This document shows, piece after piece, positions 1-64,000 of a stretch of DNA of 64,000 bases; positions within the stretch are counted from its first letter, which is position 1, and every line of letters starts with the position of its first letter. The notes under the pieces are model-generated. The model saw only the letters and a program-made list of their open reading frames with translations, made no database searches and was not told the origin of the DNA. The DNA comes from Entomortierella parvispora E1425 (lineage: Eukaryota > Fungi > Mortierellomycota): positions 1,984,001-2,048,000 of the forward strand of contig BQFW01000002.1 in the NCBI GenBank assembly GCA_020891255.1, in the 5' to 3' direction. The translations under genes and the position numbers were made by a program.

Positions 1-2038
1 TTCGTCACAAAAATCGTCGTCCAAGATGATGGTCTCCAAATCCAGCCAGTACCTCTCCAGGATCATGGTCTGGGCTCGAAGTCCGGAAAGCGGCGGTAAG
101 GGGCGATCCAGGAGAAGGGATCCAGGCTCGGCACGATCAAAGGTTGCTTTAAAGGATGGACAGGTGACGTTCAGATACTGGAAATATTTGTGATTAAGGA
201 GAAGCTCTTTGACGAGTTCGATTGTCTCGATGAACCGATACCCTTTGGGGCAAGCGAGGGAGAGCGTTTTGAGTTGGGGGCATTGATTGAAGAGCACAGT
301 CAGCTTTTCAGAGTGCGCTCTTGGATCAAATAGAGAGTCAATATGGATCTCTTGTAGCCGTGTCTGCCTGTCTTGCCTAAAAGGCAACGACTTTGAGAAG
401 AAATCGTCGATCTCCTTGAACTGAACCACCTCAAGTTCCGGACTGGTCAATAGGATGTGCACCAAATAGTTTGTACTCTTGCCACGACCAAACAATCCAC
501 CCGTCGATCGACTGAGGTTTTTGAGATTGATCGTGATCTTATGGAGAGTCATCAGAGCAATGATGTTGCCCAGATGGTCCAACTCGACCACTGTTGGATC
601 ACAATCTATCATCAAATCCAGCTCGCGAGCATTCTTGCACCCGCCAATCAGGTAGCTATAATTACGAAAGGACGTCGTCTTGTCCATCTTCAGGACCAAT
701 TTCAGCCTGCGGTTCTCGTATTGATAAAAGCCTCGGTGCCAGTTGACCGAGACACGGAGTTCCTTGGCTGCCTTGGTGTCGAAAATGACATCATAGTGTG
801 GATGACAAAGCCAGACCTCTCTGCTGTCGTCCTCTTCCATATTTCCTCGCAACAGATGGCCCAGATGCTGATCTTCATTCTTCTCGGATGCATGCAGGTC
901 CTTGAAGTAGGATCGAATGCCGCTTAGGTCTGTTGTCTCGGCCATGGAATCAAAACTATATGTTCGAACGTGTTCCTCAAAAGACTTTTCATGGCCCTTC
1001 TTCTTCGTTTGGAGATACGAGATCATCTGGAAAATGCTGTGCTCAAGATCCTCGCGCACCGGTCGCATGTACTCAATGCCGCCTCGACCCTCTCTGGAGG
1101 TCCTACGGTAGTCCAATTCATTGAGCGAGGGGACAGTCTTTCCTTGGATTGGGAGCCCATGTTGCAACATTTGCAGCATGTTAAGAATGTAAGACCCATA
1201 TTGGTCAAAGAACTCAATCGGACGCTCTAGCTCATAGCCTGGATGCCCGCAAAGGTGCACGTGGCCCGGTATAGCGTTGAATTGGTGGGTACAGGGGACT
1301 TTCACCTTCATCGCCTCACCTCCGTAGCACAAAAAGTGCACTGTGAACTTGTTCTTGTCTGGGGCGATTTCGTCCAATGGATGACCATCCATAGGGAGAA
1401 CCAGAAAGAATCTCGGGCAACGCAGTCGTAGTAAAGGATTCGCGCAACCCTCTGGCGATATAGGATGTAACTGAGTCTGCTGTGAGGAAGAGCTCGGGTT
1501 TGGATCAGATGCATAGCCTATCATGCTAAGTGCTACTGGTGACGGTGCAACCCACACTCGCTTTTCCTCGACAGGAACTGTAACTGCGACTGTGTTGGGC
1601 GGGCACGAAGCTGAATACTTTGGTGGTAAACCATCTAAGCCATCGTTCTCGTTTCCTATCGTCGGTGGTGATGTGAGGGATTGAGCCAAGGATACCTGAA
1701 GAATGACTCCGGGGTAGCGTTTAAGTCGTTTTGGCTGATATCTACACTCTCCCATTCCCGTACGGGGTTAATTTGTTGTGTCCTTCATGATGTTGCTTCC
1801 CCCATATCTGAAGTCTTTAGATAAATGATTACCTGTGCCCATCCTTGTCTCGCATGTAGGCGACCATGATATTGTCTCGGCGCACATGTTGTAGTCCAGG
1901 GAAAAAAGTCTCAATGTCCTCCCAAAAAATGAACTTTTCGTCTGTTGTGGGATCCGTTGCAACCTCGATATTAATAATCTGGGATGAAGTGTCTGATCCT
2001 GGGAAGGCCTCCGCTACGAACGACTGATGATCATCCAT
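1..2038 (-). CDS. Mortierellaceae-type LRR/RNI-like protein, 3'-truncated by window edge; exons 2038-1833 and 1741-<1
   Basis: Exon 1 is ORF 1829..2038. Splicing AG|GT at 1833/1832 to the acceptor at 1743-1742 restores the frame. My manual translation is stop-free from 1741 to 1 and includes PRFFLVLP..FTVHFLCYG, HLCGHPGYELERPIEFFDQYGSYIL, EVWLCHPHY and Leu-rich repeats such as QCPQLKTLSL. Confidence 0.8.
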
Positions 2039-2633
2039 GCCCGGAAGAGTTTTTTGTACTGCTATCGATACTTTTGTTGAGTGGCGAGTGTATGGCGTAA
2101 GGATGAAAGCGAATAAAAGTGCGAAAGGAGTTATTTACATTTATCCCTTCACAAAAAAAAAAAAAAAAAAAAAAAACGATGTGGCAGTACCACTCGTGAG
2201 AGGGGTCATCAGCAACTAGTTCCGATCTAACCCTTCTTGGAGTCTACCTGTGCATCTAAACGCGACTGTGCAGGCGAGCTGCAGGCTTGCAGAAGCAGAA
2301 ATACCTGCTCTCGTCGTCGAAAATCGAAAGTCGAAAAACGGGCAAAGACATCGGGCCGCTTGTTTTTGATCGTAGTTTCGGTAATTGGGTCTTTGCAGCC
2401 GTTCCGGCCGTTGAGATCATCACGCTCGGTAGCGACAACAAAAATTGGGTTACAGTCACTCGTGCATTAGACGTTTGGAACCAACCACCTCTAAACAACA
2501 AGAGCCATATCCAACAGCACGGTTTCGTCCTAGAGAGATTGGCCGCCCCACCGTTTTCATCCACACAAGCCCCGATTTTAATATAAACTTATCATAGTAG
2601 AAAAAGTAGAGTAGTAGAGTATCAGACCACCTT

Positions 2634-4293
2634 TCAGTAAGTGGCCTGTGGGCTCTGAGGGACAGATCGATATCCAAACTCTGGGACCACTCCGACCATC
2701 TGAGGGTGACGCGGCGGTGGACTCAAAGAACGTACAGACGTGTCTACTGACACTTTGGAATAATCTGAAGCTTGATTGTACTTAGAAGCGGAGGTGGCAT
2801 CACTCGGACTCTAAGGACAAAAAAAAAAAAAAAAAAGGATTTCGTTGTCAGCTCATATCCATGTAGGCTACTTCTAGCGCAATTTCATCGAGAAAAAAAT
2901 GCTTTCTCGCAGCACCAACCTCAGTCGCATATTGGGCACTCAGCCTCTGGTGGGTCTTTCGTCTGCTGTAGAAAAAGAAAGCGGCCAACGCCCCAACGAC
3001 GACCACCCCTCCTACAGCGCCTCCCGCAATGGCACCAACATTAGAATGGCTTGAAGAACCCGCTGAGGTTGGGGCAGACGAAGGTGGGCCGGATGGAGAA
3101 GTTGGAGAGGAGAAAAAAGATTGGGAGGGGGACGACACCACTGTAGGAAAAGGGTTGGATGCCTGGCCGATAGCGTTGACCCAGTTGCTGGACTGGAGAT
3201 CAAAGTAGTATACCATTCGACTCACATTGCTGGAGACAGGATTCTGACCTCCAAAGAAAACAGTAGTGCCCGTTCCTGGCATAGTTGTGGAAGATAGGTA
3301 GGTGGATAAAGGAAGATAGTTCAGCCCTTGAAGGTTGGGAATAGTAGACCAAGAAGCTGTCGCCATATCATAGACTGTCATATCAGGGTTGTAGGCTGTG
3401 GAAACGGGCTGGACCGAATGATAGGTGGAAAGGTAACCGGGCCAAACTGTAAAATGGGTGTCGTAGGCTGCAAGCGTACATCCATCCTGTGCCTGTAATA
3501 GAGTAGCAAATGGCTTGGAGGAGGTGGCTCCCAATCCAAGCTGCCAACAAGAGCTACTATAGAGCCCGGCGGTCGATCCTCCGCAGACAATGGGTGTAGG
3601 GGGATTCGTGGGCATGACATCCATACAGAACCCGTGCAGATTGGGTGTGAATCCCTGCAGAGCAACTCCACTCATTGTCATGGTGCAACTGTTAATTTCC
3701 ATGTAAGTTGGAGGGCTCGTAGCAAGAATAGAGACAGTGTACCCATCTGGACCCACAGCTGCACTAATACCCTGCTGGTTTAGCAAGTTTGTCATGGAGA
3801 TGGACGATGAAGAGAAAGTTGGCGGAGCAGTGCTCCAAGCCCCCGTGGCAATGTCGTAGATAGCAAACCCAAGTGCATTGCCAAGCAAGAATACTTTGCC
3901 ATCATAAGTGGTGGCACAGTGAAATTGAGGTACCGAGTCAACTGCCTGCATTGTCTGCCACACTGGGGGGTCAGGGAGTGCAGTCCAGATAATACTGTTT
4001 ACTTCTCCGAGAGGGAGAGGAGCGCTGACGAAATTGGTCCCGTTAACGATCTACTCTGGCGCAAGACAACAGGGCAAAGGCAAAGGGACGGGGAGACTGT
4101 ATAAGTGATTGAAAAGAAAGAAGATGGTCATAAGAGACCAGGTTGAGGCACGTACCGCGCCTCCGATAATATAGTAGACGTTGTTGTATCCAAATGAACA
4201 GGCGTTCATTCTGTATCCAGGGGTAACGATGGCTGCCGAGGGTATGAAGAGTGTGGCCAAGATAATGGCCAGCACTTTGGCAAAGTGCGACAT
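2634..4293 (-). CDS. Type I membrane protein with signal peptide, Kelch/galactose-oxidase-like beta-propeller, S/P-rich stalk and one TM helix; exons ~4293-4156, 4050-~2913, 2810-2634
   Basis: Signal peptide MSHFAKVLAIILATLFIPSAA. Phase-0 intron 4155-4051 joins ORF 2848..3963. Propeller-like segments YYIIGG, PIVCGG and VFFGG; TM GAIAGGAVGGVVVVGALAAFFFYSRRK. The last intron donor is uncertain. Confidence 0.75.
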
Positions 4294-5321
4294 GGCGGGG
4301 AGAAGGGGGATGGAGAGGAGAAGTGGAGAACAAGAAGAGAGACTGAAAAAAGGATCCTGAAGGTTCAAAGAGGAGAGAAGAAAAAGAAAAAAAAAAAAAG
4401 CGGGGGAGAACAGGAAGAGATACGACTTGTGGACCGAGGGCGGTTGCGATGAATTTGGCGAAGCATAGGGGCGAGAAAGGCTATTTGGCCATTGCGCCCC
4501 AGCATTATCCAGACAATGAGAACACTCGCTGTGCTTTGCCTAAGAAGAGATGGGAGAACAAACCATTGCAGAGGCTCATCTTCGGCTATGCATGTCGCGC
4601 GGGCTGGGTGTGATTTGGAAAAATACGCGTCGAAATTTTAAAAACGAGAGGTTTGTCCGGTGGCTTGGCTGTCAGCATTGTTTTTTTTCTCTTCTTTTGC
4701 TCATCTGTCGAGCCAGATCTTGTCTTCGCTCCTTCTCTCTCTTTCCCTCATCCTTTCCTCCCCCCATCCTCCTTTCTTCATCTTCCATCATCTTGTTCGT
4801 CTTCCTCATCCCTCATCGCTGTTTGCTCAATGGTAACGACTATGGAAACTGTAGTAATAAATCGAATTAAACCCATCCCACCCTGGTGTCGCTTTTTGTG
4901 AAGGTTGCTAGATCGTAGTTATCATCCCCCCATCTCCTTCTCCTTCCCTTCATGCCACTACAGCTCTTTGGCCTATTGTTTCCGTCTTGGGACAGAGAGC
5001 TTCTTGGATCTTTTCTTCATCGCTGGGCACCGACGTGTGTGCCTGGCTTTGGAGAGAAACCAAGATATGTCGGCAGAGATCAAAAGAAGCTTTACTCACG
5101 CTCGGTAATTGCATTCGGTTTACCGTTGTCGTCTATAAGTACTTCGACATTCCCGTAAAAAAAATCCCCCTTCTCTTTCATCTTGTCCTTTTTCTTCGTC
5201 AATTATTTTAATTAAAAAAAAATGAAAAAAAAAAGCTTCTCGAAGGAACAAATAATGTGGTATGCATGTCCTTTATTTTCCATTGCTTTTTGCGTTGGCG
5301 TGCCTTTGGACCAAAAGCTTC

Positions 5322-7011
5322 TCAGTTGGGTTGTGCGACAAACGAAGGCACTGCATTCTTATTGACCTCCACAGCAGGGTCAGGCACGCTCAAAAGATCA
5401 ACGATCCGCTCCAAACGCGCATTGCCACCCAATCGGAGAATCTCGGCTCTGGTCAGATCCTCATATTTTGACATTTGTTCCCTACAGTAAGCAAAGGTGC
5501 GAGTTTCTTCCATGATTTTGACCGCATGTTGCTTAAGTTCTAGCTCGGTTGGTTTTTGCTTCAAGATGTCTAGTAACGATAGACAAGATATACGGTTAGA
5601 CACCTACGTGTAGAGTTGCTTCATGTATCACATCAGCCCATCATACTCAGTAGCTTGCGACTTTCGGGATCGGCGCGAATCGAGTGGATAATAGGATAAG
5701 AAAATTTGCCCTCTGTCAAGTCTTCACAAAAGCCCTTGTTTGCCGAATACTATGTGACAGCAAGAATGAGATTGTGTTGGTGAATATTGGATCAGATGCG
5801 CAGAGTACGATCTACCAATGCATCAAGCTTGAATTTTTACCTGACTCGACTGCAGATTCATATAGTCATCTCTAATCTGGAAGTGAATGCCGATCAACTC
5901 GACAATTGGCACATAGTCACTAGAATGAAGCAAGCAAGGCAGCTCAGTACAAACATATCAACCAGCTCACAAGATTGGACATAAACTAATAATCGCTTAC
6001 ACTGGGCAATCGCTTGCTGCCTGCATCAACTTGACCGCCAGGCGCAAGAGTCCTCCAGTTTCTAGTGATCGATAGATGAGACGTATTAAGAAAGGGACTG
6101 TTGTCTACAGATGGTTTGTATTGTCTGTCCGAGTGTGAAGATAAACGTACTGTCGTTCACCATAGAGATGTATTCGTCTTCTGTTGGACAAGTCAAACTG
6201 TCTCTCCAGAGCAGCTCCATTCCTTGACCTCGATGTAAACACAGCATTTCCTCTATTGAGCAAAATGGGTATGAGTTTTTCGGTTAATACATGACTCTGC
6301 TCTCGATCCAACCCTGGTCCAAGAACAGTCTCAAGTTACCTGTAAAGATTGTCAGCATGGCTGGATTTTGGATCTTTGTCAGTTCCGTCAAGGCCAAGAA
6401 GTAAACATAGTTCGCGCAATTGATTGTTGCAGGAATGCCATAAATCTTGTGTGCCACTGAGGGTTGTTTTCCAAAGCAAGAAAGAGAACGAGAACAAAAA
6501 ATAAGAGCACATGTCAGCCCTGATCTGCGCGTTCTCCACAACACAAACAACTTTGGACAAAGAGAGAACATACCTGGCTCTCCTCGACGAAGTACAGAAT
6601 CATCCTCGATATCGTCGACTCTACAAAACCAAGAACAACGTGATCGGAAAGGTCATTCCTCTGGGCGGGATGTGGTTTTGCTTTGCCACGTATTCTTCTA
6701 TATCCCTCGGACATTTTGTTCTTACAGCAAACTCGAGTTGTGGAGCATCTTGACGACCTTGGTGATGATGGCAAGCTCCTTTGGGGGAACTTTGATCCAG
6801 ATATTAAAAGACTCGATCAGCTCTGTGCGCATCTCTTTTCCAGGAGTTGACGAGATGTAGAGGTAGGGCTCAAGAAGGGCCTAATGGATGAGAAGGTGTT
6901 GTTTTAAGTCGCGAGGTTTGGGATGCATTCAGACAGACGGAGACAGAGAGAAGAGCGAGAGAAGAGGCGAACCTTTTCTTCGTGGTTCTTTGGGTAAGGA
7001 GGGATGACCAT
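5322..7011 (-). CDS. BTS1: Geranylgeranyl diphosphate synthase (trans-prenyltransferase), multi-exon
   Basis: Exon 1 [13 protein letters not shown] (7011-6973), then [67 protein letters not shown] and C-terminal [11 protein letters not shown]. Confidence 0.93.
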
Positions 7012-7420
7012 GGTGAGAGATGATGAAGAAAAGAGGAGAGTAAGATGATAAGGCAGGTAGGAAGGAATGAAGAAGAGGAAGTAGAAGACGCAGAAGAGAA
7101 GAGAAGGAATGAAGGGGGAACGAATGCTGCAACGTGGACACGCGACCGTGGCGAAAGAGAGGAGACAGCGGGACTTGGAGACAGCACAGGACAGACAGCA
7201 CAGGACAGACAGCACAGTGCAACACTGCACACATGGAGTATCGGACTGCCTTTTTTTACTTTTATTTAGACCGTCTGTGTTCAGTGCCTGGGAACAGAGC
7301 GATGTTAGTCGCCACAAACAACAAAAACACATGCAGAGACGCGCCTCGTCCTTTTTCTCATTCATCCATCCTCTTTCCCCTTCCTCATCCTTCTTCCGTC
7401 CTCCCTCCTCCTTCCGTACA

Positions 7421-8632
7421 ATGACCCTGACAAAGAGACCAGCCGAGCAGAGCTTGGATATGCCCTCCAAGAAGGCTTCCCCTTCCACCTCCTCCGCACC
7501 CAAGGTGCAGACCTCGCTCCTCGGCTGGGCAAAACCCAAAGTTACCGCAGTCTCCGTGTCTGCGACAACAGAACAGGGCTCTACCCCCACCACGGTCGTG
7601 AATGCTGCCGGTGCTGGTGCTTCTTCGTCCTCTCCTTCTCCTTCCTCCTTCCTTCCTCTCGCCAAGGCCAGACCCGATATCCTCAAGGGACTTTCGGATG
7701 AGATGCGAGACCTCTTAAGACTCGAACAAGATACCATGGATGCCACCTGGCTGAGAGCTTTGCAAATGGAGTTCTCCAAGCCCTACTTTATTGCAGTAAG
7801 AAAATCCCCACTCTCAATTGACTCCTTTCAGGGTTTTTTTTTTTTTCCTTTTCTTTTGAGGCTAACCATTTTCCGACTGTATTTTTTTTTTTTTTTTTTG
7901 GATTCTAGTTGAAAAAGTTTTTGAAGCAAGAGGAAGCCAGCAGGCAACAAGTCTTTCCTCCCAAGGGAGACATTTACAGCTGGTCTCGCTTCACCCCTCT
8001 TCCCTCAGTTCGCGTTGTTATCCTCGGACAAGGTAAAAGAAACAAAAAGGGACACGTCTGTATAACAAACAAAAAAAAAAAAAAAAAAAAAAAACGCTCT
8101 CCTAAACTCTTGTCAATCGAACTTGACCCTGCTAGATCCTTACCACGACGATAACCAGGCGCACGGATTGTGCTTCAGTGTCAAAAAGCCCGTCCGTCCT
8201 CCTCCTTCGCTGAAGAACATGTTCAAGCTCCTGGAGACCGATATCCCTGGCTTCAAGACCCCAGATCATGGTTATCTTGAATCCTGGGCCCGTCAGGGCG
8301 TGTTGATGGTCAACGCGTCCATGACCGTGCGTGCTCACGCTGCCAACTCACACAAGGGCAAAGGATGGGAGAAGCTGCTGGATGCAGTCATCAAGACCGT
8401 CAGTGATCAGCGCAAGAATGTGGTCTTCTTGCTCTGGGGCAAAGACGCCCAGAACAAGGCTGTCATGATCGACAGGAAGAAACACTTGGTCTTGATGAGC
8501 GTTCATCCTTCGCCACTTTCCTGCCACCGCGGATATTTTGATTGCCAGCATTACTCAAAGGCCAACAAGTATCTCGCAGACAATGGACTTGCACCCATCA
8601 ACTGGAACAGTCTTATCGACGACACCTCGTAG
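7421..8632 (+). CDS. UNG1: Uracil-DNA glycosylase family 1; introns ~7796-7908 and ~8032-8136
   Basis: Catalytic motif VVILGQ|DPYH split by an intron, plus AHGLCFSV, PPSLKN, GVLMVN and HPSPLS. Confidence 0.96.
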
Positions 8633-8994
8633 TCATGTTGATGAAATACGAAGTCTTTTCCTGTGTCGAAAAGCTGTGTTAGACTATAGTCCATCATCAT
8701 CCTGTTGTACATAAAAAGCAAAGAACTGATACCTATTTGGAGACGATATTTGTTTATTATCGATTTGCCACTCTTTGTTCAAATTGTCGAATCTCCTGCC
8801 GTGTACCGCCTAGGAGGTTGGAGGGATGACCCTCACGGGTTGGGTATCAAGAGTGGGTGTGTGCCTTGTAAGTATGTAAGTAGAGTCAAATTCCCAAATC
8901 CTTGACCATCCCTGATCCATTGCTATTGGTACTGCGACTGTCAAGGATGACAGGATAATCTCACGAGAAAAGAAAAGAGAAAGTATATCATCCT

Positions 8995-9455
8995 TCAGCG
9001 TGGTTTCCGAACATAGGGTCCACTCGTGTCATTCTCAGGATCGCTGGCTTCGTCCTCTGAAAGCTCATAGTCGTACTCGACTGAAGAATCGTGTTGTTCG
9101 TCACCCAGAACATCCATGTCAATTTCCTCTTCCCAAAGCCCTTCCTCCTCGTCCATGGCGCCATCACGTTTCCGTTGGTACCGACCGCGGTTCATGAAGG
9201 ACGGCTGCATGTAAGGTGGGGGCACGAATCTGGAGAGTCCTGCTGCCCTCAAGGTGTCTCTTCCAACACTATTGTATTTATGAGGATATGGATCAGCTTT
9301 TAGACGCTCCTGTTTGGTTCCTGTGGAGGGTGCACGGAAAAACAGAAAAATTACCATGTCCCACAGCAGACACACCAGACCAGACCCGATATTGACGCGA
9401 CAATGCAAAAGACCATGAGGGCATAGAGGCCCCAGGGCGTGGATTCAGCAGCCAT
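8995..9455 (-). CDS. Small (124 aa) single-pass membrane protein with juxtamembrane Cys cluster, PPPY motif and acidic tail; exons 9455-9355 and 9268-8995
   Basis: ATG at 9455 gives MAAESTPWGLYALMVFCIVASISGLVWCVCCGT. A GT(9354)..branch GCTGAT..AG(9269) intron puts it in frame with the distal part of ORF 8995..9408. Spliced length is 375 nt. Confidence 0.7.
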
Positions 9456-9694
9456 GGAAGAAAGGTAAAGGAAAAAGAATAAACAGAAATGTCATGAGCA
9501 AGACTGTGTCCCTGTCCATTCATTCTCCCATGGCGCCATGATGTTTCAATGCATCAAAAAATAAATTCTTATTCTCCCACAAGCCACACGGACTTGTCCG
9601 CCCGTTGGCCCTTGTAGAAACGCATGAATTCATTGCCATTCCTTTTTCCTTTCCCTCTTCTTCCTCTTTCCTCCTCTCCTAAACTTTGATCGCC

Positions 9695-10805
9695 ATGCCC
9701 GCCATCGCAGAGACCACCTGCTATAACCTGTCAAAGTTCAGAGGTATACACCACTTTTTGCCATTTCAGGAACTCAGTTGACCTTCAGGAAGGGCGGGCG
9801 ATTCAGCCCAAAAAAAAAAAAAAAAAAAAAGGAAATAAAACCAGTCAGGCACTAGCGAGCTTAGCCGTCTCAGCTCAATGGACGAGCGTCGGATCAAATT
9901 ACCCTGGAAGAATATTTCCACCTGGAAGCATACCCTATCCTCTGGAGAAGGAGACTTGTCGACACCACCTCTCCCACCTTCACCATGAGCGGCGATCAAG
10001 GAATATCCTTTCGCGCGTTTATTCGAGCTCTCAAAACAGACGAGGGATTCTCATTCACATCCTTTCTCCTCCTTTTTTTTATTTTGAAAACACCAATAGC
10101 GACTATGAAGTCGTTCCGAGTCTTGGATGACAACATCATGCTTCGCCTCAACGAGACCAACACACACGCCGAGGCTGCATGCGCCAACTTTTTTAATGAA
10201 TTGGTCGCCGCATACGTAAAGCGGGATGCCAGCATCAAGTTTTGCTTGGAGGTAAGAAACCCCATCCTACTGTGTTCAGTAGATCTACACAAGGGCTACC
10301 CCATTTCGAATCGTCTGCCGTTCGCCTGATCGTCGCTTCTTCGAAAGGGAAGACCTTTCGGAATCCAATGGCTCATGCAAGATGACTGATCATTTCTTTT
10401 CTGCACCTTCTCATGAATAGACCATGGACAGAAACATTGCCACCAAGAAGGAAAAGTTGTACCAGGATCCCGATGATTATACTCTCAAGGATAGCATCAT
10501 GACAGACGAGTCCAAGGTAAGGCGATCAAGTCTCTTTGCTCATTTCCTCCTTGTTCCGATCCAAGAGAAAATTTCATTCGGAGAACAAGATCTAACAAGA
10601 TCTCTTTTTCCTTTTTTGATGTACTAATACTGTCCTGATTGTTTTTCTTTTCTTTCAATTCTCATATTAGCGTCAAATCATTGCCAACGAGAGTGTAGTG
10701 GAGGACATTGTCCGTGGTCGCTCATTGAAGGCCTTCCAGGAGAGGTGTGCACTCTATGATCTCCCTGAGAACATGCAAGAATTTTTAGACAAGAGACATG
10801 GTTAG
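9695..10805 (+). CDS. MIX23: Mitochondrial intermembrane-space protein MIX23/CCDC58 family, 4 exons
   Basis: MPAIAETTCYNLSKFR|ATMKSFRVLDDNIMLRLN..ACANFFNELVAAYVKRDASIKFCLE|..DPDDYTLKDS..|RQIIANESVVEDIVRGRSLKAFQERC; splice phases checked for the first junction. Confidence 0.85.
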
Positions 10806-11163
10806 AATTTTTGTCTTCCATCCCCCCCACGTCGAAACCAAAAACAAACAATCAAAAAAAGTCCTAAAGATATTAAAAACTCCTTTTTCCAGTTTTTTTT
10901 TTTTGAATGACGCTTTAATATACAACACTTTTTTTGAAAGAATAACAAGACATTGACGTCTAATATACAACCTTGCTATGCATAAAGCGAGGCTTGCGGA
11001 GTGGCAGTGAGAGTGAGAGAGGTACGACTACAGAGCGATATGAGGAGGGTAGTAAAGAATACAACACTTGGTAAGGAAAAAGAGAAAAAAACGAGTAAAA
11101 AAAACGAGAGAAATAAGAAAGAAAGCGCAATCAAATCAGAAAGAATGAAGTATAAAAGGACGC

Positions 11164-14100
11164 TCAAGAACTCATGGAAGCAACAGTGTCCGGTCCAGGC
11201 GCCACGCCATCCTGGGGTGGTGCTGGCATGGTCAGGGTTCGGCCACGAAGTTTCCTGAACTTGACATTATCGCGTCTCTCAATCTCCACATCCTCCTTGG
11301 CCGTGAGCTCCTCCACGGTCTTTTCGCCGACGGTATACCGGATCACCTCCTTGGGTGGCGGAGTTGGCTCTGGCGGCACAGCTGGGAGGGAACCACGACG
11401 GGCAGCTGACTTGGCAGGTGTTGCTTTCTCTTTACCGGACGAGGCTCCTGCAACTGGCGAAGTTGGGCTCGTGGGCGAACACGCAGTGATCGAGACAGAC
11501 TTGCGTCTCTTGGTCACCTTTGTATCAGACACTGGTTCGGATTTGACTGCAGCATCAATGTCCTTTAGGGCGCCCTTGGTCTTCTTGCTAGCCGTGCTAG
11601 TGGAGGCAGCAGCTTTGACTCCTTTAGCCTTTGTAGGAACAGCCACTGCCGCCGCTGATGCTGCAGCCTCGGCCCCTTTCTTGCCTTTCGAAGCTCCGGC
11701 TGCCTTGGTTGTCTTGGCAGGCTCTGCTTTAACCTTGGACGTCTTGCTCAAGGTAGCTGTTGTCGATTTGGCCTTGGCTCCCTCCTTCTTAACAGCAGCA
11801 GTGCCCTTGGCGGCCTTGGCTGTCGTAGGAGAGTCGATCGATTGGGCGGTGGACTTTGCCTTTTTAGCACCTTCTTTGTGGCCAGGTTTGCTGGTTTGTT
11901 CGTGAAGGTTGAGAAGAGCAGGGCTTACTTTGGGGGCAATATTTGGGCCAGGAGGATAGATCCGAAGATTACCACGAATAATTGGCGCTACAGACGCAGA
12001 TTTCGAGGCATTAGCACCCTTTGGTTGAATAGCCCTTGGCTTGGGATGTCTAACTTCATCTTCATTCTCCTCCATATCCTCGTCTTCCTCTTCAACTTCA
12101 GAATCGGCAGCATCTTTAAGGTTAGCGGACTTTCGACTACCAGCTCCTTCGATTTTGACTTTCTTGGGCATGCCACTCCTTGGCATAGGACCCACAGGAT
12201 CCGGCATACGGATGGTTGTGGCAACGTGAGGTCGCTTCTGGCCATGGGTAGTCGTCGATTTTCGTGCAGTAGAACTGGATCCAGTTGTGCCTCCATATGG
12301 TGTGGTCGAGACTGTCAAGGCAGTGTCGGCCAAAAACATGAGCGCCTCTTCCATATCCGACGAATGAGTGTGGTGATGATGGCCAGCATTGGTACCATGA
12401 TGATCAGCCATGGCTGGAGAGCCCTCAGAGCCCGAGTGATGACTGTCATCGGACGAGTCACAATCTTCGCAGTTCCAGCTGTATCCACTATAGAATTGAA
12501 GAAGAAAAAGCCAAACACCGTCAGTTCGCCACATCCATTCAAAAGATGTAAAAAGGGCAAGATGTGAAAGTGAGTCTCTTACCGAGGTGGCACTCGTGCC
12601 ATCGGTGGATCAAGGCACTTCGGATGGTAGGGGCGTTGGCAAGTGTCGCAGGTGACCATTCGATTCAGGACTTTAATGGCCATAGGCGTCAGCATACCAT
12701 CAGAATCACGTTCAAGCGCCAGCTTCTCCTCGGGCAGAGTGAGCTGATGGCATACTGTACAGGGGAGAATAGGTCTTGGAGCTTTTGCCTGATAATGGTT
12801 TGATGAGGCGCCAGGGTACCCGTGCGATGTTGAATAAGCAGCTGAGCCATAGTCGCCACCGGGATGATATCCGTATTGTTGCTGCTGACGCTGAACACCT
12901 TGATTCTGCGATGAATATGAAATGTCGTCGTGATCTGGATAGTCGCGCTTGATTAGCCTTCCTCGGCTGGACGTGAAAACGACAGGTATTTGGCCCTTGC
13001 TGGTCAGCACCGGCTTGGGATGGACCTTCTTTGACTTTGCGTTCTTTCCGTGACCAGTCGTGGACGACGCAGGGTTGGAGGTTGCTTTGGAGCCCTTCTT
13101 GGCCATCTTACTGTAAACACCTTTAGAGGACCGGCCCTGTCGCTGACCGCCCTCGCTGTCGTCAAAGCCAGAGTCGATGGGACCATGGACACCGTTAGCG
13201 AAGTGGACTCCTCCTGACTGACCGAAAGGATAATCGCAACCCAGCGAGTTAAAGTCGATGGTTTGGATGATATCCTGGATGCTACTCTTCCATCGGGAGG
13301 TATCCGGCAGCGAATTGTACCAGGACAGGGTCGTATCGATAGAGAGCGGAGTCTCTCCTACCAACTCTTCAGAAGAGACACTCTCGAGGTAGTTGGCGCA
13401 CTCGAGCAGACTGGAAAGCAGGTTGCGGGTGTAGGTCTCGATTCTCATTCGCTCTTGCAGCGCTTGCTCGGCTTTTGAAGAAACCACCTCCAGTCTGGAC
13501 CGAGTCTTCTCAATCTTATTTTCCAGGTAATACCCAATAGAGTACTGTCGAGAAAGCTCACTGCGCTCGCGAGCAATCCTCCGTTCCCTTGCCTGTTTAA
13601 AACGAGAATAAGTGTGCTCAAAGAGCTCGACCAGGCCTTCGCCACTCTCGTCCAGTTCATCATAGTTGCTTTGGTCAGGCTGCCGTTGGAGTCGCTGCTG
13701 TTGTAAATCAATAAGTCGTTGTGTCCGCTTTCGCCCTTGGTCCAATTGCCATTGACTCAGGAATGCATCTCGTTGCTTGACCCACTTGGCCCAGCCGTTG
13801 AGCTTGGCCTGGCCGTCTGTAGACCCGTGCTGCTTACAGTACATGAAGTAAGGGTCGGCCATATCCGAATCCTCAAGCGTCTCCAGGAGCGAATAGGATT
13901 GAGCACATGTAACGTGAAATGACTTTCTGCACTGTCCAGCGTCGCACTGTACACAAGCACCCAACGCTCCATCCACAGGGTCTTTACACATATAACAGGT
14001 CTAGTGTCACAGTGAAACCGAATGTTAACATTGAATAAAGTCTCCGCAGATTGACAGCAAGGGCGATCCTTGTAAGATAGCTGGTCTCGTTCTTACCAGA

Positions 14101-15788
14101 TTCCAGTTCTTCTCGGGTATGTCGCGCACAGAGATCCTGTCTACGTTGTCTGGGTCGCCCAGTGTTGTCTCTGGCAGCCAAAGTGCGCACACAACGTGGA
14201 CCCATCCACCGCTTGGGTCTTCTGGAATCAGTCGTCGGAAAGCACCATCTTTGGATGGGCAGCACACGCACGACTAAGAATAGGAAGGGAGGGGGAGGAA
14301 CAAAAAAGTAAGAAGACGTCAGTCAATTCACTGGTGTCAGGAGAACCTTAACTTTTTTTTTTTTTTTTTTTTTTGGATGGAAATTGAAGTGAACCAATAT
14401 GTTGTCGGCAGTTGCTTGCAGCGGAAAAACTGGGATGCTTACCACCACTTCTTCGGGAGGGGCCTTGCAGCGATCACACAGCCAAGGCTCGCTCTCGGAC
14501 GGGAGTGTCTTGACACCATAGCAGGCTTGGTGAACACAAAGGGCGCAGTCGAGGGTGTCGCAGTAGACAAAGACGTTGTCCGCCTCAGTAGATCGGCCCA
14601 GACACACGCAGCATACCTCAGGATCATTATCTTTCTATTGATGTTTGTGATACCATAGGAATTACGAATAGGAGTTAGAGACAGCCTGAGGTGGGTACAA
14701 GGGGGCAAGGCCAGAAAAGGGATGTTGAGAGGGAGGGAGCGAGAAGGGGGTAAGAAAAAAGAACCTACCCATTGCCAAAGGACCGTCAGGAGGTCCTGCT
14801 CGTCAATCATGGCTTCCTGTTGGTCGGGCTTGATCTCGTCTTCGCTGGCAGCATCCTCTGGCATGATCATGTCCTCGTCTTCGTCATTGCTGTCCATCTT
14901 TGTGTCCTCAAAGTCAGAGTCGTCCTCGTCAGCACCGAGGTCCATGGGTATCTCGCTCACCGACTTTGTCCTGATCTTTCGTTTCCCAGGATCACGGTCG
15001 GCGACTGCGGGCGAGATTGGGTTACCCAAACAGGGGATAGTCCGCGAAATGAGGCCATTTCCAAGAAGGGAGCGGAGAGGTGGAGTGGGAAATAATATAT
15101 CACAAAAAGTATCATGGCATCATGGTTAGTGAGGGTCCGTCCATGGTTGGATTACAGAGCAATATAGACATTCGACGGGAAGAGAAAAAAAGAAAAAAGA
15201 AAAAAACAACAAAAACAAAAAAAGTTTTCCACCTCTCTTACAGATCTTTTGGAAAAGGCTGGCAGTGTCGTTTTCGCCCTTCTTGGATGTGTCAGTCTTT
15301 GCTTTCTTCTTGGCTGGCATTCCAGCTACCTCCCTGGCGACAGGTGCCAAGGGGTTGGGAGGAATATCGACACTGACATGGCGGCTCATCCGCTTGAGTC
15401 GTCCGTCGTTCAAATCCCCAGGAACCAGAGCGATCTCTGCGTCTTTTGATCCGTTCTCTGTCTGATCTGGGTGTTGCTCGAAGGCCATAAACGAGTCTTG
15501 GTTTGCAAAGTTGGTGTGATTCTGTCCATGTTCCTCGAGAGGTGTCGGTAGCAGTGGGTATGGCGGACTATGGTATGACTGTCCATTGTGGTAGGGCTGG
15601 TTGTGAAGTTGGTGGTGGCTATATTCCTGCTGTTGAAGGTGGTGGTGATGCTGGTGGACAGACCCCATGTCCAGGGATAGACGGTCTGATCGGGTATCCG
15701 CACTCGAGTCTGGCGTCATCATGGTTGGTGTCCTGGCACTGTTGAACTCTTGCGGAAATGCGGCGGGGTAGTGTTGGGGTGGGACCAT
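11164..15788 (-). CDS. PHD-finger chromatin reader with a PZP module (PHD, Zn-knuckle, ePHD), coiled coil, a further PHD and a Lys/Ala-rich tail (PHF14/AF10/BRPF-like)
   Basis: CCVCLG..YCDTLDCALCVHQACYG..WLCDRC; CVCCPSKDGAFRR..WVHVVCALW; CVQCDAGQCRKSFHVTCA..YCKQH; CTVC..TCDTCQRPYHPKCLDPP..|YSWNCEDC. Exons correspond to ORFs 15126..15788, 14439..15029, 14323..14607, 14025..14267, 12579..13991 and 11164..12534. Confidence 0.88.
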
Positions 15789-18066
15789 GGCTCTCTGTGC
15801 CTGTGTTCTCGTGCGTTGCGCTCTGTGGTAAGAACTCTTTTTTTCTTCTTTTTATCTCTCTCTGTTCGCTCTATTCTTATTCAGAGGTCAGAAGGGCGAC
15901 ACAGTCGGGAGGACCGAACTGAAAGGGCAACAATGGCAGGACGGAATGGTTCTCTCGGCTATACAACAGTTTTTTGCAGAAGAGTAAGGTCCCGATTCAT
16001 GAACCACGACCAGATATCGTCATTGACAAACAATGAGAACAGAAAAAGAAGCATGCGCGTTAGTGGACAGTGTAACAAAGGCCCCGTTGCCGCCATGGAT
16101 CCAAGCGTTTGATTCCTTCCATACCCAGCCTGACAGTCTTGACAAACACACACCCCACACCAGAACCAGAGCGGCGTCGCTGGTATTTCCACGGTGCTGA
16201 ATGGTGCGAACAACGAGGGACTTGTCGACGGGAGCGAATGGGCTGATTGCAAGGGTGAGTTGCTTCTTTTTGTGATGCAAAGGGGCGAGTTGAAAAGAGA
16301 ATGTGAATGAAGCGAAGCGAAAAGAGAACAAGGTCAAGTCTTTGTTTGTCGTCGGCGGAGAAGGAAGGAAGAGGGGGAGGAAGGAAGGGAGAAGAGGAAG
16401 ACGAAAAGTGGGTAAAAGAAAAGAGAACAAGAAAGAAAGAAAAAAAAAACGAAGAAAGCCAACAAAAAGAAGGATTCAAAAAAAAGAAAAAAAAAAGAAA
16501 GAACCAATCACCCACATGCAATTCGCACAGAGTTGCGTACTAATCCCATGGACAGAGCCTTCCTGTCTCTTTCTTCCCACATCCCTAGCCTCTCGTCTTT
16601 TTCAGGGACCGCAGGGCTCATTCTGTTTTGCTGGATACTTGCCACTGTCTATCTCTTTCTCCATCTCCTCTCGTTCTTCTCGAGACCACTCCATGGACAG
16701 CGGAAAGGGGCGGGGTAGGTGTGGATGTGGATCTGGACGGACGGGCGGGACCGAAAAAGGGCCCAAATGCTCGCGACAACCTGGACTTTTTGCCCCCTTC
16801 TTCTTTTTTCTTTCTTTGCCCCTCCCATCCTTTTGTTCCTTTCTTCCCACCTTGTGCACACACCAAGGACACAAAAAGAAAATGGACACAAAAAAAAAAA
16901 ACATTGACAGCATTGGGCGCTGCTTCGGAGGAAGGGGCGAATGCACGCACGCATTCGCCCACTTCGCACACGACTCCCGTTTGCAGGAAGAATTTTTTTT
17001 CTTTTTGGTGGATGTTTCTTTCAAGTTTACTTCTTTCCTTCCTCTTTCTTTCTTTTTACCGATGCTCTTCCCCTCCTCTCCTCACGCAGTCCTATCTCCC
17101 CTTCCAGCTGGCTTTATTCCGACTCTTGCTACCACGAACTCCTTATTCTCTTGACTCAAGTGTCGGTGCCAAAACGACCCAAGACATTGAACATCCAAGG
17201 AACTTATCTAGAGACAGTGGACTTCCATTGGACGACAATCACAGACTCGCCGATTTGAAAAGCACGCACAACAGGAACCACCCTCCATAGCGGCTCTACC
17301 AACCACCTCTAATATCGTCAGGGGACCCATGGAGCCAGCAAGGTGCCCATGACGCCATAGCCTGGACTTTGTCTCTTTTTTCTTTTTAGTTTTTTGTACT
17401 CCTCTTGGAGCCTGATCACAACCTTTATTTTGTTCAGGACCAGACAAAGGTTTGCTGAACGATGAGCGTTTCACGTCTGGACACATGAACAGTGCAGCGG
17501 GGGGAAGTTCACAAGTCCAGGGTCAGGAAATACTCGTTCATTCTTACTGGGCAAAGTTCGACAACAAGGTACACCGCAGCGGTCTGTCCTGCGCTCGCTC
17601 GCTCGGGATTTGTTACCCGAACTATCCTTGTCCTCCCTGCACCCAATTGTTTTTTTGTGCTTCTGAACACAAGCAAAAAAAAAAAAAGGGAGGACCAAAA
17701 AAGGGGCGGGGGGCGGGGGGAAGACCAGGGGCTACGAACTGATGTCAACACTTTTAGCAGAACAACGACAAACGCGTCCTATTTTGGTAGGTCGCGTGAA
17801 ATTGAGGACGCGTCCTAACAATGCTTGAACAATGAAAATTTGTCAACAAATGATCTCCATTGCTGCCAGTATATGGCTTGCCGTTCGTCGATGACTCGTG
17901 GTAACTCAAAAGCCATTTTTCCTCTCTTTACAATGATAATAAAACAATGGCCACTGCATCGTATTTCTCAGCATACTTTGAAAGATTATCCCTTGCCCGT
18001 TTGTCCATCCATCCTACCCTACTATCCAACATTTTCCCTATGTAGAAGTAAAATGAACAAGGACTA

Positions 18067-18598
18067 TCCAGAAGATACTATATATATCAAAAGCAAAGTA
18101 GTCCTGCCCGTGGCCACCCATTTGTAAACGAGTCCCCCAACTATTTTGCGCGTGAGGGGCTGAAAGCCCGAACTGAGCCTCCGGAAGGAGGCGCGCCAAA
18201 ATCACCAGGGAGCTGACTGCTGCCCTCATTCATTGCGTGATGTCGTTTGGGGAGTTTGTAGGTAAGTGAAGAGCGAATATCAGGAGGAAAAAAAAAAAAA
18301 AAAAGAATCGACCGTTGACCATGCTGGCTTTCCTTCTCACCGATTATGTCCCTCCTCTGCCGCTCCACTCTTTCCTCAATTCCAGATCTACTGGCACCAC
18401 AAAGCGATGCGTATAAAACCTACACGGAGTAGGACTGTATCTTCCTCCAACAGTATTTGCTACGGTCAGCTATATGTCGCCCCTTGCGATCCTGATCGAG
18501 AATGGCCACATCAATATTGTCTACGGGAGACTTTTGACCAAGTAAAACAAAAAAACCAATTATCTTTCCGTGGCATATGCCACGGGCAGACACGCTAG
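18067..18598 (+). mobile_element. Non-autonomous Helitron-like element (~530 bp); 5' end approximate (18067-18076)
   Basis: 3' palindrome CCGTGGCATATGCCACGG (18568-18585) ends 13 nt before a CTAG|T terminus. AT-rich 5' region (A|TCCAGAAGATACTATATATAT). An 11-bp subterminal inverted repeat, CTGCCCGTGGC near 18103, pairs with GCCACGGGCAG at 18580-18590. Confidence 0.7.
18272..18564. repeat. Dispersed ~300-bp repeat, copy A (copy B 46144-46451; 24-bp fragment 46998-47021)
   Basis: Alignment by eye: both copies run AGCGAATATC-poly(A)-GAATC..GTTGACCATGCTGG..CACATCAATATTGTC(T/C)ACGGGAGACTTTTGACC..A-tract-CAATTATC; roughly 85% identical, same orientation. Confidence 0.9.
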
Positions 18599-18657
18599 TC
18601 AGGTCAGGCAAAAAGCTTGATCCCCTTGACTCTCAGAGAGAGGATCTGCAAAAGATA

Positions 18658-18729
18658 TGCCCACAGCAGGGATCGAACCTGCTACCTTCTGCTTACTAGG
18701 CAGACGCTCTACCAATGAGCTATGCGGGC
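18658..18729 (-). tRNA. tRNA-Thr(AGT)
   Basis: GCCCGCA/TGTGGGC acceptor stem, A-box TAGCTCATTGG, anticodon arm TCTGC-CTAGTAA-GCAGA, T-loop GGTTCGATCC, followed by a TTTT terminator. Confidence 0.97.
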
Positions 18730-18797
18730 CGTGTTTGGCCAATTTGATGTCCGGGAGGTTTTTGGGTTGTTCTTATATCAAAGACAGCAAATGAAGA

Positions 18798-18807
18798 TCA
18801 CGTGATA
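18798..18807. promoter_or_regulatory. Palindromic E-box ATCACGTGAT about 70-77 nt upstream of tRNA-Thr
   Basis: Exact 10-bp palindrome; the same motif occurs at a similar offset upstream of the other two tRNA genes. Confidence 0.5.
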
Positions 18808-18954
18808 GTGGTATAAATGTAAATATACTAAGCCACTATTCATGTCGTTTTTGGTAATCTCGTAAAGCCAAGACAGGAGAGCACGACCAGGGCAGACTTG
18901 CGGGAGACGAATACACGGAATGTCCCCTTCTAGTTTCCGGAACAAACAGGAGCA

Positions 18955-19860
18955 TCATGACCAGCGAGAAATAGTATCCCCCAAAGCAACCAATAAACCC
19001 TTACGGAGAGTGTCGGTCGAAAAAAAAAAAAAAAAAAAAAAAGTTGGCCTCATTGTGGACGCGTAGGCGGCGACCTTCTTCGCTTCTAGTTTTACTTGCA
19101 TTTCATCAAACACGCCCTTGCAGTTTGTAGTGATGCTCAAGACCCAAGCTATGCCCTCAATGATAGGTTCATCGAAATCTTCGAAATGAAAGTCTTCCAC
19201 GTCGTTACGAGAAAAACTGTTTTATCCAGAGTGGGGGGATAAGTCGAAGATGATTCTGACGTTTCTCTGCCAGTTGAGGTGTTATATGAGAGCTCTTTCT
19301 GCTCGTGAATCATTGGTTTTGCATCATGGAGCCCTGTCCATCAACTTTGGTATGATCCTCCGACGATGAAGTCTCCAGGTCGTCCTGCGATTTTCCAGAA
19401 GCGATTCTTTCATCAATGAAGCCTCTACGTCGTCCAACGATTCCATATCTAACCCTTCCGTCGGATGAAGCCTCTACGTCGTCCTACGAACTGTATCTGA
19501 TTCTGCCATGTATGAAACTTCTACGCCGTCTTTGGTGGAGGGCGATCTTGTGTTCTTTTGTAAAAAAAAAAAGCTGCATTCGTACATCGAGTCTGTTTCT
19601 TGAAGTGGATTTCCCTCATGATTCTGGGCTTGGACATAGAGTGAACCTTGGCTACGTAGTCCTTCCTTGAGCCAAAGGGATTGCATGTTGGTTTGCGTCT
19701 TTCTTTTTGATCGAGTTGTATTTCGCCAGAACAGGACTCCTTTTTTGGATTCTGCTCTGCTCCGTGTCTTTCTTCTGCAAAGCAACAAGCCCTGGGGATG
19801 CGCGGTTCATGTTGTTTAGGGTAGTCTGCACTGATAACTGATGAAGCCTCAACGTCGTCC
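18955..19860 (-). pseudogene. Possible decayed coding relic with repeated DDVEAS-encoding 20-mers
   Basis: Broken minus-strand frames with several stops and frameshifts; four copies of ATGAAGCCTCTACGTCGTCC-like sequence; no recognisable family. Confidence 0.3.
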
Positions 19861-20385
19861 TAAGTCGAGTGGACCTGGTTTTTGATTGAATCGTATTGTC
19901 CTTGAAATCATTCTTTCACGACGACACGCTCTATTTTAATGTGTGTCTCAGTCAACCTTTTGTCCTTGTGGCGACAGCGATAGAGGAAAAGTCCTAGTCG
20001 TAGCGGCATAGGTATCAACAGCGACAGCAATCCATAAGGCGGCGGCAGCCCTGGTGGCAGTCCCTTTTGTAGAAACCGCGACAGGGGGTGTTGACTGACG
20101 TGCTTTCTAGGCCCTAAGGCCCTTGTCGCCCTCTTTTCCACGGAATGATGCTGGTGATGAGGAAAACGATGGAGAGATGAGGAGCACAAGGGTTGACGGG
20201 TGTTGATGGTGGCTTACGGGCAATGGTGCGGAGCCCAATTTCCATTTAGATGGGTCGAGAACAAGATAATATTTATGGCAACTGGGGACCCCCAGATGTA
20301 GCGAGTTTCACGTTTCTTCTCGCTGGTTTGAGTCTATGGTACAACATCCGGAGAGTTTCTTTTTTATGTCTTTCAATATGGCTGT

Positions 20386-23300
20386 TTAGATATATCCCGA
20401 TGGCGAGTATCCTCCTTCATTCTTGCCATCGCCATTGCCTCTACCTCTCGTGCTTCCTGAATTGGCTTGACTGGAGCCACGATCTGCGCTTCTATCGCTG
20501 TGTTGATTCTGCTTATTCTCTCGACGTGAATAATCGGGCGAGTCAGCTCCTAGTAAAGGTGTAAAGGCAACACCGGCTCCATTCCTGGATGTTGGCTGCT
20601 GTGAAGGTGACGGGGAAGGTGGACTACCTCGAAGAAGAGGTGAAGAAGGAGAGCTATAGGTCGCGTGGCTGTTCCTGTATCCGTTAGATCGCCTTTGTTG
20701 ATCCCGTTCTTGTTCTAAGCGGCTCTCCTCCATGGCCCGTTGAAGCTCATCCTCCTCTCTAGAACGAGACATCACGGCAGGATCGTAGTAAATTGGTGGT
20801 GGAGGCGATAGGCTCTGCATAGGATACGAGTGTTGCTGCGCTCCATGGGACGCGCCGTGGACTACCTCCACTCCATATGGAGGAGGGGAATATGGACCAG
20901 CGCCATTGGGGTTACTGGTAACGGCCCTAGCACCACCGTAGGTATAAGTGCCGCCTCTCAGAGGCCCTGCTCCTGGTGGTTTCTGCACCATCATTCTACG
21001 CTGTCGTCTGTTATCGAGGCAGCGAGCACAGCAACAACTCCAGATGCAGCAAAGAAGAATCAGGCCAATCAAACAGCCCACTGGAATCACGATGGCCAAA
21101 TGGTTCCTGGCCCAGTTCAAGACCCCCTTGATACCACTGCTGTATTTGCAATCTCCCTGTGAACAAGCGCCTCCAAAGCCACAGGGTGTACCATCGATAA
21201 AATAGGTTCCAGGAACTTGCATGCACGACAGTGAGTTACCGGAAGGATCATTGCACAGCAGATCGCAGGAGCTTGAAGCCCCGCAAGCCTTTGTGACGCC
21301 TGCCTGATCCTGTTGCTGGCATTGCAAATCACGGGAGGTGCAGACACCATTGGCACACTGAAGGCCAGTGACGTTTCCGGTTCCTTTGCATGGCGTTTCG
21401 TTCTCCAGACGAACATCGGGTGGGCAAGTCGCATTGGTGCCTGTGCAAACCTCCTGAACATCGCACTCTGAGATGGCTTGCCGACAGACCTGGCCAGCGG
21501 GTCTCAGCTGGCAATTCAAACAACAGCCGTCGTTCAAGTCATCACAGACAGCCGTTCCCTTGAGTTTGCAAGTCGTGCCATCACAACATGGATCCTGCGC
21601 ACAGTCATCCGCAGAGCCGCAATCACATTCTTCTCCTGCTTCTTTGAGTCCGTTGCCGCAGATGTTAGGCTGAGTGCTTACAGTGGTTTTAGTTCCTGGG
21701 GGTTGAAGACATTGGCCAGATGCACTCTGGATGGTATCACATATAGCACTGATACTGCAAGGAGAAAAGACTTTGGTCGCGACCTGTTCTGATGGGTTCA
21801 TGATAAACTGAGCCCCTGCGTCGCAAGTTGTGGCCGAAAGTGGACAACATTGACCATTCGGGTTGGGACAGAGCTGGCTAGTACAGTCATGAATGGCTCC
21901 AAAACCATGTCCAATCTCGTGCGCTACCACCATCCACTCGTTTGGGGTCACAGAAGAGATTCCAGTCCCGGCTGTATACTGAAGACCGGATCCTTTTCCT
22001 TGCTCTGAGGTCTTCATTTGACAGAGAGTCTTTGTCCAGGCAATGCCCACAATCGCGCCCGAGTTACATTTGGTCATCAAGTGCCAAAGACCTGCACCGT
22101 CACTGCTCTTTCCATCCTGTCCTCGCCAGAAACTAAAGTCACTCAGACGTTTGTCAATCGTATAGGCAGCCGAGCACTCTTGGTTCCATTCCATGCCTTT
22201 AACAGGTGTTGTGGGGCAATCGCTGGAGGTAATGTTAAGCGATATCACTCCCAGCGCGACGTTAAAGGTGCTTTCGTAAATTCCCGATGCAGTGTTAAAG
22301 TCAGCAAAAATCTGCTTTCGAGCCAGTGCCGGGCCACCATAATTGCTGACATATGTGCAATCTGCAGCCACGCCCTAGATACAAGAACCGAATACATGTC
22401 AATATTCTAGCAATTTATAAAACGCTTTAAGTCTTTTCCTTTGGACTTACCATGTAGTTGACCAGGCGATCAACAGGGCAGCCTTGGGGGACAGGATTGG
22501 GTCCTGCGACCTTGACTGCGACCTGACGTTTTGACAAGGGCGCCTTCAACACATCGGACCAGGAGGAACTCAAGTCAAGGTTACCACCATATCCTGAGAC
22601 GGGCAAGGTCAACGTCCTGTTTGGTGGGTAGTAGTATTCGAATGCATCAGTGTTGAATGGCTCTTGATTGACCAGACTGTGAGTCCCACAGGACTGTTGT
22701 TGGCCTTGAGGTTTTCCTTGATCGTCGCTCCTCCGCTTTTTCAACATGGCAGGTGTATTGTAAAGATCAGAGTCGCGATAAATGACAAGGCTCGACTGTG
22801 ACGAAGAAAAAGAGGAGGGAGTTGCATCGTCCGATCGTTTTTGTACTCGATAGTGCTGTCCTGTGTTGACATGGTAAACGTCCTCGCCGACCATGAATGC
22901 GCCCCGAAGAACCAGCCCATTGTTGAGCCTGTGTTGTCCACAAAACAGAGAAAATGAGAGATGAAATTAAAATCAGTTGGTCACAAAGATTAACACTGAG
23001 CAGAAAAACAACAGCGGTTTCTTGTTTTACCTGTCGGCGCCGCGGTTGACCGGGTTATCATCGTGCTCGATCATCATCCGCGCCCAGCCTTGCACACCCT
23101 CTTCGTGGAACATATGTTCAATCGTCCGCTTTTCCATCCGCGAGGTCGTCATGGCTCGGTTCCATTTACGGTCTGAATGGTATTGATCCTGGATAACAAC
23201 TCCTCGAAAGGCTTTGATTTCTTCCAGGTCCACATCCTCTCCCAGATTTGCCTCGGGATGAATGAAGTCATGGTTGGGCTCCAGGTACAAGTGAAACGTG

Positions 23301-23673
23301 GTGTTGAAGGCTGAGAACGAAAGTCGAACGGTATCGTGCCTGGACACGCCGTCCTGTGCGGCAAGGGCCGGTTGAGTGTTGCTTCGCTTGACTAATTTTA
23401 GTGTCGTTGCATCCCTGGGAAGGACGTCATGCTGTAGATCCAGGATATGTTCAGACCGAGTAATGGTGGGCCAAGAGGACGAGTGGGCTAACAGAGAGCC
23501 GGTAGGGGTAGAGAGAAGTATGAGTATCAGCGATCAGTAAGCGGGCAGTCGATATGTTGCCATAGAACGTCGTGGTTGGGACGAGTACCTTGAACCGTGG
23601 CAGTCCAGGTTGAAGAGAGGGCGAGAATCGATAATAGAACAAAGGCCGCGGTGGCCCTTATTGATGTGACCAT
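20386..23673 (-). CDS. ADAM family (M12B) metalloprotease: signal peptide, prodomain, reprolysin, disintegrin, Cys-rich, TM, cytoplasmic tail; 4 exons
   Basis: Signal peptide MVTSIRATAAFVLLSILALS; zinc motif HEIGHGFGAIHD; Met-turn FIMNP; disintegrin CGNGLKEAGEECDCG..CRQAISECDVQEVCTG; TM AIVIPVGCLIGLILLCCIW. Confidence 0.95.
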
Positions 23674-25483
23674 TTGGACCTGTGGTGACCGAGGACTGAT
23701 CGCTACAATTGGAGAGTTGGCTTAATCAGAGAAGGGGGAAAAAAGAAAAATCGGGATGGATGGATGGTAGGGAGACAGAGAGAAAGAGAGGGAGAGAGAC
23801 AAGGAGTATAGGGAGATGGAGAGAAACAAAGACAAGAACAGGGGCGTCGCAGGCTTTGCTCTGTGTTTGCTGGTGGAGTGGCGCTGTGTCTTGTGGGTGG
23901 GTGCTGGCGCTGTTGTGTTGCTGTTCCAGCTGGGTGTGCAGGTGAAAGAGTGCGCGAATGGGAGCAATGCAGCGAATGAATGAACGTATGACGACCGATG
24001 CAGCTGATGCAAGAAGACCCAAGGGACGATGAGAACGAAGAAGGAATAAAGAGAGAGCAAGGCGAGAAGAGAAAGAAAGAAAGAGAGAGAGCAGACCCCG
24101 GCGGTTCCTTTTTCCTGTTCTCGTTCTTCTGCCCCTGTCCCTGGAAATAGAAGCGAGACCAACCTGGGCTTTTGGCCATTTTTTTTTTTTTTTTTTTTGG
24201 GATAGCACGCCTGCTGTCGCCGACTCGCTCCCTTGGACTGTCTATGACTCTATGTCTCGCCCTGTCGTGTCTCGAGTCTATCGCAGCTTTACCCGGGTCA
24301 CTCTCTTTCTCACTCCCGTTCGCTTGTATATCCTGCCATTGATACCGAGAGACCAGCTGGCCGTTGTTGACACACGGTTTCACACTTTGTCTCTAGATTG
24401 TCACAGTGTCGTCCTAGAGCCTCAGCACAGCCTCATCCTCATCTGCGTCTTTGGGATTGGGGGAGAAGACGAAAATAGGGGTGGCGCACCTGCCCGCCTG
24501 CCTTTCCACTTGCGCCAGAGACAACAAACATATCATGCTGTCATGTCGACCACGACGGTCGTCAAGTGCAGTCGATCAGAACAAGACACCTTGTTCTCTG
24601 TGTCTTTACGAAATAGCAACAACAATAACGACAACAGCCCTGGCTGGGTTCAATTGCGATTACGTCGTCTGCGATGAGAACAGATATTCTTCTCAAAGGT
24701 TCATCGGTAACAGTTATAAGCACCAGTTGGGGAGCTGCGTTATTTCCTAGACGACGCGTCCCGTGCCACTTTCTTTTCTTTTTGCTACGCAGCGGACGCA
24801 ACATGGAAAGTGGGGGGGGGGGGCTCTTGTCTGCTTCGCTGCCCTAATACAGCGACGGGCAATGACCCTGTTTGATCAGGGTTCGTTTAGCTCCGCTGGA
24901 GCATTTCACCGCATCGTCCAGTACAAAGCAGGAACACTTGACTTCTTACGAGAAAGACATATGCCGGGGCCAGACCTCATTGCAATGTCCTCGCCCAGAC
25001 TTTTTTCCTTGCGAAGCGAAAAATTTCACCGTTGGTCAGTCAAAGACAGAAAGAGTGGGAGCCTTGGGGATTTCTGCTCGGATTGTTCCTGACGTTCTTG
25101 CTGTTCGACGTAATTAAATTCCAAAACAGGTTACCATCTGCTGGGGACGCATCATGGCGATATCATCGCTTTGGATTCCACCTTGAGCGGACTTGGCAAG
25201 CAGAAGGTCAAGCAGGAAAGAGTCTCTCCGTTGCAACCGTCTTCTTTCAACTCATCTCTTTCCTCATTTCCTTCTCTTTCGCCTCATTCCTCACCTTTTT
25301 TTTTTTTTTTTTTGTCCATTCACTTGCGTTCTTGATAATTGTTCCGAGCCCACTGTCACTCGACATACCACGCGCCTAGAATTTCCTTATTGTTGCACTG
25401 CATCTCTTCCTTTCGTTAGTCTGCCTTTCCCTGCCTTTTGTTCTTTCCTTGCATCTTCAACCTCAGCACAATTCACTCTATCC

Positions 25484-27457
25484 ATGCCAACGTTATTGCA
25501 AGGATGGGCCGTGCCTACTCTGGCGGTGATCTCAGCCCTAGCAACCCTCATCTATCTCTCCCTCTTCAGCGAGCTCTATACCCTCAACAACGATGAAACG
25601 ATACGAAGACCTCATGACACAAATATCCACCACGACTACAAGCAGCCTCTATCACAACAGCAACAAGAGACAAAGAACCAACTGTTGACCACCACCACGA
25701 CTGTGCCCCAAGCCCAACTAACACCCACCAGCAGTCAGAATGATAATAACTACAAAGTTGCTCAACTCCATATCAACGCTTTTGTCTCATTCTGCAACAC
25801 ACCTACGACCAACTCTCCTCCTCTCGGCCCGGCCTTGTCCTCTTCAGCCCCAGAGCTCCACCAGACTGGGTTTTCATCGTACAGTGAGTGGATTGACTTT
25901 ACCAACAAAAAGAATTCCAAGAGCAATCGCGACGCCCAGCAATTTACCGAGGAATCAGTTGTTCGCCCTCTGTTTTTTGAACGTCCACCTCCCAAGTGGA
26001 TAGTAAATCTCACAGCCCTGGAGGAGCCTTGCGACCGCCTTATTCACACCTCAGCTCACTGCCTTGATGCTCTCTCCAAAGAGCATCAATATCTGGTTCC
26101 CTCTGTCGCTCCCTCAATCAAAAACTCGATCTCGTCGGTGCCTGAAAAGGAGGGCGAAACTCCAGTGAAGGACGACACGATAGACTTCCATGTCTTTTGG
26201 CGGGGTCCAATAACCGATAAACTGTCGCAGAATGCCCATGCGTTCTTGTTCACCCAGCCACTCAAACGAGCTCGGTTACATCTCTGGATCGACTCTGCAG
26301 ACCTCCCAGGCGGTGTCCCTGAAGACTATCTCCAGAACGAGTTTGCAGCACCTCTTGTTCAAGAGCCTTTAAGTCGATACATCACTATCCATGCATGGGA
26401 TCAGGCTGCTGAGCTCGCATATTCCTATGGAGATGGGGCTACTGAAGAGTCGCCAGAGAACGACAGTGATCGTGATAACGGTATCGAAGACAGCAACAAC
26501 AAAGACCAGCAGGGCCCTGCACCAAATTTCAGTAATGTGAAACCGGTCGCACTCTCGGATGAGGCTCGGTTCCTGATTCTAAATAGAAACGGGGGTATCT
26601 ACCTAGATGCAGATGTTATGCTGTTGAGAGACATGTCGCCCTTCTATGATTCCGGGGTGGAATTTGCCTACGAATGGAGCAACACTCGTATGTACAACAC
26701 TGCTATCCTGAGACTTTTTCCCGGATCTTCGGTTGCGAGAAGGATCTTGGATGGTGCCAAGGCCAGAGAGATCGAGATCATGGAGAAGAAACGATTACAG
26801 GCTCTCGCACAGAAGTCGGATCAGGCGGCGGTACTCAAATCAGACAGTTACAAAACGGCCTTTATCCAAACAAAGAAACCAAATGCTAGACCTCGACCCA
26901 TCAGTGCCAGCAACCAGTCAGGAACGACAGCGAGTCATCGGAAAGCACAGGCACTGTCCAAGCGAGGGGAGATGCGACCAGATGAGATCTATCACCCTGC
27001 TCGCCTGCGCAAGTACCTTCGACCTGAGGATGAAAAAATTGAAGGCAATGGATTGATCATGATGCCACCAGCCTTTTTTGACCCACTGTGGCTCCGCGTT
27101 GACCGTAAAGAGACCAAAAACACTGGCGACACTGACAAGATGATGGAGGACCTTTTCACATTCCCAGACGCATTCTCAGCCAGTGCGAACGCTGTTTGTC
27201 CTGCAGCGGTGCCTGTTAACCTTGGTGTCAGCACCAGTGATAATGACACGACTCTGAACAACAACACAAACGATCGCATCAAAGACTTCACGGCTGGCCC
27301 GGAGGTTTTCTTCATGGGTGCCTACGCTTACCACTGGCATAACAACTGGCTCACGCCTATTGAACCCCAGAGTTGGATGGGTCAGATGCGACAGGCCTTT
27401 GACGACTTTGTAGCGGGACGGCGACCGAACCTCTATGGCGAATGGTTCGGTATGTAA
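25484..27457 (+). CDS. Type II membrane glycosyltransferase, GT32/DXD sugar-binding family, apparently single exon
   Basis: N-terminal anchor WAVPTLAVISALATLIYLSLF; FHVFWRG; SDEARFLILNRNGGIYLDADVMLLRD (DXD); YAYHWHNNW. The upstream part of ORF 25193.. is low-complexity, so Met at 25484 was chosen as start. Confidence 0.85.
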   Translation: MPTLLQGWAVPTLAVISALATLIYLSLFSELYTLNNDETIRRPHDTNIHHDYKQPLSQQQQETKNQLLTTTTTVPQAQLTPTSSQNDNNYKVAQLHINAFVSFCNTPTTNSPPLGPALSSSAPELHQTGFSSYSEWIDFTNKKNSKSNRDAQQFTEESVVRPLFFERPPPKWIVNLTALEEPCDRLIHTSAHCLDALSKEHQYLVPSVAPSIKNSISSVPEKEGETPVKDDTIDFHVFWRGPITDKLSQNAHAFLFTQPLKRARLHLWIDSADLPGGVPEDYLQNEFAAPLVQEPLSRYITIHAWDQAAELAYSYGDGATEESPENDSDRDNGIEDSNNKDQQGPAPNFSNVKPVALSDEARFLILNRNGGIYLDADVMLLRDMSPFYDSGVEFAYEWSNTRMYNTAILRLFPGSSVARRILDGAKAREIEIMEKKRLQALAQKSDQAAVLKSDSYKTAFIQTKKPNARPRPISASNQSGTTASHRKAQALSKRGEMRPDEIYHPARLRKYLRPEDEKIEGNGLIMMPPAFFDPLWLRVDRKETKNTGDTDKMMEDLFTFPDAFSASANAVCPAAVPVNLGVSTSDNDTTLNNNTNDRIKDFTAGPEVFFMGAYAYHWHNNWLTPIEPQSWMGQMRQAFDDFVAGRRPNLYGEWFGM

Positions 27458-28415
27458 AACGTAAAAAAAAAGTTGCTTTTAATAAAAAGCCACTTCTATT
27501 TTTATTTTTTAATTTTATTCGAATAAAATACCAGGGCGCGTGTGAAGCGCGACATGCATGCTTCGCAATAGGTGCAAAGACGAGGGATTGATGGGCAGAG
27601 GGTAAGCATCAGTAGCGACGAATGGAGACAGGCACAGGGACAGAGACGAGAGTGGAGGGAGGGCGATCAGCAATGAGAGCAAGGCGGACTGCGGTAGGAA
27701 TTGCATGTAAGGAAGTGCAAGCGACCACCATGCGCCTTCCCCATTCCATGGCATGCGTTCATCCATGCCACACCTGGCACCCGCATGCATGCATGCACAT
27801 CCATCCTCGACGTGTCCTTTCTCGCTCCTTTCTCCCTCGAGAGAAAACAAAACAAAAGAAAGAAAAAAAAATCGCCCCCGCTCAGTCTTTGAATCTTCTT
27901 TGCTCAGTCGTCGGGAATATCCTTCCTTCTCGCCCATCCTCTTCTCTCTTCCTTTTCTTTTTCTTTTATCCCCTTTCCCTCTCACATCCATCCATCCGTC
28001 CCGTTCTATCATCCCATCTTTACGTTCTTTCTCCCTTTTTCTCTCTTTTCTTCATTCAATCTTTCTTTCTTTTTTTTTTTTCCATCCCTACGCACGCACG
28101 CACGCACACGCAGCTCTAGACCTTCATCCCTCTCCTCCGTCTCCGTCTCTCCTCTGCCCTTGAATCCATCCATCGCCGAACGTTATCGACATCGGATCCT
28201 CATTCTCCCTGCCTCCTTTTGCATCCAACCCCTCCCCCTTTTCTCCTGGGAATCGCACGCTCCATCGTCATTGACTATCCCCAGCCTATCCCATCTGTCC
28301 ACACGGCCGATCACAGCGTGTCTTCTAATCCATCGCGGCCCCCGTCTGCGCTTTTGTTAAACAGCTCACTTTTCCTTTTGGCACACGTAGCAGACACCAC
28401 AGACAGTCGTCCTTC

Positions 28416-31031
28416 ATGACCGGGGACTCTGACGACGGCACCCCGCGCCCAAGCTCGACCAGGGTGCACTCCACAAGGTAAACAGAGGGACCTTATTGCC
28501 CCCGATTCAACGGCGACGTATCTTTCTTCCTTCTACGCCGGGGATCCAACCAAACATCTCTTTCTGCTGAGCTTGTGCACGCGCGCCAACCTAGCATTCA
28601 CTGTCCTCCTATGCTGTCGAATAACCCAGAGCAACAAGACTAACAACTCTTCTGTGCAAAACATTCCTCTCGGGGGTTGTTGTTTTTACTCCCTTGATTC
28701 TCTCCAGGGACCAGACGGGAACGATCCGTGCGAGGACTAGAACGGGAGAATCGACCACGGCAACAAAAACAACAGAGGACCCAACAAAGACAACCACATC
28801 GTCCCTTTCTGCTTCGCTATCAGTTTTGCCATCTGCCGTCTCATCCACGTCCCTTTCAGATCAAGAAGTGCTCGAGCACTCCACAACACCGACAGACGGA
28901 GCAACATTGGCGGTGCATAACATGTCCTTGGCAGGATCTCCCACCGCTGCGCCATCCCGATCCACCACAGGCGTCCGAGGACCCATCGGGCCTCGACCAG
29001 GCGTATATCGACCCTGTGCTCGGTGTCGTAACAAAAAGACGAGATGTGATCGGTTAAAGCCATCATGTTCCAACTGCAAAAAGAATGGCCCGGACACTGT
29101 TTGCGTTTATGACAACGATGAGCCAACCGCGGGCGTTGTGACTGTGACGACTGCAGAAAGCGGGACGGACCAAGGCATGGGCTCTGCAGATGAAGATGGA
29201 CCACCTTTCCCGGACAGCAGCAGGTCAACGTCGTCATCATCTGTCAGCTCTTCGGCAACGGCAGGGTCAACTGCAACAACGGCCACGGTATTAGCATCAA
29301 AAACAGATGGGAGTAGTACGCCTGTTGAGGGAGCAGGATCTGGAAATGGAGCTGCTGTTAAGATCGCTGCACGGCCTAGCCCTACGCCTGTCACTCCCAC
29401 CAATGGAGGGGGCTCCTATGTCCGAAAACACGGATCGCCACTGCCAGAATGGGCCACCAAAAAGAACATCCCAGAAGAAGACCCCTCATCACAGCCGCCT
29501 CCCGCAAAGAAGTCTAAGCAAGGATCAAGTGTAAAAGGGACTACAAAGCCAAGCCCACTGCGTAGCTCCATCACCAACATCAACAGCAACACTCCACAAT
29601 CCGAGCAGTCACCATCTGCGGATGCAAAGGCCAAGAGCTCTTCTAGAAAAGAAACCTCACAGCCTGGCTCTGATGATTACATTGATATTGACTCGACAGA
29701 TGTCCCCGAAGGTTTGTGAAAAAACCCAGAAAACATCGGTGCTTTTTGCTCAATCACAGGTTTAGTTTTCATTTGGGATTCTCAGCCTTTTTTCTTGGCC
29801 CGTTTTAGACAAGGTGGTTACTGAGCTATCAGTAGCAAAGAGGAAAACATCGGTTGCAGAGGATCAGTTGCCACAACCGCCAGTCAGTAAAAGTCATCAC
29901 AAGAAGCATACCAAAGCGTCCTCAGGAGCCCTTTCCAACGGTGGCACGGGTCCCATGTCAGCATTTGGGTCGTCCAGGATCATGGTGGATCTGCCAACAG
30001 CGAGACCCCCGCCACCGTTTGTGATTGATGTGAACCAGCATGCTCGCAAATGGGGAAAATCAAAAACAATAGTCCTGACTCTAGGCGGTGAGATTTCTTT
30101 GCCACTTTGGACCTCAGGTATAAAAGACTAGCGAACATGAAGACTGTATGTATTCAGGATACCAGAAGAACAAAACAATTAACACCCCATTTCTATAGAT
30201 CAAGAGATGTTATTGAACGAACCACGTCCGTTTTATATGCAGAATGCATCCCTGTTCTCGACAGGATCTGGAGCAACAAATCTGGCGCGGATGGCTGCTT
30301 TTAATCAGATGGACTACTACAACCTTAGTAGCAATAACACTCCCGAGCGTGGAAATACCCCCGAAAGCGGTGAGCACTCCCCTTCCGGACCCACAGCATC
30401 CTCAGCCACAGCAGTCAACCCAGCGACGGGCAAATCTCATAAAAAGAAAAAGAGATCCTTGGATCACCCACCTGGATCACGGAGATCAAGGGAGGAAGGC
30501 TCTGAAGTGGTCCTTTCTGCCAAACGGAAACATGGGGCGGAACGGGGCTACGATGGCGATGATGCTGATCTGTCAAGTTCCCGGTCCACACCCACGCCAT
30601 CGGTCGTCTCTGTGGCGCCAACTCCAAAACCGAGAGCGATCCCGACTAGACCCCGAACTTTTCCTTGTTCGTTTGAAGGCTGTGGCAAATCATTCATGGA
30701 CAAATTTCATCTTCGTCGGCATGAGACCCGCCATGTGACTCAGGAAATTACCTGCGGAATCGATGGATGCACCAAAGCGTACGACTCTATTAGTACAATG
30801 AGGCGACACCAAAGTATGATTCATAAGAACAGGAAAAAGGAAGAGCTCTCTTCGTCATTGCTAAGCTCCACCAAAGTCCATGGCAATCATGGATCGTCAT
30901 CAGCAGGAGCAGCAACCCCGACCTCAATCTCAGCAACGAATGCTGGACAGGAGGAAGAGAACGAAGATGATGACGATGAAAGACTGGGATCCGTCACAGG
31001 ACAGACCATTATGGAAGAGATCGAGGTCTGA
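28416..31031 (+). CDS. Transcription factor with Zn(II)2Cys6 cluster, REPO/2W-hairpin-like motif and two C2H2 fingers; exons 28416-28477, 28708-29711, 29809-30117, 30199-31031
   Basis: CARCRNKKTRCDRLKPSCSNCKKNGPDTVC; RKWGKSKTIVLTLGGEISLPLWTS|DQE; CSFEGCGKSFMDKFHLRRHETRH and CGIDGCTKAYDSISTMRRHQSMIH. All three GT-AG introns are phase-consistent. Confidence 0.88.
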
Positions 31032-31522
31032 TCTCTCTCCTGTACTCTTTGCTCTTTTTACGTATTCCCCTTCCCTCCAAAAAAAGTCTTTACTTTTCTT
31101 GAAATCTCCTTTTCTTTTCTCCATCATCTAAACATAGACTTTGCCAACAATTGCTTCTTTCTTTCGTTCTTTCATTTGTTCCTTGTTTCCCACGATAGCA
31201 CCCTCAAGGCAGCAAGAGCACAAACATAATAAAATTAAATCAATTCGCGCTCTCCTTCTCATCCCATTTCGCCTCAATCCCTCAATCCCTATCTTTCATC
31301 CACAATGGGTTACCAGCGTTTGATTATTATTTTTTTTTTGCTTTTATTGTTCTTATCACAGCTTGTGGGATGAAGGAAAGTAAACTGTGTTCTCAAGCCG
31401 GAATAACCAGTGGCCTTTTCTCGCTCGCTCTCTGGTAATTCTTCCCGTCCTTGCATGTTGTCGTAGGAGGGGTGGTATCTTAATGGGATTATGTTCACGT
31501 CTTACAAGAGTTTTCTTTTCGT

Positions 31523-33543
31523 TTACATGGCAAGGTGCTCAGGGACATTGAGGACAACGCGATAGCGGGCCTGCTGCTCCACAACCCTACGGACAGCCTC
31601 CGCGCAGCCCTTGGTTCCCATATCGAGCTCTTCGATCTCGGGTCGGATGCTGTGAAGGGCGGCAAAGTCGAACATCTTGTTCATCACATGACGAGACGCG
31701 ACCAAGGATCCGACAACCTTCACTGTGAATGGAAAGACAAAAAAGGGGGTGGTGGTCGAGGTGAGTGGTCAGATGAGAACGTGCGAATTACATCTGTTTG
31801 AAGATTGACTCGTCAGATAAAAACTAAAAAAAATACAAAAACTCACATTGCTTGAAGAGAGCGGGCATGGCAGGAATCTCCATAGAGCCCTTGGCGGAGA
31901 CGCCCATGTTGATCAAGGTGCCATTGGTCTCCAAAAGATCAATGAAGGTATCCCAGGGCAGGTCACCACTGGTTGTGTTGAGGATGTAGTCCATCTTTGT
32001 TGGACTTGTAATCGGGTCCTTGGTGCAGATGAATTCATGTGCTCCAAACTTGAGCGAGTCGGCTTTCTTGGACTCACTCGACGAGATGGCGACCACTGTA
32101 AACCATAGAAACAAAAGGGTTAGTTTTGTCACAAAAAGACTTTCCCGATGGAGTTTTCCGCTGCTGGTAAGTTCTTTTTTTTCTTTTTCTTCTTCCATCT
32201 CTTCTCTTCAGTTTTCCCAGATGAGGGCAAATGACGCCGTGAACCAAAAAAGAGAGCCAATAATGTGGTTTTGACGTTACACGGCATGTTGTGCGGACTG
32301 ATGGTCTATCTTTGTGTACCACCCTCCTTTTTTCTCAAAAACAAAAAGAATGAAAAGCAAGAAAGAAAAGAATGAAAGAAAAGAGTAATGGGAAAAAAAA
32401 GCTCTTACCTCTGCATCCCCAGGCCTTCGCAAATTTGATGGCCAAATGGCCCAGTCCTCCGAGACCAACAACACCAACTGTTGAGGTCGGACTAACGTTA
32501 TACCCGTAGAGAGCACTGAACACGGTCGCGCCTGCACAGGTCAGAGGCCCCGCATGTCTTGGTTCAATGCAGGCTGGGATCTTGTAAACAAAACGAGAAT
32601 CCCATACGGAGGCATTAGCAAATCCTCCAATGCCATCTGTAAAAGTGGTCCTCTTGGGACACATGTTTTCCTGTCCTTGAAGGCAGAACAGGCACTTCAG
32701 GCAGGCGGTACGAAGGTAACCGAATCCGATTGTATCGCCAATGTCGACATTGGTCACATCTTCGCCCTTGAATTCGACGCGACCAATGATCTCATGACCT
32801 ACCACCTGGCCCTCAATCATGGCTGCATACATGGTGTCGGTGAAGCAAACGCTGCAGCACAAGATGGCCACTGCGACTAGTCGCGGGACAGAGAGAATAA
32901 AATGAAGGGAACAGAAATTGGCGTAAAGAGTTAATTTGTGTCCAAAATCTTGGGTGGTGAGCATGCTTTGAGGATGCATCGAGCGTGCATTGGATACCTG
33001 CTCTGTCCTTCCATGTGCCCTGCACCATGCAGGGCCATGGAGGCACAACAGGAACCACAAAGAGTTGAACTAAACATAACAAATGAACTCCCTTTTCATT
33101 TCCTACTTACCATCGTTGCGTCCAAGCTTGGGGAGCTCTAATTGTTTCTCAACGAAAGTTTTGCCATCTGCAGCCGAGGCAAAGGCGGTGTAGGTCGACG
33201 TGGGGGGAACATGAGCCTCATGGTTGCAGGCCTCAGCCACATGGGCCGACTCTGGCTCAGCAATAACAGTCTCGTTGAGGGTCAGCTTGGCAACCTTGAC
33301 AGCCACTGGTTCCTCTTGGTTCATCTTGTTGGATCGGGTCTTGGAATGTTTCGAGTTGGATCTTGTAGGCAAGGATTCTGACGCGAGTTTCTCGTTGGAG
33401 GTACCGTTGGTAAGACTAGGAGGTGATTGAAAGATGCGGGAAAGAGGGCGAGTAAGGAATGAGAGGGAGACGCGGCGGGAGGTCGACTTAAGAGATGAAG
33501 TCAAGGAGATCGAGGAAGAAGTCTTGCTGTGGCTACGCATCAT
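31523..33543 (-). CDS. Zn-dependent NADP alcohol dehydrogenase (cinnamyl-ADH/ADH6-like), multi-exon; start at 33324 or 33543
   Basis: CSVCFTD, GHEIIG, structural-Zn CLKCLFCLQGQENMC, GPLTCAGATVFSAL, nucleotide-binding GVVGLGGLGH and C-terminal ARYRVVL. Confidence 0.92.
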
Positions 33544-34596
33544 TTGATCGCGGGACCAGTCTTTTTTTTTTTTTTTTTTTACTTTCTTGGAGCTGGAATA
33601 ACGTACGGGGGACAACTGCTGTGTTCGATCGAGATCCAAATTGCCTGAAAGGTAGTGGTGGAAGGAGGGATTGCGCGATATAAGAGATGGAGAGAAAGGA
33701 AGAAGCAAAGTGAAGGGCGAGGGATATGAGGAGAGGATGAGAAGGGTAGAGAGCCAACAGGCAGAAGAGTGGGCGAATAAGAGGGTTTTTATCTTTTTTT
33801 TTTGTTCTTGCTCTTTGTTCCCTGCTCTGCCAAAAGTAAATCAAAAGAGTCCCGCAGAACTTTGACTGTGGGCAGACTCGCGTAACGCGCCTTCTGTTTG
33901 CTACGCGGGACAAGAGGCGCGGAGGTGAACTAACGAGAGCCTCGAGGGGCAATGTTTGCCTCTTGTTTGTCTCTTGCTGCCGCTGTCTTGCAGTTTTCTG
34001 TTGGCTTTATCCTGATTTTCAAGACTAGGCGCAGAGAATCGCGAGGTCCGGATCATCCATCATGCCAGCAGCAACATGACCTTGCTTCTCCCTCAGTCGG
34101 GCCTCACAAAACAAACCACAGAGATCAAGATGAGACTCAGTGCCCATTGTCGACGGGAAGATCTCAACGCAGGTAACTGCAGACTAGATGATAAAGATGC
34201 TGAGTGCAAGGCCATGCGCCAGTTTAAAACATGCCAGCGTTCACGCAGACTCGCACTGGAGAAAAAATAATAATAGTAAACGCCATCACGTTTCGCTCGA
34301 ACCTCTCTTTTTCTGCAAGGCCCTGCCGCTCGATAGACCCAATTTCTCTGGCCGAGATGCGCACAACACCCCTGTTCGGCTGCATGGTGAACAAAAAAAA
34401 CCACAGCAAGCATCATGTGCAAGGAAGAAAGAAGGAACAACTAACAACTGAACAACACTTCCTAAAGAAAGGTCAACAAAGATGACCAAGGAAACGAAGA
34501 ATCAAGGAACGCGCTTTTCTGAGGCCAGGAGAGTGTTAGGTTCAGCATGTTATTTCAAAGAGAACTGCACGTCTAGATCCTTGATCCTTCTGACTT

Positions 34597-37146
34597 TCAA
34601 GGCCGACATGACTCCCCAAAGTCATCCACGCCTGGAAACGCCCTGTCTATCAACCAGACCTGATCTTTGTCAAAGTTATACTTTCGAAGAGGGAGGTCGT
34701 AGGGTAGTCGAAGAGGCACAATCCCAACATGCAACTGATCGCGCTTATCAAACTCGTTTCCATCGGTGCCTGCTGCTGGAGGCTCGGCGTAAAGCACACG
34801 ACTTGGCTCCGGGTATGGATCATTGACTGTCGCATTCATCATGAACACATGCAATCCTTCGACGTTTGATCCTGCTCCCGAATTTACATTGGTACTCTAG
34901 TGACAAAAATAAATGGCAGAGTATTAGATTCTACTCATGAGCAACGAGCTCAACTGCATGTCGGTAACATGGGGCAAAAGCTACAGCTGCTGTGCTTAGT
35001 CTACTATACGTACCTCAAAGAGACCAGGGAAGAGCAATACGCCCAATTCATAACTCTTGATGGCGAGAGCCCCATCCTTGAGCTCACCCCATGCAGGTTT
35101 TGACAGGTTCGAGCTTGTCAAAAGAAACCAAGAGAGGTAGTCACCATCGGCCCTCCTGTTCACTCTTGTGTATGACTAAATAGATCGAACCCCAACGCGA
35201 GAAAGAGAAAAGATGAACTTTTTAGAACAAGCAGACGGGAGAAATAAAGGGGTACCAAACCAACTCAAAATTTGGGACTCACTTTGATATGGGGCATGGC
35301 CCGGTCACGCCCACTCTTGGTAGCCACCCAGGAGTGTAAAATGGGGTTGAGATAGTGTGCTTGCTTATTGTAACTGGTCGACTTGAAAGGGATGCTTTCT
35401 CCCATTGACCAACCCTCATGACTAGTCAATCGAATGAAAGAGACACTACTTTTGAGTCATTGCTCTCATCTCCATCACACTGAGTTAAAAAAAGGTAGCT
35501 TGGTGCACGTTTTCAACCTTGTCCGAACATCCTCTGCCGTAGGGAACACAACGCAAAAGTCCCCCTTGTTCTGAGGCAAATAGTTGGCGTTGCGATGGGC
35601 ATTGAGACTCGTCTCGAATTCCCCGCGAAGCCAATCCTGGGAGCTCTTGCCCAGCGACCCTATGCTGGAAATCTGCTTTGTTTTTTGAATCGAAGACAAA
35701 ACATCAAAAACAAACATCTCATGACTTCTGTAGGCTTCTCCTGAACAGTGAACAGGTGCGGTCAGGGCACAAACACATACCTGACAGATGATTTGAGATC
35801 CAATCAAACATTCCCGCGGTATATCTGCTTGTAATCGCAATATGGACCGTAGCTTCAGATGGCCCCACTTGTTCCTTTCTGAACCAGAAAATTTTCCGGG
35901 AACCGATGCAATGATGACTCCCTTCACAGACCGGAAGTCGTACTGTGCAACACGACTGACAATCTCCTGGTGGTTATCGTAGAATCGCAGGTATTCAAGT
36001 AAGTCGCGTTCGAACGCACAGGTTGACAGACAGCCCGTGGACTCCACCTTCTTTTCGAGTCGACCAGTCGTAAACAGCGCCTGTGTTTTGTTCCTGTTTC
36101 ATCGTGCCAGAGTTGTTTGAGGGCCAAGGCGTTAGAATGGAGTTGCCTTGGTGTACATTATTCTTCGAAGCACAGTACTGATCGACCTGATGCATGCTGC
36201 GTGCATTGTTTATCGCTAGTGAACGTCACTCACCTCCAATCACGGGGTATCATATTTGCTGTGTGTACGATGAGTTGCATGGTATTGTTGGTGTAAAAGA
36301 GCATCATCGCTTTCGTATGGTGAGTACCTATTTGATCACATTCGACTAGTTAGCAACTTGTGGAACAAGACAGAAGAATCTCAGTCTGCCTGTATACCTA
36401 TTCCAGACACCTGGACTTTTCGCATGTCGACCCTAGGATATTGTCTGTAGATCCGTGCGTTCATACTCTACATAGGAAGTTGTCATGAGTAGGTTATCTT
36501 GACCTTGCCAATCAAGAACTTCCGCAACATGTCCACTCACAGAGAGTTGGTCGGCAGTTATGCGTAGACCATGGTAGACAATAGTCCTGAGCCCATCGCG
36601 AATGGACTTGTGAACATGCTTCATCACAAATTCGACATCAATCATAAAATTAATCTGGACCATGAGCTCTAAGTCAGGCTAGAAAGAAAGAGCCAGATGC
36701 AACGATGATCAGAGAGTTTCCTTTCGTCCACTGCTCCTTTTGACAGGAACACCTACATCTCCAATCAATGATTCCAAAGAGAAGCATCCGACGTTATGAG
36801 ATGGAGGAGCTCTTTCAACGGTCGTGAGATGAATCGACGACTCCAAATACTGCAGGGACGGTGCTTGTCTTGACCTATCGATTGCAAATCATTGTCAGTT
36901 GTTGTCCAATTTCGAGCAGATCGGTGGTTTGTCAGCCCCTTACTTTTTGATACTGGACTCTAATGATGATGAAGCTGTTCGTTTAGTACCGAGAGCAGCA
37001 GGTTCGGACTCTTGAGGAAGCGGGGATGCCGGTCGTGGCACAGCCGAAGATAACTTTGAAGAAGAACTGGCCCTTGGTGCATCCTCGTCGCTACTCTATT
37101 ATCGGCAGCATCGCATATGATCCAATTAAAAACGCGCTGTTGCCAC

Positions 37147-37178
<32 letters not shown>

Positions 37179-37337
37179 GGGTCATTCTCAGTTGACCATA
37201 CCTCAATGGTAATTCTAGGGTTGATTTCCAAAAGAAGACATGCCCATTAGCTACTCCAGAAAACTTCTAGCAGAGCTCCGTGAGGCGACTGTTGATTTCT
37301 CTTACATTTCCTTTGCATGTGTCTCCTTTTCCGCCAT
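34597..37337 (-). CDS. TDP1: Tyrosyl-DNA phosphodiesterase 1, many exons; 5' exons approximate
   Basis: First catalytic motif [40 protein letters not shown], second motif RAMPHIK, AWG..SYELGVL and C-terminal [10 protein letters not shown]. Confidence 0.93.
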
Positions 37338-37432
37338 GAGGCTGAGTTGGGTTGAATGTGAAGAAGTGCGAAAGAAAAAAAAGGGCGGCAGAACGCTTTA
37401 AATACAAAGGACAGTCACTAAGCGTCCGAACT

Positions 37433-39333
37433 CTACATCATCATTTTATTGTAGTCGCGCTGGTCCTGCTGCATCTTCTCCACTACTCTGCGCTTCTTCT
37501 CGTAAAACTGCACGAGATCTAGATCCTGCTCTGGATCAACAACATCAGACGCTTCAGTTAGACGAGCCATAGCCTGCCACAGCATACCTCCCATGCCCGC
37601 GTCTGGTCCTTTAGCCTTGGATTCATAAGCGACTGCACCACAGATAGCTGCGCCTACGACAACAGCTGCGTCGCCCCCGCTTCCAGGCATTACCACGGGC
37701 AGTTGCATCACGTCTGCAAGAACTCTGACAAACACCTTATTGAGTGACAATCCTCCAGATATACAAATCGTCTCAATAGTGTAGCCCGAGTTGCAGAGTG
37801 CATCAACGATCTGACGAGTCCCTATTGCCAATGCCTGGATTGCCGCCAAATAGAGTACTGCCAGACCATCCACATTGTCGTTGTTGAGATCCAGTCCAGA
37901 AATTGAGCCTCTAATCGTTTCATCTGCGAAGGGCGATCTGTTACCGTGGTGGTCGGGTGTCATGTGAAAGCGCTTTGTAAGATAGGCGATGTTGGGTAAT
38001 TTTTGCCTGGTACGAATGGTTTCCAGGTGTTCATTGAGAAACTCGTAGATGGAGGTCTTAGGTATCAAACTCTGAGCTCTCTTCAGAGCCTCAGAGTAGG
38101 CTGGATGAGACTTTGTGAGATAGTCGATGAGTTGACCAGTCGACGATTGCCCTCCTTCTGCGACCCACATGTCAGGAAGCATCACGCCGTGAAAAGGTCC
38201 CCAAACCCCTAATAGGAATAAACAATGCGCGTCAAAGAACATGGTCCAATTTCTGTTTGTGACGCATGGCGCGTTCATTGTTCACACCCTGTCATGGTCA
38301 AGAATCAACCACGACTACAAGACATACCGTTGACAAAGATCGGTTTGTTGCTCATGGCAAGATGGCAGGATGATGTACCGCAAATCATAGATATTCTCTT
38401 ACTAGCCTCATCCACTGTTGGTTGCACCCCGTTCAACTTTGCGCCTAGGGTGCCAATAGCCCCTGCGTAAGCATCAATGACTGCACCGCCTACGGCGATC
38501 CCCGGTACAAGACCAAGCTCCTCTGCGGCCTTCTCTGTAAGTCCTCCGATGTGTTCTCCTGCAAAGTGAACACGTTGTTCCGAGTTGCCAATGCCACAAA
38601 GCTTTTGACAATCCTCATCTGCAATTTCACCGAGCCCAATCTGACGCAAAAAATCAGCGGGCCAGCCCTGCTTCCGATCCTTGGAGCCATCGCGTCCATC
38701 GGCCAAAGATTCCGGCCCCGCCTTGTAGCACCACTTGCACACGACTGAGCATCGACTGGGATAGTAATCGCCAGTGGCCTTCCAGGTCAGGAAATCGGGC
38801 AGATCAAAGAGTCGACCGATTTTCTGCCACTTTTCCTTTGGCATATTCTCCTGAAGCCAAAGCGTTTTAGGCAGCTCCATCTCGAGACTCATTGTCCCGC
38901 CAATATTTCTGAGGATCTCGTGGCGCGTCTCTGTGATGCGAATGGCCTGGTCCTTGGCGCGGTGGTCGCACCACATGATAATATTGCGGTTATGATCTTC
39001 AAAATCTGAGCTTGGCGAGATGGAGACTGGGCGCGCAAACTCGGGCGTGCCGCTTGTGTATGCGACCAAGGAGCAAGTGGCATCAAACCCGATACCTTTG
39101 ACCGAGCCTGGGTCGACACGTGCAGTGGCAAGGGTCGCCTTAACGGAGGTGCAGATGGCTGACCAAATCTCATCGCTAGACTGCTCGAAGTAATCAGGAG
39201 CGGGACGCGATGTCGAGTGTGGGGTGGAGTGGATGGCGAGCAGTTTTCCGGTGGCGGTAATGAGGGCAGCTCTGCTTGATCCCGAGCCGACATCGACACC
39301 GAGGAAGATGTCCGCAGCAGAGAGAGAGTCCAT
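37433..39333 (-). CDS. FGGY-family carbohydrate kinase (ribulokinase-like); one intron ~38322-38210
   Basis: LGVDVGSGSSRA, GIGFDATCSLV, IIMWCDHRA, DLPDFLTWKATG, ICGTSSCH, GVWGPF, EGGQSSTG, PDHHGNRSP and ISGGLSLN. Confidence 0.95.
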
Positions 39334-39657
39334 GCTGAGGATGACCGAGGAGAAGGGGCAGGAAGATAAAAGGGGGAATAAGGGAAGACACGCGTGGGAG
39401 AGAACAGAGAGACAGAGCGAGAAACTGACGTCCCCGTGCCAGAAAAATGGCAACCGTGTTTCTTTCTCTTCTCCTTTCGTTGCCCCTTGCATTCATTCTC
39501 TCTTCTCTCGCCCTCCAACTGCTTTGCGCTTCCCCTCCAACAACCCCTGGCAGGGCCGTTTGCTCTCTCCACCTCGGACAGGAAAAGCATTTCAGCCTCA
39601 TTGGCGCACAACAACAGAACACTTTGTCACATCCACACCGAGCTCCAATTTTGCAGA

Positions 39658-42600
39658 ATGGCGGACAATCCCACACAGGATTCCATCACCATGGCCCAGT
39701 TGAGGCAGTACGTAAACGGAATGCCCTCCAAGCAAAAGGTTTGCACGACGCTGCAAGGTTGCTGTATGGTGCCACTGTGGGAAATCAAGCTATACCGTCT
39801 CTGACCCTCACTGCCCATACTCTGCTCTGCTATGTCAATACATGTAGCAAGAACCTGTCCATTTTCAATATGCAGATATGGACACGGTCCCAGCCGAGAT
39901 TGATGAATTTTACAGCTACACAGAGATGCAGCAGCTTGTTGAGAATCGACAAATTGTTCTCAAAAGTTACGATGGAGGTAATGCGCGAATCATGGATCAA
40001 AGCAAGCTTAAAAAGATCCACGTCGTTCTCTAACATCTCTGATACGGCGCCTAGACTGGCAGAACAGTACAGTATCTGAACGCAAAGCCTATGCCGAGTA
40101 TCTTTTGGATTTTTTGGATCAGAAGAGCGAAGCCAGCCGTCTTTCTGGAGCTCGACAGCTCATATATATTGCTCAAGGTATGCTCGATTTGGCATCTTAC
40201 AAAAGTTGATGTTCAGCGTATCCTGATCGGCGAATTCCACTTTGTGTCCTTTAGGAGCTTTTGCGACTGTAGCAAACGAAGACGAACATCTGGACTGGAT
40301 TGTGAAAAACAACAAGATGCTTCGAAAACTTGGGGCGTTTCAAACATATTATGACGCTCTGAGGATCGCATGCTCAAAGTAATTGAACAGAAAAAAACCG
40401 ATAAGCGTAAGCATGCATGATGCCTATATCGCCAGAGCTGTAACGATTGACAACTCTCTCTCTTTGTGCTGTAGACTGCCGACAGATCCAGGAGCTGCCA
40501 CAGAGATTGAGGCCCTCGTCACACTTCTCTATATGCTCGTTATTTCACATGAGGATGATCAGGATTTCATGGATGAGCTAGGTAAGTGGCAACCCGTCTT
40601 TGGATGATCTGCGGCCCAAATTTAGTGAAAACGCTGACTGTTACTTTTAAACAATGGTATTTAGCTGCCACAAACCCCTCCTTAACCGTATTTCTGTACG
40701 ATCAGATCTGTGTCCGCCCAGCAAAGGATCAGTTTTGTCTTTTAAAGAAGGTACTACTAGATATTCGTAGAGCCTCGTCTACATCATCTTGATTTTTTGC
40801 TTTTCTCACATTAACCTGTGCTTCTCATGAAAAACATAGATGCTATTATTGCTATGGAAAGTTATGAGAACAACTTTAGGGGGAACGGATGACTTTCCAG
40901 TTCTTAAAAGTATAGCAAGACGAATGCTTGGGGACCCTTCAAAAACTATTGCCGCCATCAGTCAAAAATCCGACCCTTTGGACTATCATGTTTACCAGTC
41001 CGAGATGAGCCAAAAATATCCAGCTTATATACCCACGAACTCTTCCACCAGCCCTGGATTTCCTTCCGTTGCCATCTCGACCATGGCTACTGTCTTGCAG
41101 GCCAAACCCTCGACGACCTCTGGGATCGCAGGAAGTAATGGCGGTCAAGGAGGAACGTCAGGAAATGGAATGAAGTTTGGAAATGGATTGAATGGACGGG
41201 GTGGCAAGGGATCGAATGCAGGACCCGGCAATCTGAATTCTGGATTGCAGCCTTTCATCTTTCCATCATCTTCTATGGAAAGCTCAACTCCAAAGTCAAT
41301 CATCGAGGCGGAGGAACTATTCAAAAAGAACATGTATATATCAACCGCAACACTACAGATCTTTCATGAGAAGAAGATGATGACCGACATGAGATATCGC
41401 TCCAATGACGATGCTGAGGATCAAAACTCCGGAAGGGCTTTAGAACATCGGCAGCCAAAGTCAATGAAATCCAACCGAACTCGTCCACGGAGAAGGGGCT
41501 TGCGACGACGTGTCAGTGGTGGCGGAAATGGCAATCAAGGCGACGATGAAGCGGACAGTGGAGGGGACGATGATGATAGTGAAGGCTCCGGAGCAGAGCA
41601 GACTGATCCCAAAGGAAGCTTGGGCCCATCAAGCGAGACTAGCCCTGTTACAGAGAAAGAACGGGAGCGGATCGAACGCATTGAGCATATCTATGTAAGT
41701 ACTCCTGGCAAATGGAGGGGGAAAAAAGTCCTCTTCTAACATCCCCTGTATGTTTTTTTCTAGCGTGGAATCGTTCCAAGAATGGCGCAAATCCAGGTCA
41801 CTCTCTTAAAAACTCTCCTCGTCTGCATCAAAATCAGCGGTGCTACGACAGCAAAGGAAAACGCCGCTGCAGCTAAAGATACTGCTTCTTCAGAGACAAC
41901 GGCCGCATCCGAAGTTAAAGAGGTCGTCGACCCTTTCACTCGCCTCAATGACATTCGAGAGCACGAGATCATGGCCAAGGCCGTGGCCAGCATTCTCCTA
42001 CTACAGCTGCAACATTTCAAGATTTACCACGTGTTGGCATTTGACTATGTTTGCCAGCTTCTCCTGGACTCGAACTGTCTGCTACTTCTTTTGAAGATTT
42101 TTGGAAATAACGAGAATCCAGGCAACATCCACACCAAGAACGAACTGGAAGAGTACAACTTTTTCCAATTTTGCCGAATCTTCCGAGAGACTGAGTCCAG
42201 CCCTGACCCCGAGCACGCCCGGTCCTTGATCCTTCAAAATGCAGTCGGGGATATCGGGGATCCATTGCCAGCAGAGTACATCTGTCGTCGAAACATGTTT
42301 GCCATCATCAACCTCTTACGGGTGCTGCAAAAGATGACGAAGCACAAGACGCATCGAGTCCTGCTTCTAGTGCAATACAAATCATCTGCGATCCTCAAGC
42401 GACTTTTGAAAATCAATCACCCAGATCTCCAAAAGTACGTCTACAAGGCCCTCAAGAGTCAGGTTCCGTTCTTGGGACGAAAATGGAGGTCTACCCACAT
42501 GAAAGTAATTACCGGCATCTATATCTATTGTCGGTCAAATCTGAGGGACGACTGGATCTCGGGTGCCGATGTCGAGAAAGATTTAGAGGATGCTCTGCCG

Positions 42601-43659
42601 ACAGAACAGCAATTGAGAAATATGATTCGGCACTACCATGACCGAGTACACCCGAACGCGTTAGTCCCTGATCCAGTCTCGTCCCAGCAAGCCAAATCAG
42701 CTAATGGAAGAAATGGCCAGCATGCCGGCGGCCACAGCTCGACCAGCGGTAGCACGAATCAGTATTCTGGACCCAAATACGATTGGCAGGAAATGTATGA
42801 AGCCCATGCGTCAATTGCAGAAGTTGGGGGAATGGACCAGTCTCGTGGTTATCATCGTCACGGAACTCACGGGAGTGGCCACAGTAGCGCAGCACAGTCT
42901 GATAGTGAGGAGAGTGTCAGGAGCACCACCAGCAGTCAGCACAGTCATTACAGCAGCAGCAGCAACCGCCGTGATCTGACAATGAGTGACATCGAGCTTG
43001 ATGCCGGCTTTGAAGAAAATTATGAGCAGTGGCTTGAGACCGAAGTTTTTGGCAAAACGATGGCGGAGGATGGTGATGTCGGGGTAGGGTCAACCAGGAC
43101 TTTGCCGCCTTTCAGATACAATGACTTTTATTTTGACGACCACACCGAGGAGTCGTTCCAAAACACGCTAGGCGATGGAGCAGGGTGGGATACTCCTGCC
43201 TTCATGCCCTCGGATGAAGAAGGTGGAGGTGCGTTTAACTTTAGAAGATTGCAGGACGAGGAGCTCTTCAAACAGATTAATTGGACGCCCAATTTGCATA
43301 GCAATGATGCATCTGTTGAGCAAAGCTATTGGCTCGAGGGTGTCTCGGGCGATCGCACTAGGAATCGAGTGTTGCACTTGGATGGAAATGGTCATCCCTA
43401 TCAAGACGGTGGCGGCGATATACAGGAGGAGCTGGAGGACGATGATGATGCCGATGAGGAGGATGGTCGTCCAGTGGCCGTCGATGCCGACTCGGGGATC
43501 GATCTGCTTCACCAACCACGCGTCCGTCAATCAAGACCGTTCAGAGTGCGCAAATCTGATATGGGCACAGAATGGGTGGACGAGAACTCAAAGGAAGATG
43601 TTCTTCGTGCGTATGGACCATCTCCGCTGGAGTCTGTTGGAGGCATGGTTGAGCTGTAG
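39658..43659 (+). CDS. FAR11: STRIPAK subunit Far11/STRIP1 (N1221 and DUF3402 regions), multi-exon
   Basis: DSITMAQLRQYV, AEIDEFYSY, KKVLLLLWK, REHEIMAKAVASILLLQLQHFKIYHVL, LVQYKSSAILKR, ALKSQVPFLGRKWR and FEENYEQWLETEVF. Confidence 0.92.
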
Positions 43660-43897
43660 CAATTTATGATTTCACTCGTATGCTCATAAAGAAAAAAAAA
43701 AAAATCTTGTCGAAGAGTCCCTCGCAGGTGCGGGGTTTATTGTCTGTTAATTACACATACGCAGGTGCGAAAAAAAAAAAAAAATTCTTGACGCATGGTG
43801 CCCTTTTTTTTTTTTTTTATTGCAACTTTGATCTTTCTACCCGAGCCACACGAGGGTCTTGTTTGTCATACATCCCCTTCACACTGCAACCAGAGTA

Positions 43898-44293
43898 CAG
43901 TGCACGTCAGCTAGTCACAACAAAAAATCTTTGACCTGAGGGTAAATCTCTACTAGTCCGCCAGTTTTATCCGGAATCCAAAAAACTCTGTGGTTTTGAA
44001 CGTTTCACAGCTCATCCTTTCAGAAAGCACAGAGTTTTTTCCTCTGGGATACCTGTGGCCAAAGTTATTAATGTTGGTCAATCGAGAATTTGGCTATTCG
44101 AGGTATAGAATACCGAATATATTTATTCGAGTATATTTTAAAAATTATTAGCGATATGTCTTACGCATCCCCAGTGCGACCTAGAGCTGAGATGAGGCAA
44201 CGCAGTCACATTTATTCCAGAAAACTTACAATTTTTTTGAGATCAAAATTTGGCGTGCCCTCAAAAATTGTTGTGACTAGCTGACGTGCACTG
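43898..44293. mobile_element. Tc1/mariner-type MITE, 396 bp
   Basis: Perfect 26-bp terminal inverted repeats CAGTGCACGTCAGCTAGTCACAACAA, flanked by TA on both sides (43896-97 and 44294-95); AT-rich non-coding interior. Confidence 0.9.
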
Positions 44294-44856
44294 TAGTACA
44301 TATGGCGTGGTCAGCTGAATCGAGTCTCCCGTCCGCCCGTACTACACACGTCCCTATGCGACCAGTTGGCAGACTCGTCGCCTGCTAATAAGATCGAGAC
44401 CTCCTCGCAATAACCGCCTTCCACCGCCTGGAACACCTTGCCTGCTTGCTGGACGGCCTCGGAGGGGGCCTCGGTGTATCCTCAGAAAATTTCTTGTTTA
44501 TTGTCCGACTGTTGGTGTCCGACCGCTTTCACATAGAACATGATCCTGCATATGGCCGACAGCTGTTTTTAGTGGGCTGGACCACCTCGTATACTTAGCA
44601 CTTTAACTCAGTGCCTCCTGGTAACTAATCCACATGGGATAAATATCAGCAAGTGCTGTAGGTAGTGATACAAACTATTGTACCGCCTCTAACTCGAGAG
44701 GCTAGCGCAAACGAGGGCGCACCAAGCTGAGATCGAACCCTCGACCTCACGGCACTGTCTCTGGAAGCTTTATTTACTAGGCGCTTTAGACGCAGTAGCA
44801 AAAGGGCTCGCCCGCCTTGACGCATGGTGCCCACTTCTGACTTAAGGGTCAAATTC

Positions 44857-44866
44857 ATCACGTGAT
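44857..44866. promoter_or_regulatory. Palindromic E-box ATCACGTGAT about 60-67 nt upstream of tRNAi-Met
   Basis: Exact 10-bp palindrome at a conserved offset from the tRNA start. Confidence 0.5.
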
Positions 44867-44924
44867 CCCGGAGATACGGTTGAATCATAATCGACAACTG
44901 AAAATTACTAATATCTCGAAATCA

Positions 44925-44996
44925 AGCAAAGTCGCCCAGAGGAAGAGCGCTGGGCTCATAACCCAGAGGTCGGTGGATCGAAACCACCCTTTGCTA
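44925..44996 (+). tRNA. Initiator tRNA-Met(CAT)
   Basis: A1:U72 pair, anticodon arm CTGGG-CTCATAA-CCCAG with three G-C pairs, initiator-type T-loop GATCGAAAC, followed by TTTT. Confidence 0.93.
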
Positions 44997-45427
44997 CATA
45001 TTTTGCTTTTGTTTTATTTTGCTCATCGAAAACGAAGAATTGACATCTTCCAACAGACGTTTTTTTTTTTTTTCTCTTGGCCACCGACACTTCCATACCC
45101 GCCTGCCGACCAGCAACAGAAGCATGCCCGCGATCTTATACCTCTGCCTGACCTACACCCTACCACCAGTCGGTGGGTAAGTGTAGGAAAAAAACCCCCG
45201 ACATTTTAGAGAGAACCAGGTGGCCAATGGTTGGCGATTAGAGTGTACTAGGATCGTTGGTAAAAGACCCGGGAAGGAAGATCACCGCCTGGTAAGTGGG
45301 AAGACTCTTCAACATTCAATCTATTCGTTAACCCAGGTCAACATGTCTCTTTTGTTCTTGATTCTGGACCGGTCGATATAGGATGGCAAGGCATGGGGTG
45401 TATCCAGAGAGGAGGGCAGGGAATGCG

Positions 45428-45770
45428 TTCACGTGGCTGGTTAAGGAATGGCTAAGTAATGGCTAAGCAAAATGCAAAAACGAAGAACGCGATGCTTCGG
45501 AATCTCCACATTCACGTGGCTGGCTAACGAATGGCTACAGTAAGTAACGGCTAAGCAAAATGCAAAAACGAAGAACGCGATGCTTCGGAATCTTCATATT
45601 CACGTGGCTGGCTAACGAATGGCTAACGAATGGCTAAGTAATGGAAGGATCGGCTAAGCAAAATGCAAAAACGAAGAACGTGATGCTTCGGTATCTCCAC
45701 ATTCACGTGGCTGGCTAACGAATGGCTAAGTAACGGCTAAGCAAAATGCAAAAACAAAGAACGCGATGCA
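45428..45770. repeat. Minisatellite: about 4 units of 83-103 bp with nested GGCTAA(CGAAT) subrepeats
   Basis: Units start at 45428, 45511, 45599 and 45702 with TTCACGTGGCTGG and contain GGCTAAGCAAAATGCAAAAAC(G/A)AAGAACG(C/T)GATGC. Confidence 0.95.
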
Positions 45771-46143
45771 TCTGTAACTCAGTTGCCACGTGTACTGTAC
45801 ATGCCGCCGGCAAATAACACCTTCCCTCCTCCTTAGTATCAAATACTCTCAACCCTCAACCTTTCGGTTCACCCGACTAGGTACTTGTCACCGCCTAACT
45901 TCTGGTCCCACCCCCACCTCTCACCCCTTCTGTTTCCCTCTACTCCAAGTATGTTCTCACTTTGGAGACACCTGCCCGTTCTCTCGTTGTTTCCCTTTCT
46001 GACATCGTTCCTGCTATGCATACCTTAAGACTGCCAAGATGCCCCTCCATCCACACTCTCACGTCGCTCTTCCCCATCGCTCTTCCCCATCGCTTTTTTC
46101 TTACTCTCCCCTGTCCAGTTGAGTTCATGTCGTTCAAATCAAC

Positions 46144-46451
46144 AGCGAATATCGGGAGAAAAAAAAAAAAAAAAAGAATCTACCGTTGACCATGCTGGTT
46201 TTCCTCCCCACCGATTATCTCCCTCTTCTGCCGCTCCCCTCTTTCTTCAGTTCCAGATCTACTTGCACCACAAAGCGGGGCGTATAAAACCTACACGGAA
46301 TAGGACTGTATCTTCCTCCGACAGTCTTTGGCTACGGTCAACTATGTGTCGCCCCTTGTGATCCTTCCTGATCGAGAATGGGCACATCAATATTGTCCAC
46401 GGGAGACTTTTGACCGAGTACTGTAGAACAAAAAAAAAAAAAACAATTATC
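46144..46451. repeat. Dispersed ~300-bp repeat, copy B
   Basis: Aligns with 18272-18564. Confidence 0.9.
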
Positions 46452-46528
46452 CTTCCTGTTCGCCAACCTTGTCCCTCATCCGTCGACCACCCCGTTTCTT
46501 GACCACCGACACTTCCGTAACCGCCTAG

Positions 46529-46869
46529 TTGTGAAATTTTAGGAGGGTTCAAACTTACCAAAAGATGCATTCTCAGAAGTGAAAAGTAGATACTGTGGAT
46601 CCTATACCAATGTGTCTAGCCATATCTACCTTGTACCTTAGCCAACTGAGTCACTGAAACTTCTGCCGTTGGTGACCGGCTGCTCGAAAGGACAGCGGTT
46701 GGTGAGAAAGACACCGATCTAGTTTTTTTTGTTGACATGAACAAAGGGAGACATTGCTTATTGCTAGACACATTGGTATAAGATCCATAGTATCTACTTT
46801 TCACAAGTTCAGGAGAGAGTAATTACTTCGCAACTTTTGGTAAGTTTGAACCCCCCCAAAATTTCACAA
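46529..46869. mobile_element. Fold-back/MITE-like element with long imperfect inverted arms (46529-46620 and 46763-46869)
   Basis: Two aligned blocks of 36 nt and 42 nt, each with 2 mismatches; no target-site duplication identified. Confidence 0.65.
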
Positions 46870-47047
46870 GTCGGTGGTTTAGAGAGGCGTCGGTGATAAT
46901 GGTCGGCGGACACGAGATGTCAAGATCGACGGATAGGACGCCCAAAAGGAAAGTCCCCCATGGTCGGCGGAAAACTAACCAACGACTGAGTTCTTCTGGG
47001 CACATCAATATTGTCTACGGGTTGAACGACAAAACAAAAAGTCAAAA

Positions 47048-47121
47048 TGTTTGTACTCGGACTTGAACCGAGGACCGTCTGTGTGTTAGACAGACGTGAT
47101 AACCAACTACACCATACAAAC
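47048..47121 (-). tRNA. tRNA-Val(AAC)
   Basis: GTTTGTA/TACAAAC acceptor stem, A-box TGGTGTAGTTGG, anticodon arm TCTGT-CTAACAC-ACAGA, T-loop GGTTCAAGTCC, followed by TTTT. Confidence 0.97.
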
Positions 47122-47177
47122 TTGTAATTCGATGCAGATGAGATTCGCATGTCATATTTGTTTTAGAAGTTCAGAAT

Positions 47178-47224
47178 ATCACGTGAGACTCGACCACGTG
47201 ACCACGTGACCATATGATCACGTG
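47178..47224. promoter_or_regulatory. Cluster of four CACGTG E-boxes upstream of tRNA-Val; the nearest is ATCACGTGAG at about -58 to -65
   Basis: atcacgtgagactcgaccacgtgaccacgtgaccatatgatcacgtg. Confidence 0.5.
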
Positions 47225-47952
47225 TGTTGCACCATGGGCAACTCAAAAAAAAAAAAAAAAGGGAAAGCAAGGTAGCAGAAGATGATATTGTTTGGAAGGG
47301 CAAGATCTGGCGCGTAGAGTGGTAGGCATGTCAACACTTGTGTGGCCGAGAGATCTGCAACGCTGATTAGTAAATTGTTGACAATGTTTGTAGTTCCGTA
47401 GGCAGAGTGCTCTGTCGTTATCGAAGCTAAATCCTCGGCAACCCTTTACCAGCAATAAAAAAGAGAAGGCGCCAGGTTCAACGCGCCATAAATACCTACA
47501 TGTCTAACGAGAAAATGAGACTCACGCCAAGGAAGCGGGCAGTATTGTTGCCAATGAAGGCAAGCATCGATGTTTTCCGAAATAAGCTTTCCATCCTTGG
47601 CAAGCTCACACACAGCCGCATTTACCGAGTCAAGGACAGGATTATCGCGCAGCAGATGCAAACATCCTTTGTAGGACATGCCTAAATGAACATAAACCTT
47701 CCATGGGACCCAATTATTACAGTGGACTGGTAACCACAGCCATCACAGCCATGGAGCAAGGAGAAATCGACAAAGCTTGTTGCTGTTGCCAAGTATAGGT
47801 CAAGACTCTCGGATTTCATCTTGTCAAAACGAATAAAAGGCCTTTAACCATCGCCACTTTCCATCCCGTTGTCACATTCTGTTATAATCCTCTCATCTAT
47901 CTCCTAGAACCTCTCTCTCAAAACATCAAAGAATTTCACTCTCCTTCCTGTA

Positions 47953-50109
47953 ATGGTGTTTATTTCGATCAAGACGCTGATCCTGTCGATCTCGGCTGCT
48001 GCCATGGTGACTGCGGCAGTCGCAGGTTCCACCTCGGGTGGCTGCGCGGACCTTGCATCGAAGAAAGGCACCAACATCACCTATGTTGACGTGAAGAATT
48101 GTTACGATTCGATCCCGTTCAATAAGGCCATTGCCCGATCCACTCTCGAGACCGTCACCACTCTCTTTGATCAGTACTATATCTCTCGGGACTGGGCCAC
48201 AGCTCCTCATTTGCCCAAACCTTTCGAGAGCGATCCCGTCGACATTGTTGCAAAGCTGAAGAAGATTGGACGCACCAGTTACACGAGCGATCGCAAGTTC
48301 CACACGGACATTTATGAGGCTATCGAGTCCCTCCATGATGGTCATGCTGCTTATGGTCGTAAGTATCAATCTCCGAGAAAAGTGATCATCTCCCGTTCCT
48401 CGTTTCTTTTTTTTAGTTACTGCTCAAAGTCTGACATGTTACTTGTCATTCTTCTCCTATATAGCCTATTGCTACAGCGCCTATCTCTTTGGACAGCCTT
48501 TGAACCTGTACGCACCTGTTATCAATGGCAAGCAGGTAAATTACCAAGGCTTTTGCATCGCCATCACCTGTACCAGTTGTGTTCTCAGAGCAAGTCTTGA
48601 CGCGAATGGTCTTTGTTAATTTGACAGGTTCTCCAGGTTTACAAGGACAACCTTGATCGCGGCTATGAGGACTGCGATGTCATCAAGATCGATGGCAGGA
48701 ATGCCATGGCCGAGATCAAGAAGCGCGCCAATGTTCTTATGACCTCTAAGGATCCCAACGTGCGTTTCAACGAGGCTTTGGCTTCGATGGCCTACAGTCA
48801 GGAGGCTGGAACCTTTGTTACCATCCCCGGCCAATTTGCCAACAGACAGTCCCTGCCCGAGCGCCCTTCTGTCCATTACGAGCTCAGGTGTCCTAAATCA
48901 AAGAGGACTATCTTGGTGGACGATGCGTGGGTCATTTCCCCTCAGGGTCCTTGGCAGTTCACCGACACGGACTCGTACTACAAAAGCGTTTGTCTCGCTC
49001 CCTCGAGCCCAGCCGCTAGCTCTGTTGCGAAGCGCGACTTGGATGCTGTACCTTTCAGGCGCCACGACGAAGTGGTCTCAAAGCGAGCCCTCGAAGAGCC
49101 AGCTAAAGATCTCCCTCCTCCCATCCTCGCCCCTGCTTACCCTTTGGCGACTCGGATCGGAGTCGGTAACAGCACTGTTTTCTATCAGCTCAAGGACCAC
49201 CCCACTGTTGGTGTTGTTGTGATTTATGTCATGGCTATCGATTTCGCTGAAATTGATTTCATGTACCAGTCGCTTGACACCCTCTACGAGAGTGGTGTGA
49301 CAGACATCATCATCGATGTCGTTGGTGGTAATGGTGGCTACGCCAATGTCGGCCCTGATATTGCCCAACTTTTCTTTCCCAACAAAGGGCCTCTCGACAA
49401 AGCTGCTTCTATGAACTTTCGCGTTACCCCGGCGATTCAGAAGCTCAGCGCTAAGGTCTTCAACTCGACCGACGGAGGCATGAGTCAGGTTGGCAATATG
49501 TTCAGTGTGGACGGTGGCGGTTTCTACGACGCCTCACGCTTCTTTGATTTTGGAAAGAACCACATGTACAGCGACAATTCGCTCTTCTTGAACACTGTCA
49601 CCGAATCCCATCATGGACGCAAGGCCGTTTACACGAAGATGACCTCCTACCAGCCTCATACCCACCCTACCCATCCTAATGTCGCCAAATACCCCTGGAC
49701 CAATAACCCCGACCGCCTGCGCATCGTCACAGACGGACGTTGCGTCTCTGCCTGTGCCAACGCCATCTACTTCCTCGCCAACCAGTACAAGGTCAAGTCT
49801 TATGGAATTGGCGGTAACCCTGGTCAGCCTCTGTCAAAGTATGCATACGCAGCTGGAGCGGCCATCTACATTGAAAAATTCCAGGCTATGTTTGCTTTTG
49901 CCAATGTGACCAGTCCCGTCAAGGATCTGCCTTACCAGGCCATCTTGGGATGGACTGTTGCCGAGATCTTTGCGCCCGGTAGTAAGCTTCCTCTGGAGTT
50001 TGATGCCGCTCGTCATCCCACCGACTACCGCCTCAATTATGATCCCGTCAACGCTCGATCTCGTGAGGCCATGTGGAGCCAGGTTGCCACGGCTGCCTGG
50101 AAGAAATAG
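47953..50109 (+). CDS. Secreted peptidase S41 (CPAF/tail-specific protease-like); introns ~48358-48465 and ~48535-48626
   Basis: Signal peptide MVFISIKTLILSISAAAMVTAAVA; LHDGHAAY; IIIDVVGGNGGY; IVTDGRCVSAC; YGIGG. Confidence 0.8.
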
Positions 50110-50464
50110 GCACCTCCATGTAGTTAGGACAAATGGTAGTATTTAACAGTCAAAAAGACATGCCTATGTGGGCGTCCCAATAGACAAATAAGATACTACA
50201 AAGTACCTGCAGCAGATGTATTTTCTCTCATCCAACATGACCTATATTCTAAAAAAAAAAAAACCTCTTGGGGGACATCCTGCAGTCGAGCTCTGGAGAA
50301 AGAATCCGTGAAATACACCTGACGTTTCAACGGGTCATGCCAACAGAACAAAACCAAGTCCGCACAGCGGACCGAATTCAAGGTCGCTCAATAAAGCAAC
50401 CCACGTATTCTCGGGATCAGGGACTACTCAGCCGTTCGGCGGTATTAATACATCGTCTAATTTA

Positions 50465-51509
50465 TTATTTTCTTGTGTCTGGATCGCCCACCGGTACCAT
50501 CTCGTAGCGATCTGACGTCCTTTGGCGACCAAGGTTCTGCCCACCCATAATACTCGACCTGACGGACGGAGAGTAGCTTCCTCGGACTGCTGTCGCATCT
50601 TCGCTCGAACGCGCCTTTTGCGGCATCATGGCTCGGACGGCTGAGGAAGAAAGGTCTGCCCCTGAGGAATCCATGGATTCCATCAGCAATCCTGCTGATT
50701 CTTCATCGCCTCCATGACCACTGCTTCCAGAGATCCCGCCCTGGTTACTTCCACTCACAGACTGACTTGAGTTATTGCCGTTGGTTCCAGTGTTGTTGTT
50801 GTTGTTCCCGCCAAGTACTATAGGTTCCATTTCTAGCTGCATGCACACATATTCGCCTCCAAAGATCATGATTCCACATGTAGTTCCGTTGAGGGCCCAC
50901 CACAAGAAGCTTGACGGGACGTGATCAGAGTAAAGGGTTGTCATCAGGACGTGATAGAGCAGAAGAGTGAGCGAAAAATCCAGAACGAGTCTTGCTCTTG
51001 ACACGATCTTGAGAAGGAGATAGACCCTGGAAAATGATGCAGGCGCATCCGAAATAATCGCATTTGAGTATTAATATAATTGGAAACGTTTCTAGTTGAG
51101 GCTGGACCCGTTTGAGACCCATGATGAGGTCAAAACAGAAAAAAAGGGGGGGTTCTTCTTACCCTACTACAGAGTTGAGTAGCCATGCCAGGCCGAGTAC
51201 CATGCCTTGTGCATTGTCTGCTCTGATTTCGCGAAAGTTGAGGATGGCATCCAAGGTAAGGTCCGTCCCTGATAGTTTAGAGAAGATATAGACGATGGTC
51301 GAGATGGAGATGTACCAGATAGCTTGTAGGCACACAATTTGAGACTGGATGCACCATTGAAAGTGAAGGAGAGGCAAAGAATGTTAGTGTCGGATGCCAG
51401 TTTACAGCATGCTGAAGCAAGAATGCGCGTGTCTTCTGAGAAAAAGTCGTACGAGGATCAGGACCGGGTCCCACTGAGTGGCGCGGAAAGATGAGGTATT
51501 GGATGACAT
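50465..51509 (-). CDS. SYS1: Golgi integral membrane protein Sys1, 3 exons, with a long C-terminal tail
   Basis: QWDPVLIL|SQIVCLQAIWY..VSRARLVLDFSLTLLLYHV..PSSFLWW..GEYVCMQLEMEPI. Confidence 0.9.
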
Positions 51510-51660
51510 GACATACGAAATGGAAGTTGTTGAGAAGAGTGATGCAAAGATGTGTCGGGTGAAGAGAACAAGGAGTTGGGCGAAGGGAGAAGAGAAGGTT
51601 TGAATAAAAAAGCTTTGAATAGTATAATCTGTTATTAGTTTTTAATCTGGTTTTTGGTTA

Positions 51661-52578
51661 TCATTGACGGTTGGCCTGCACGCGGTCCATTTGAGACAGC
51701 ACGCTGTCCAGGTCCCACTTCTGGCCCGTCCACTTTAGCGCTTGCCATCCACCTTGTTCCACCAAAACCTCGCCTCCTTCAACTGTTGCCCATCCAGCCT
51801 GCTTTGCGAGCTTCAAGAACCTCGTGAATCGAGGCGTGTAAGCCAACTCAACCGCGACACCCCGACGTGGCTGATCCGCGTCAGAGCCCACTGTAAAGAT
51901 CGATCCTTCGAACATGGACTCTGAGTCAATCGTACCAGGGACTGTCGCGACAATCAGATCAAATCCCTCCTGTCGAGTTTCTGACGAGGATAAAGAGATC
52001 AAGTCGTTGGCACCCAAGACATGGACAGGGAACAGACTCTTAAAGCTCTCTGCCACTGACTGAGCTCTGACCAATGTCCGGTTGTAGATCGAGATGTCTG
52101 TGCAGCCCAATCGATGGAGGGCATAAACGGCAGCTCGAGAGGTTCCTCCTGCGCCAATGACTAGGCCTCTCATCTTTGTAGGGTCCACCTTGGTTGTCGA
52201 GCTCAGGTGACGCTTGATCTGATACGAGATTCCGAGCCAGTCCGTGTTGTCTCCCACCAGCTTTTTCTTTCCGTTCGTCGCGTCCACTTCGACGGGAATA
52301 ACGGTGTTGACGGCGCCAATGGCCTGAGCTTCTGGGGTGATCTCGTCCAATTTGCCCATGATATCCAGCTTGTGAGGGATTGTCACACTGGCGCCTCCAA
52401 ACTCGGGTGCCCGCATCTTGCTCACTACGGAGGCATCCACCTCGGCAGTCTCATGGAGACTGTAGTGGTAAGGGAGGTGCAGGGATTGGAATGAGGTGTT
52501 GTGCATGAGCGGAGAGAGCGACTGCTGAATGGGGGTACCAAACAGGTAGAATTGCTTTTCAGGGGAAGGAGCAGCCAT
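51661..52578 (-). CDS. Stand-alone shikimate/quinate 5-dehydrogenase (AroE fold), intronless
   Basis: FYLFGTPIQQSLSPLMHN, GASVTIPHK, IGAVNT, GDNTDWLG, GAGGTSRAA, YNRT, ELAYTP and GGEVLVEQG. Confidence 0.92.
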   Translation of the reverse strand: MAAPSPEKQFYLFGTPIQQSLSPLMHNTSFQSLHLPYHYSLHETAEVDASVVSKMRAPEFGGASVTIPHKLDIMGKLDEITPEAQAIGAVNTVIPVEVDATNGKKKLVGDNTDWLGISYQIKRHLSSTTKVDPTKMRGLVIGAGGTSRAAVYALHRLGCTDISIYNRTLVRAQSVAESFKSLFPVHVLGANDLISLSSSETRQEGFDLIVATVPGTIDSESMFEGSIFTVGSDADQPRRGVAVELAYTPRFTRFLKLAKQAGWATVEGGEVLVEQGGWQALKWTGQKWDLDSVLSQMDRVQANRQ

Positions 52579-53089
52579 GGTTGGGATGGAGAAGAGGAGT
52601 GGAGTGGAGTGAAGACGGGACAAAGAACGCTTGAAAGAACGCACGAGTGAAAGAGTGAGTCAATCTCAAATAAAAATAGCTCGAATAAAGCAGAGTGACG
52701 TCACATAGCCAGATTAAAAATTGAAAATAAATAATCCCCAAAAAGACAAAACTGCCAAATCGGGCACACTTTCAGCTCAGCGCCAGGGACAAAGAGCGCA
52801 CCCAAAAAAGACGGCCGCCGACTGGTGCGAAGTCCCTTTTTCCCCTCTGCTCTCCCACAGTCTGTCCTTCCTGTCCGGCTTTGAATCCGTTCCTCCTCCG
52901 ATCACTCTCTCTCATTCCTTCTTCTTCCTCTCCTTCTCTCTTCATCTTTTCTTCATCCCTTCCCTACTCCACCAGTCCTCTCTTTCTTCTTCTTCTTTTC
53001 TTTTCTGCACCCTCACCCCGTTCGCCCCATCGTGGATCAGACTTGTGGATCAGCTTTTCAATCGCATACTTTTGACCCAGCCGACAATC

Positions 53090-54953
53090 ATGTCATCCAA
53101 CGGCGAGATCTCCTCGTCCCCCGCCTCGCCTGCTCCATCCCCTGCCACCGCCATCGCCCATCAGCTCCAGTCGACCTTTGGCAGCAGTGACTCCTCCAAT
53201 GCTGCGGCCTTGAAGCGCGCCCTTCCCCCATCAACAAGTCTCCTCGAAGAACCCGAGCCACCCTACATCGATGTAAAACGGCAATCGCCCTTTGTTTCAC
53301 AGGAGTGCCGAGCAAAGAGAGCAAAAAGTCCATTTGTGCAGGCATACTAATCTGTTCTATAAACTTTACTCTTCCAATCTAGGTCTTGATTGCAGGAGGA
53401 ATGGGAGGCACGATCGCCGATTTCATTATGCATAGGTAGGACCACAATATTCAGGCCAGGGCGTCTGACAGACACACGATGATTCAAAGAGGGAAAAAAA
53501 ATCTTTGTCCTCCCTGTTGGATCCCGACCATTTGTTTGTCGTTCCTGCGTCTGTGCATTCAGCTTCTTTTGGTGGCAACCCATTAATTGTCCTTTTGTTA
53601 CTCTTTTTCATTAGTGTGGATACGGTCAAGACCCGATTGCAAGGACAGCCCTCCGCCAACCCACCAAAATACAACAACATGTTCCATGCCTACAGCACTA
53701 TCCTGCGCGAGGAGGGTGTTTCCCGAGGACTTTACAGTGGTGTTGCTCCTGCCATGACGGGATCTTGTACGTTGTGTGCCATGGTTGCCCAATTCCATTT
53801 CTGCAAGCGTTTGCCAATCATGGAGATGGACACTGACGCTCTTGTTTTTTCACAATTGTCGTGACATAGTGCCCGGAACTACTCTTTACTTTGGAACATA
53901 CGAATATACCAAGCGCACTTTGACCGCTGCAGGATGCCCTGATACCTTGGCCCATTTGGCCGGAGGTAAGTCCCAAGTGGATTTTCGATTGGGAAAGAGT
54001 GTTCCTCTCCCGAGAAGAGCTTGGGCAATGGGTCTAACTGATTGATATCATCAACACAAATAGGATCCATCGGAGACTTTTTCGCATCGTTCATCTATGT
54101 TCCATCCGAGGTACTGAAGACAAGGATGCAGTTGCAAGGACGATACAACAACCCGTCGTTCATCAGCGGCTACAACTACAAGAACACGTGGCATGCGTTG
54201 CAAATGATTGTCAAATATGACGGCGTCGGGGCTTTATACCAGGGATACAGAGCAACTCTTCTTAGAGATGTTCCTTTCTCGGCCCTTCAATTTGCCTTCT
54301 ATGGTAAGAAGCAGGGACTACAAGGAGTACGAAATGTGACCGTGAGAGAGTTGACTTTTAATCTAACATCTTGTTTCTTTATTTTTTATGTTGTGCGTAG
54401 AAAAATTCAAGGTTGAAGCTAGGAAGTGGGAGGCTCGGCCAGATGGCCAGATGTCATTACATATCGAGACAGCTTGTGGAGCTGTCGCAGGTGGATTGGC
54501 TGGATTTTTGACAACACCTCTGGATGTCATGAAGACTCTGTTGCAAACTCAGGTTAAGAAGCCAAAGGTATTGCCTAGTCTCTATTTTATATTGTTGCTT
54601 TGGTATGATGCAATCGGCGCATGAGGGCCTTCGATTAATCTCTCTCAATCTCAAATATTTAGACCTCAATATCAACCGGGGCTGGCGCAGTTGCAACCTC
54701 CACTGTGGCGGGTGCGACTTCGACCGCATCAACGGCAGTGGCGCAAAAGTACTATGTCGGCATTTGGGATGGATTGAAATGGAATTTGAAGCATCATGGC
54801 GTGATTGGTGGCCTCTTCCGTGGCGTTGGACCAAGAGTTTTCTGGACCTCGTTGCAGAGTGCACTCATGTTTGTTATCTATGAGCAAGCTTTGCACCTTC
54901 AAGACAACATGCGGTATTTCGGACAGTGGCCCTACGGAACTGCCTCTAGTTAA
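53090..54953 (+). CDS. MME1: Mitochondrial carrier (SLC25), MME1/YMR166C-like, multi-exon
   Basis: [13 protein letters not shown]|[63 protein letters not shown] and TTPLDVMKT; matches my recollection of yeast Mme1. Confidence 0.85.
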
Positions 54954-55301
54954 AACGCACCGCAATGATCGTTCAGATCCTACCCCCGAAACCCTCTTTT
55001 TTAATTCCCTTTCTTTCTGTCGCCTTTTTCTACTTGTCATTCATTCTTTCTTTCTTTTTTTCATTCTTGCTTCTATCTTTCTTTTTCCCTACCCTCCCTC
55101 TTGTACAAAACAAAATATCACCATCGAAAACCCAGGAGATCGGATTAGCAGGTCAACACCATGCTTTCCATTTTTTTTGGTGTTGAATAGATTCTGCGCC
55201 ATTTTTTTTTCTTCATAATCTTCTCCTATAGACGCGTGAATGTAATCCAAAAAATACATTAGCCAACTTTTCCTTCAGCCTTTTTGATTTTATTGAATCC
55301 T

Positions 55302-58300
55302 CTACGACCGCTCCAAGGGTGGCAAAACAATGGCTGAGAACTGCTCGCGGATATTTTGATCTCGAAGTCGAAACAAGTCCTCGCGGACAACGATAGGGGC
55401 TGACAAGACAAGAGGGTTGGCTGTCTCTTGGATCTCCCGTCTCCTCATTGCATCGACGGATGAGGCATCTTGTCGCCGCTGTGCCGAGAGGGAGGACGAT
55501 GAAGTTGCAGAGGCCAACTTGCGCACATCCTCTTGAATCTTTAAATCGAAATCTACAACTTTGTCCTCTTCTAGTGCAAGAGAAGTAGTATTGGTTGTCA
55601 CGACCGGCTTTGAAGAAGTAGTCGAGGTCGGCGGCCCTTGGGGCGAAAGAGCGATCGGCGAAGCTGCAGGCACAGGCAATCGGGAACCCATGACTGTTGT
55701 CGTCGTAGTCAAAGCTGTTGGAGTCATCGATCGCTGCGTAGTTTGTTGTAGTGCTTGCTTGCGACCTTGACTTGAGGGAGGCGAGACGGTAGTTGAAGAG
55801 GACGATGACTCTGTGAAAATGGAGCTTGTCGATGTCGACGACGACGACGATAATTCCAAAGCTGCAGGAGGAGCGCGTGGAGGACGAAGATGGTGACCCC
55901 GGACGGTGCTCGGGTTGACCGCAGCTGCCACTTTTGCATTGGAAGAAGTGGTAGCGGTGTTTTGGTCGTCCATTGCAAGAGTAGGATGGTTACCATCAAT
56001 GATCAGGGGTAAGTCTGCAACACCCAGGCTGGACCGTCTTCCCCCATTTCCAAATGTATTGATGCTGCTGCCGCTGTTGTTGCGAAGAACCTTAGGTCGA
56101 GGTAATTGCAACGTAGGTGAGGATGCCAGCTCCCTATCTAGTGTTTCTGAAGTTTGTTCACGAGCTTGGGGTAGTTGGGTGTTGACATCTGCCCGAGTAT
56201 TAGCAACAGTCACAGGCGCTTTCAGGCCGGTAGATTTCTCTTGCCGTGGAACGTGAGCACCTGTCCTAGGCTGTGCCGATGTTGGTTTCGATGTTACAGT
56301 TAGCTTTACCTCCGCTGCGAGTGATGTTGGTGGAATATGACTTTGGGAATATTGCGATCGAGGTGTGGCATCTGCGGTCGAGGGTGGAGGCGGCAAATGT
56401 GAGTGTAAAGGCAATGGAGATTGCGCCGGACTGGCTAGTCCTGACCTTTGGTCCATAGAAAGTCGATTTTTGCTTTTGGGAGGAAGCACTGGCAGTCGGC
56501 TGGCGTGGTGATTCGTTGCTAAGTAAGGGAGGTTAGAGGTTGAATTGGTGTTCGTTCCAGTGTCGCCAATGGTAGCTCTCCTTGGAGGTTGGAGCGATGG
56601 CGATGGAGTGGGAGAAGGTGAGAATCTTGCTCTTGTTGGAGTAACAGAGCCGTCTCGTCCCAGAATGACCATCCCTTCTGCAATTCTCCTTGCTGCACTG
56701 GGCTGCCTGCTCAAGGGTACGGCTTGGCCACCCAGAGCGCTGCTATTGACACTATCGGTTGGGGAGGTCATGTCGAGGCTACTGCTCCTGGCGGGGATGT
56801 ACTGGGCATGATCCATGGCACGAGAACCCTGCAAAGCCGAGCCTCTGTGTTGTTGCTGCTGATGATAGTGTGGCATTTGCATTTGTTTTTGCCTTTGCTG
56901 TGATGGCTGGGGAGATGCGGAAGCTGGGCGTAACCACTCTTGCCGCACCTTCTGCTGAGGCTGAGGATACGAAACACGATGCTGCTGATTCCCAGAAGAT
57001 CTAATTGCCGTCCTGTATTGATGGTTGTTGGTATAGGGCTTTGGAACCATCGAAATCTGGATAAGGAGGTCCTCCACTTGAGCACAGAGATCCTGGTTCT
57101 GGATGTGGCTCAGCAGGGTACGCTAGAAACAGTATAATGCATATAAGTACTACGGTGGGGGCCATTCCTCAATCACCCAATTACTAGTAACAGGGTCTAT
57201 ACCTCAAATGCCTCTTGAAGGTGGCTGTTCCTAATGCTTTTCGCAAAGGCCAGCCCAGGGACCGAGATGTGCATATCAAACATAAGCCTGGAGACTAATT
57301 CAAGATGAGCGGTCTACGAAATATCAGTGTTAGCTACTGATGTTGTCCAGGAGGATCGATGAAGATGCATCATATTCTTACCAAGAAGGAAATGACCTCG
57401 CGATCCTCCCCGGCTTCAAATTTCAAAGTAGGGCTTGAAGTCGAAGTAGCTGCAGCAGATGTATGGCGTCTGCGCTTGATATTGTCGAGGGAAAAAAGTG
57501 AGAGTCCAGAGGTAGCTCCAGTAGGGCTGGTACTCAGGAAAGAAAGACCAGCAGCGACGGATGACCCCTTGGATGGCATTCCGTGTGTAGGTCCTGTTCT
57601 CCCGATGGGTTGTTCCTTGGCGATGGTAGTGACAGGGGTATCTTTAGTCGCATTGACTCCGCACATCTGCAGCAACTCGTCCAAGTATCCGATCCACTGG
57701 GAGTATGTCCACAGGTGCTCGTCCTCTTCGTCAGAGAACACTCCGTGAGGGCCGCCAATGATTTCGTCCGCAACGGTTTCCCTTAAAATCCGATCTCTGA
57801 GTTCTGGCTCTCGCGCTAGGATGGCCGTCAAGATGCCAACTGACGCTTGCGCATTCGAAAATGTCGGGATTTGATCCAATGAAAGAGCGGGTGATGACTG
57901 AAACGGAGAAGAAAGAGGCTTTGGGATGGAGGACGATCTAAAGCGCGGTTGCTGCTGGTAGTCTGTTGCTACGCCGGGAATAAAGCTGGGCCTGGCTTGT
58001 CTACCTTGTGTGGACTCACCAGACCGTGTTGGTACCAGCACGGGTGACTCTAAAATAGCCAGGGTTCGCATCAGCGGAAAGAATGATCTCTCTTGTACTA
58101 GGGACGAGATGCCTTCCTAAGAATGAAACGGGGTCAGTTGCACGTTTCTGCAGCCCTCTGTCATTATCTTGTTCGATTGTCGACAAATGTGCATCATTAC
58201 CTCTAGAGGAACAACGGCTTTGATGCATTGTATAACTTGATGCAAAAGGCGCTCTCGCTGCCCTTGTTTTCTAAATTAATTAACAGTGTCAGTATTGTTC

Positions 58301-61259
58301 TGAGCCATCCCTGATCGACAGCTGTTAAGGTACTTACGAGTCTCGGGTCTTTTGAATTTGATGGCCATATTCGATTAAGGCCATGGGACCTCCGGCCTTG
58401 ATAAACTCGCCTGTCCAGCGAATAGAACCATTGCGGATCAAAACTCTCAGTTTTTTCAGAACCTGTTCTCGCTCATCCAGCGATCGTTTCTCCAGCTCAA
58501 TTGCCTCATTGCTATTTCTATTGATCAGCGAAGCTAGATGCTGTTGAAATGTGGGCAGTAACTGCGACTGTTGATGCTGAACCGATGAGTCGATCTGTCC
58601 AATATTGGTGGTGCTCAGATTCTTCCACAAGCCCAGAGGCTTAGTGGCGCCTCCAATTTTGGTATTCCCTGGTCCTGTCGCGACGAGAGACGGCTGAGAT
58701 CCAATCTGAAGATTCATAAGCCGTCGTTGATTTGGACTGGTGCGCTCCCGTTTGCCCGCAAACTCCAAAAGCGTGTCAACAAAATAATGAGGGGGCATAG
58801 TTTGAGTCATCTGAGAGAGATGTTGACTTGCATCGTTCGATTGCAACATCACCAACTTGCGTTCCTTGGGCATTGATTCCAGCTCTGCTCGGGCTGATGG
58901 TGGGAGAGCAAGCGTATCCTATTCCATTAAAACAAGTAACATGTTAGACAAGGCGCACAGACAATGATGTCAAAGTCAACGACATCAAATCCATTCATTC
59001 TCAAGCGCGTACCAGCAGCTCCTCAAAGGCAACGTCAACCGCATCCCTCCCGTGCAGCACAATTCGTCCAGCTGGAACAGCCACTCCAGTGACATTCCCA
59101 GCCCGCTTTCTCATGGGCTTTGGCGGCTCAGAAAGAACCACAGCGTTGGCCGTATTATACAAAACGTTGGTTGCATCCATCGCCTGCGACTCTGCAATCG
59201 TGCTCCGCATCTGCTGCTGTTGATCTTGGACCTCCACGTATTCGTCATCGGTACCTCCAGATCCAAATGCCAAACTCTCGTGAATCTGTTTTAGCAACAT
59301 TGGGTTCCGGAAACCATCGCCCCGCTGTCGTTCCTGATCCTCTCGACTCTGACCCGGAGGTAGGTCTGGCATGGAATGACGCCGACTCTTTCCACCGTCC
59401 ATACTCGACTCCTGACTATGTCGCCCCACGGATGAAGTCAGAGGTGTGGCGCTATCTCGGCGCTTCTGTCTCATCTCTTCTAGCCCCCTTTGCCATTCGA
59501 TCGGATTAGGGAGTCGAGGACGATTTGGTCCTGAAGCAAGAGCCAAAATTTGATCCAATCGAATAGATTCCTCCACGGTATTGGCAGCGACAGAAGGCCC
59601 TCCTAAAGCAAGAGGAGAAGTAGCCGCAACGTGAACATGAGCGGGTAGCAGTTCTCTTGGTATATCTCGGACGGGTAAGACGTTGACGCCCTCTGTCTGA
59701 TTCTTGATAGGGACTGGCAAAATTAGGTTGGCCAGCCGCTCTTGCTCCTGTGATCGACGTCGTTGCTGTCGTTGGATCTTTTCTAGTGCACTCAGAGGTG
59801 CTGAAGGAGCCGAAGCACCAAAGGGGTGGACCGCATCAGCAAAGGTCACAGCCGTTAGGGTCTGTGCAGCAGATTCCGGGAAGGGTCCCGAAGAGGAATC
59901 TTCATAAAAGTCAAAGAGCTCCTCCATTTGCAGGCTCCTGTCACTTAAGCTGGCGTCGCTCTCCTGCAAGCTACTGATGCTGTGGTGAGAGAGATCCTGG
60001 CTCATGGTACTGCTGGTCATCTGCTGTTGCTTTTGCGGATGATCCTGCTGTGGTGGTTGATGTTTGGGATGTCGAGAGGTTGGATTTGGTGGCAACATGG
60101 CCACAACCGAGTCTGCGCGTGCGTCTGTGCCCCGTTTGCCCGCGGACTTTCCCACACCTACGATGATGCCAGCAACACCCCCTTGACCATCCTGTGCCCC
60201 CTGTGTGCTCAGTCCAGGGCCCTGTGTTTGCTTACTCTCGACAACCTTCACATCCCCCTTGTAACTCCTTGCGCTTTTGTTTTGCCTGTCGTCAACATTT
60301 CGAACACCAACACTGTCATGCATGTCCGTGTGACCCACCGCTGCAGGTCGAAAGCTGTCGGATCCAAATTTTGAGTCGATCCGCGTGGCACCAGAAGGGG
60401 CCATATGTGGGTCGTCCCTCGTTGTTGTCGTCATTGCTGTTGGTTCTATCCTAGACGAGGACTCTATTGTTGTTGTCCTGGCGGTCGGATTCATCCCAGG
60501 GAGTTGTCCTGGAGAATGAAGGACCTTGTAATCCTCTTCAGTACAAACTCCATTCTGGCGGACCATGATCCCCCTCCAAAACGTTTCTTTGCTTGGAGTA
60601 GGTGGTGCCGGCAACGACCTGTCGGTCCCAAGCGGCTGTTGCTGCTGCTGCTCTGATTGCTGGAGTTTTGTGGGACCAACAAAGGAAGTGGGGGAGAGAG
60701 GGGCATGATTTGCGTTTCGGGAAAGCATGTTGAACAGGTCGATTTTGGCCAATAGCTTGCCCTTGCCCTTCTCTCTTGGCTCTCCTCCCGATGCTTTGTT
60801 ACGATGGCGTGGCGGTGGTGGCATAATTGTGCTATTCACACCGCTGCTATTACTGTTGCTAATGGTGCTGTTACTATGGCTGTGACCACCGCCTGAGCCA
60901 GGGGTTGGAGTCGAGTCGTCCAGAAAGATGGCCGAGCCTCGTTTCTTTTTAATATCGGGAGACGTTGCACCCAGGCGTGAGAAGAGAGGAGTGGGAGAGC
61001 TGGGATGGGAGGAAGGGTCTTTTGGGGTGGAAGCGGTGGACAGCCTTCTAGCAGCCTTGACAATATGGTCGCCAAGATTGGAGAGATGGGAGCGAGTCTT
61101 GACAGGAGGTGGAGGAGGATGGCGGTGGTAGTGTTTGTTAGAGGACGGAGAAGGTGGAGGCAGCGTCGAGGATAGGTGGTGCGTGGGAGAAAGAGGAGAG
61201 AATGGTCGAGGGTTACTGTTGTCTTGGTGTAGAAACGAGGACAGTTCTGGATCAGTCAT
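55302..61259 (-). CDS. Large protein with a formin-type GBD/FH3 armadillo region between disordered termini and no FH2 domain
   Basis: Exons correspond to ORFs 59001..61259, 58334..58873, ~58260-57370, a short exon near 57300-57200 and ~57120-55302. LKKLRVLIRNGSIRWTGEFIKAGGPMALIEY..VIQCIKAVV resembles Drf_GBD. The C-terminal ~590 aa is low-complexity; AATAAA follows the stop. Confidence 0.7.
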
Positions 61260-61601
61260 GGTTGAGATGTAGATGTGCGTCGATCTATCCGTGCTGCCTG
61301 CCTGCCTGTGTGTCCGTGTGTCCGTGTGTCCGTATGTCCGTATGTCTGTCTGCAGTGAAAGGTGAAAAATAGATGGATGAGAATAGCGAAGATGCTGTCC
61401 TAGCGAGACTAGCGAAAGATCGATGGAGGGAGCTGAAGGGAGAAGCAGACGAGCGATTGAGTGTGGGAGAGAAGATGGGAAGATAAAGAGACAAAGAGAG
61501 AGAAGGGTTGTGTGTGTGTGGAGAAAGAAAACTGTGGATGCAGGGAATAGAAGAGGAGAGAGAAAAGGAAGGGGGAAGAAGAATCCGCCTTGCAGGGCAG
61601 T

Positions 61602-61641
61602 CAGGGCAGGGCAGGGCAGGGCAGGGCAGGGCAGGGCAGGG
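61602..61641 (+). repeat. (CAGGG)8 microsatellite
   Basis: Perfect pentanucleotide run. Confidence 0.95.
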
Positions 61642-64000
61642 CTGCATGTGCCTGATTTTATATCCTTTTCTTTTCTTTTGGTCATCATCCCCCTGCTCTT
61701 CTTGCTCATCACTCACCACCCTCGGGTATACGGCGGCAGTGGCGATCCACCAGATGAAGCACCCCATCTCCCACATCATCGCCATCATCAGCGATATTTA
61801 TAACAAGTGAAAGGTATCGAGGGGAATGGGTTGGGCGGAGAGGAATGGAGACGGGCCACAGCAAACAAGGTCGTTATCATTGTCGGATGATTTCAAAGGT
61901 CATTCATGGTCATGGATGTGTGTGTGTGATCAACAAGGCCAACGTTCGTGAGCACCATTGGAGAGTCGGTCAGAAATATTCTCGGAGAGACCCCAGCAGT
62001 GACAATAGTAGGCAAGGGTAACACCCACCAAGCAGCTGGCGTCGTGATATAATGCAAAAGCAAGACCAAGCCAAGCTTGATCCCACTCGCCCTGGTGATC
62101 TAATTGACTGTGCTCCACGATCTCTACCGGCATAACAGTACCTTTGAGTAATTAAGGATAGGTACGATGATGGTGATTAGATTATTATTTGATGAGTAGT
62201 GGGTGGACAGGGCAAGACATGACGGTGCAACGGAAATGAGAGGTGAGAAGAAGAAAGCAGAGAAGACATGCAAGGACAAGATATACTGCAATGAGGAACA
62301 AAATGACCCGCTGGCAGGGCCATTCAGGGCCAAGGTCGTACATCCACTCAAACACAAGCAGACGCTCCACAGATTCACACACAGACAGCAACAGACTGCC
62401 GCATCCATGGTATCTCCCCTGCTCGATCGCCATTGACGTACCTGTGTTTTGCTCCATCGCTTCCAAAGAGACAAAAGGCAGCCCATCACCGTCTAGCGCA
62501 TCCTCATGATTGCGTTTTCTCCTTCTGGTTGCCCTTTTTACCCCTAAAAATCAAAGGTCATCTGTCCTTTGTGCACAAGTTGGGGCTCAACAACACACAC
62601 ACAAAAAAAAAAGCGCGCGTGCAATCCGCGTCCATTGTGCACGAGGAGAGACGGCACAGAGACAGAGACACCGAGTGCCGTTAACCTTCCCTTCTCCTGT
62701 CCCATTCTCTTTAGACAAGGGGGTATGGTCACTGCTCTCCCCTGATCCCTCTGTATTCTATCGTTAGCCCCAACTTTTCTCATTCACAAACTGGAACAAA
62801 CAACAAATAGATGCTGCCTTGACGATTGAACATACTCGCCTTAAGACGCGTCCTGAGAAAAAACTCAATTATGTAATGGTAACTACGAGGGTAAAGACAA
62901 AGCGGTGGTCCATGGTTCAACCGCATAGATTTGACCCTAGCAGCAGCTGTGTTAGACAAAATCGGTGTGCACCTGGAAGTTGTTGTGTTTGTAATGTCAT
63001 CTCCAAGAGTTGGTCAGCTTATTCTTGAATCTAACAAAAAAAAATCGAGCGAACGCGCGTCGAACGCGCCGCCTGCAGCCCCGTCACTAAAAGACGGGGC
63101 AGGGCAAGGGGAGGAGCCATGCAGGCAACCACGATCCGGGGTCCGTTGTTACCACCAAACTGGCTTGGGCTGTTGATTGTGAGCCCTGACGCGTAAACAA
63201 TGGAGCTCCATAGACAGCGAGAGTTGCTCCTTGGCTCTGTCCCCGCAGTCCCACGTTTGATCGCCATCGCGGGCTCTTCGCTTTGTCACCCAATGCAACC
63301 ATGTGGCCGTCGTGATCCAGATGAACGGCAGATGTACAGCAGCGAGGAGAGGGATGTGGGTGTGTTGCACCTGCAGAGGTGCATATCCTGGAGACATGCG
63401 GTGGAAAGAGGTTCGGCGCCCATCAACAACGTTGGCAGGTAGCGCATTGCTGGTTATTTTTACCTTTTGCTCTGGCTGTAAAAGTGATTCCCTGGTTCAG
63501 CAATGGTGACACAACAACAGGGTTGAGGCTATCGATTGAGCGTGCTCTTGCTTTCTCTCATTCAATCCGCGCGGGTACCAGCAGGTGGGATGTTACCGTA
63601 TGCTCGAGGGGAGCCTGGCAACATCCCATATGCTTGAGGGGAGCCTTGCCGGGGTCAGGTCCCGCCGTGTGCCCGGCAAGCAAAAGGGCGAGATGGAAGA
63701 ACAAGGTGCAGGCATGGTAGCCTTGGGCAGGATGGGAAGCACGCAAGCTGGAAACAGACAAAGCAATTGCGCCCGTCGAAGGGGAGGATAGACGGGCAGA
63801 GACAAGAGGGCGCTGGATAGGGACGATGATGCAGCGGAAAGGTCTTTTCTTCCTTGTTGTTTGTCTCCCTTCCTTTGCTTCCATTGCGCCCTGTTCCTTC
63901 GTTCTCTCCATCGTTGACCGCCATCCTCCTCGTCTCCTCTTCATTGTTCTACTGGCATCGTTGCATCCACCTCCGACTCCATGCGCCTCATCCCCGCCTG

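Follow-up and report, generated by a model that had tools for sequence, protein, structure and literature searches.

The E-box RTCACGTGAY recurs in a defined zone upstream of tRNA genes in the soil fungus Entomortierella parvispora, with conserved flanks and independently of any homology between the surrounding sequences, and it is found in relatives as well. We consider it, with a probability of roughly 0.6, to be a selected gene-external cis-element that serves Pol III genes in Mortierellaceae, Entomortierella among them, and is read by a putative bHLH protein aiding Pol III. In the textbook view, fungal tRNA genes are driven from A and B boxes inside the gene, and a TATA-like helper is the most that is found upstream. 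If our reading is true, a Pol II-type factor site at around 100 tRNA genes would amount to enhancer-like control of Pol III genes across a fungal family, and it would account for the geometry of many tRNA-targeting transposons in this genome. It would also provide a handle on the unequal activity of identical tRNA copies, as copies with and without an E-box lend themselves to direct comparison, and, in practical terms, better Pol III promoters for the expression of guide RNAs or suppressor tRNAs in oil-producing Mortierella.

E-boxes at the tRNA genes of the window

The window, that is, the whole 64-kb stretch of DNA analysed, contains exactly three tRNA genes as predicted by ARAGORN, with Rfam in agreement. 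These are a tRNA-Thr(AGT) at 18658–18729 on the minus strand (Rfam RF00005, 70 bits), an initiator-type tRNA-Met(CAT) at 44925–44997 on the plus strand and a tRNA-Val(AAC) at 47048–47121 on the minus strand. The tRNA-iMet bears the initiator-type GATCGAAAC, and its 73 nt are identical to the Far11-linked tRNA-Met of Entomortierella beljakovae. All three genes have intact A and B boxes inside a canonical tRNA (ARAGORN, Rfam), corresponding to a type-2 Pol III promoter.

The octamer TCACGTGA was found exactly three times in the window, at 18798–18805, 44858–44865 and 47179–47186, and each copy precedes one of the tRNA genes, starting at −76 (Thr), −67 (iMet) and −65 (Val) relative to the mature 5′ end. 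The initial annotation had placed an octamer upstream of every tRNA gene of the window and no exact copy elsewhere, both of which were borne out; its coordinates were right for tRNA-iMet and tRNA-Val and off by one for tRNA-Thr (given as 18799–18806). The E-box ATCACGTGAT occupies 18797–18806 at tRNA-Thr and 44857–44866 at tRNA-iMet. A cluster of four E-boxes at 47179–47224 precedes tRNA-Val, comprising TCACGTGA at 47179–47186 and, as had also been noted correctly, three additional CACGTG copies (at 47195, 47203 and 47219), with hexamer starts at −64, −79, −87 and −103. No strand is assigned to these features; because the E-box is a palindrome, it is usable in either orientation. Five of the other CACGTG copies of the window lie inside a tandem repeat (45428–45769) and four are scattered. 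The number of octamers is unremarkable (3 versus 0.95 expected, with at least three in 7 of 100 shuffles); their placement is remarkable, as three zones of 61 nt cover 0.29% of the window and simple arithmetic puts the chance of all three falling there at about 2e-8.

Two further elements were read in these upstream regions. The tRNA-Thr gene has a TATA-like GATATAAG at 18772–18779 on the minus strand (about −43 to −50; read from the sequence), and the tRNA-iMet gene has CTTAAGGGT at 44841–44849 on the plus strand, a copy of a second motif whose TTAAGGG core starts at −83.

Position, flanks and distribution of the element

We examined a local sample of 46 tRNA genes and their surroundings (354 kb); the octamer was present at 20 of these genes and CACGTG at 23. 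Upstream windows of 130 nt, representing 1.7% of this DNA, held 27 of its 30 octamers. All 45 CACGTG copies within 300 nt upstream of a sampled tRNA gene were centred between −51 and −111, and none were found at −300 to −112 or −50 to −1. Carrier genes had between one and four palindromic sites, variably placed within this zone of ~60 nt. The tRNA-linked copies were flanked as RT...AY, with T in 83% and R before T in 78% of 82 half-sites, compared with a T flank in 29% of 70 half-sites and no flank preference among CACGTG copies elsewhere. Two divergent tRNA pairs, Lys/Ile (L004) and His/Thr (L018), had two boxes each, common to both genes.

The B-box pattern was matched by 35 of the 46 sampled genes, and a TATA-like peak was observed at −56 to −33, with the element near −45; just 17 of the 46 genes matched the strict TATA pattern, and these distances are counted from the mature tRNA end rather than from mapped start sites. 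The proximal boundary of the E-box zone directly abuts the upstream side of this TATA-like element. A minority of tRNA genes carried a second, asymmetric motif, MTTAAGGGTNTA, in the same upstream zone. The gene for RNase MRP RNA, another probable Pol III gene, had the octamer at −100 (a single gene).

The positional enrichment that the initial annotation had proposed to look for was indeed present genome-wide. The octamer followed by N95–125 and GGTTCRANNC gave 81 matches in the genome versus 1 in the control, and with a spacing of N126–156 there were 46 versus 2, which together makes 127 octamer plus B-box matches versus 3 in the controls, or ~100 tRNA genes. The combined A-box/B-box pattern was too noisy for estimating the total number of tRNA genes (328 versus 208 in the control) and was replaced by a hand tally on contigs C1–C4, where 30 of 51 recognisable tRNA genes had the octamer (59%). 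The exact octamer is thus present at roughly 45–60% of the tRNA genes genome-wide, and the claim that all tRNA genes carry it holds for the three of the window and fails for the genome. It was absent from some copies with a tRNA sequence identical to that of carriers, for example, among the Lys-CTT genes at L005–L007. With ~40–55% of tRNA genes lacking the exact octamer, identical-sequence copies included, the element is not obligatory. In total, the genome has 635 octamers, most of them away from tRNA genes, where they occur at near-chance density.

Clustering of the tRNA upstream regions at 65–80% identity gave 38 independent clusters (a 60% threshold merged everything), of which 21 contained an E-box, and the median pairwise identity between upstream regions was 0.51, equal to the random level. 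Recent tRNA duplicates with common flanks exist, at L021 (three copies), L005/L006 and L004. Transposons crowd the upstream regions of tRNA genes, and the repeated DNA ends either at −114 to −156, just outside the E-box zone, or at about −20. A transposon element ending at about −20, as at the Lys-CTT gene of L007, has TCATGTGATC as well as a TATA-like box, both spaced at the native distances.

The element was also found in relatives of E. parvispora. An 18.6-kb contig of E. beljakovae has its only octamer at −81 of the Far11-linked tRNA-iMet that is identical to the window gene, and the flank of this gene cannot be aligned with that of E. parvispora. Among 12 tRNA-Val genes on soil contigs, five had CACGTG in the zone and three more had TCATGTGA; one of the E-box-bearing soil contigs was Actinomortierella-like. 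When orthologous tRNA genes were sought in named relatives through the neighbouring Far11, MFS and PXA-protein genes (each protein search was run with one open reading frame, with no spliced models joined), the gene was kept in E. beljakovae and no tRNA was found at the other eight loci, indicating that tRNA positions turn over fast. These tRNA-free loci, about 137 kb in all, were used as background and contained no octamers.

A putative bHLH reader and its alternatives

The sequence RTCACGTGAY, which we take to be the textbook site of Cbf1 (CDEI), USF and TFE, would most likely be bound by a class-B bHLH(-Zip) protein of this kind acting as a dimer, and HLH domains are encoded at no fewer than 23 loci of the genome. 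In yeast, transcription starts ~13 bp ahead of the mature end, and TFIIIB covers 10–40 bp upstream of that start site (PMC5052057); by this geometry, and assuming yeast-like distances here, the E-box zone lies just beyond TFIIIB. A factor bound there may aid Pol III by keeping the TFIIIB site nucleosome-free, by contacting TFIIIB, or both, in a manner resembling nucleosome-displacing factors at yeast Pol II promoters and the action of Myc via Brf1 in animals. MTTAAGGGTNTA would presumably be read by another factor doing the same job. The proposal of the initial annotation, a Cbf1/USF-type E-box just beyond the TFIIIB site, stands as a sequence element, genome-wide, across independent upstream regions and in relatives, while the binding of a bHLH protein, the activation of Pol III and the exclusion of nucleosomes are what we infer from it.

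Since some bZIP proteins recognise CACGTG as a G-box, the site may have a reader outside the bHLH class. That this role falls to a bZIP of the G-box type, or to a subunit or extension of the Pol III machinery specific to the lineage, appears quite unlikely. ACGT-core palindromes are generally known as bZIP sites too, and a dedicated factor would fit the near-exclusive occurrence of flank-conserved copies at Pol III genes; against this, the consensus is that of Cbf1, USF and TFE, the CATGTGAY variants seen at some genes fit RTCACRTG and make poor G-boxes, and HLH genes are plentiful in the genome. It is unlikely, though less readily dismissed, that the bound factor acts as a barrier against Pol II read-through, heterochromatin or transposon insertion, with little direct effect on Pol III initiation. 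The limits of the repeated DNA, just outside the E-box zone or at about −20, would fit a barrier, as would the tRNA-iMet of the window, which lies 1.27 kb downstream of the Far11 ORF on the same strand and faces read-through (measured from the ORF end, not from a mapped gene 3′ end). Cbf1 sites in yeast are a weak roadblock to Pol II and Pol delta, and TFIIIB is a roadblock too, one that suffices on its own (PMC5052057), making an extra barrier not obviously needed. The tight abutment of the E-boxes to the TATA/TFIIIB zone and their multiple copies look more promoter-proximal, although the two roles are not exclusive.

The remaining explanations would deny the E-boxes a role at the tRNA genes altogether, and both were already disfavoured by the data above. 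That they are parts of Pol II promoters, serving divergent neighbours or non-coding transcripts with the tRNA genes merely sitting there, is very improbable. A divergent ORF starts at 47953, some 730 nt from the E-box cluster of tRNA-Val, and the majority of genomic octamers are not near tRNA genes; however, the strict confinement of the hexamers to −51 to −111 and the restriction of the flank preference to tRNA-linked copies argue otherwise, and the same zone is used where the tRNA gene follows the 3′ end of another gene (Far11/tRNA-iMet, in the window and at L031) and between two tRNA genes (L004, L018). Hardly credible is a non-functional by-product, left by the duplication of tRNA genes together with their flanks or as scars by transposons that target tRNA genes. 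Recent duplicates and the crowding of transposons speak in its favour, but E-boxes in 21 of 38 independent upstream clusters whose sequences are no more alike than random ones, their presence next to an unalignable flank in E. beljakovae and their occurrence in soil relatives all speak against it.

Returning to the E-box as an upstream element aiding Pol III, we also entertain a broader reading, possible rather than probable, in which Mortierellaceae would run most Pol III genes (tRNA, RNase MRP RNA and perhaps more) under sequence-specific upstream activators, with a Cbf1/TFE-like bHLH as the main factor and a MTTAAGGGTNTA-binding factor as the alternative. The supply of tRNA would thereby be wired to a nutrient- or growth-responsive factor through sites at each gene, as a fungal, DNA-encoded counterpart of Myc control, and tRNA-targeting transposons would either respect this module, inserting at −114 or beyond, or mimic it, as the element ending at about −20 would do.

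Comparison with known Pol III promoters and E-box systems

The type-3 Pol III and tRNA-Sec promoters of vertebrates (DSE/PSE/TATA) have enhancer-like sites that bind ordinary Pol II-type factors, Oct-1 and Staf. They resemble the arrangement proposed here in that Pol III transcription is driven or enhanced through factor sites upstream, together with a TATA box (a TATA-like element in our genes). Type-3 promoters differ in that SNAPc reads one oriented PSE whose position is fixed, and in needing no internal boxes; assignment of the present genes to this type was rejected, since they have one to four palindromic copies anywhere in −51 to −111 and keep their internal boxes. In the upstream TATA-dependent tRNA promoters of S. 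pombe, Arabidopsis, silkworm and Drosophila (review PMC11346459), a gene-external element of a type-2 (A/B box) gene modulates the use of TFIIIB, and E. parvispora likewise shows a TATA-like peak. Unlike these promoters, the genes studied here have an extra palindromic E-box farther upstream, in one to four copies within a 60-nt zone, and the review lists no site for a sequence-specific factor of the E-box sort at tRNA genes (PMC11346459). Nor did we find a description of such an E-box at tRNA genes in the literature searched.

Myc/Max-type E-boxes, with C/G flanks, were considered and discarded, the flanks here being T/A. Such T/A flanks are of the Cbf1/USF/TFE type and disfavoured by Myc-Max, and Fungi are not known to have Myc. 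The human c-Myc/Max system is nevertheless similar in tying a bHLH-Zip protein and CACGTG to the activation of Pol III and the opening of local chromatin, with a Myc–Brf1 contact and E-boxes close to 7SL and within the spacer of the 5S rDNA (PMC4482074). It differs in that the effect on human tRNA genes runs via contact with TFIIIB, without a conserved E-box per gene, and in having just one 5S E-box, located in the spacer.

Among fungal factors, Cbf1 of S. cerevisiae (CDEI, RTCACRTG; MET promoters) has the identical consensus, including CATGTGAY, and is dimeric and chromatin-shaping; no description of a systematic Cbf1 element at yeast tRNA genes was found in the literature searched. In Candida albicans, Tbf1 and Cbf1 control the ribosomal protein genes (PMC2834713). 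There, too, an E-box and a G-rich Myb-type site, alternative or cooperating, mark a regulon of the translation apparatus, although it is a Pol II regulon and tRNA genes are not mentioned (PMC2834713). A telomere-type Tbf1 site or telo-box (TTAGGG/CCCTAA core) was considered for MTTAAGGGTNTA and rejected, as the motif has an extra A, reading TTAAGGG here versus TTAGGG in the C. albicans Tbf1 system.

Position of the E-box upstream of tRNA genes

The three tRNA genes of the window were detected by ARAGORN and confirmed by Rfam: tRNA-Thr(AGT) at 18658-18729 on the minus strand, an initiator-type tRNA-Met(CAT) at 44925-44997 on the plus strand and tRNA-Val(AAC) at 47048-47121 on the minus strand. 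An exact-match count retrieved exactly three copies of the octamer TCACGTGA, whose core is the E-box CACGTG, starting at 18798, 44858 and 47179, that is, at -76, -67 and -65 relative to the mature 5' ends of tRNA-Thr, tRNA-iMet and tRNA-Val, respectively. Three additional CACGTG hexamers lie upstream of tRNA-Val, beyond the octamer. This bears out the initial annotation, which had placed one octamer before each gene and none elsewhere in the window (3/3); its coordinates were right for 44858 and 47179, but one base off for the first, 18798. The number of octamers in 64 kb was unremarkable (3 versus 0.95 expected, with at least three in 7 of 100 shuffles). Their placement, however, was remarkable: three 61-nt zones make up 0.29% of the window and, by our own arithmetic, the chance of finding all three copies there is ~2e-8. 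The window also contains a tandem repeat at 45428-45769, starting 430 nt downstream of tRNA-iMet, with a unit of 88-103 bp, ~3.8 units and one TTCACGTGGC in each; four CACGTG hexamers of the window belong to this repeat, and a fifth, at 45787, lies 18 nt past the array end.

Using the Rfam tRNA model, we located 59 nuclear tRNA genes. A local sample of 29 stretches of 10 kb around tRNA genes plus the window (354 kb) held 46 tRNA genes, with a bias by family towards Ile-AAT and Thr-AGT. Within 130 nt upstream, TCACGTGA was found at 20/46 genes and CACGTG at 23/46, and these upstream windows, representing 1.7% of the DNA, contained 27 of the 30 octamers in the sample. The centres of all 45 hexamers in the 300 nt preceding a tRNA gene fell at -51 to -111 (mode -61 to -80), with none nearer and none farther. 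In tRNA-linked copies of this sample the CAC half-site was preceded by T in 83% of cases and this T by a purine in 78%, compared with a T flank at 29% of 70 half-sites elsewhere. Flank conservation is thus confined to tRNA-linked copies, and the element is therefore RTCACGTGAY.

Positional enrichment across the genome, which the initial annotation had predicted, is present. The octamer followed after 95-125 nt by the B-box pattern GGTTCRANNC gave 81 matches versus 1 in a reversed control, and after 126-156 nt 46 versus 2. With double counts removed, ~101 tRNA genes in the whole genome carry the octamer at the right distance from the B box; since the pattern detects only 35/46 tRNA genes of the local sample, the true number is probably higher. 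Carriers among these matches cover nearly all tRNA families. A hand tally from an A-box/B-box listing of contigs C1-C4 found the exact octamer in range at 30/51 (59%) tRNA genes. The whole genome contains 635 octamers, so that about a fifth lie within a zone amounting to a few hundredths of a percent of its length; away from tRNA genes their density is near chance, as window shuffles scale to ~580 per genome.

One of the three octamers outside the tRNA windows, GTCACGTGAC at 4263-4270 of the 10-kb stretch L007, precedes an RNase MRP RNA gene by 100 nt (L007:4363-4697; about 1242660-1243094 of contig C8 including the E-box; Rfam 91 bits). This is probably another Pol III gene, and the E-box may therefore serve Pol III genes besides those for tRNA. 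E-boxes of the ATCACGTGAT type were also seen ~25-33 nt past a tRNA 3' end, at L007:4867-4874, adjoining a long T run, and at L043:2612-2619.

Divergence of the flanks and a second upstream motif

Copied flanks are an unlikely source of the E-boxes: the upstream regions of the 46 genes formed 38 clusters at >=65% identity, 21 of them with an E-box, and their median pairwise identity of 0.51 is the random level. Two divergent pairs have boxes common to both genes, at -105/-75 and -94/-64 for Lys/Ile (L004) and at -81/-69 and -79/-67 for His/Thr (L018). Such symmetric sharing fits a palindromic site with a dimeric reader. The spacing between boxes is variable, ranging from 8 to 37 nt in the local sample.

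In the upstream windows, the two top-ranking k-mers were CACGTGA and CCCTTAA. TTAAGGG was present, in either orientation, at 19/46 tRNA genes, and 28/31 copies within 200 nt upstream fell at -60 to -112, the zone of the E-box; the other three were at -10, -121 and -183, two of which belong to the other member of a divergent gene pair. The E-box alone was present at 18 of the 46 genes, TTAAGGG alone at 14 and both motifs at 5, leaving 9 genes with neither. The full motif, MTTAAGGGTNTA, is asymmetric, with flanks common to 24 unique tRNA-linked sites and not to 13 copies elsewhere. A telomere-type TTAGGG site was rejected, the core being TTAAGGG. In the window the motif lies at 44841-44849 upstream of tRNA-iMet, alongside the E-box at 44857-44866, and it precedes tRNA genes in stretches L015, L016, L019-L023, L025 and L026. 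Genome-wide, TTAAGGG before a B box gave 18 + 10 matches versus 5 + 2 in controls and is a minor class, overstated by the local sample because of its richness in Ile-AAT and Thr-AGT.

Promoter geometry and candidate functions

Across the 46 genes, TATA-like elements are most frequent at -56 to -33. In yeast, the TFIIIB footprint covers 10-40 bp upstream of the start site, which precedes the mature end by ~13 bp (PMC5052057). If the geometry here resembles that of yeast, the E-box zone would, on its tRNA-proximal side, meet the upstream edge of TFIIIB, and the suggestion in the initial annotation of an E-box just beyond the TFIIIB footprint would then agree with the zone of -51 to -111.

Two end points were seen for repeated DNA (transposons) in front of tRNA genes, -114 to -156 and, confined to a single young family, -17 to -22, so that the E-box zone is either untouched or swapped whole. 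Repeats halting at the farther point, just beyond the zone, were seen in L003, L004, L008, L011, L013-L015, L026 and L029. The young family is >5 kb long, with copies 98-99% identical (L027:4994-10000; L029:2030-6160 and 7530-8138; L007:4996-8632; L003:5749-6358) that end 17-22 nt before two tRNA-Met genes, a tRNA-Lys and a tRNA-His. Its terminal 110 nt mimic the native upstream layout of tRNA genes, with TCATGTGATC around -70 and GATAAAAG around -44.

Cbf1 (CDEI RTCACRTG), USF and MiT/TFE-type bHLH-Zip dimers recognise RTCACGTGAY, and a T flank of CACGTG disfavours Myc/Max. The genome encodes at least 23 HLH proteins, one of which is the predicted binder beside TFIIIB, where its role would be to hold the promoter in an open state, to stabilise TFIIIB, or both. 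A live alternative, compatible with such a promoter role, is a barrier to Pol II read-through or to transposons. The E-box palindrome is associated with tRNA genes at a defined position, with specific flanking bases and in multiple copies, and is retained while the sequence around it diverges; that it represents parts of Pol II promoters is unlikely, as is its origin as a by-product.

Full-text literature searches turned up no account of a tRNA-gene E-box in fungi. A 2024 review covering Pol III chromatin restricts its list of upstream motifs to TATA-like and composite types, with Myc acting via TFIIIB (PMC11346459). Three cases come nearest: the Myc-Max E-box present in the human 5S spacer and close to 7SL (PMC4482074), the type-3 promoters, and the ribosomal-protein genes regulated by Tbf1/Cbf1 in Candida, in a paper that leaves tRNA genes unmentioned (PMC2834713). 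The tRNA E-box therefore belongs with upstream control of Pol III genes, already known as a kind.

Relatives and other repeats

The Far11/STRIP gene of the window (N1221 + DUF3402; 40840-43659) matches Mortierellaceae genes best among named relatives, with 61-65% identity in most genera and 54-58% in the most distant. Its neighbours are conserved across the family whereas adjacent tRNA genes are not, and tRNA positions change quickly between genera. In E. beljakovae, a tRNA-iMet follows the Far11 gene, its 73 nt identical to those in the window and nothing else alignable; the sole TCACGTGA of this 18.6-kb contig is at -81 of that gene. A closer relative (a soil contig, 90% protein identity) has no tRNA at the Far11 locus, which makes orthology of the two tRNA-iMet genes likely but not certain. 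Eight tRNA-free loci of named relatives (~137 kb) contained no octamer.

A search of soil metagenomes for the 5' portion of tRNA-Val(AAC) retrieved 14 contigs, with 12 Val genes having sufficient upstream DNA. Five of the 12 had 1-4 CACGTG in the zone, and three further, mutually related genes had TCATGTGA near -58; 13 of the 15 hexamers in the 42 kb of these contigs lay upstream of tRNA-Val. A transporter encoded on one such contig, with four boxes (L047), is 71% identical to that of Actinomortierella ambigua and only 42% to Entomortierella, and the element thus reaches beyond the genus Entomortierella.

In E. parvispora, 5S rRNA genes occur in ~1.4-kb tandem arrays (C5:1897018-1898542, C11:8329-9882, C16:121949-123495 and C18:55693-57245), that of C11 at a contig end and that of C5 12 kb from one. 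Near contig ends (C1:9060, C2:305, C3:12693 and C2:3988392), a ~63-nt sequence recurs that matches the B box by chance; it is probably a subtelomeric repeat.

Follow-up and report, generated by a model that had tools for sequence, protein, structure and literature searches.

On the evidence of its sequence, a 735-residue protein encoded by a 64,000-nucleotide stretch of the Entomortierella parvispora E1425 genome (referred to as the window in the following) is a genuine relative of the YY1/Pho family and not the bearer of a chance motif. This assignment is made because two of its modules, a REPO-type hairpin with two Trp residues and a pair of C-terminal C2H2 fingers, each have YY1 as their best match in the PDB. 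From N- to C-terminus the two modules are arranged as they are in YY1, and the predicted full-length model is disordered except for three ordered islands, the hairpin, the finger pair and a Zn2Cys6 cluster, an organization that again resembles YY1.

Gene model and zinc modules

The gene occupies positions 28416-31031 of the forward strand and consists of four exons (Table 1), with all introns bordered by GT and AG. Upstream of exon 1, an in-frame stop codon is located at 28326, and no ATG is present between 27794 and 28416. Support for splicing is indirect, as it stems from X10, a sequence run of a relative with about 86% identity; a search for RNA runs came up empty. An X10 contig ends at the position equivalent to the exon 2 donor (29711). 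For intron 2, an acceptor at 29832/29833 was assumed in a first model and later dropped in favor of 29808/29809, because homologues exhibit the pattern ED(K/R)xVxxL over the latter junction and an X10 contig begins at 29807. With regard to intron 3, a 1417-nt X10 contig jumps from 30115 to 30197, with at least 226 nt aligned on either side; the 81 nt skipped have GT and AG ends and, with the cut offset by +2, correspond exactly to 30118-30198. Homologues all run ...PLWTSDQEMLLNEP... uninterrupted over this junction. Further contigs from the same sample (runs X4 and X5) retain a divergent 89-nt insert at the intron 3 site. Gene model, X10 contig and homologues thus agree with the first-pass annotation in that the motif is split by this intron. 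The motif boundaries proposed there, 30045 and 30207, need correction at one side: the start (CGC AAA TGG) is as proposed, and the actual end is 30206.

Table 1. Exons, intron 3 and protein modules of the YY1-like gene; coordinates refer to the window.
Feature	Position	Strand	Remarks
Exon 1	28416..28477	+	start codon is the first in-frame ATG; X10 contig joins exon 1 to exon 2
Exon 2	28708..29711	+	low-complexity N-terminal region and Zn2Cys6; GT..AG borders; Pfam Zn_clus
Gal4-type Zn2Cys6 binuclear cluster	29015..29104	+	aa 124-153; C-x2-C-x6-C-x6-C-x2-C-x8-C
Exon 3	29809..30117	+	3' end falls within REPO hairpin
REPO/2W hairpin, first part (RKW...PLWTS)	30045..30117	+	W437 and W456, 18 residues between
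Intron 3	30118..30198	+	81 nt, GTATAA...CTATAG; divides REPO motif
Exon 4	30199..31031	+	reaches stop codon; ORF 30207-31031; homologues at E down to 1e-93
Motif continuation DQEMLLNEPRPFY, family-specific conserved extension	30199..30240	+	M, L, L, N (near-)invariant in homologues
C2H2 finger 1 (CSFEGC...HETRH)	30666..30734	+	aa 615-637; PF00096; finger pair aligns to YY1 fingers 1-2
C2H2 finger 2 (CGIDGC...RRHQSMIH)	30753..30824	+	aa 644-667; RRHQS invariant

Both zinc modules named in the first-pass annotation, an N-terminal Zn2Cys6 cluster and C-terminal C2H2 fingers of CxxxGC type, were recovered. The cluster scores 35.7 bits against PF00172 (Zn_clus; Pfam cut-off 21), and its six Cys residues are invariant in the 24 homologues aligned. 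Neither a fungal-specific transcription factor (middle homology) domain, searched with Pfam in pieces of the window and in homologues, nor a coiled coil in the full-length predicted model was detected. The fingers, two in number, reach 28.5 bits for zf-C2H2 (cut-off 25.2).

Homologues with matches extending beyond generic zinc fingers were all found in the Mortierellaceae, where they form three paralogue lineages. Two of these possess the Zn2Cys6 cluster, which is kept throughout this branch; the third is devoid of it and contains the finger pair duplicated in two separated copies. The notion that many homologues lack the cluster was rejected, since the respective models begin or are mis-spliced inside it. 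Many public gene models for homologues are truncated within the cluster, such that the architecture is hidden. Word-index searches directed outside the family returned Mortierellaceae alone, a result that limits conclusions on the wider distribution and is no proof of absence; among the 150 best representatives there was neither an orthologue from outside the Mortierellaceae nor YY1. The three-domain architecture, the distribution of which had been recommended for study, occurs so far in two Mortierellaceae paralogue lineages. The original picture of a YY1/Pho-like factor fused to a Zn cluster therefore stands with respect to kinship and cluster, and has to be abandoned with respect to a single fusion gene, the gene representing one of three paralogue lineages.

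Relationship of hairpin and fingers to YY1 and Pho

The two Trp residues of the hairpin, the conservation of which the first-pass annotation had treated as decisive, are invariant in 22/22 and 24/24 aligned homologues, and in the homologue alignment the motif ranks among the most conserved segments outside the zinc modules. When a profile built from the homologous motifs was run against 177,635 PDB sequences, the best match was the YY1 REPO peptide 4c5i_C (E 3.6e-6), the sequence of which is identical to that quoted for YY1 beforehand, followed by Drosophila Pho (E 4e-4 to 9e-4). The YY1/Pho matches recur with separate profiles for each paralogue type. Other searches were uninformative: exon 3 as a single phmmer query against the PDB yielded noise alone (XPA and LpqH at E>0.1) and did not find YY1, the matches of exon 3 in an ESM Atlas feature search were all weak (score <=0.46) and fell into unrelated bacterial clusters, the same type of search with another protein query retrieved generic zinc-finger clusters with a Pho cluster no higher than rank 12, and an NCBIfam search produced no matches.

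AlphaFold2 predicts a beta-hairpin (E17-26/E29-38) with both Trp residues within the strands (pLDDT 78-88). When this model was compared with 350,542 PDB chains by Foldseek, the top six places were taken by three Pho spacers and, at ranks 4-6, by the Chaetomium thermophilum Ies4 chains 8a5d_X, 8a5p_X and 8a5q_X as bound in the INO80 A-module (E 1.6-2.2); Foldseek E-values of about 0.1-2 are individually non-significant, and the informative part is the ranking alone. Structure searches elsewhere gave a similar order. In AFDB Swiss-Prot, Pho, YY1 and YY2 occupy ranks 1-3; the AFDB clusters place YY1/Pho at ranks 3, 4, 5 and 11, with rank 27 going to an Ies4 (DUF1711) protein; and the ESM Atlas has YY1 in its first row and INO80_Ies4 in the fourth.

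A two-finger profile likewise matched YY1 best in the PDB (1ubd_C, E 2.3e-20). Its best stretch against YY1 fingers 1-2 scored 38.5 bits and covered the whole module, including PRT before the first Cys and RHQ; the RRHQS of finger 2 has its counterpart in YY1 finger 2 (LKRHQ). As a single sequence, the finger pair places TFIIIA slightly ahead of YY1. Because the protein has two fingers of CxxxxC type as compared to four tandem C-terminal fingers in YY1, the DNA specificity of YY1 is not transferable to the Mortierellaceae protein.

Proposed docking to INO80 and competing interpretations

The REPO segment of YY1 is identical with the 2W hairpin, an Arp4-actin anchor common to YY1 and Ies4 (PMC9733932), and also serves as a ligand of 4MBT Polycomb proteins (PMC3828522), which is the background as given in the first-pass annotation. 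In plants, AtYY1 is associated with INO80, likely via its REPO domain (PMC10146089). Among fungi, Neurospora IEC-1 brings INO80 to the frq gene (PMC5406019), and Schizosaccharomyces pombe Iec5 features a YY1/Pho-like region with an essential Trp (PMC7896557). From these animal, plant and yeast precedents we infer the Arp4-actin pair of INO80 as the docking partner. W437 and W456 would clamp this pair in the INO80 A-module, specific DNA would be read by the Zn2Cys6 cluster, the finger pair or both, and the remodeller would thereby be tethered to DNA sites in the manner of animal YY1, plant AtYY1 and the IEC-1/Iec1 of Dikarya. DNA binding is expected for both zinc modules, and the probable function of the protein is to recruit a chromatin remodeller to particular sites on DNA. 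On balance, we lean toward the interpretation that this nuclear YY1/Pho-family member, disordered for the most part, tethers INO80 via its hairpin to sites read by one or both zinc modules. An argument against this proposal is that a single docking site would be contested by three paralogues and perhaps by an Ies4 as well. Furthermore, other clients with 2W hairpins belong to SWR1/NuA4 and SWI/SNF-type complexes (PMC9733932), and the hairpin by itself therefore does not specify INO80.

Were the likeness to REPO due to chance or convergence, the motif would represent a pair of strands resembling a WD repeat, or else some generic hairpin, in a plain dual zinc-finger factor, and would be devoid of any docking role. 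The profile of the Zn-cluster branch does gather designed WD-repeat proteins and YY1 is not reached by a single sequence, but no WD row passes by itself: each adds up numerous repeats worth about 3 bits apiece and covers only half of the motif, and a WD-repeat reading was rejected on these grounds. Matches as a single stretch were confined to YY1 and Pho, with identical Trp spacing, the fingers as an independent module also indicate YY1, and the motif belongs to the best conserved parts of the protein outside the zinc modules. Chance or convergence is thus already disfavored and appears highly improbable. A true REPO homologue could instead have a partner other than INO80, namely Arp4-actin within a SWR1/NuA4/SWI/SNF-type complex or a chromatin reader, by analogy with Pho and Sfmbt in animals. 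The 2W hairpins of Swc4/DMAP1, Rtt102 and BCL7 reside in such other complexes (PMC9733932), and YY1 REPO binds 4MBT via an overlapping surface (PMC9733932, PMC3828522). When the alignment is mapped onto the Pho-4MBT interface (PMC3828522), the contact positions I155, M158, F162, V164, M166 and W167 are hydrophobic in the fungal family too, and K151, V153 and K156 are retained in the paralogue without Zn cluster. On the other hand, E159, which forms a salt bridge in Pho, has given way to Gly throughout the family, and the Zn-cluster branch no longer has K151. MBT-repeat proteins are known essentially from animals, which counts against a partner of 4MBT type. As the link common to animals, plants and yeasts is that between REPO and INO80 (PMC9733932, PMC10146089, PMC7896557), we regard a different partner as unlikely.

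A further alternative sees the protein as a constitutive equivalent of Ies4, i.e., a structural subunit completing the INO80 A-module and not a gene-specific recruiter. Kunert et al. hold YY1 to be the counterpart of fungal Ies4 (PMC9733932), and Ies4 chains are among the best structural matches of the hairpin model. This role is nevertheless quite improbable in view of the missing match to Pfam INO80_Ies4, the two DNA-binding modules and the three paralogues per genome, which better fit alternative targeting adaptors than a fixed subunit.

Meaning and comparison with known systems

A wider scenario, which we consider conceivable but put forward only tentatively, is that Mortierellaceae keep an ancestral unsplit YY1 design that in Dikarya is spread over Iec1 (fingers) and Iec5 and/or Ies4 (hairpin). 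This design would then have been tripled, with two copies gaining the Zn2Cys6 cluster and the third duplicating its finger pair, resulting in three alternative adaptors in competition for the one Arp4-actin site that INO80 offers. If so, the family would contain remodeller recruiters equipped with two zinc modules of unrelated type for reading DNA. So far, the fungal 2W client of INO80, Ies4, has been described as free of a DNA-binding domain, the DNA-binding clients being YY1 and Pho (Kunert et al., PMC9733932). The family documents true proteins with REPO plus fingers in a fungal lineage and links YY1, Pho and AtYY1 with the yeast subunits Iec1, Iec5 and Ies4. One docking motif common to three paralogues with different DNA-reading modules constitutes a natural experiment, by which the concept of hairpin clients as interchangeable targeting adaptors of remodellers becomes testable. 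A literature search found no paper on YY1-like proteins of Mortierellomycota or on a Zn2Cys6-REPO-C2H2 architecture, and searches aimed at fungal or Mortierella YY1 or REPO had no relevant result.

With YY1, Pho and AtYY1 the protein shares the W-x18-W spacing, a TL-G-E core, S-(S/D)-(D/E) following the second Trp, a hairpin N-terminal to C2H2 fingers of CxxxxC type, a finger pair matching YY1 fingers 1-2 and long disordered linkers. It differs by having two instead of four or five fingers, by the additional N-terminal Zn2Cys6 cluster, by an extension (DQEMLLNEPRP) that follows the hairpin and is particular to the family, by the fact that acidic, His and GA-rich regions like those of YY1 were not noted, and by its occurrence as three paralogues, so far in one fungal family. 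Close to its N-terminus the protein has the canonical binuclear cluster with six Cys residues that is typical of Gal4-type Zn2Cys6 factors; it is set apart from these by the REPO hairpin and C2H2 fingers with which the cluster is combined.

Ies4 (PF08193) likewise has a beta-hairpin with two Trp residues, and its C. thermophilum chains account for three of the top six PDB matches by structure; the PF08193 profile (INO80_Ies4) had no match at E<=1 in the exon-3 piece or at E<=0.01 in three homologues, and Ies4 is devoid of a DNA-binding domain (PMC9733932) while the Mortierellaceae protein has two. YY1-like INO80 subunits are already established in fungi, i.e., S. pombe Iec1, which has fingers, and Iec5 as well as Neurospora IEC-1 (PMC7896557, PMC5406019); they were absent from the first-pass annotation. 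Going by their published descriptions, these are likewise fungal proteins regarded as YY1 counterparts, and Iec1 and IEC-1, which bind INO80 or recruit it, resemble the protein studied here in their C2H2 fingers (PMC7896557, PMC5406019). A Zn2Cys6 cluster, present in the Mortierellaceae protein, is not mentioned for any of the three in these two papers. In S. pombe, fingers and the REPO-like stretch reside on two polypeptides, Iec1 and Iec5, whereas the Mortierellaceae protein unites them on one, just as in animals and plants.

Gene structure and splicing of the divided hairpin motif

After GT..AG splicing, the region read from 28200 to 31300 contains a single open frame on the + strand, and the final four-exon model (see table) encodes a protein of 735 aa. 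An in-frame stop at 28326 lies upstream of the start ATG at 28416, and the preceding ~600 nt are devoid of ATG. For intron 2, the acceptor at 29833 was dropped in favor of 29809 because all homologues compared read ED(K/R)xVxxL across this junction, while the window gives EDKVVTELS only with 29809. In agreement with the first-pass annotation, the protein carries an N-terminal Zn2Cys6 cluster, encoded by exon 2 (35.7 bits vs. a Pfam cut-off of 21), and C-terminal C2H2 fingers, encoded by exon 4 (28.5 vs. 25.2 bits), while exon 3 yielded no Pfam match. The hairpin motif, RKWGKSKTIVLTLGGEISLPLWTS|DQE, extends from 30045 to 30206 in the spliced model and is, as had been claimed, interrupted by the intron at 30118-30198.

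Exons of the final gene model (positions in the window)
Feature	Position	Strand	Status
Exon 1	28416-28477	+	final model
Exon 2	28708-29711	+	final model
Exon 3	29809-30117	+	final model
Exon 4	30199-31031	+	final model

Splicing was assessed by alignment of four sequencing runs filed under the same species label, three of which (X4, X5 and X10) stem from one sample of a ~86% identical relative. Contigs of 3.7-3.9 kb from X4 and X5 are colinear with the gene, contain a divergent 89-nt insert at the place of intron 3 and are the genomic form. A 1417-nt contig from X10 skips 81 nt with GT..AG ends (30115 to 30197, with a cut offset of +2), i.e., exactly 30118-30198, with at least 226 nt flanking the skipped intron on each side. 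The relative thus makes the joined form, and the predicted splicing of this intron is borne out in this relative. A second X10 contig skips intron 1 and stops at the equivalent of the exon 2 donor, and the next one starts at 29807, adjoining the acceptor at 29809; the junction of exons 2 and 3 is spanned by no contig.

A long 5' leader is suggested by the relative's transcript contig, which extends ~800 nt beyond 28400 in the upstream direction. The stretch 27500-28415 is of low complexity, pyrimidine- and purine-rich, and the long overlapping ORFs on both of its strands look like artefacts. Also in the window are a 754-aa ORF directly upstream of the gene (25193-27457, +), in which a DXD sugar-binding region of glycosyltransferases is recognized, an ORF for an ADAM-like protein with reprolysin-type M12B metalloprotease and disintegrin domains (20386-22371, -) and an FGGY carbohydrate kinase (37433-39492, -) distributed over two ORFs, with the N-terminal domain at 38305-39492 and the C-terminal domain at 37433-38278, which presumably form one gene with an intron.

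Homologues within the Mortierellaceae

With exon 4 as query, a full HMMER scan retrieved 25 proteins with E-values below 1e-30, and the best full-length homologue, P0002 of Gryganskiella cystojenkinii, has 760 aa and is 66% identical. Among the matches listed, all named homologues belong to the Mortierellaceae, which assigns the window to this family as well, and stem from the genera Mortierella, Podila, Dissophora, Gamsiella, Entomortierella, Actinomortierella, Linnemannia, Haplosporangium, Modicella, Lunasporangiospora and Benniella, in addition to Gryganskiella. Outside the zinc modules, few segments are conserved as well as the block FVIDKNQKARKWGRSxxxxQTLGGEVxxPLWTSDQEMLLNEPRP, and both hairpin tryptophans are invariant in the aligned homologues.

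A tree built from hairpin and fingers indicated three lineages. Two clades, each of them Mortierellaceae-wide, hold Zn-cluster proteins, and the window protein resides in one of these beside P0002 (support 100/99). The outgroup lineage (P0036, P0180 and P0182-P0187) is without Zn cluster, has PRKWICKQVPVKTLGGEMMMPIWFSE as its hairpin sequence and carries the two-finger module twice, the copies being separated from each other. Several species have one gene from each lineage, e.g., M. claussenii with P0011 and P0036. A lack of the Zn cluster in some members of the Zn-cluster branch was considered and rejected, as many public models (P0013, P0157, P0173, P0008, P0169 and P0151) start or are mis-spliced within the cluster. 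Members of this branch therefore have, as a rule, all three domains, an architecture that public annotation hides.

Short conserved blocks are also present between hairpin and fingers (NLARMAxFNQxD and TPERGxTPxS; 30240-30420 and homologues) and upstream of the hairpin (KPSPLRSSIT and SRIMxDLPTxxP). Their S/T-P sites could be phosphorylation sites.

Relationship of hairpin and fingers to YY1 and Pho

When a motif profile derived from 22 homologues was run against all PDB sequences, the top match was the YY1 REPO peptide of 4C5I (E 3.6e-6, 29.7 bits), followed by the Pho spacer peptides of 4C5H, 4C5E and 4C5G (E 4e-4 to 9e-4). YY1 was also the top match for a profile of the lineage without Zn cluster alone (E 2.5e-4) and was matched at 8e-5 by that of the Zn-cluster branch alone. 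The 18 residues between the tryptophans are identical in number in YY1, Pho and both fungal types. Reading the motif as a WD repeat was rejected, since the scores of designed WD-repeat proteins are sums of 7-8 repeats of ~3 bits each that cover half the motif.

AlphaFold2 predicted from the motif alignment a beta-hairpin with strands 17-26 and 29-38, both tryptophans lying in strands (pLDDT 78-88 there). The model is too small for significant Foldseek E-values, and the ranks were read as specific. In this non-significant range, the best six of 350,542 PDB chains comprised three spacers of Pho and three chains of Ies4 from the INO80 A-module of Chaetomium thermophilum. In AFDB Swiss-Prot, Pho, YY1 and YY2 occupied ranks 1-3, each aligned at the REPO region, and Schizosaccharomyces pombe Ies4 rank 18; among AFDB clusters, ranks 3, 4, 5 and 11 went to YY1/Pho and rank 27 to a DUF1711 (Ies4) protein, while YY1 and a PF08193 Ies4 cluster formed rows 1 and 4 in the ESM Atlas, all again with E-values that are not significant. 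Further matches to the hairpin model were Q8SQW0 (Encephalitozoon cuniculi ECU11_0990), a 165-aa microsporidian C2H2 protein (Swiss-Prot rank 5, probability 0.91), and AFDB A0A125PHR4, an unnamed 371-aa protein (42% identical over 31 residues, probability 0.98); both are structural leads to possible REPO-like motifs in other fungal lineages.

For the fingers, a single-sequence search returned TFIIIA, then YY1, then GLI, and the family profile of the two-finger module had 1UBD, the finger domain of YY1, as its top match (E 2.3e-20). The entire module aligns in one stretch with YY1 fingers 1-2, and this stretch takes in PRT ahead of the first Cys, the F-x-D of finger 1 and the RHQ of finger 2. 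Hairpin and fingers are two independent modules in the order found in YY1 and both point to YY1, and the similarity is therefore taken as homology. The earlier view of a YY1/Pho-like factor with a fungal Zn cluster is supported with respect to homology and architecture, YY1 being the top PDB match of the hairpin and finger profiles and the Zn2Cys6 cluster being recognized by Pfam.

Possible role and place among known systems

The REPO/2W hairpin anchors YY1 and Ies4 on Arp4-actin in the A-module of INO80, its two tryptophans gripping a Gly-Pro corner of actin (PMC9733932). In plants, AtYY1 is associated with INO80, and its REPO domain is the likely contact (PMC10146089). In Neurospora, IEC-1 and INO80 co-precipitate, and IEC-1 brings the remodeller to the frq gene (PMC5406019), and S. 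pombe Iec5 has a YY1/Pho-like region with an essential Trp (PMC7896557). Because these precedents bracket the Mortierellaceae protein, recruitment of INO80 to specific DNA sites via the hairpin appears, by analogy, the most likely role; recognition of the DNA would fall to the fingers, to the Zn cluster or to both modules. With regard to a partner other than INO80, e.g., of the 4MBT type, mapping of the Pho contact residues (PMC3828522) onto the Mortierellaceae proteins has a mixed outcome: the residues of the hydrophobic face remain hydrophobic, E159 is replaced by Gly in all members, and the Zn-cluster branch has lost K151. On the sequence evidence, such a different partner is conceivable.

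Since fungal counterparts of YY1 (Iec1, Iec5, IEC-1) are already known, the principle of a fungal zinc-finger factor that recruits INO80 is not a novelty. Literature searches returned no description of hairpin and fingers on one fungal polypeptide, of the added Zn2Cys6 cluster or of a three-paralogue family in the Mortierellaceae, and each of these seems to be undescribed. In YY1 and Pho, flexible linkers carry small ordered modules (PMC3828522), and the full-length model of P0002 resembles this design, being disordered (mean pLDDT 44.5) except for Zn cluster, hairpin and fingers. On the other hand, four tandem fingers are a defining feature of YY1, whereas the Mortierellaceae protein has two, and in contrast to Ies4 it is without a Pfam Ies4 match. 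We therefore class it as a variant of the YY1/Pho kind rather than an orthologue of either YY1 or Ies4.
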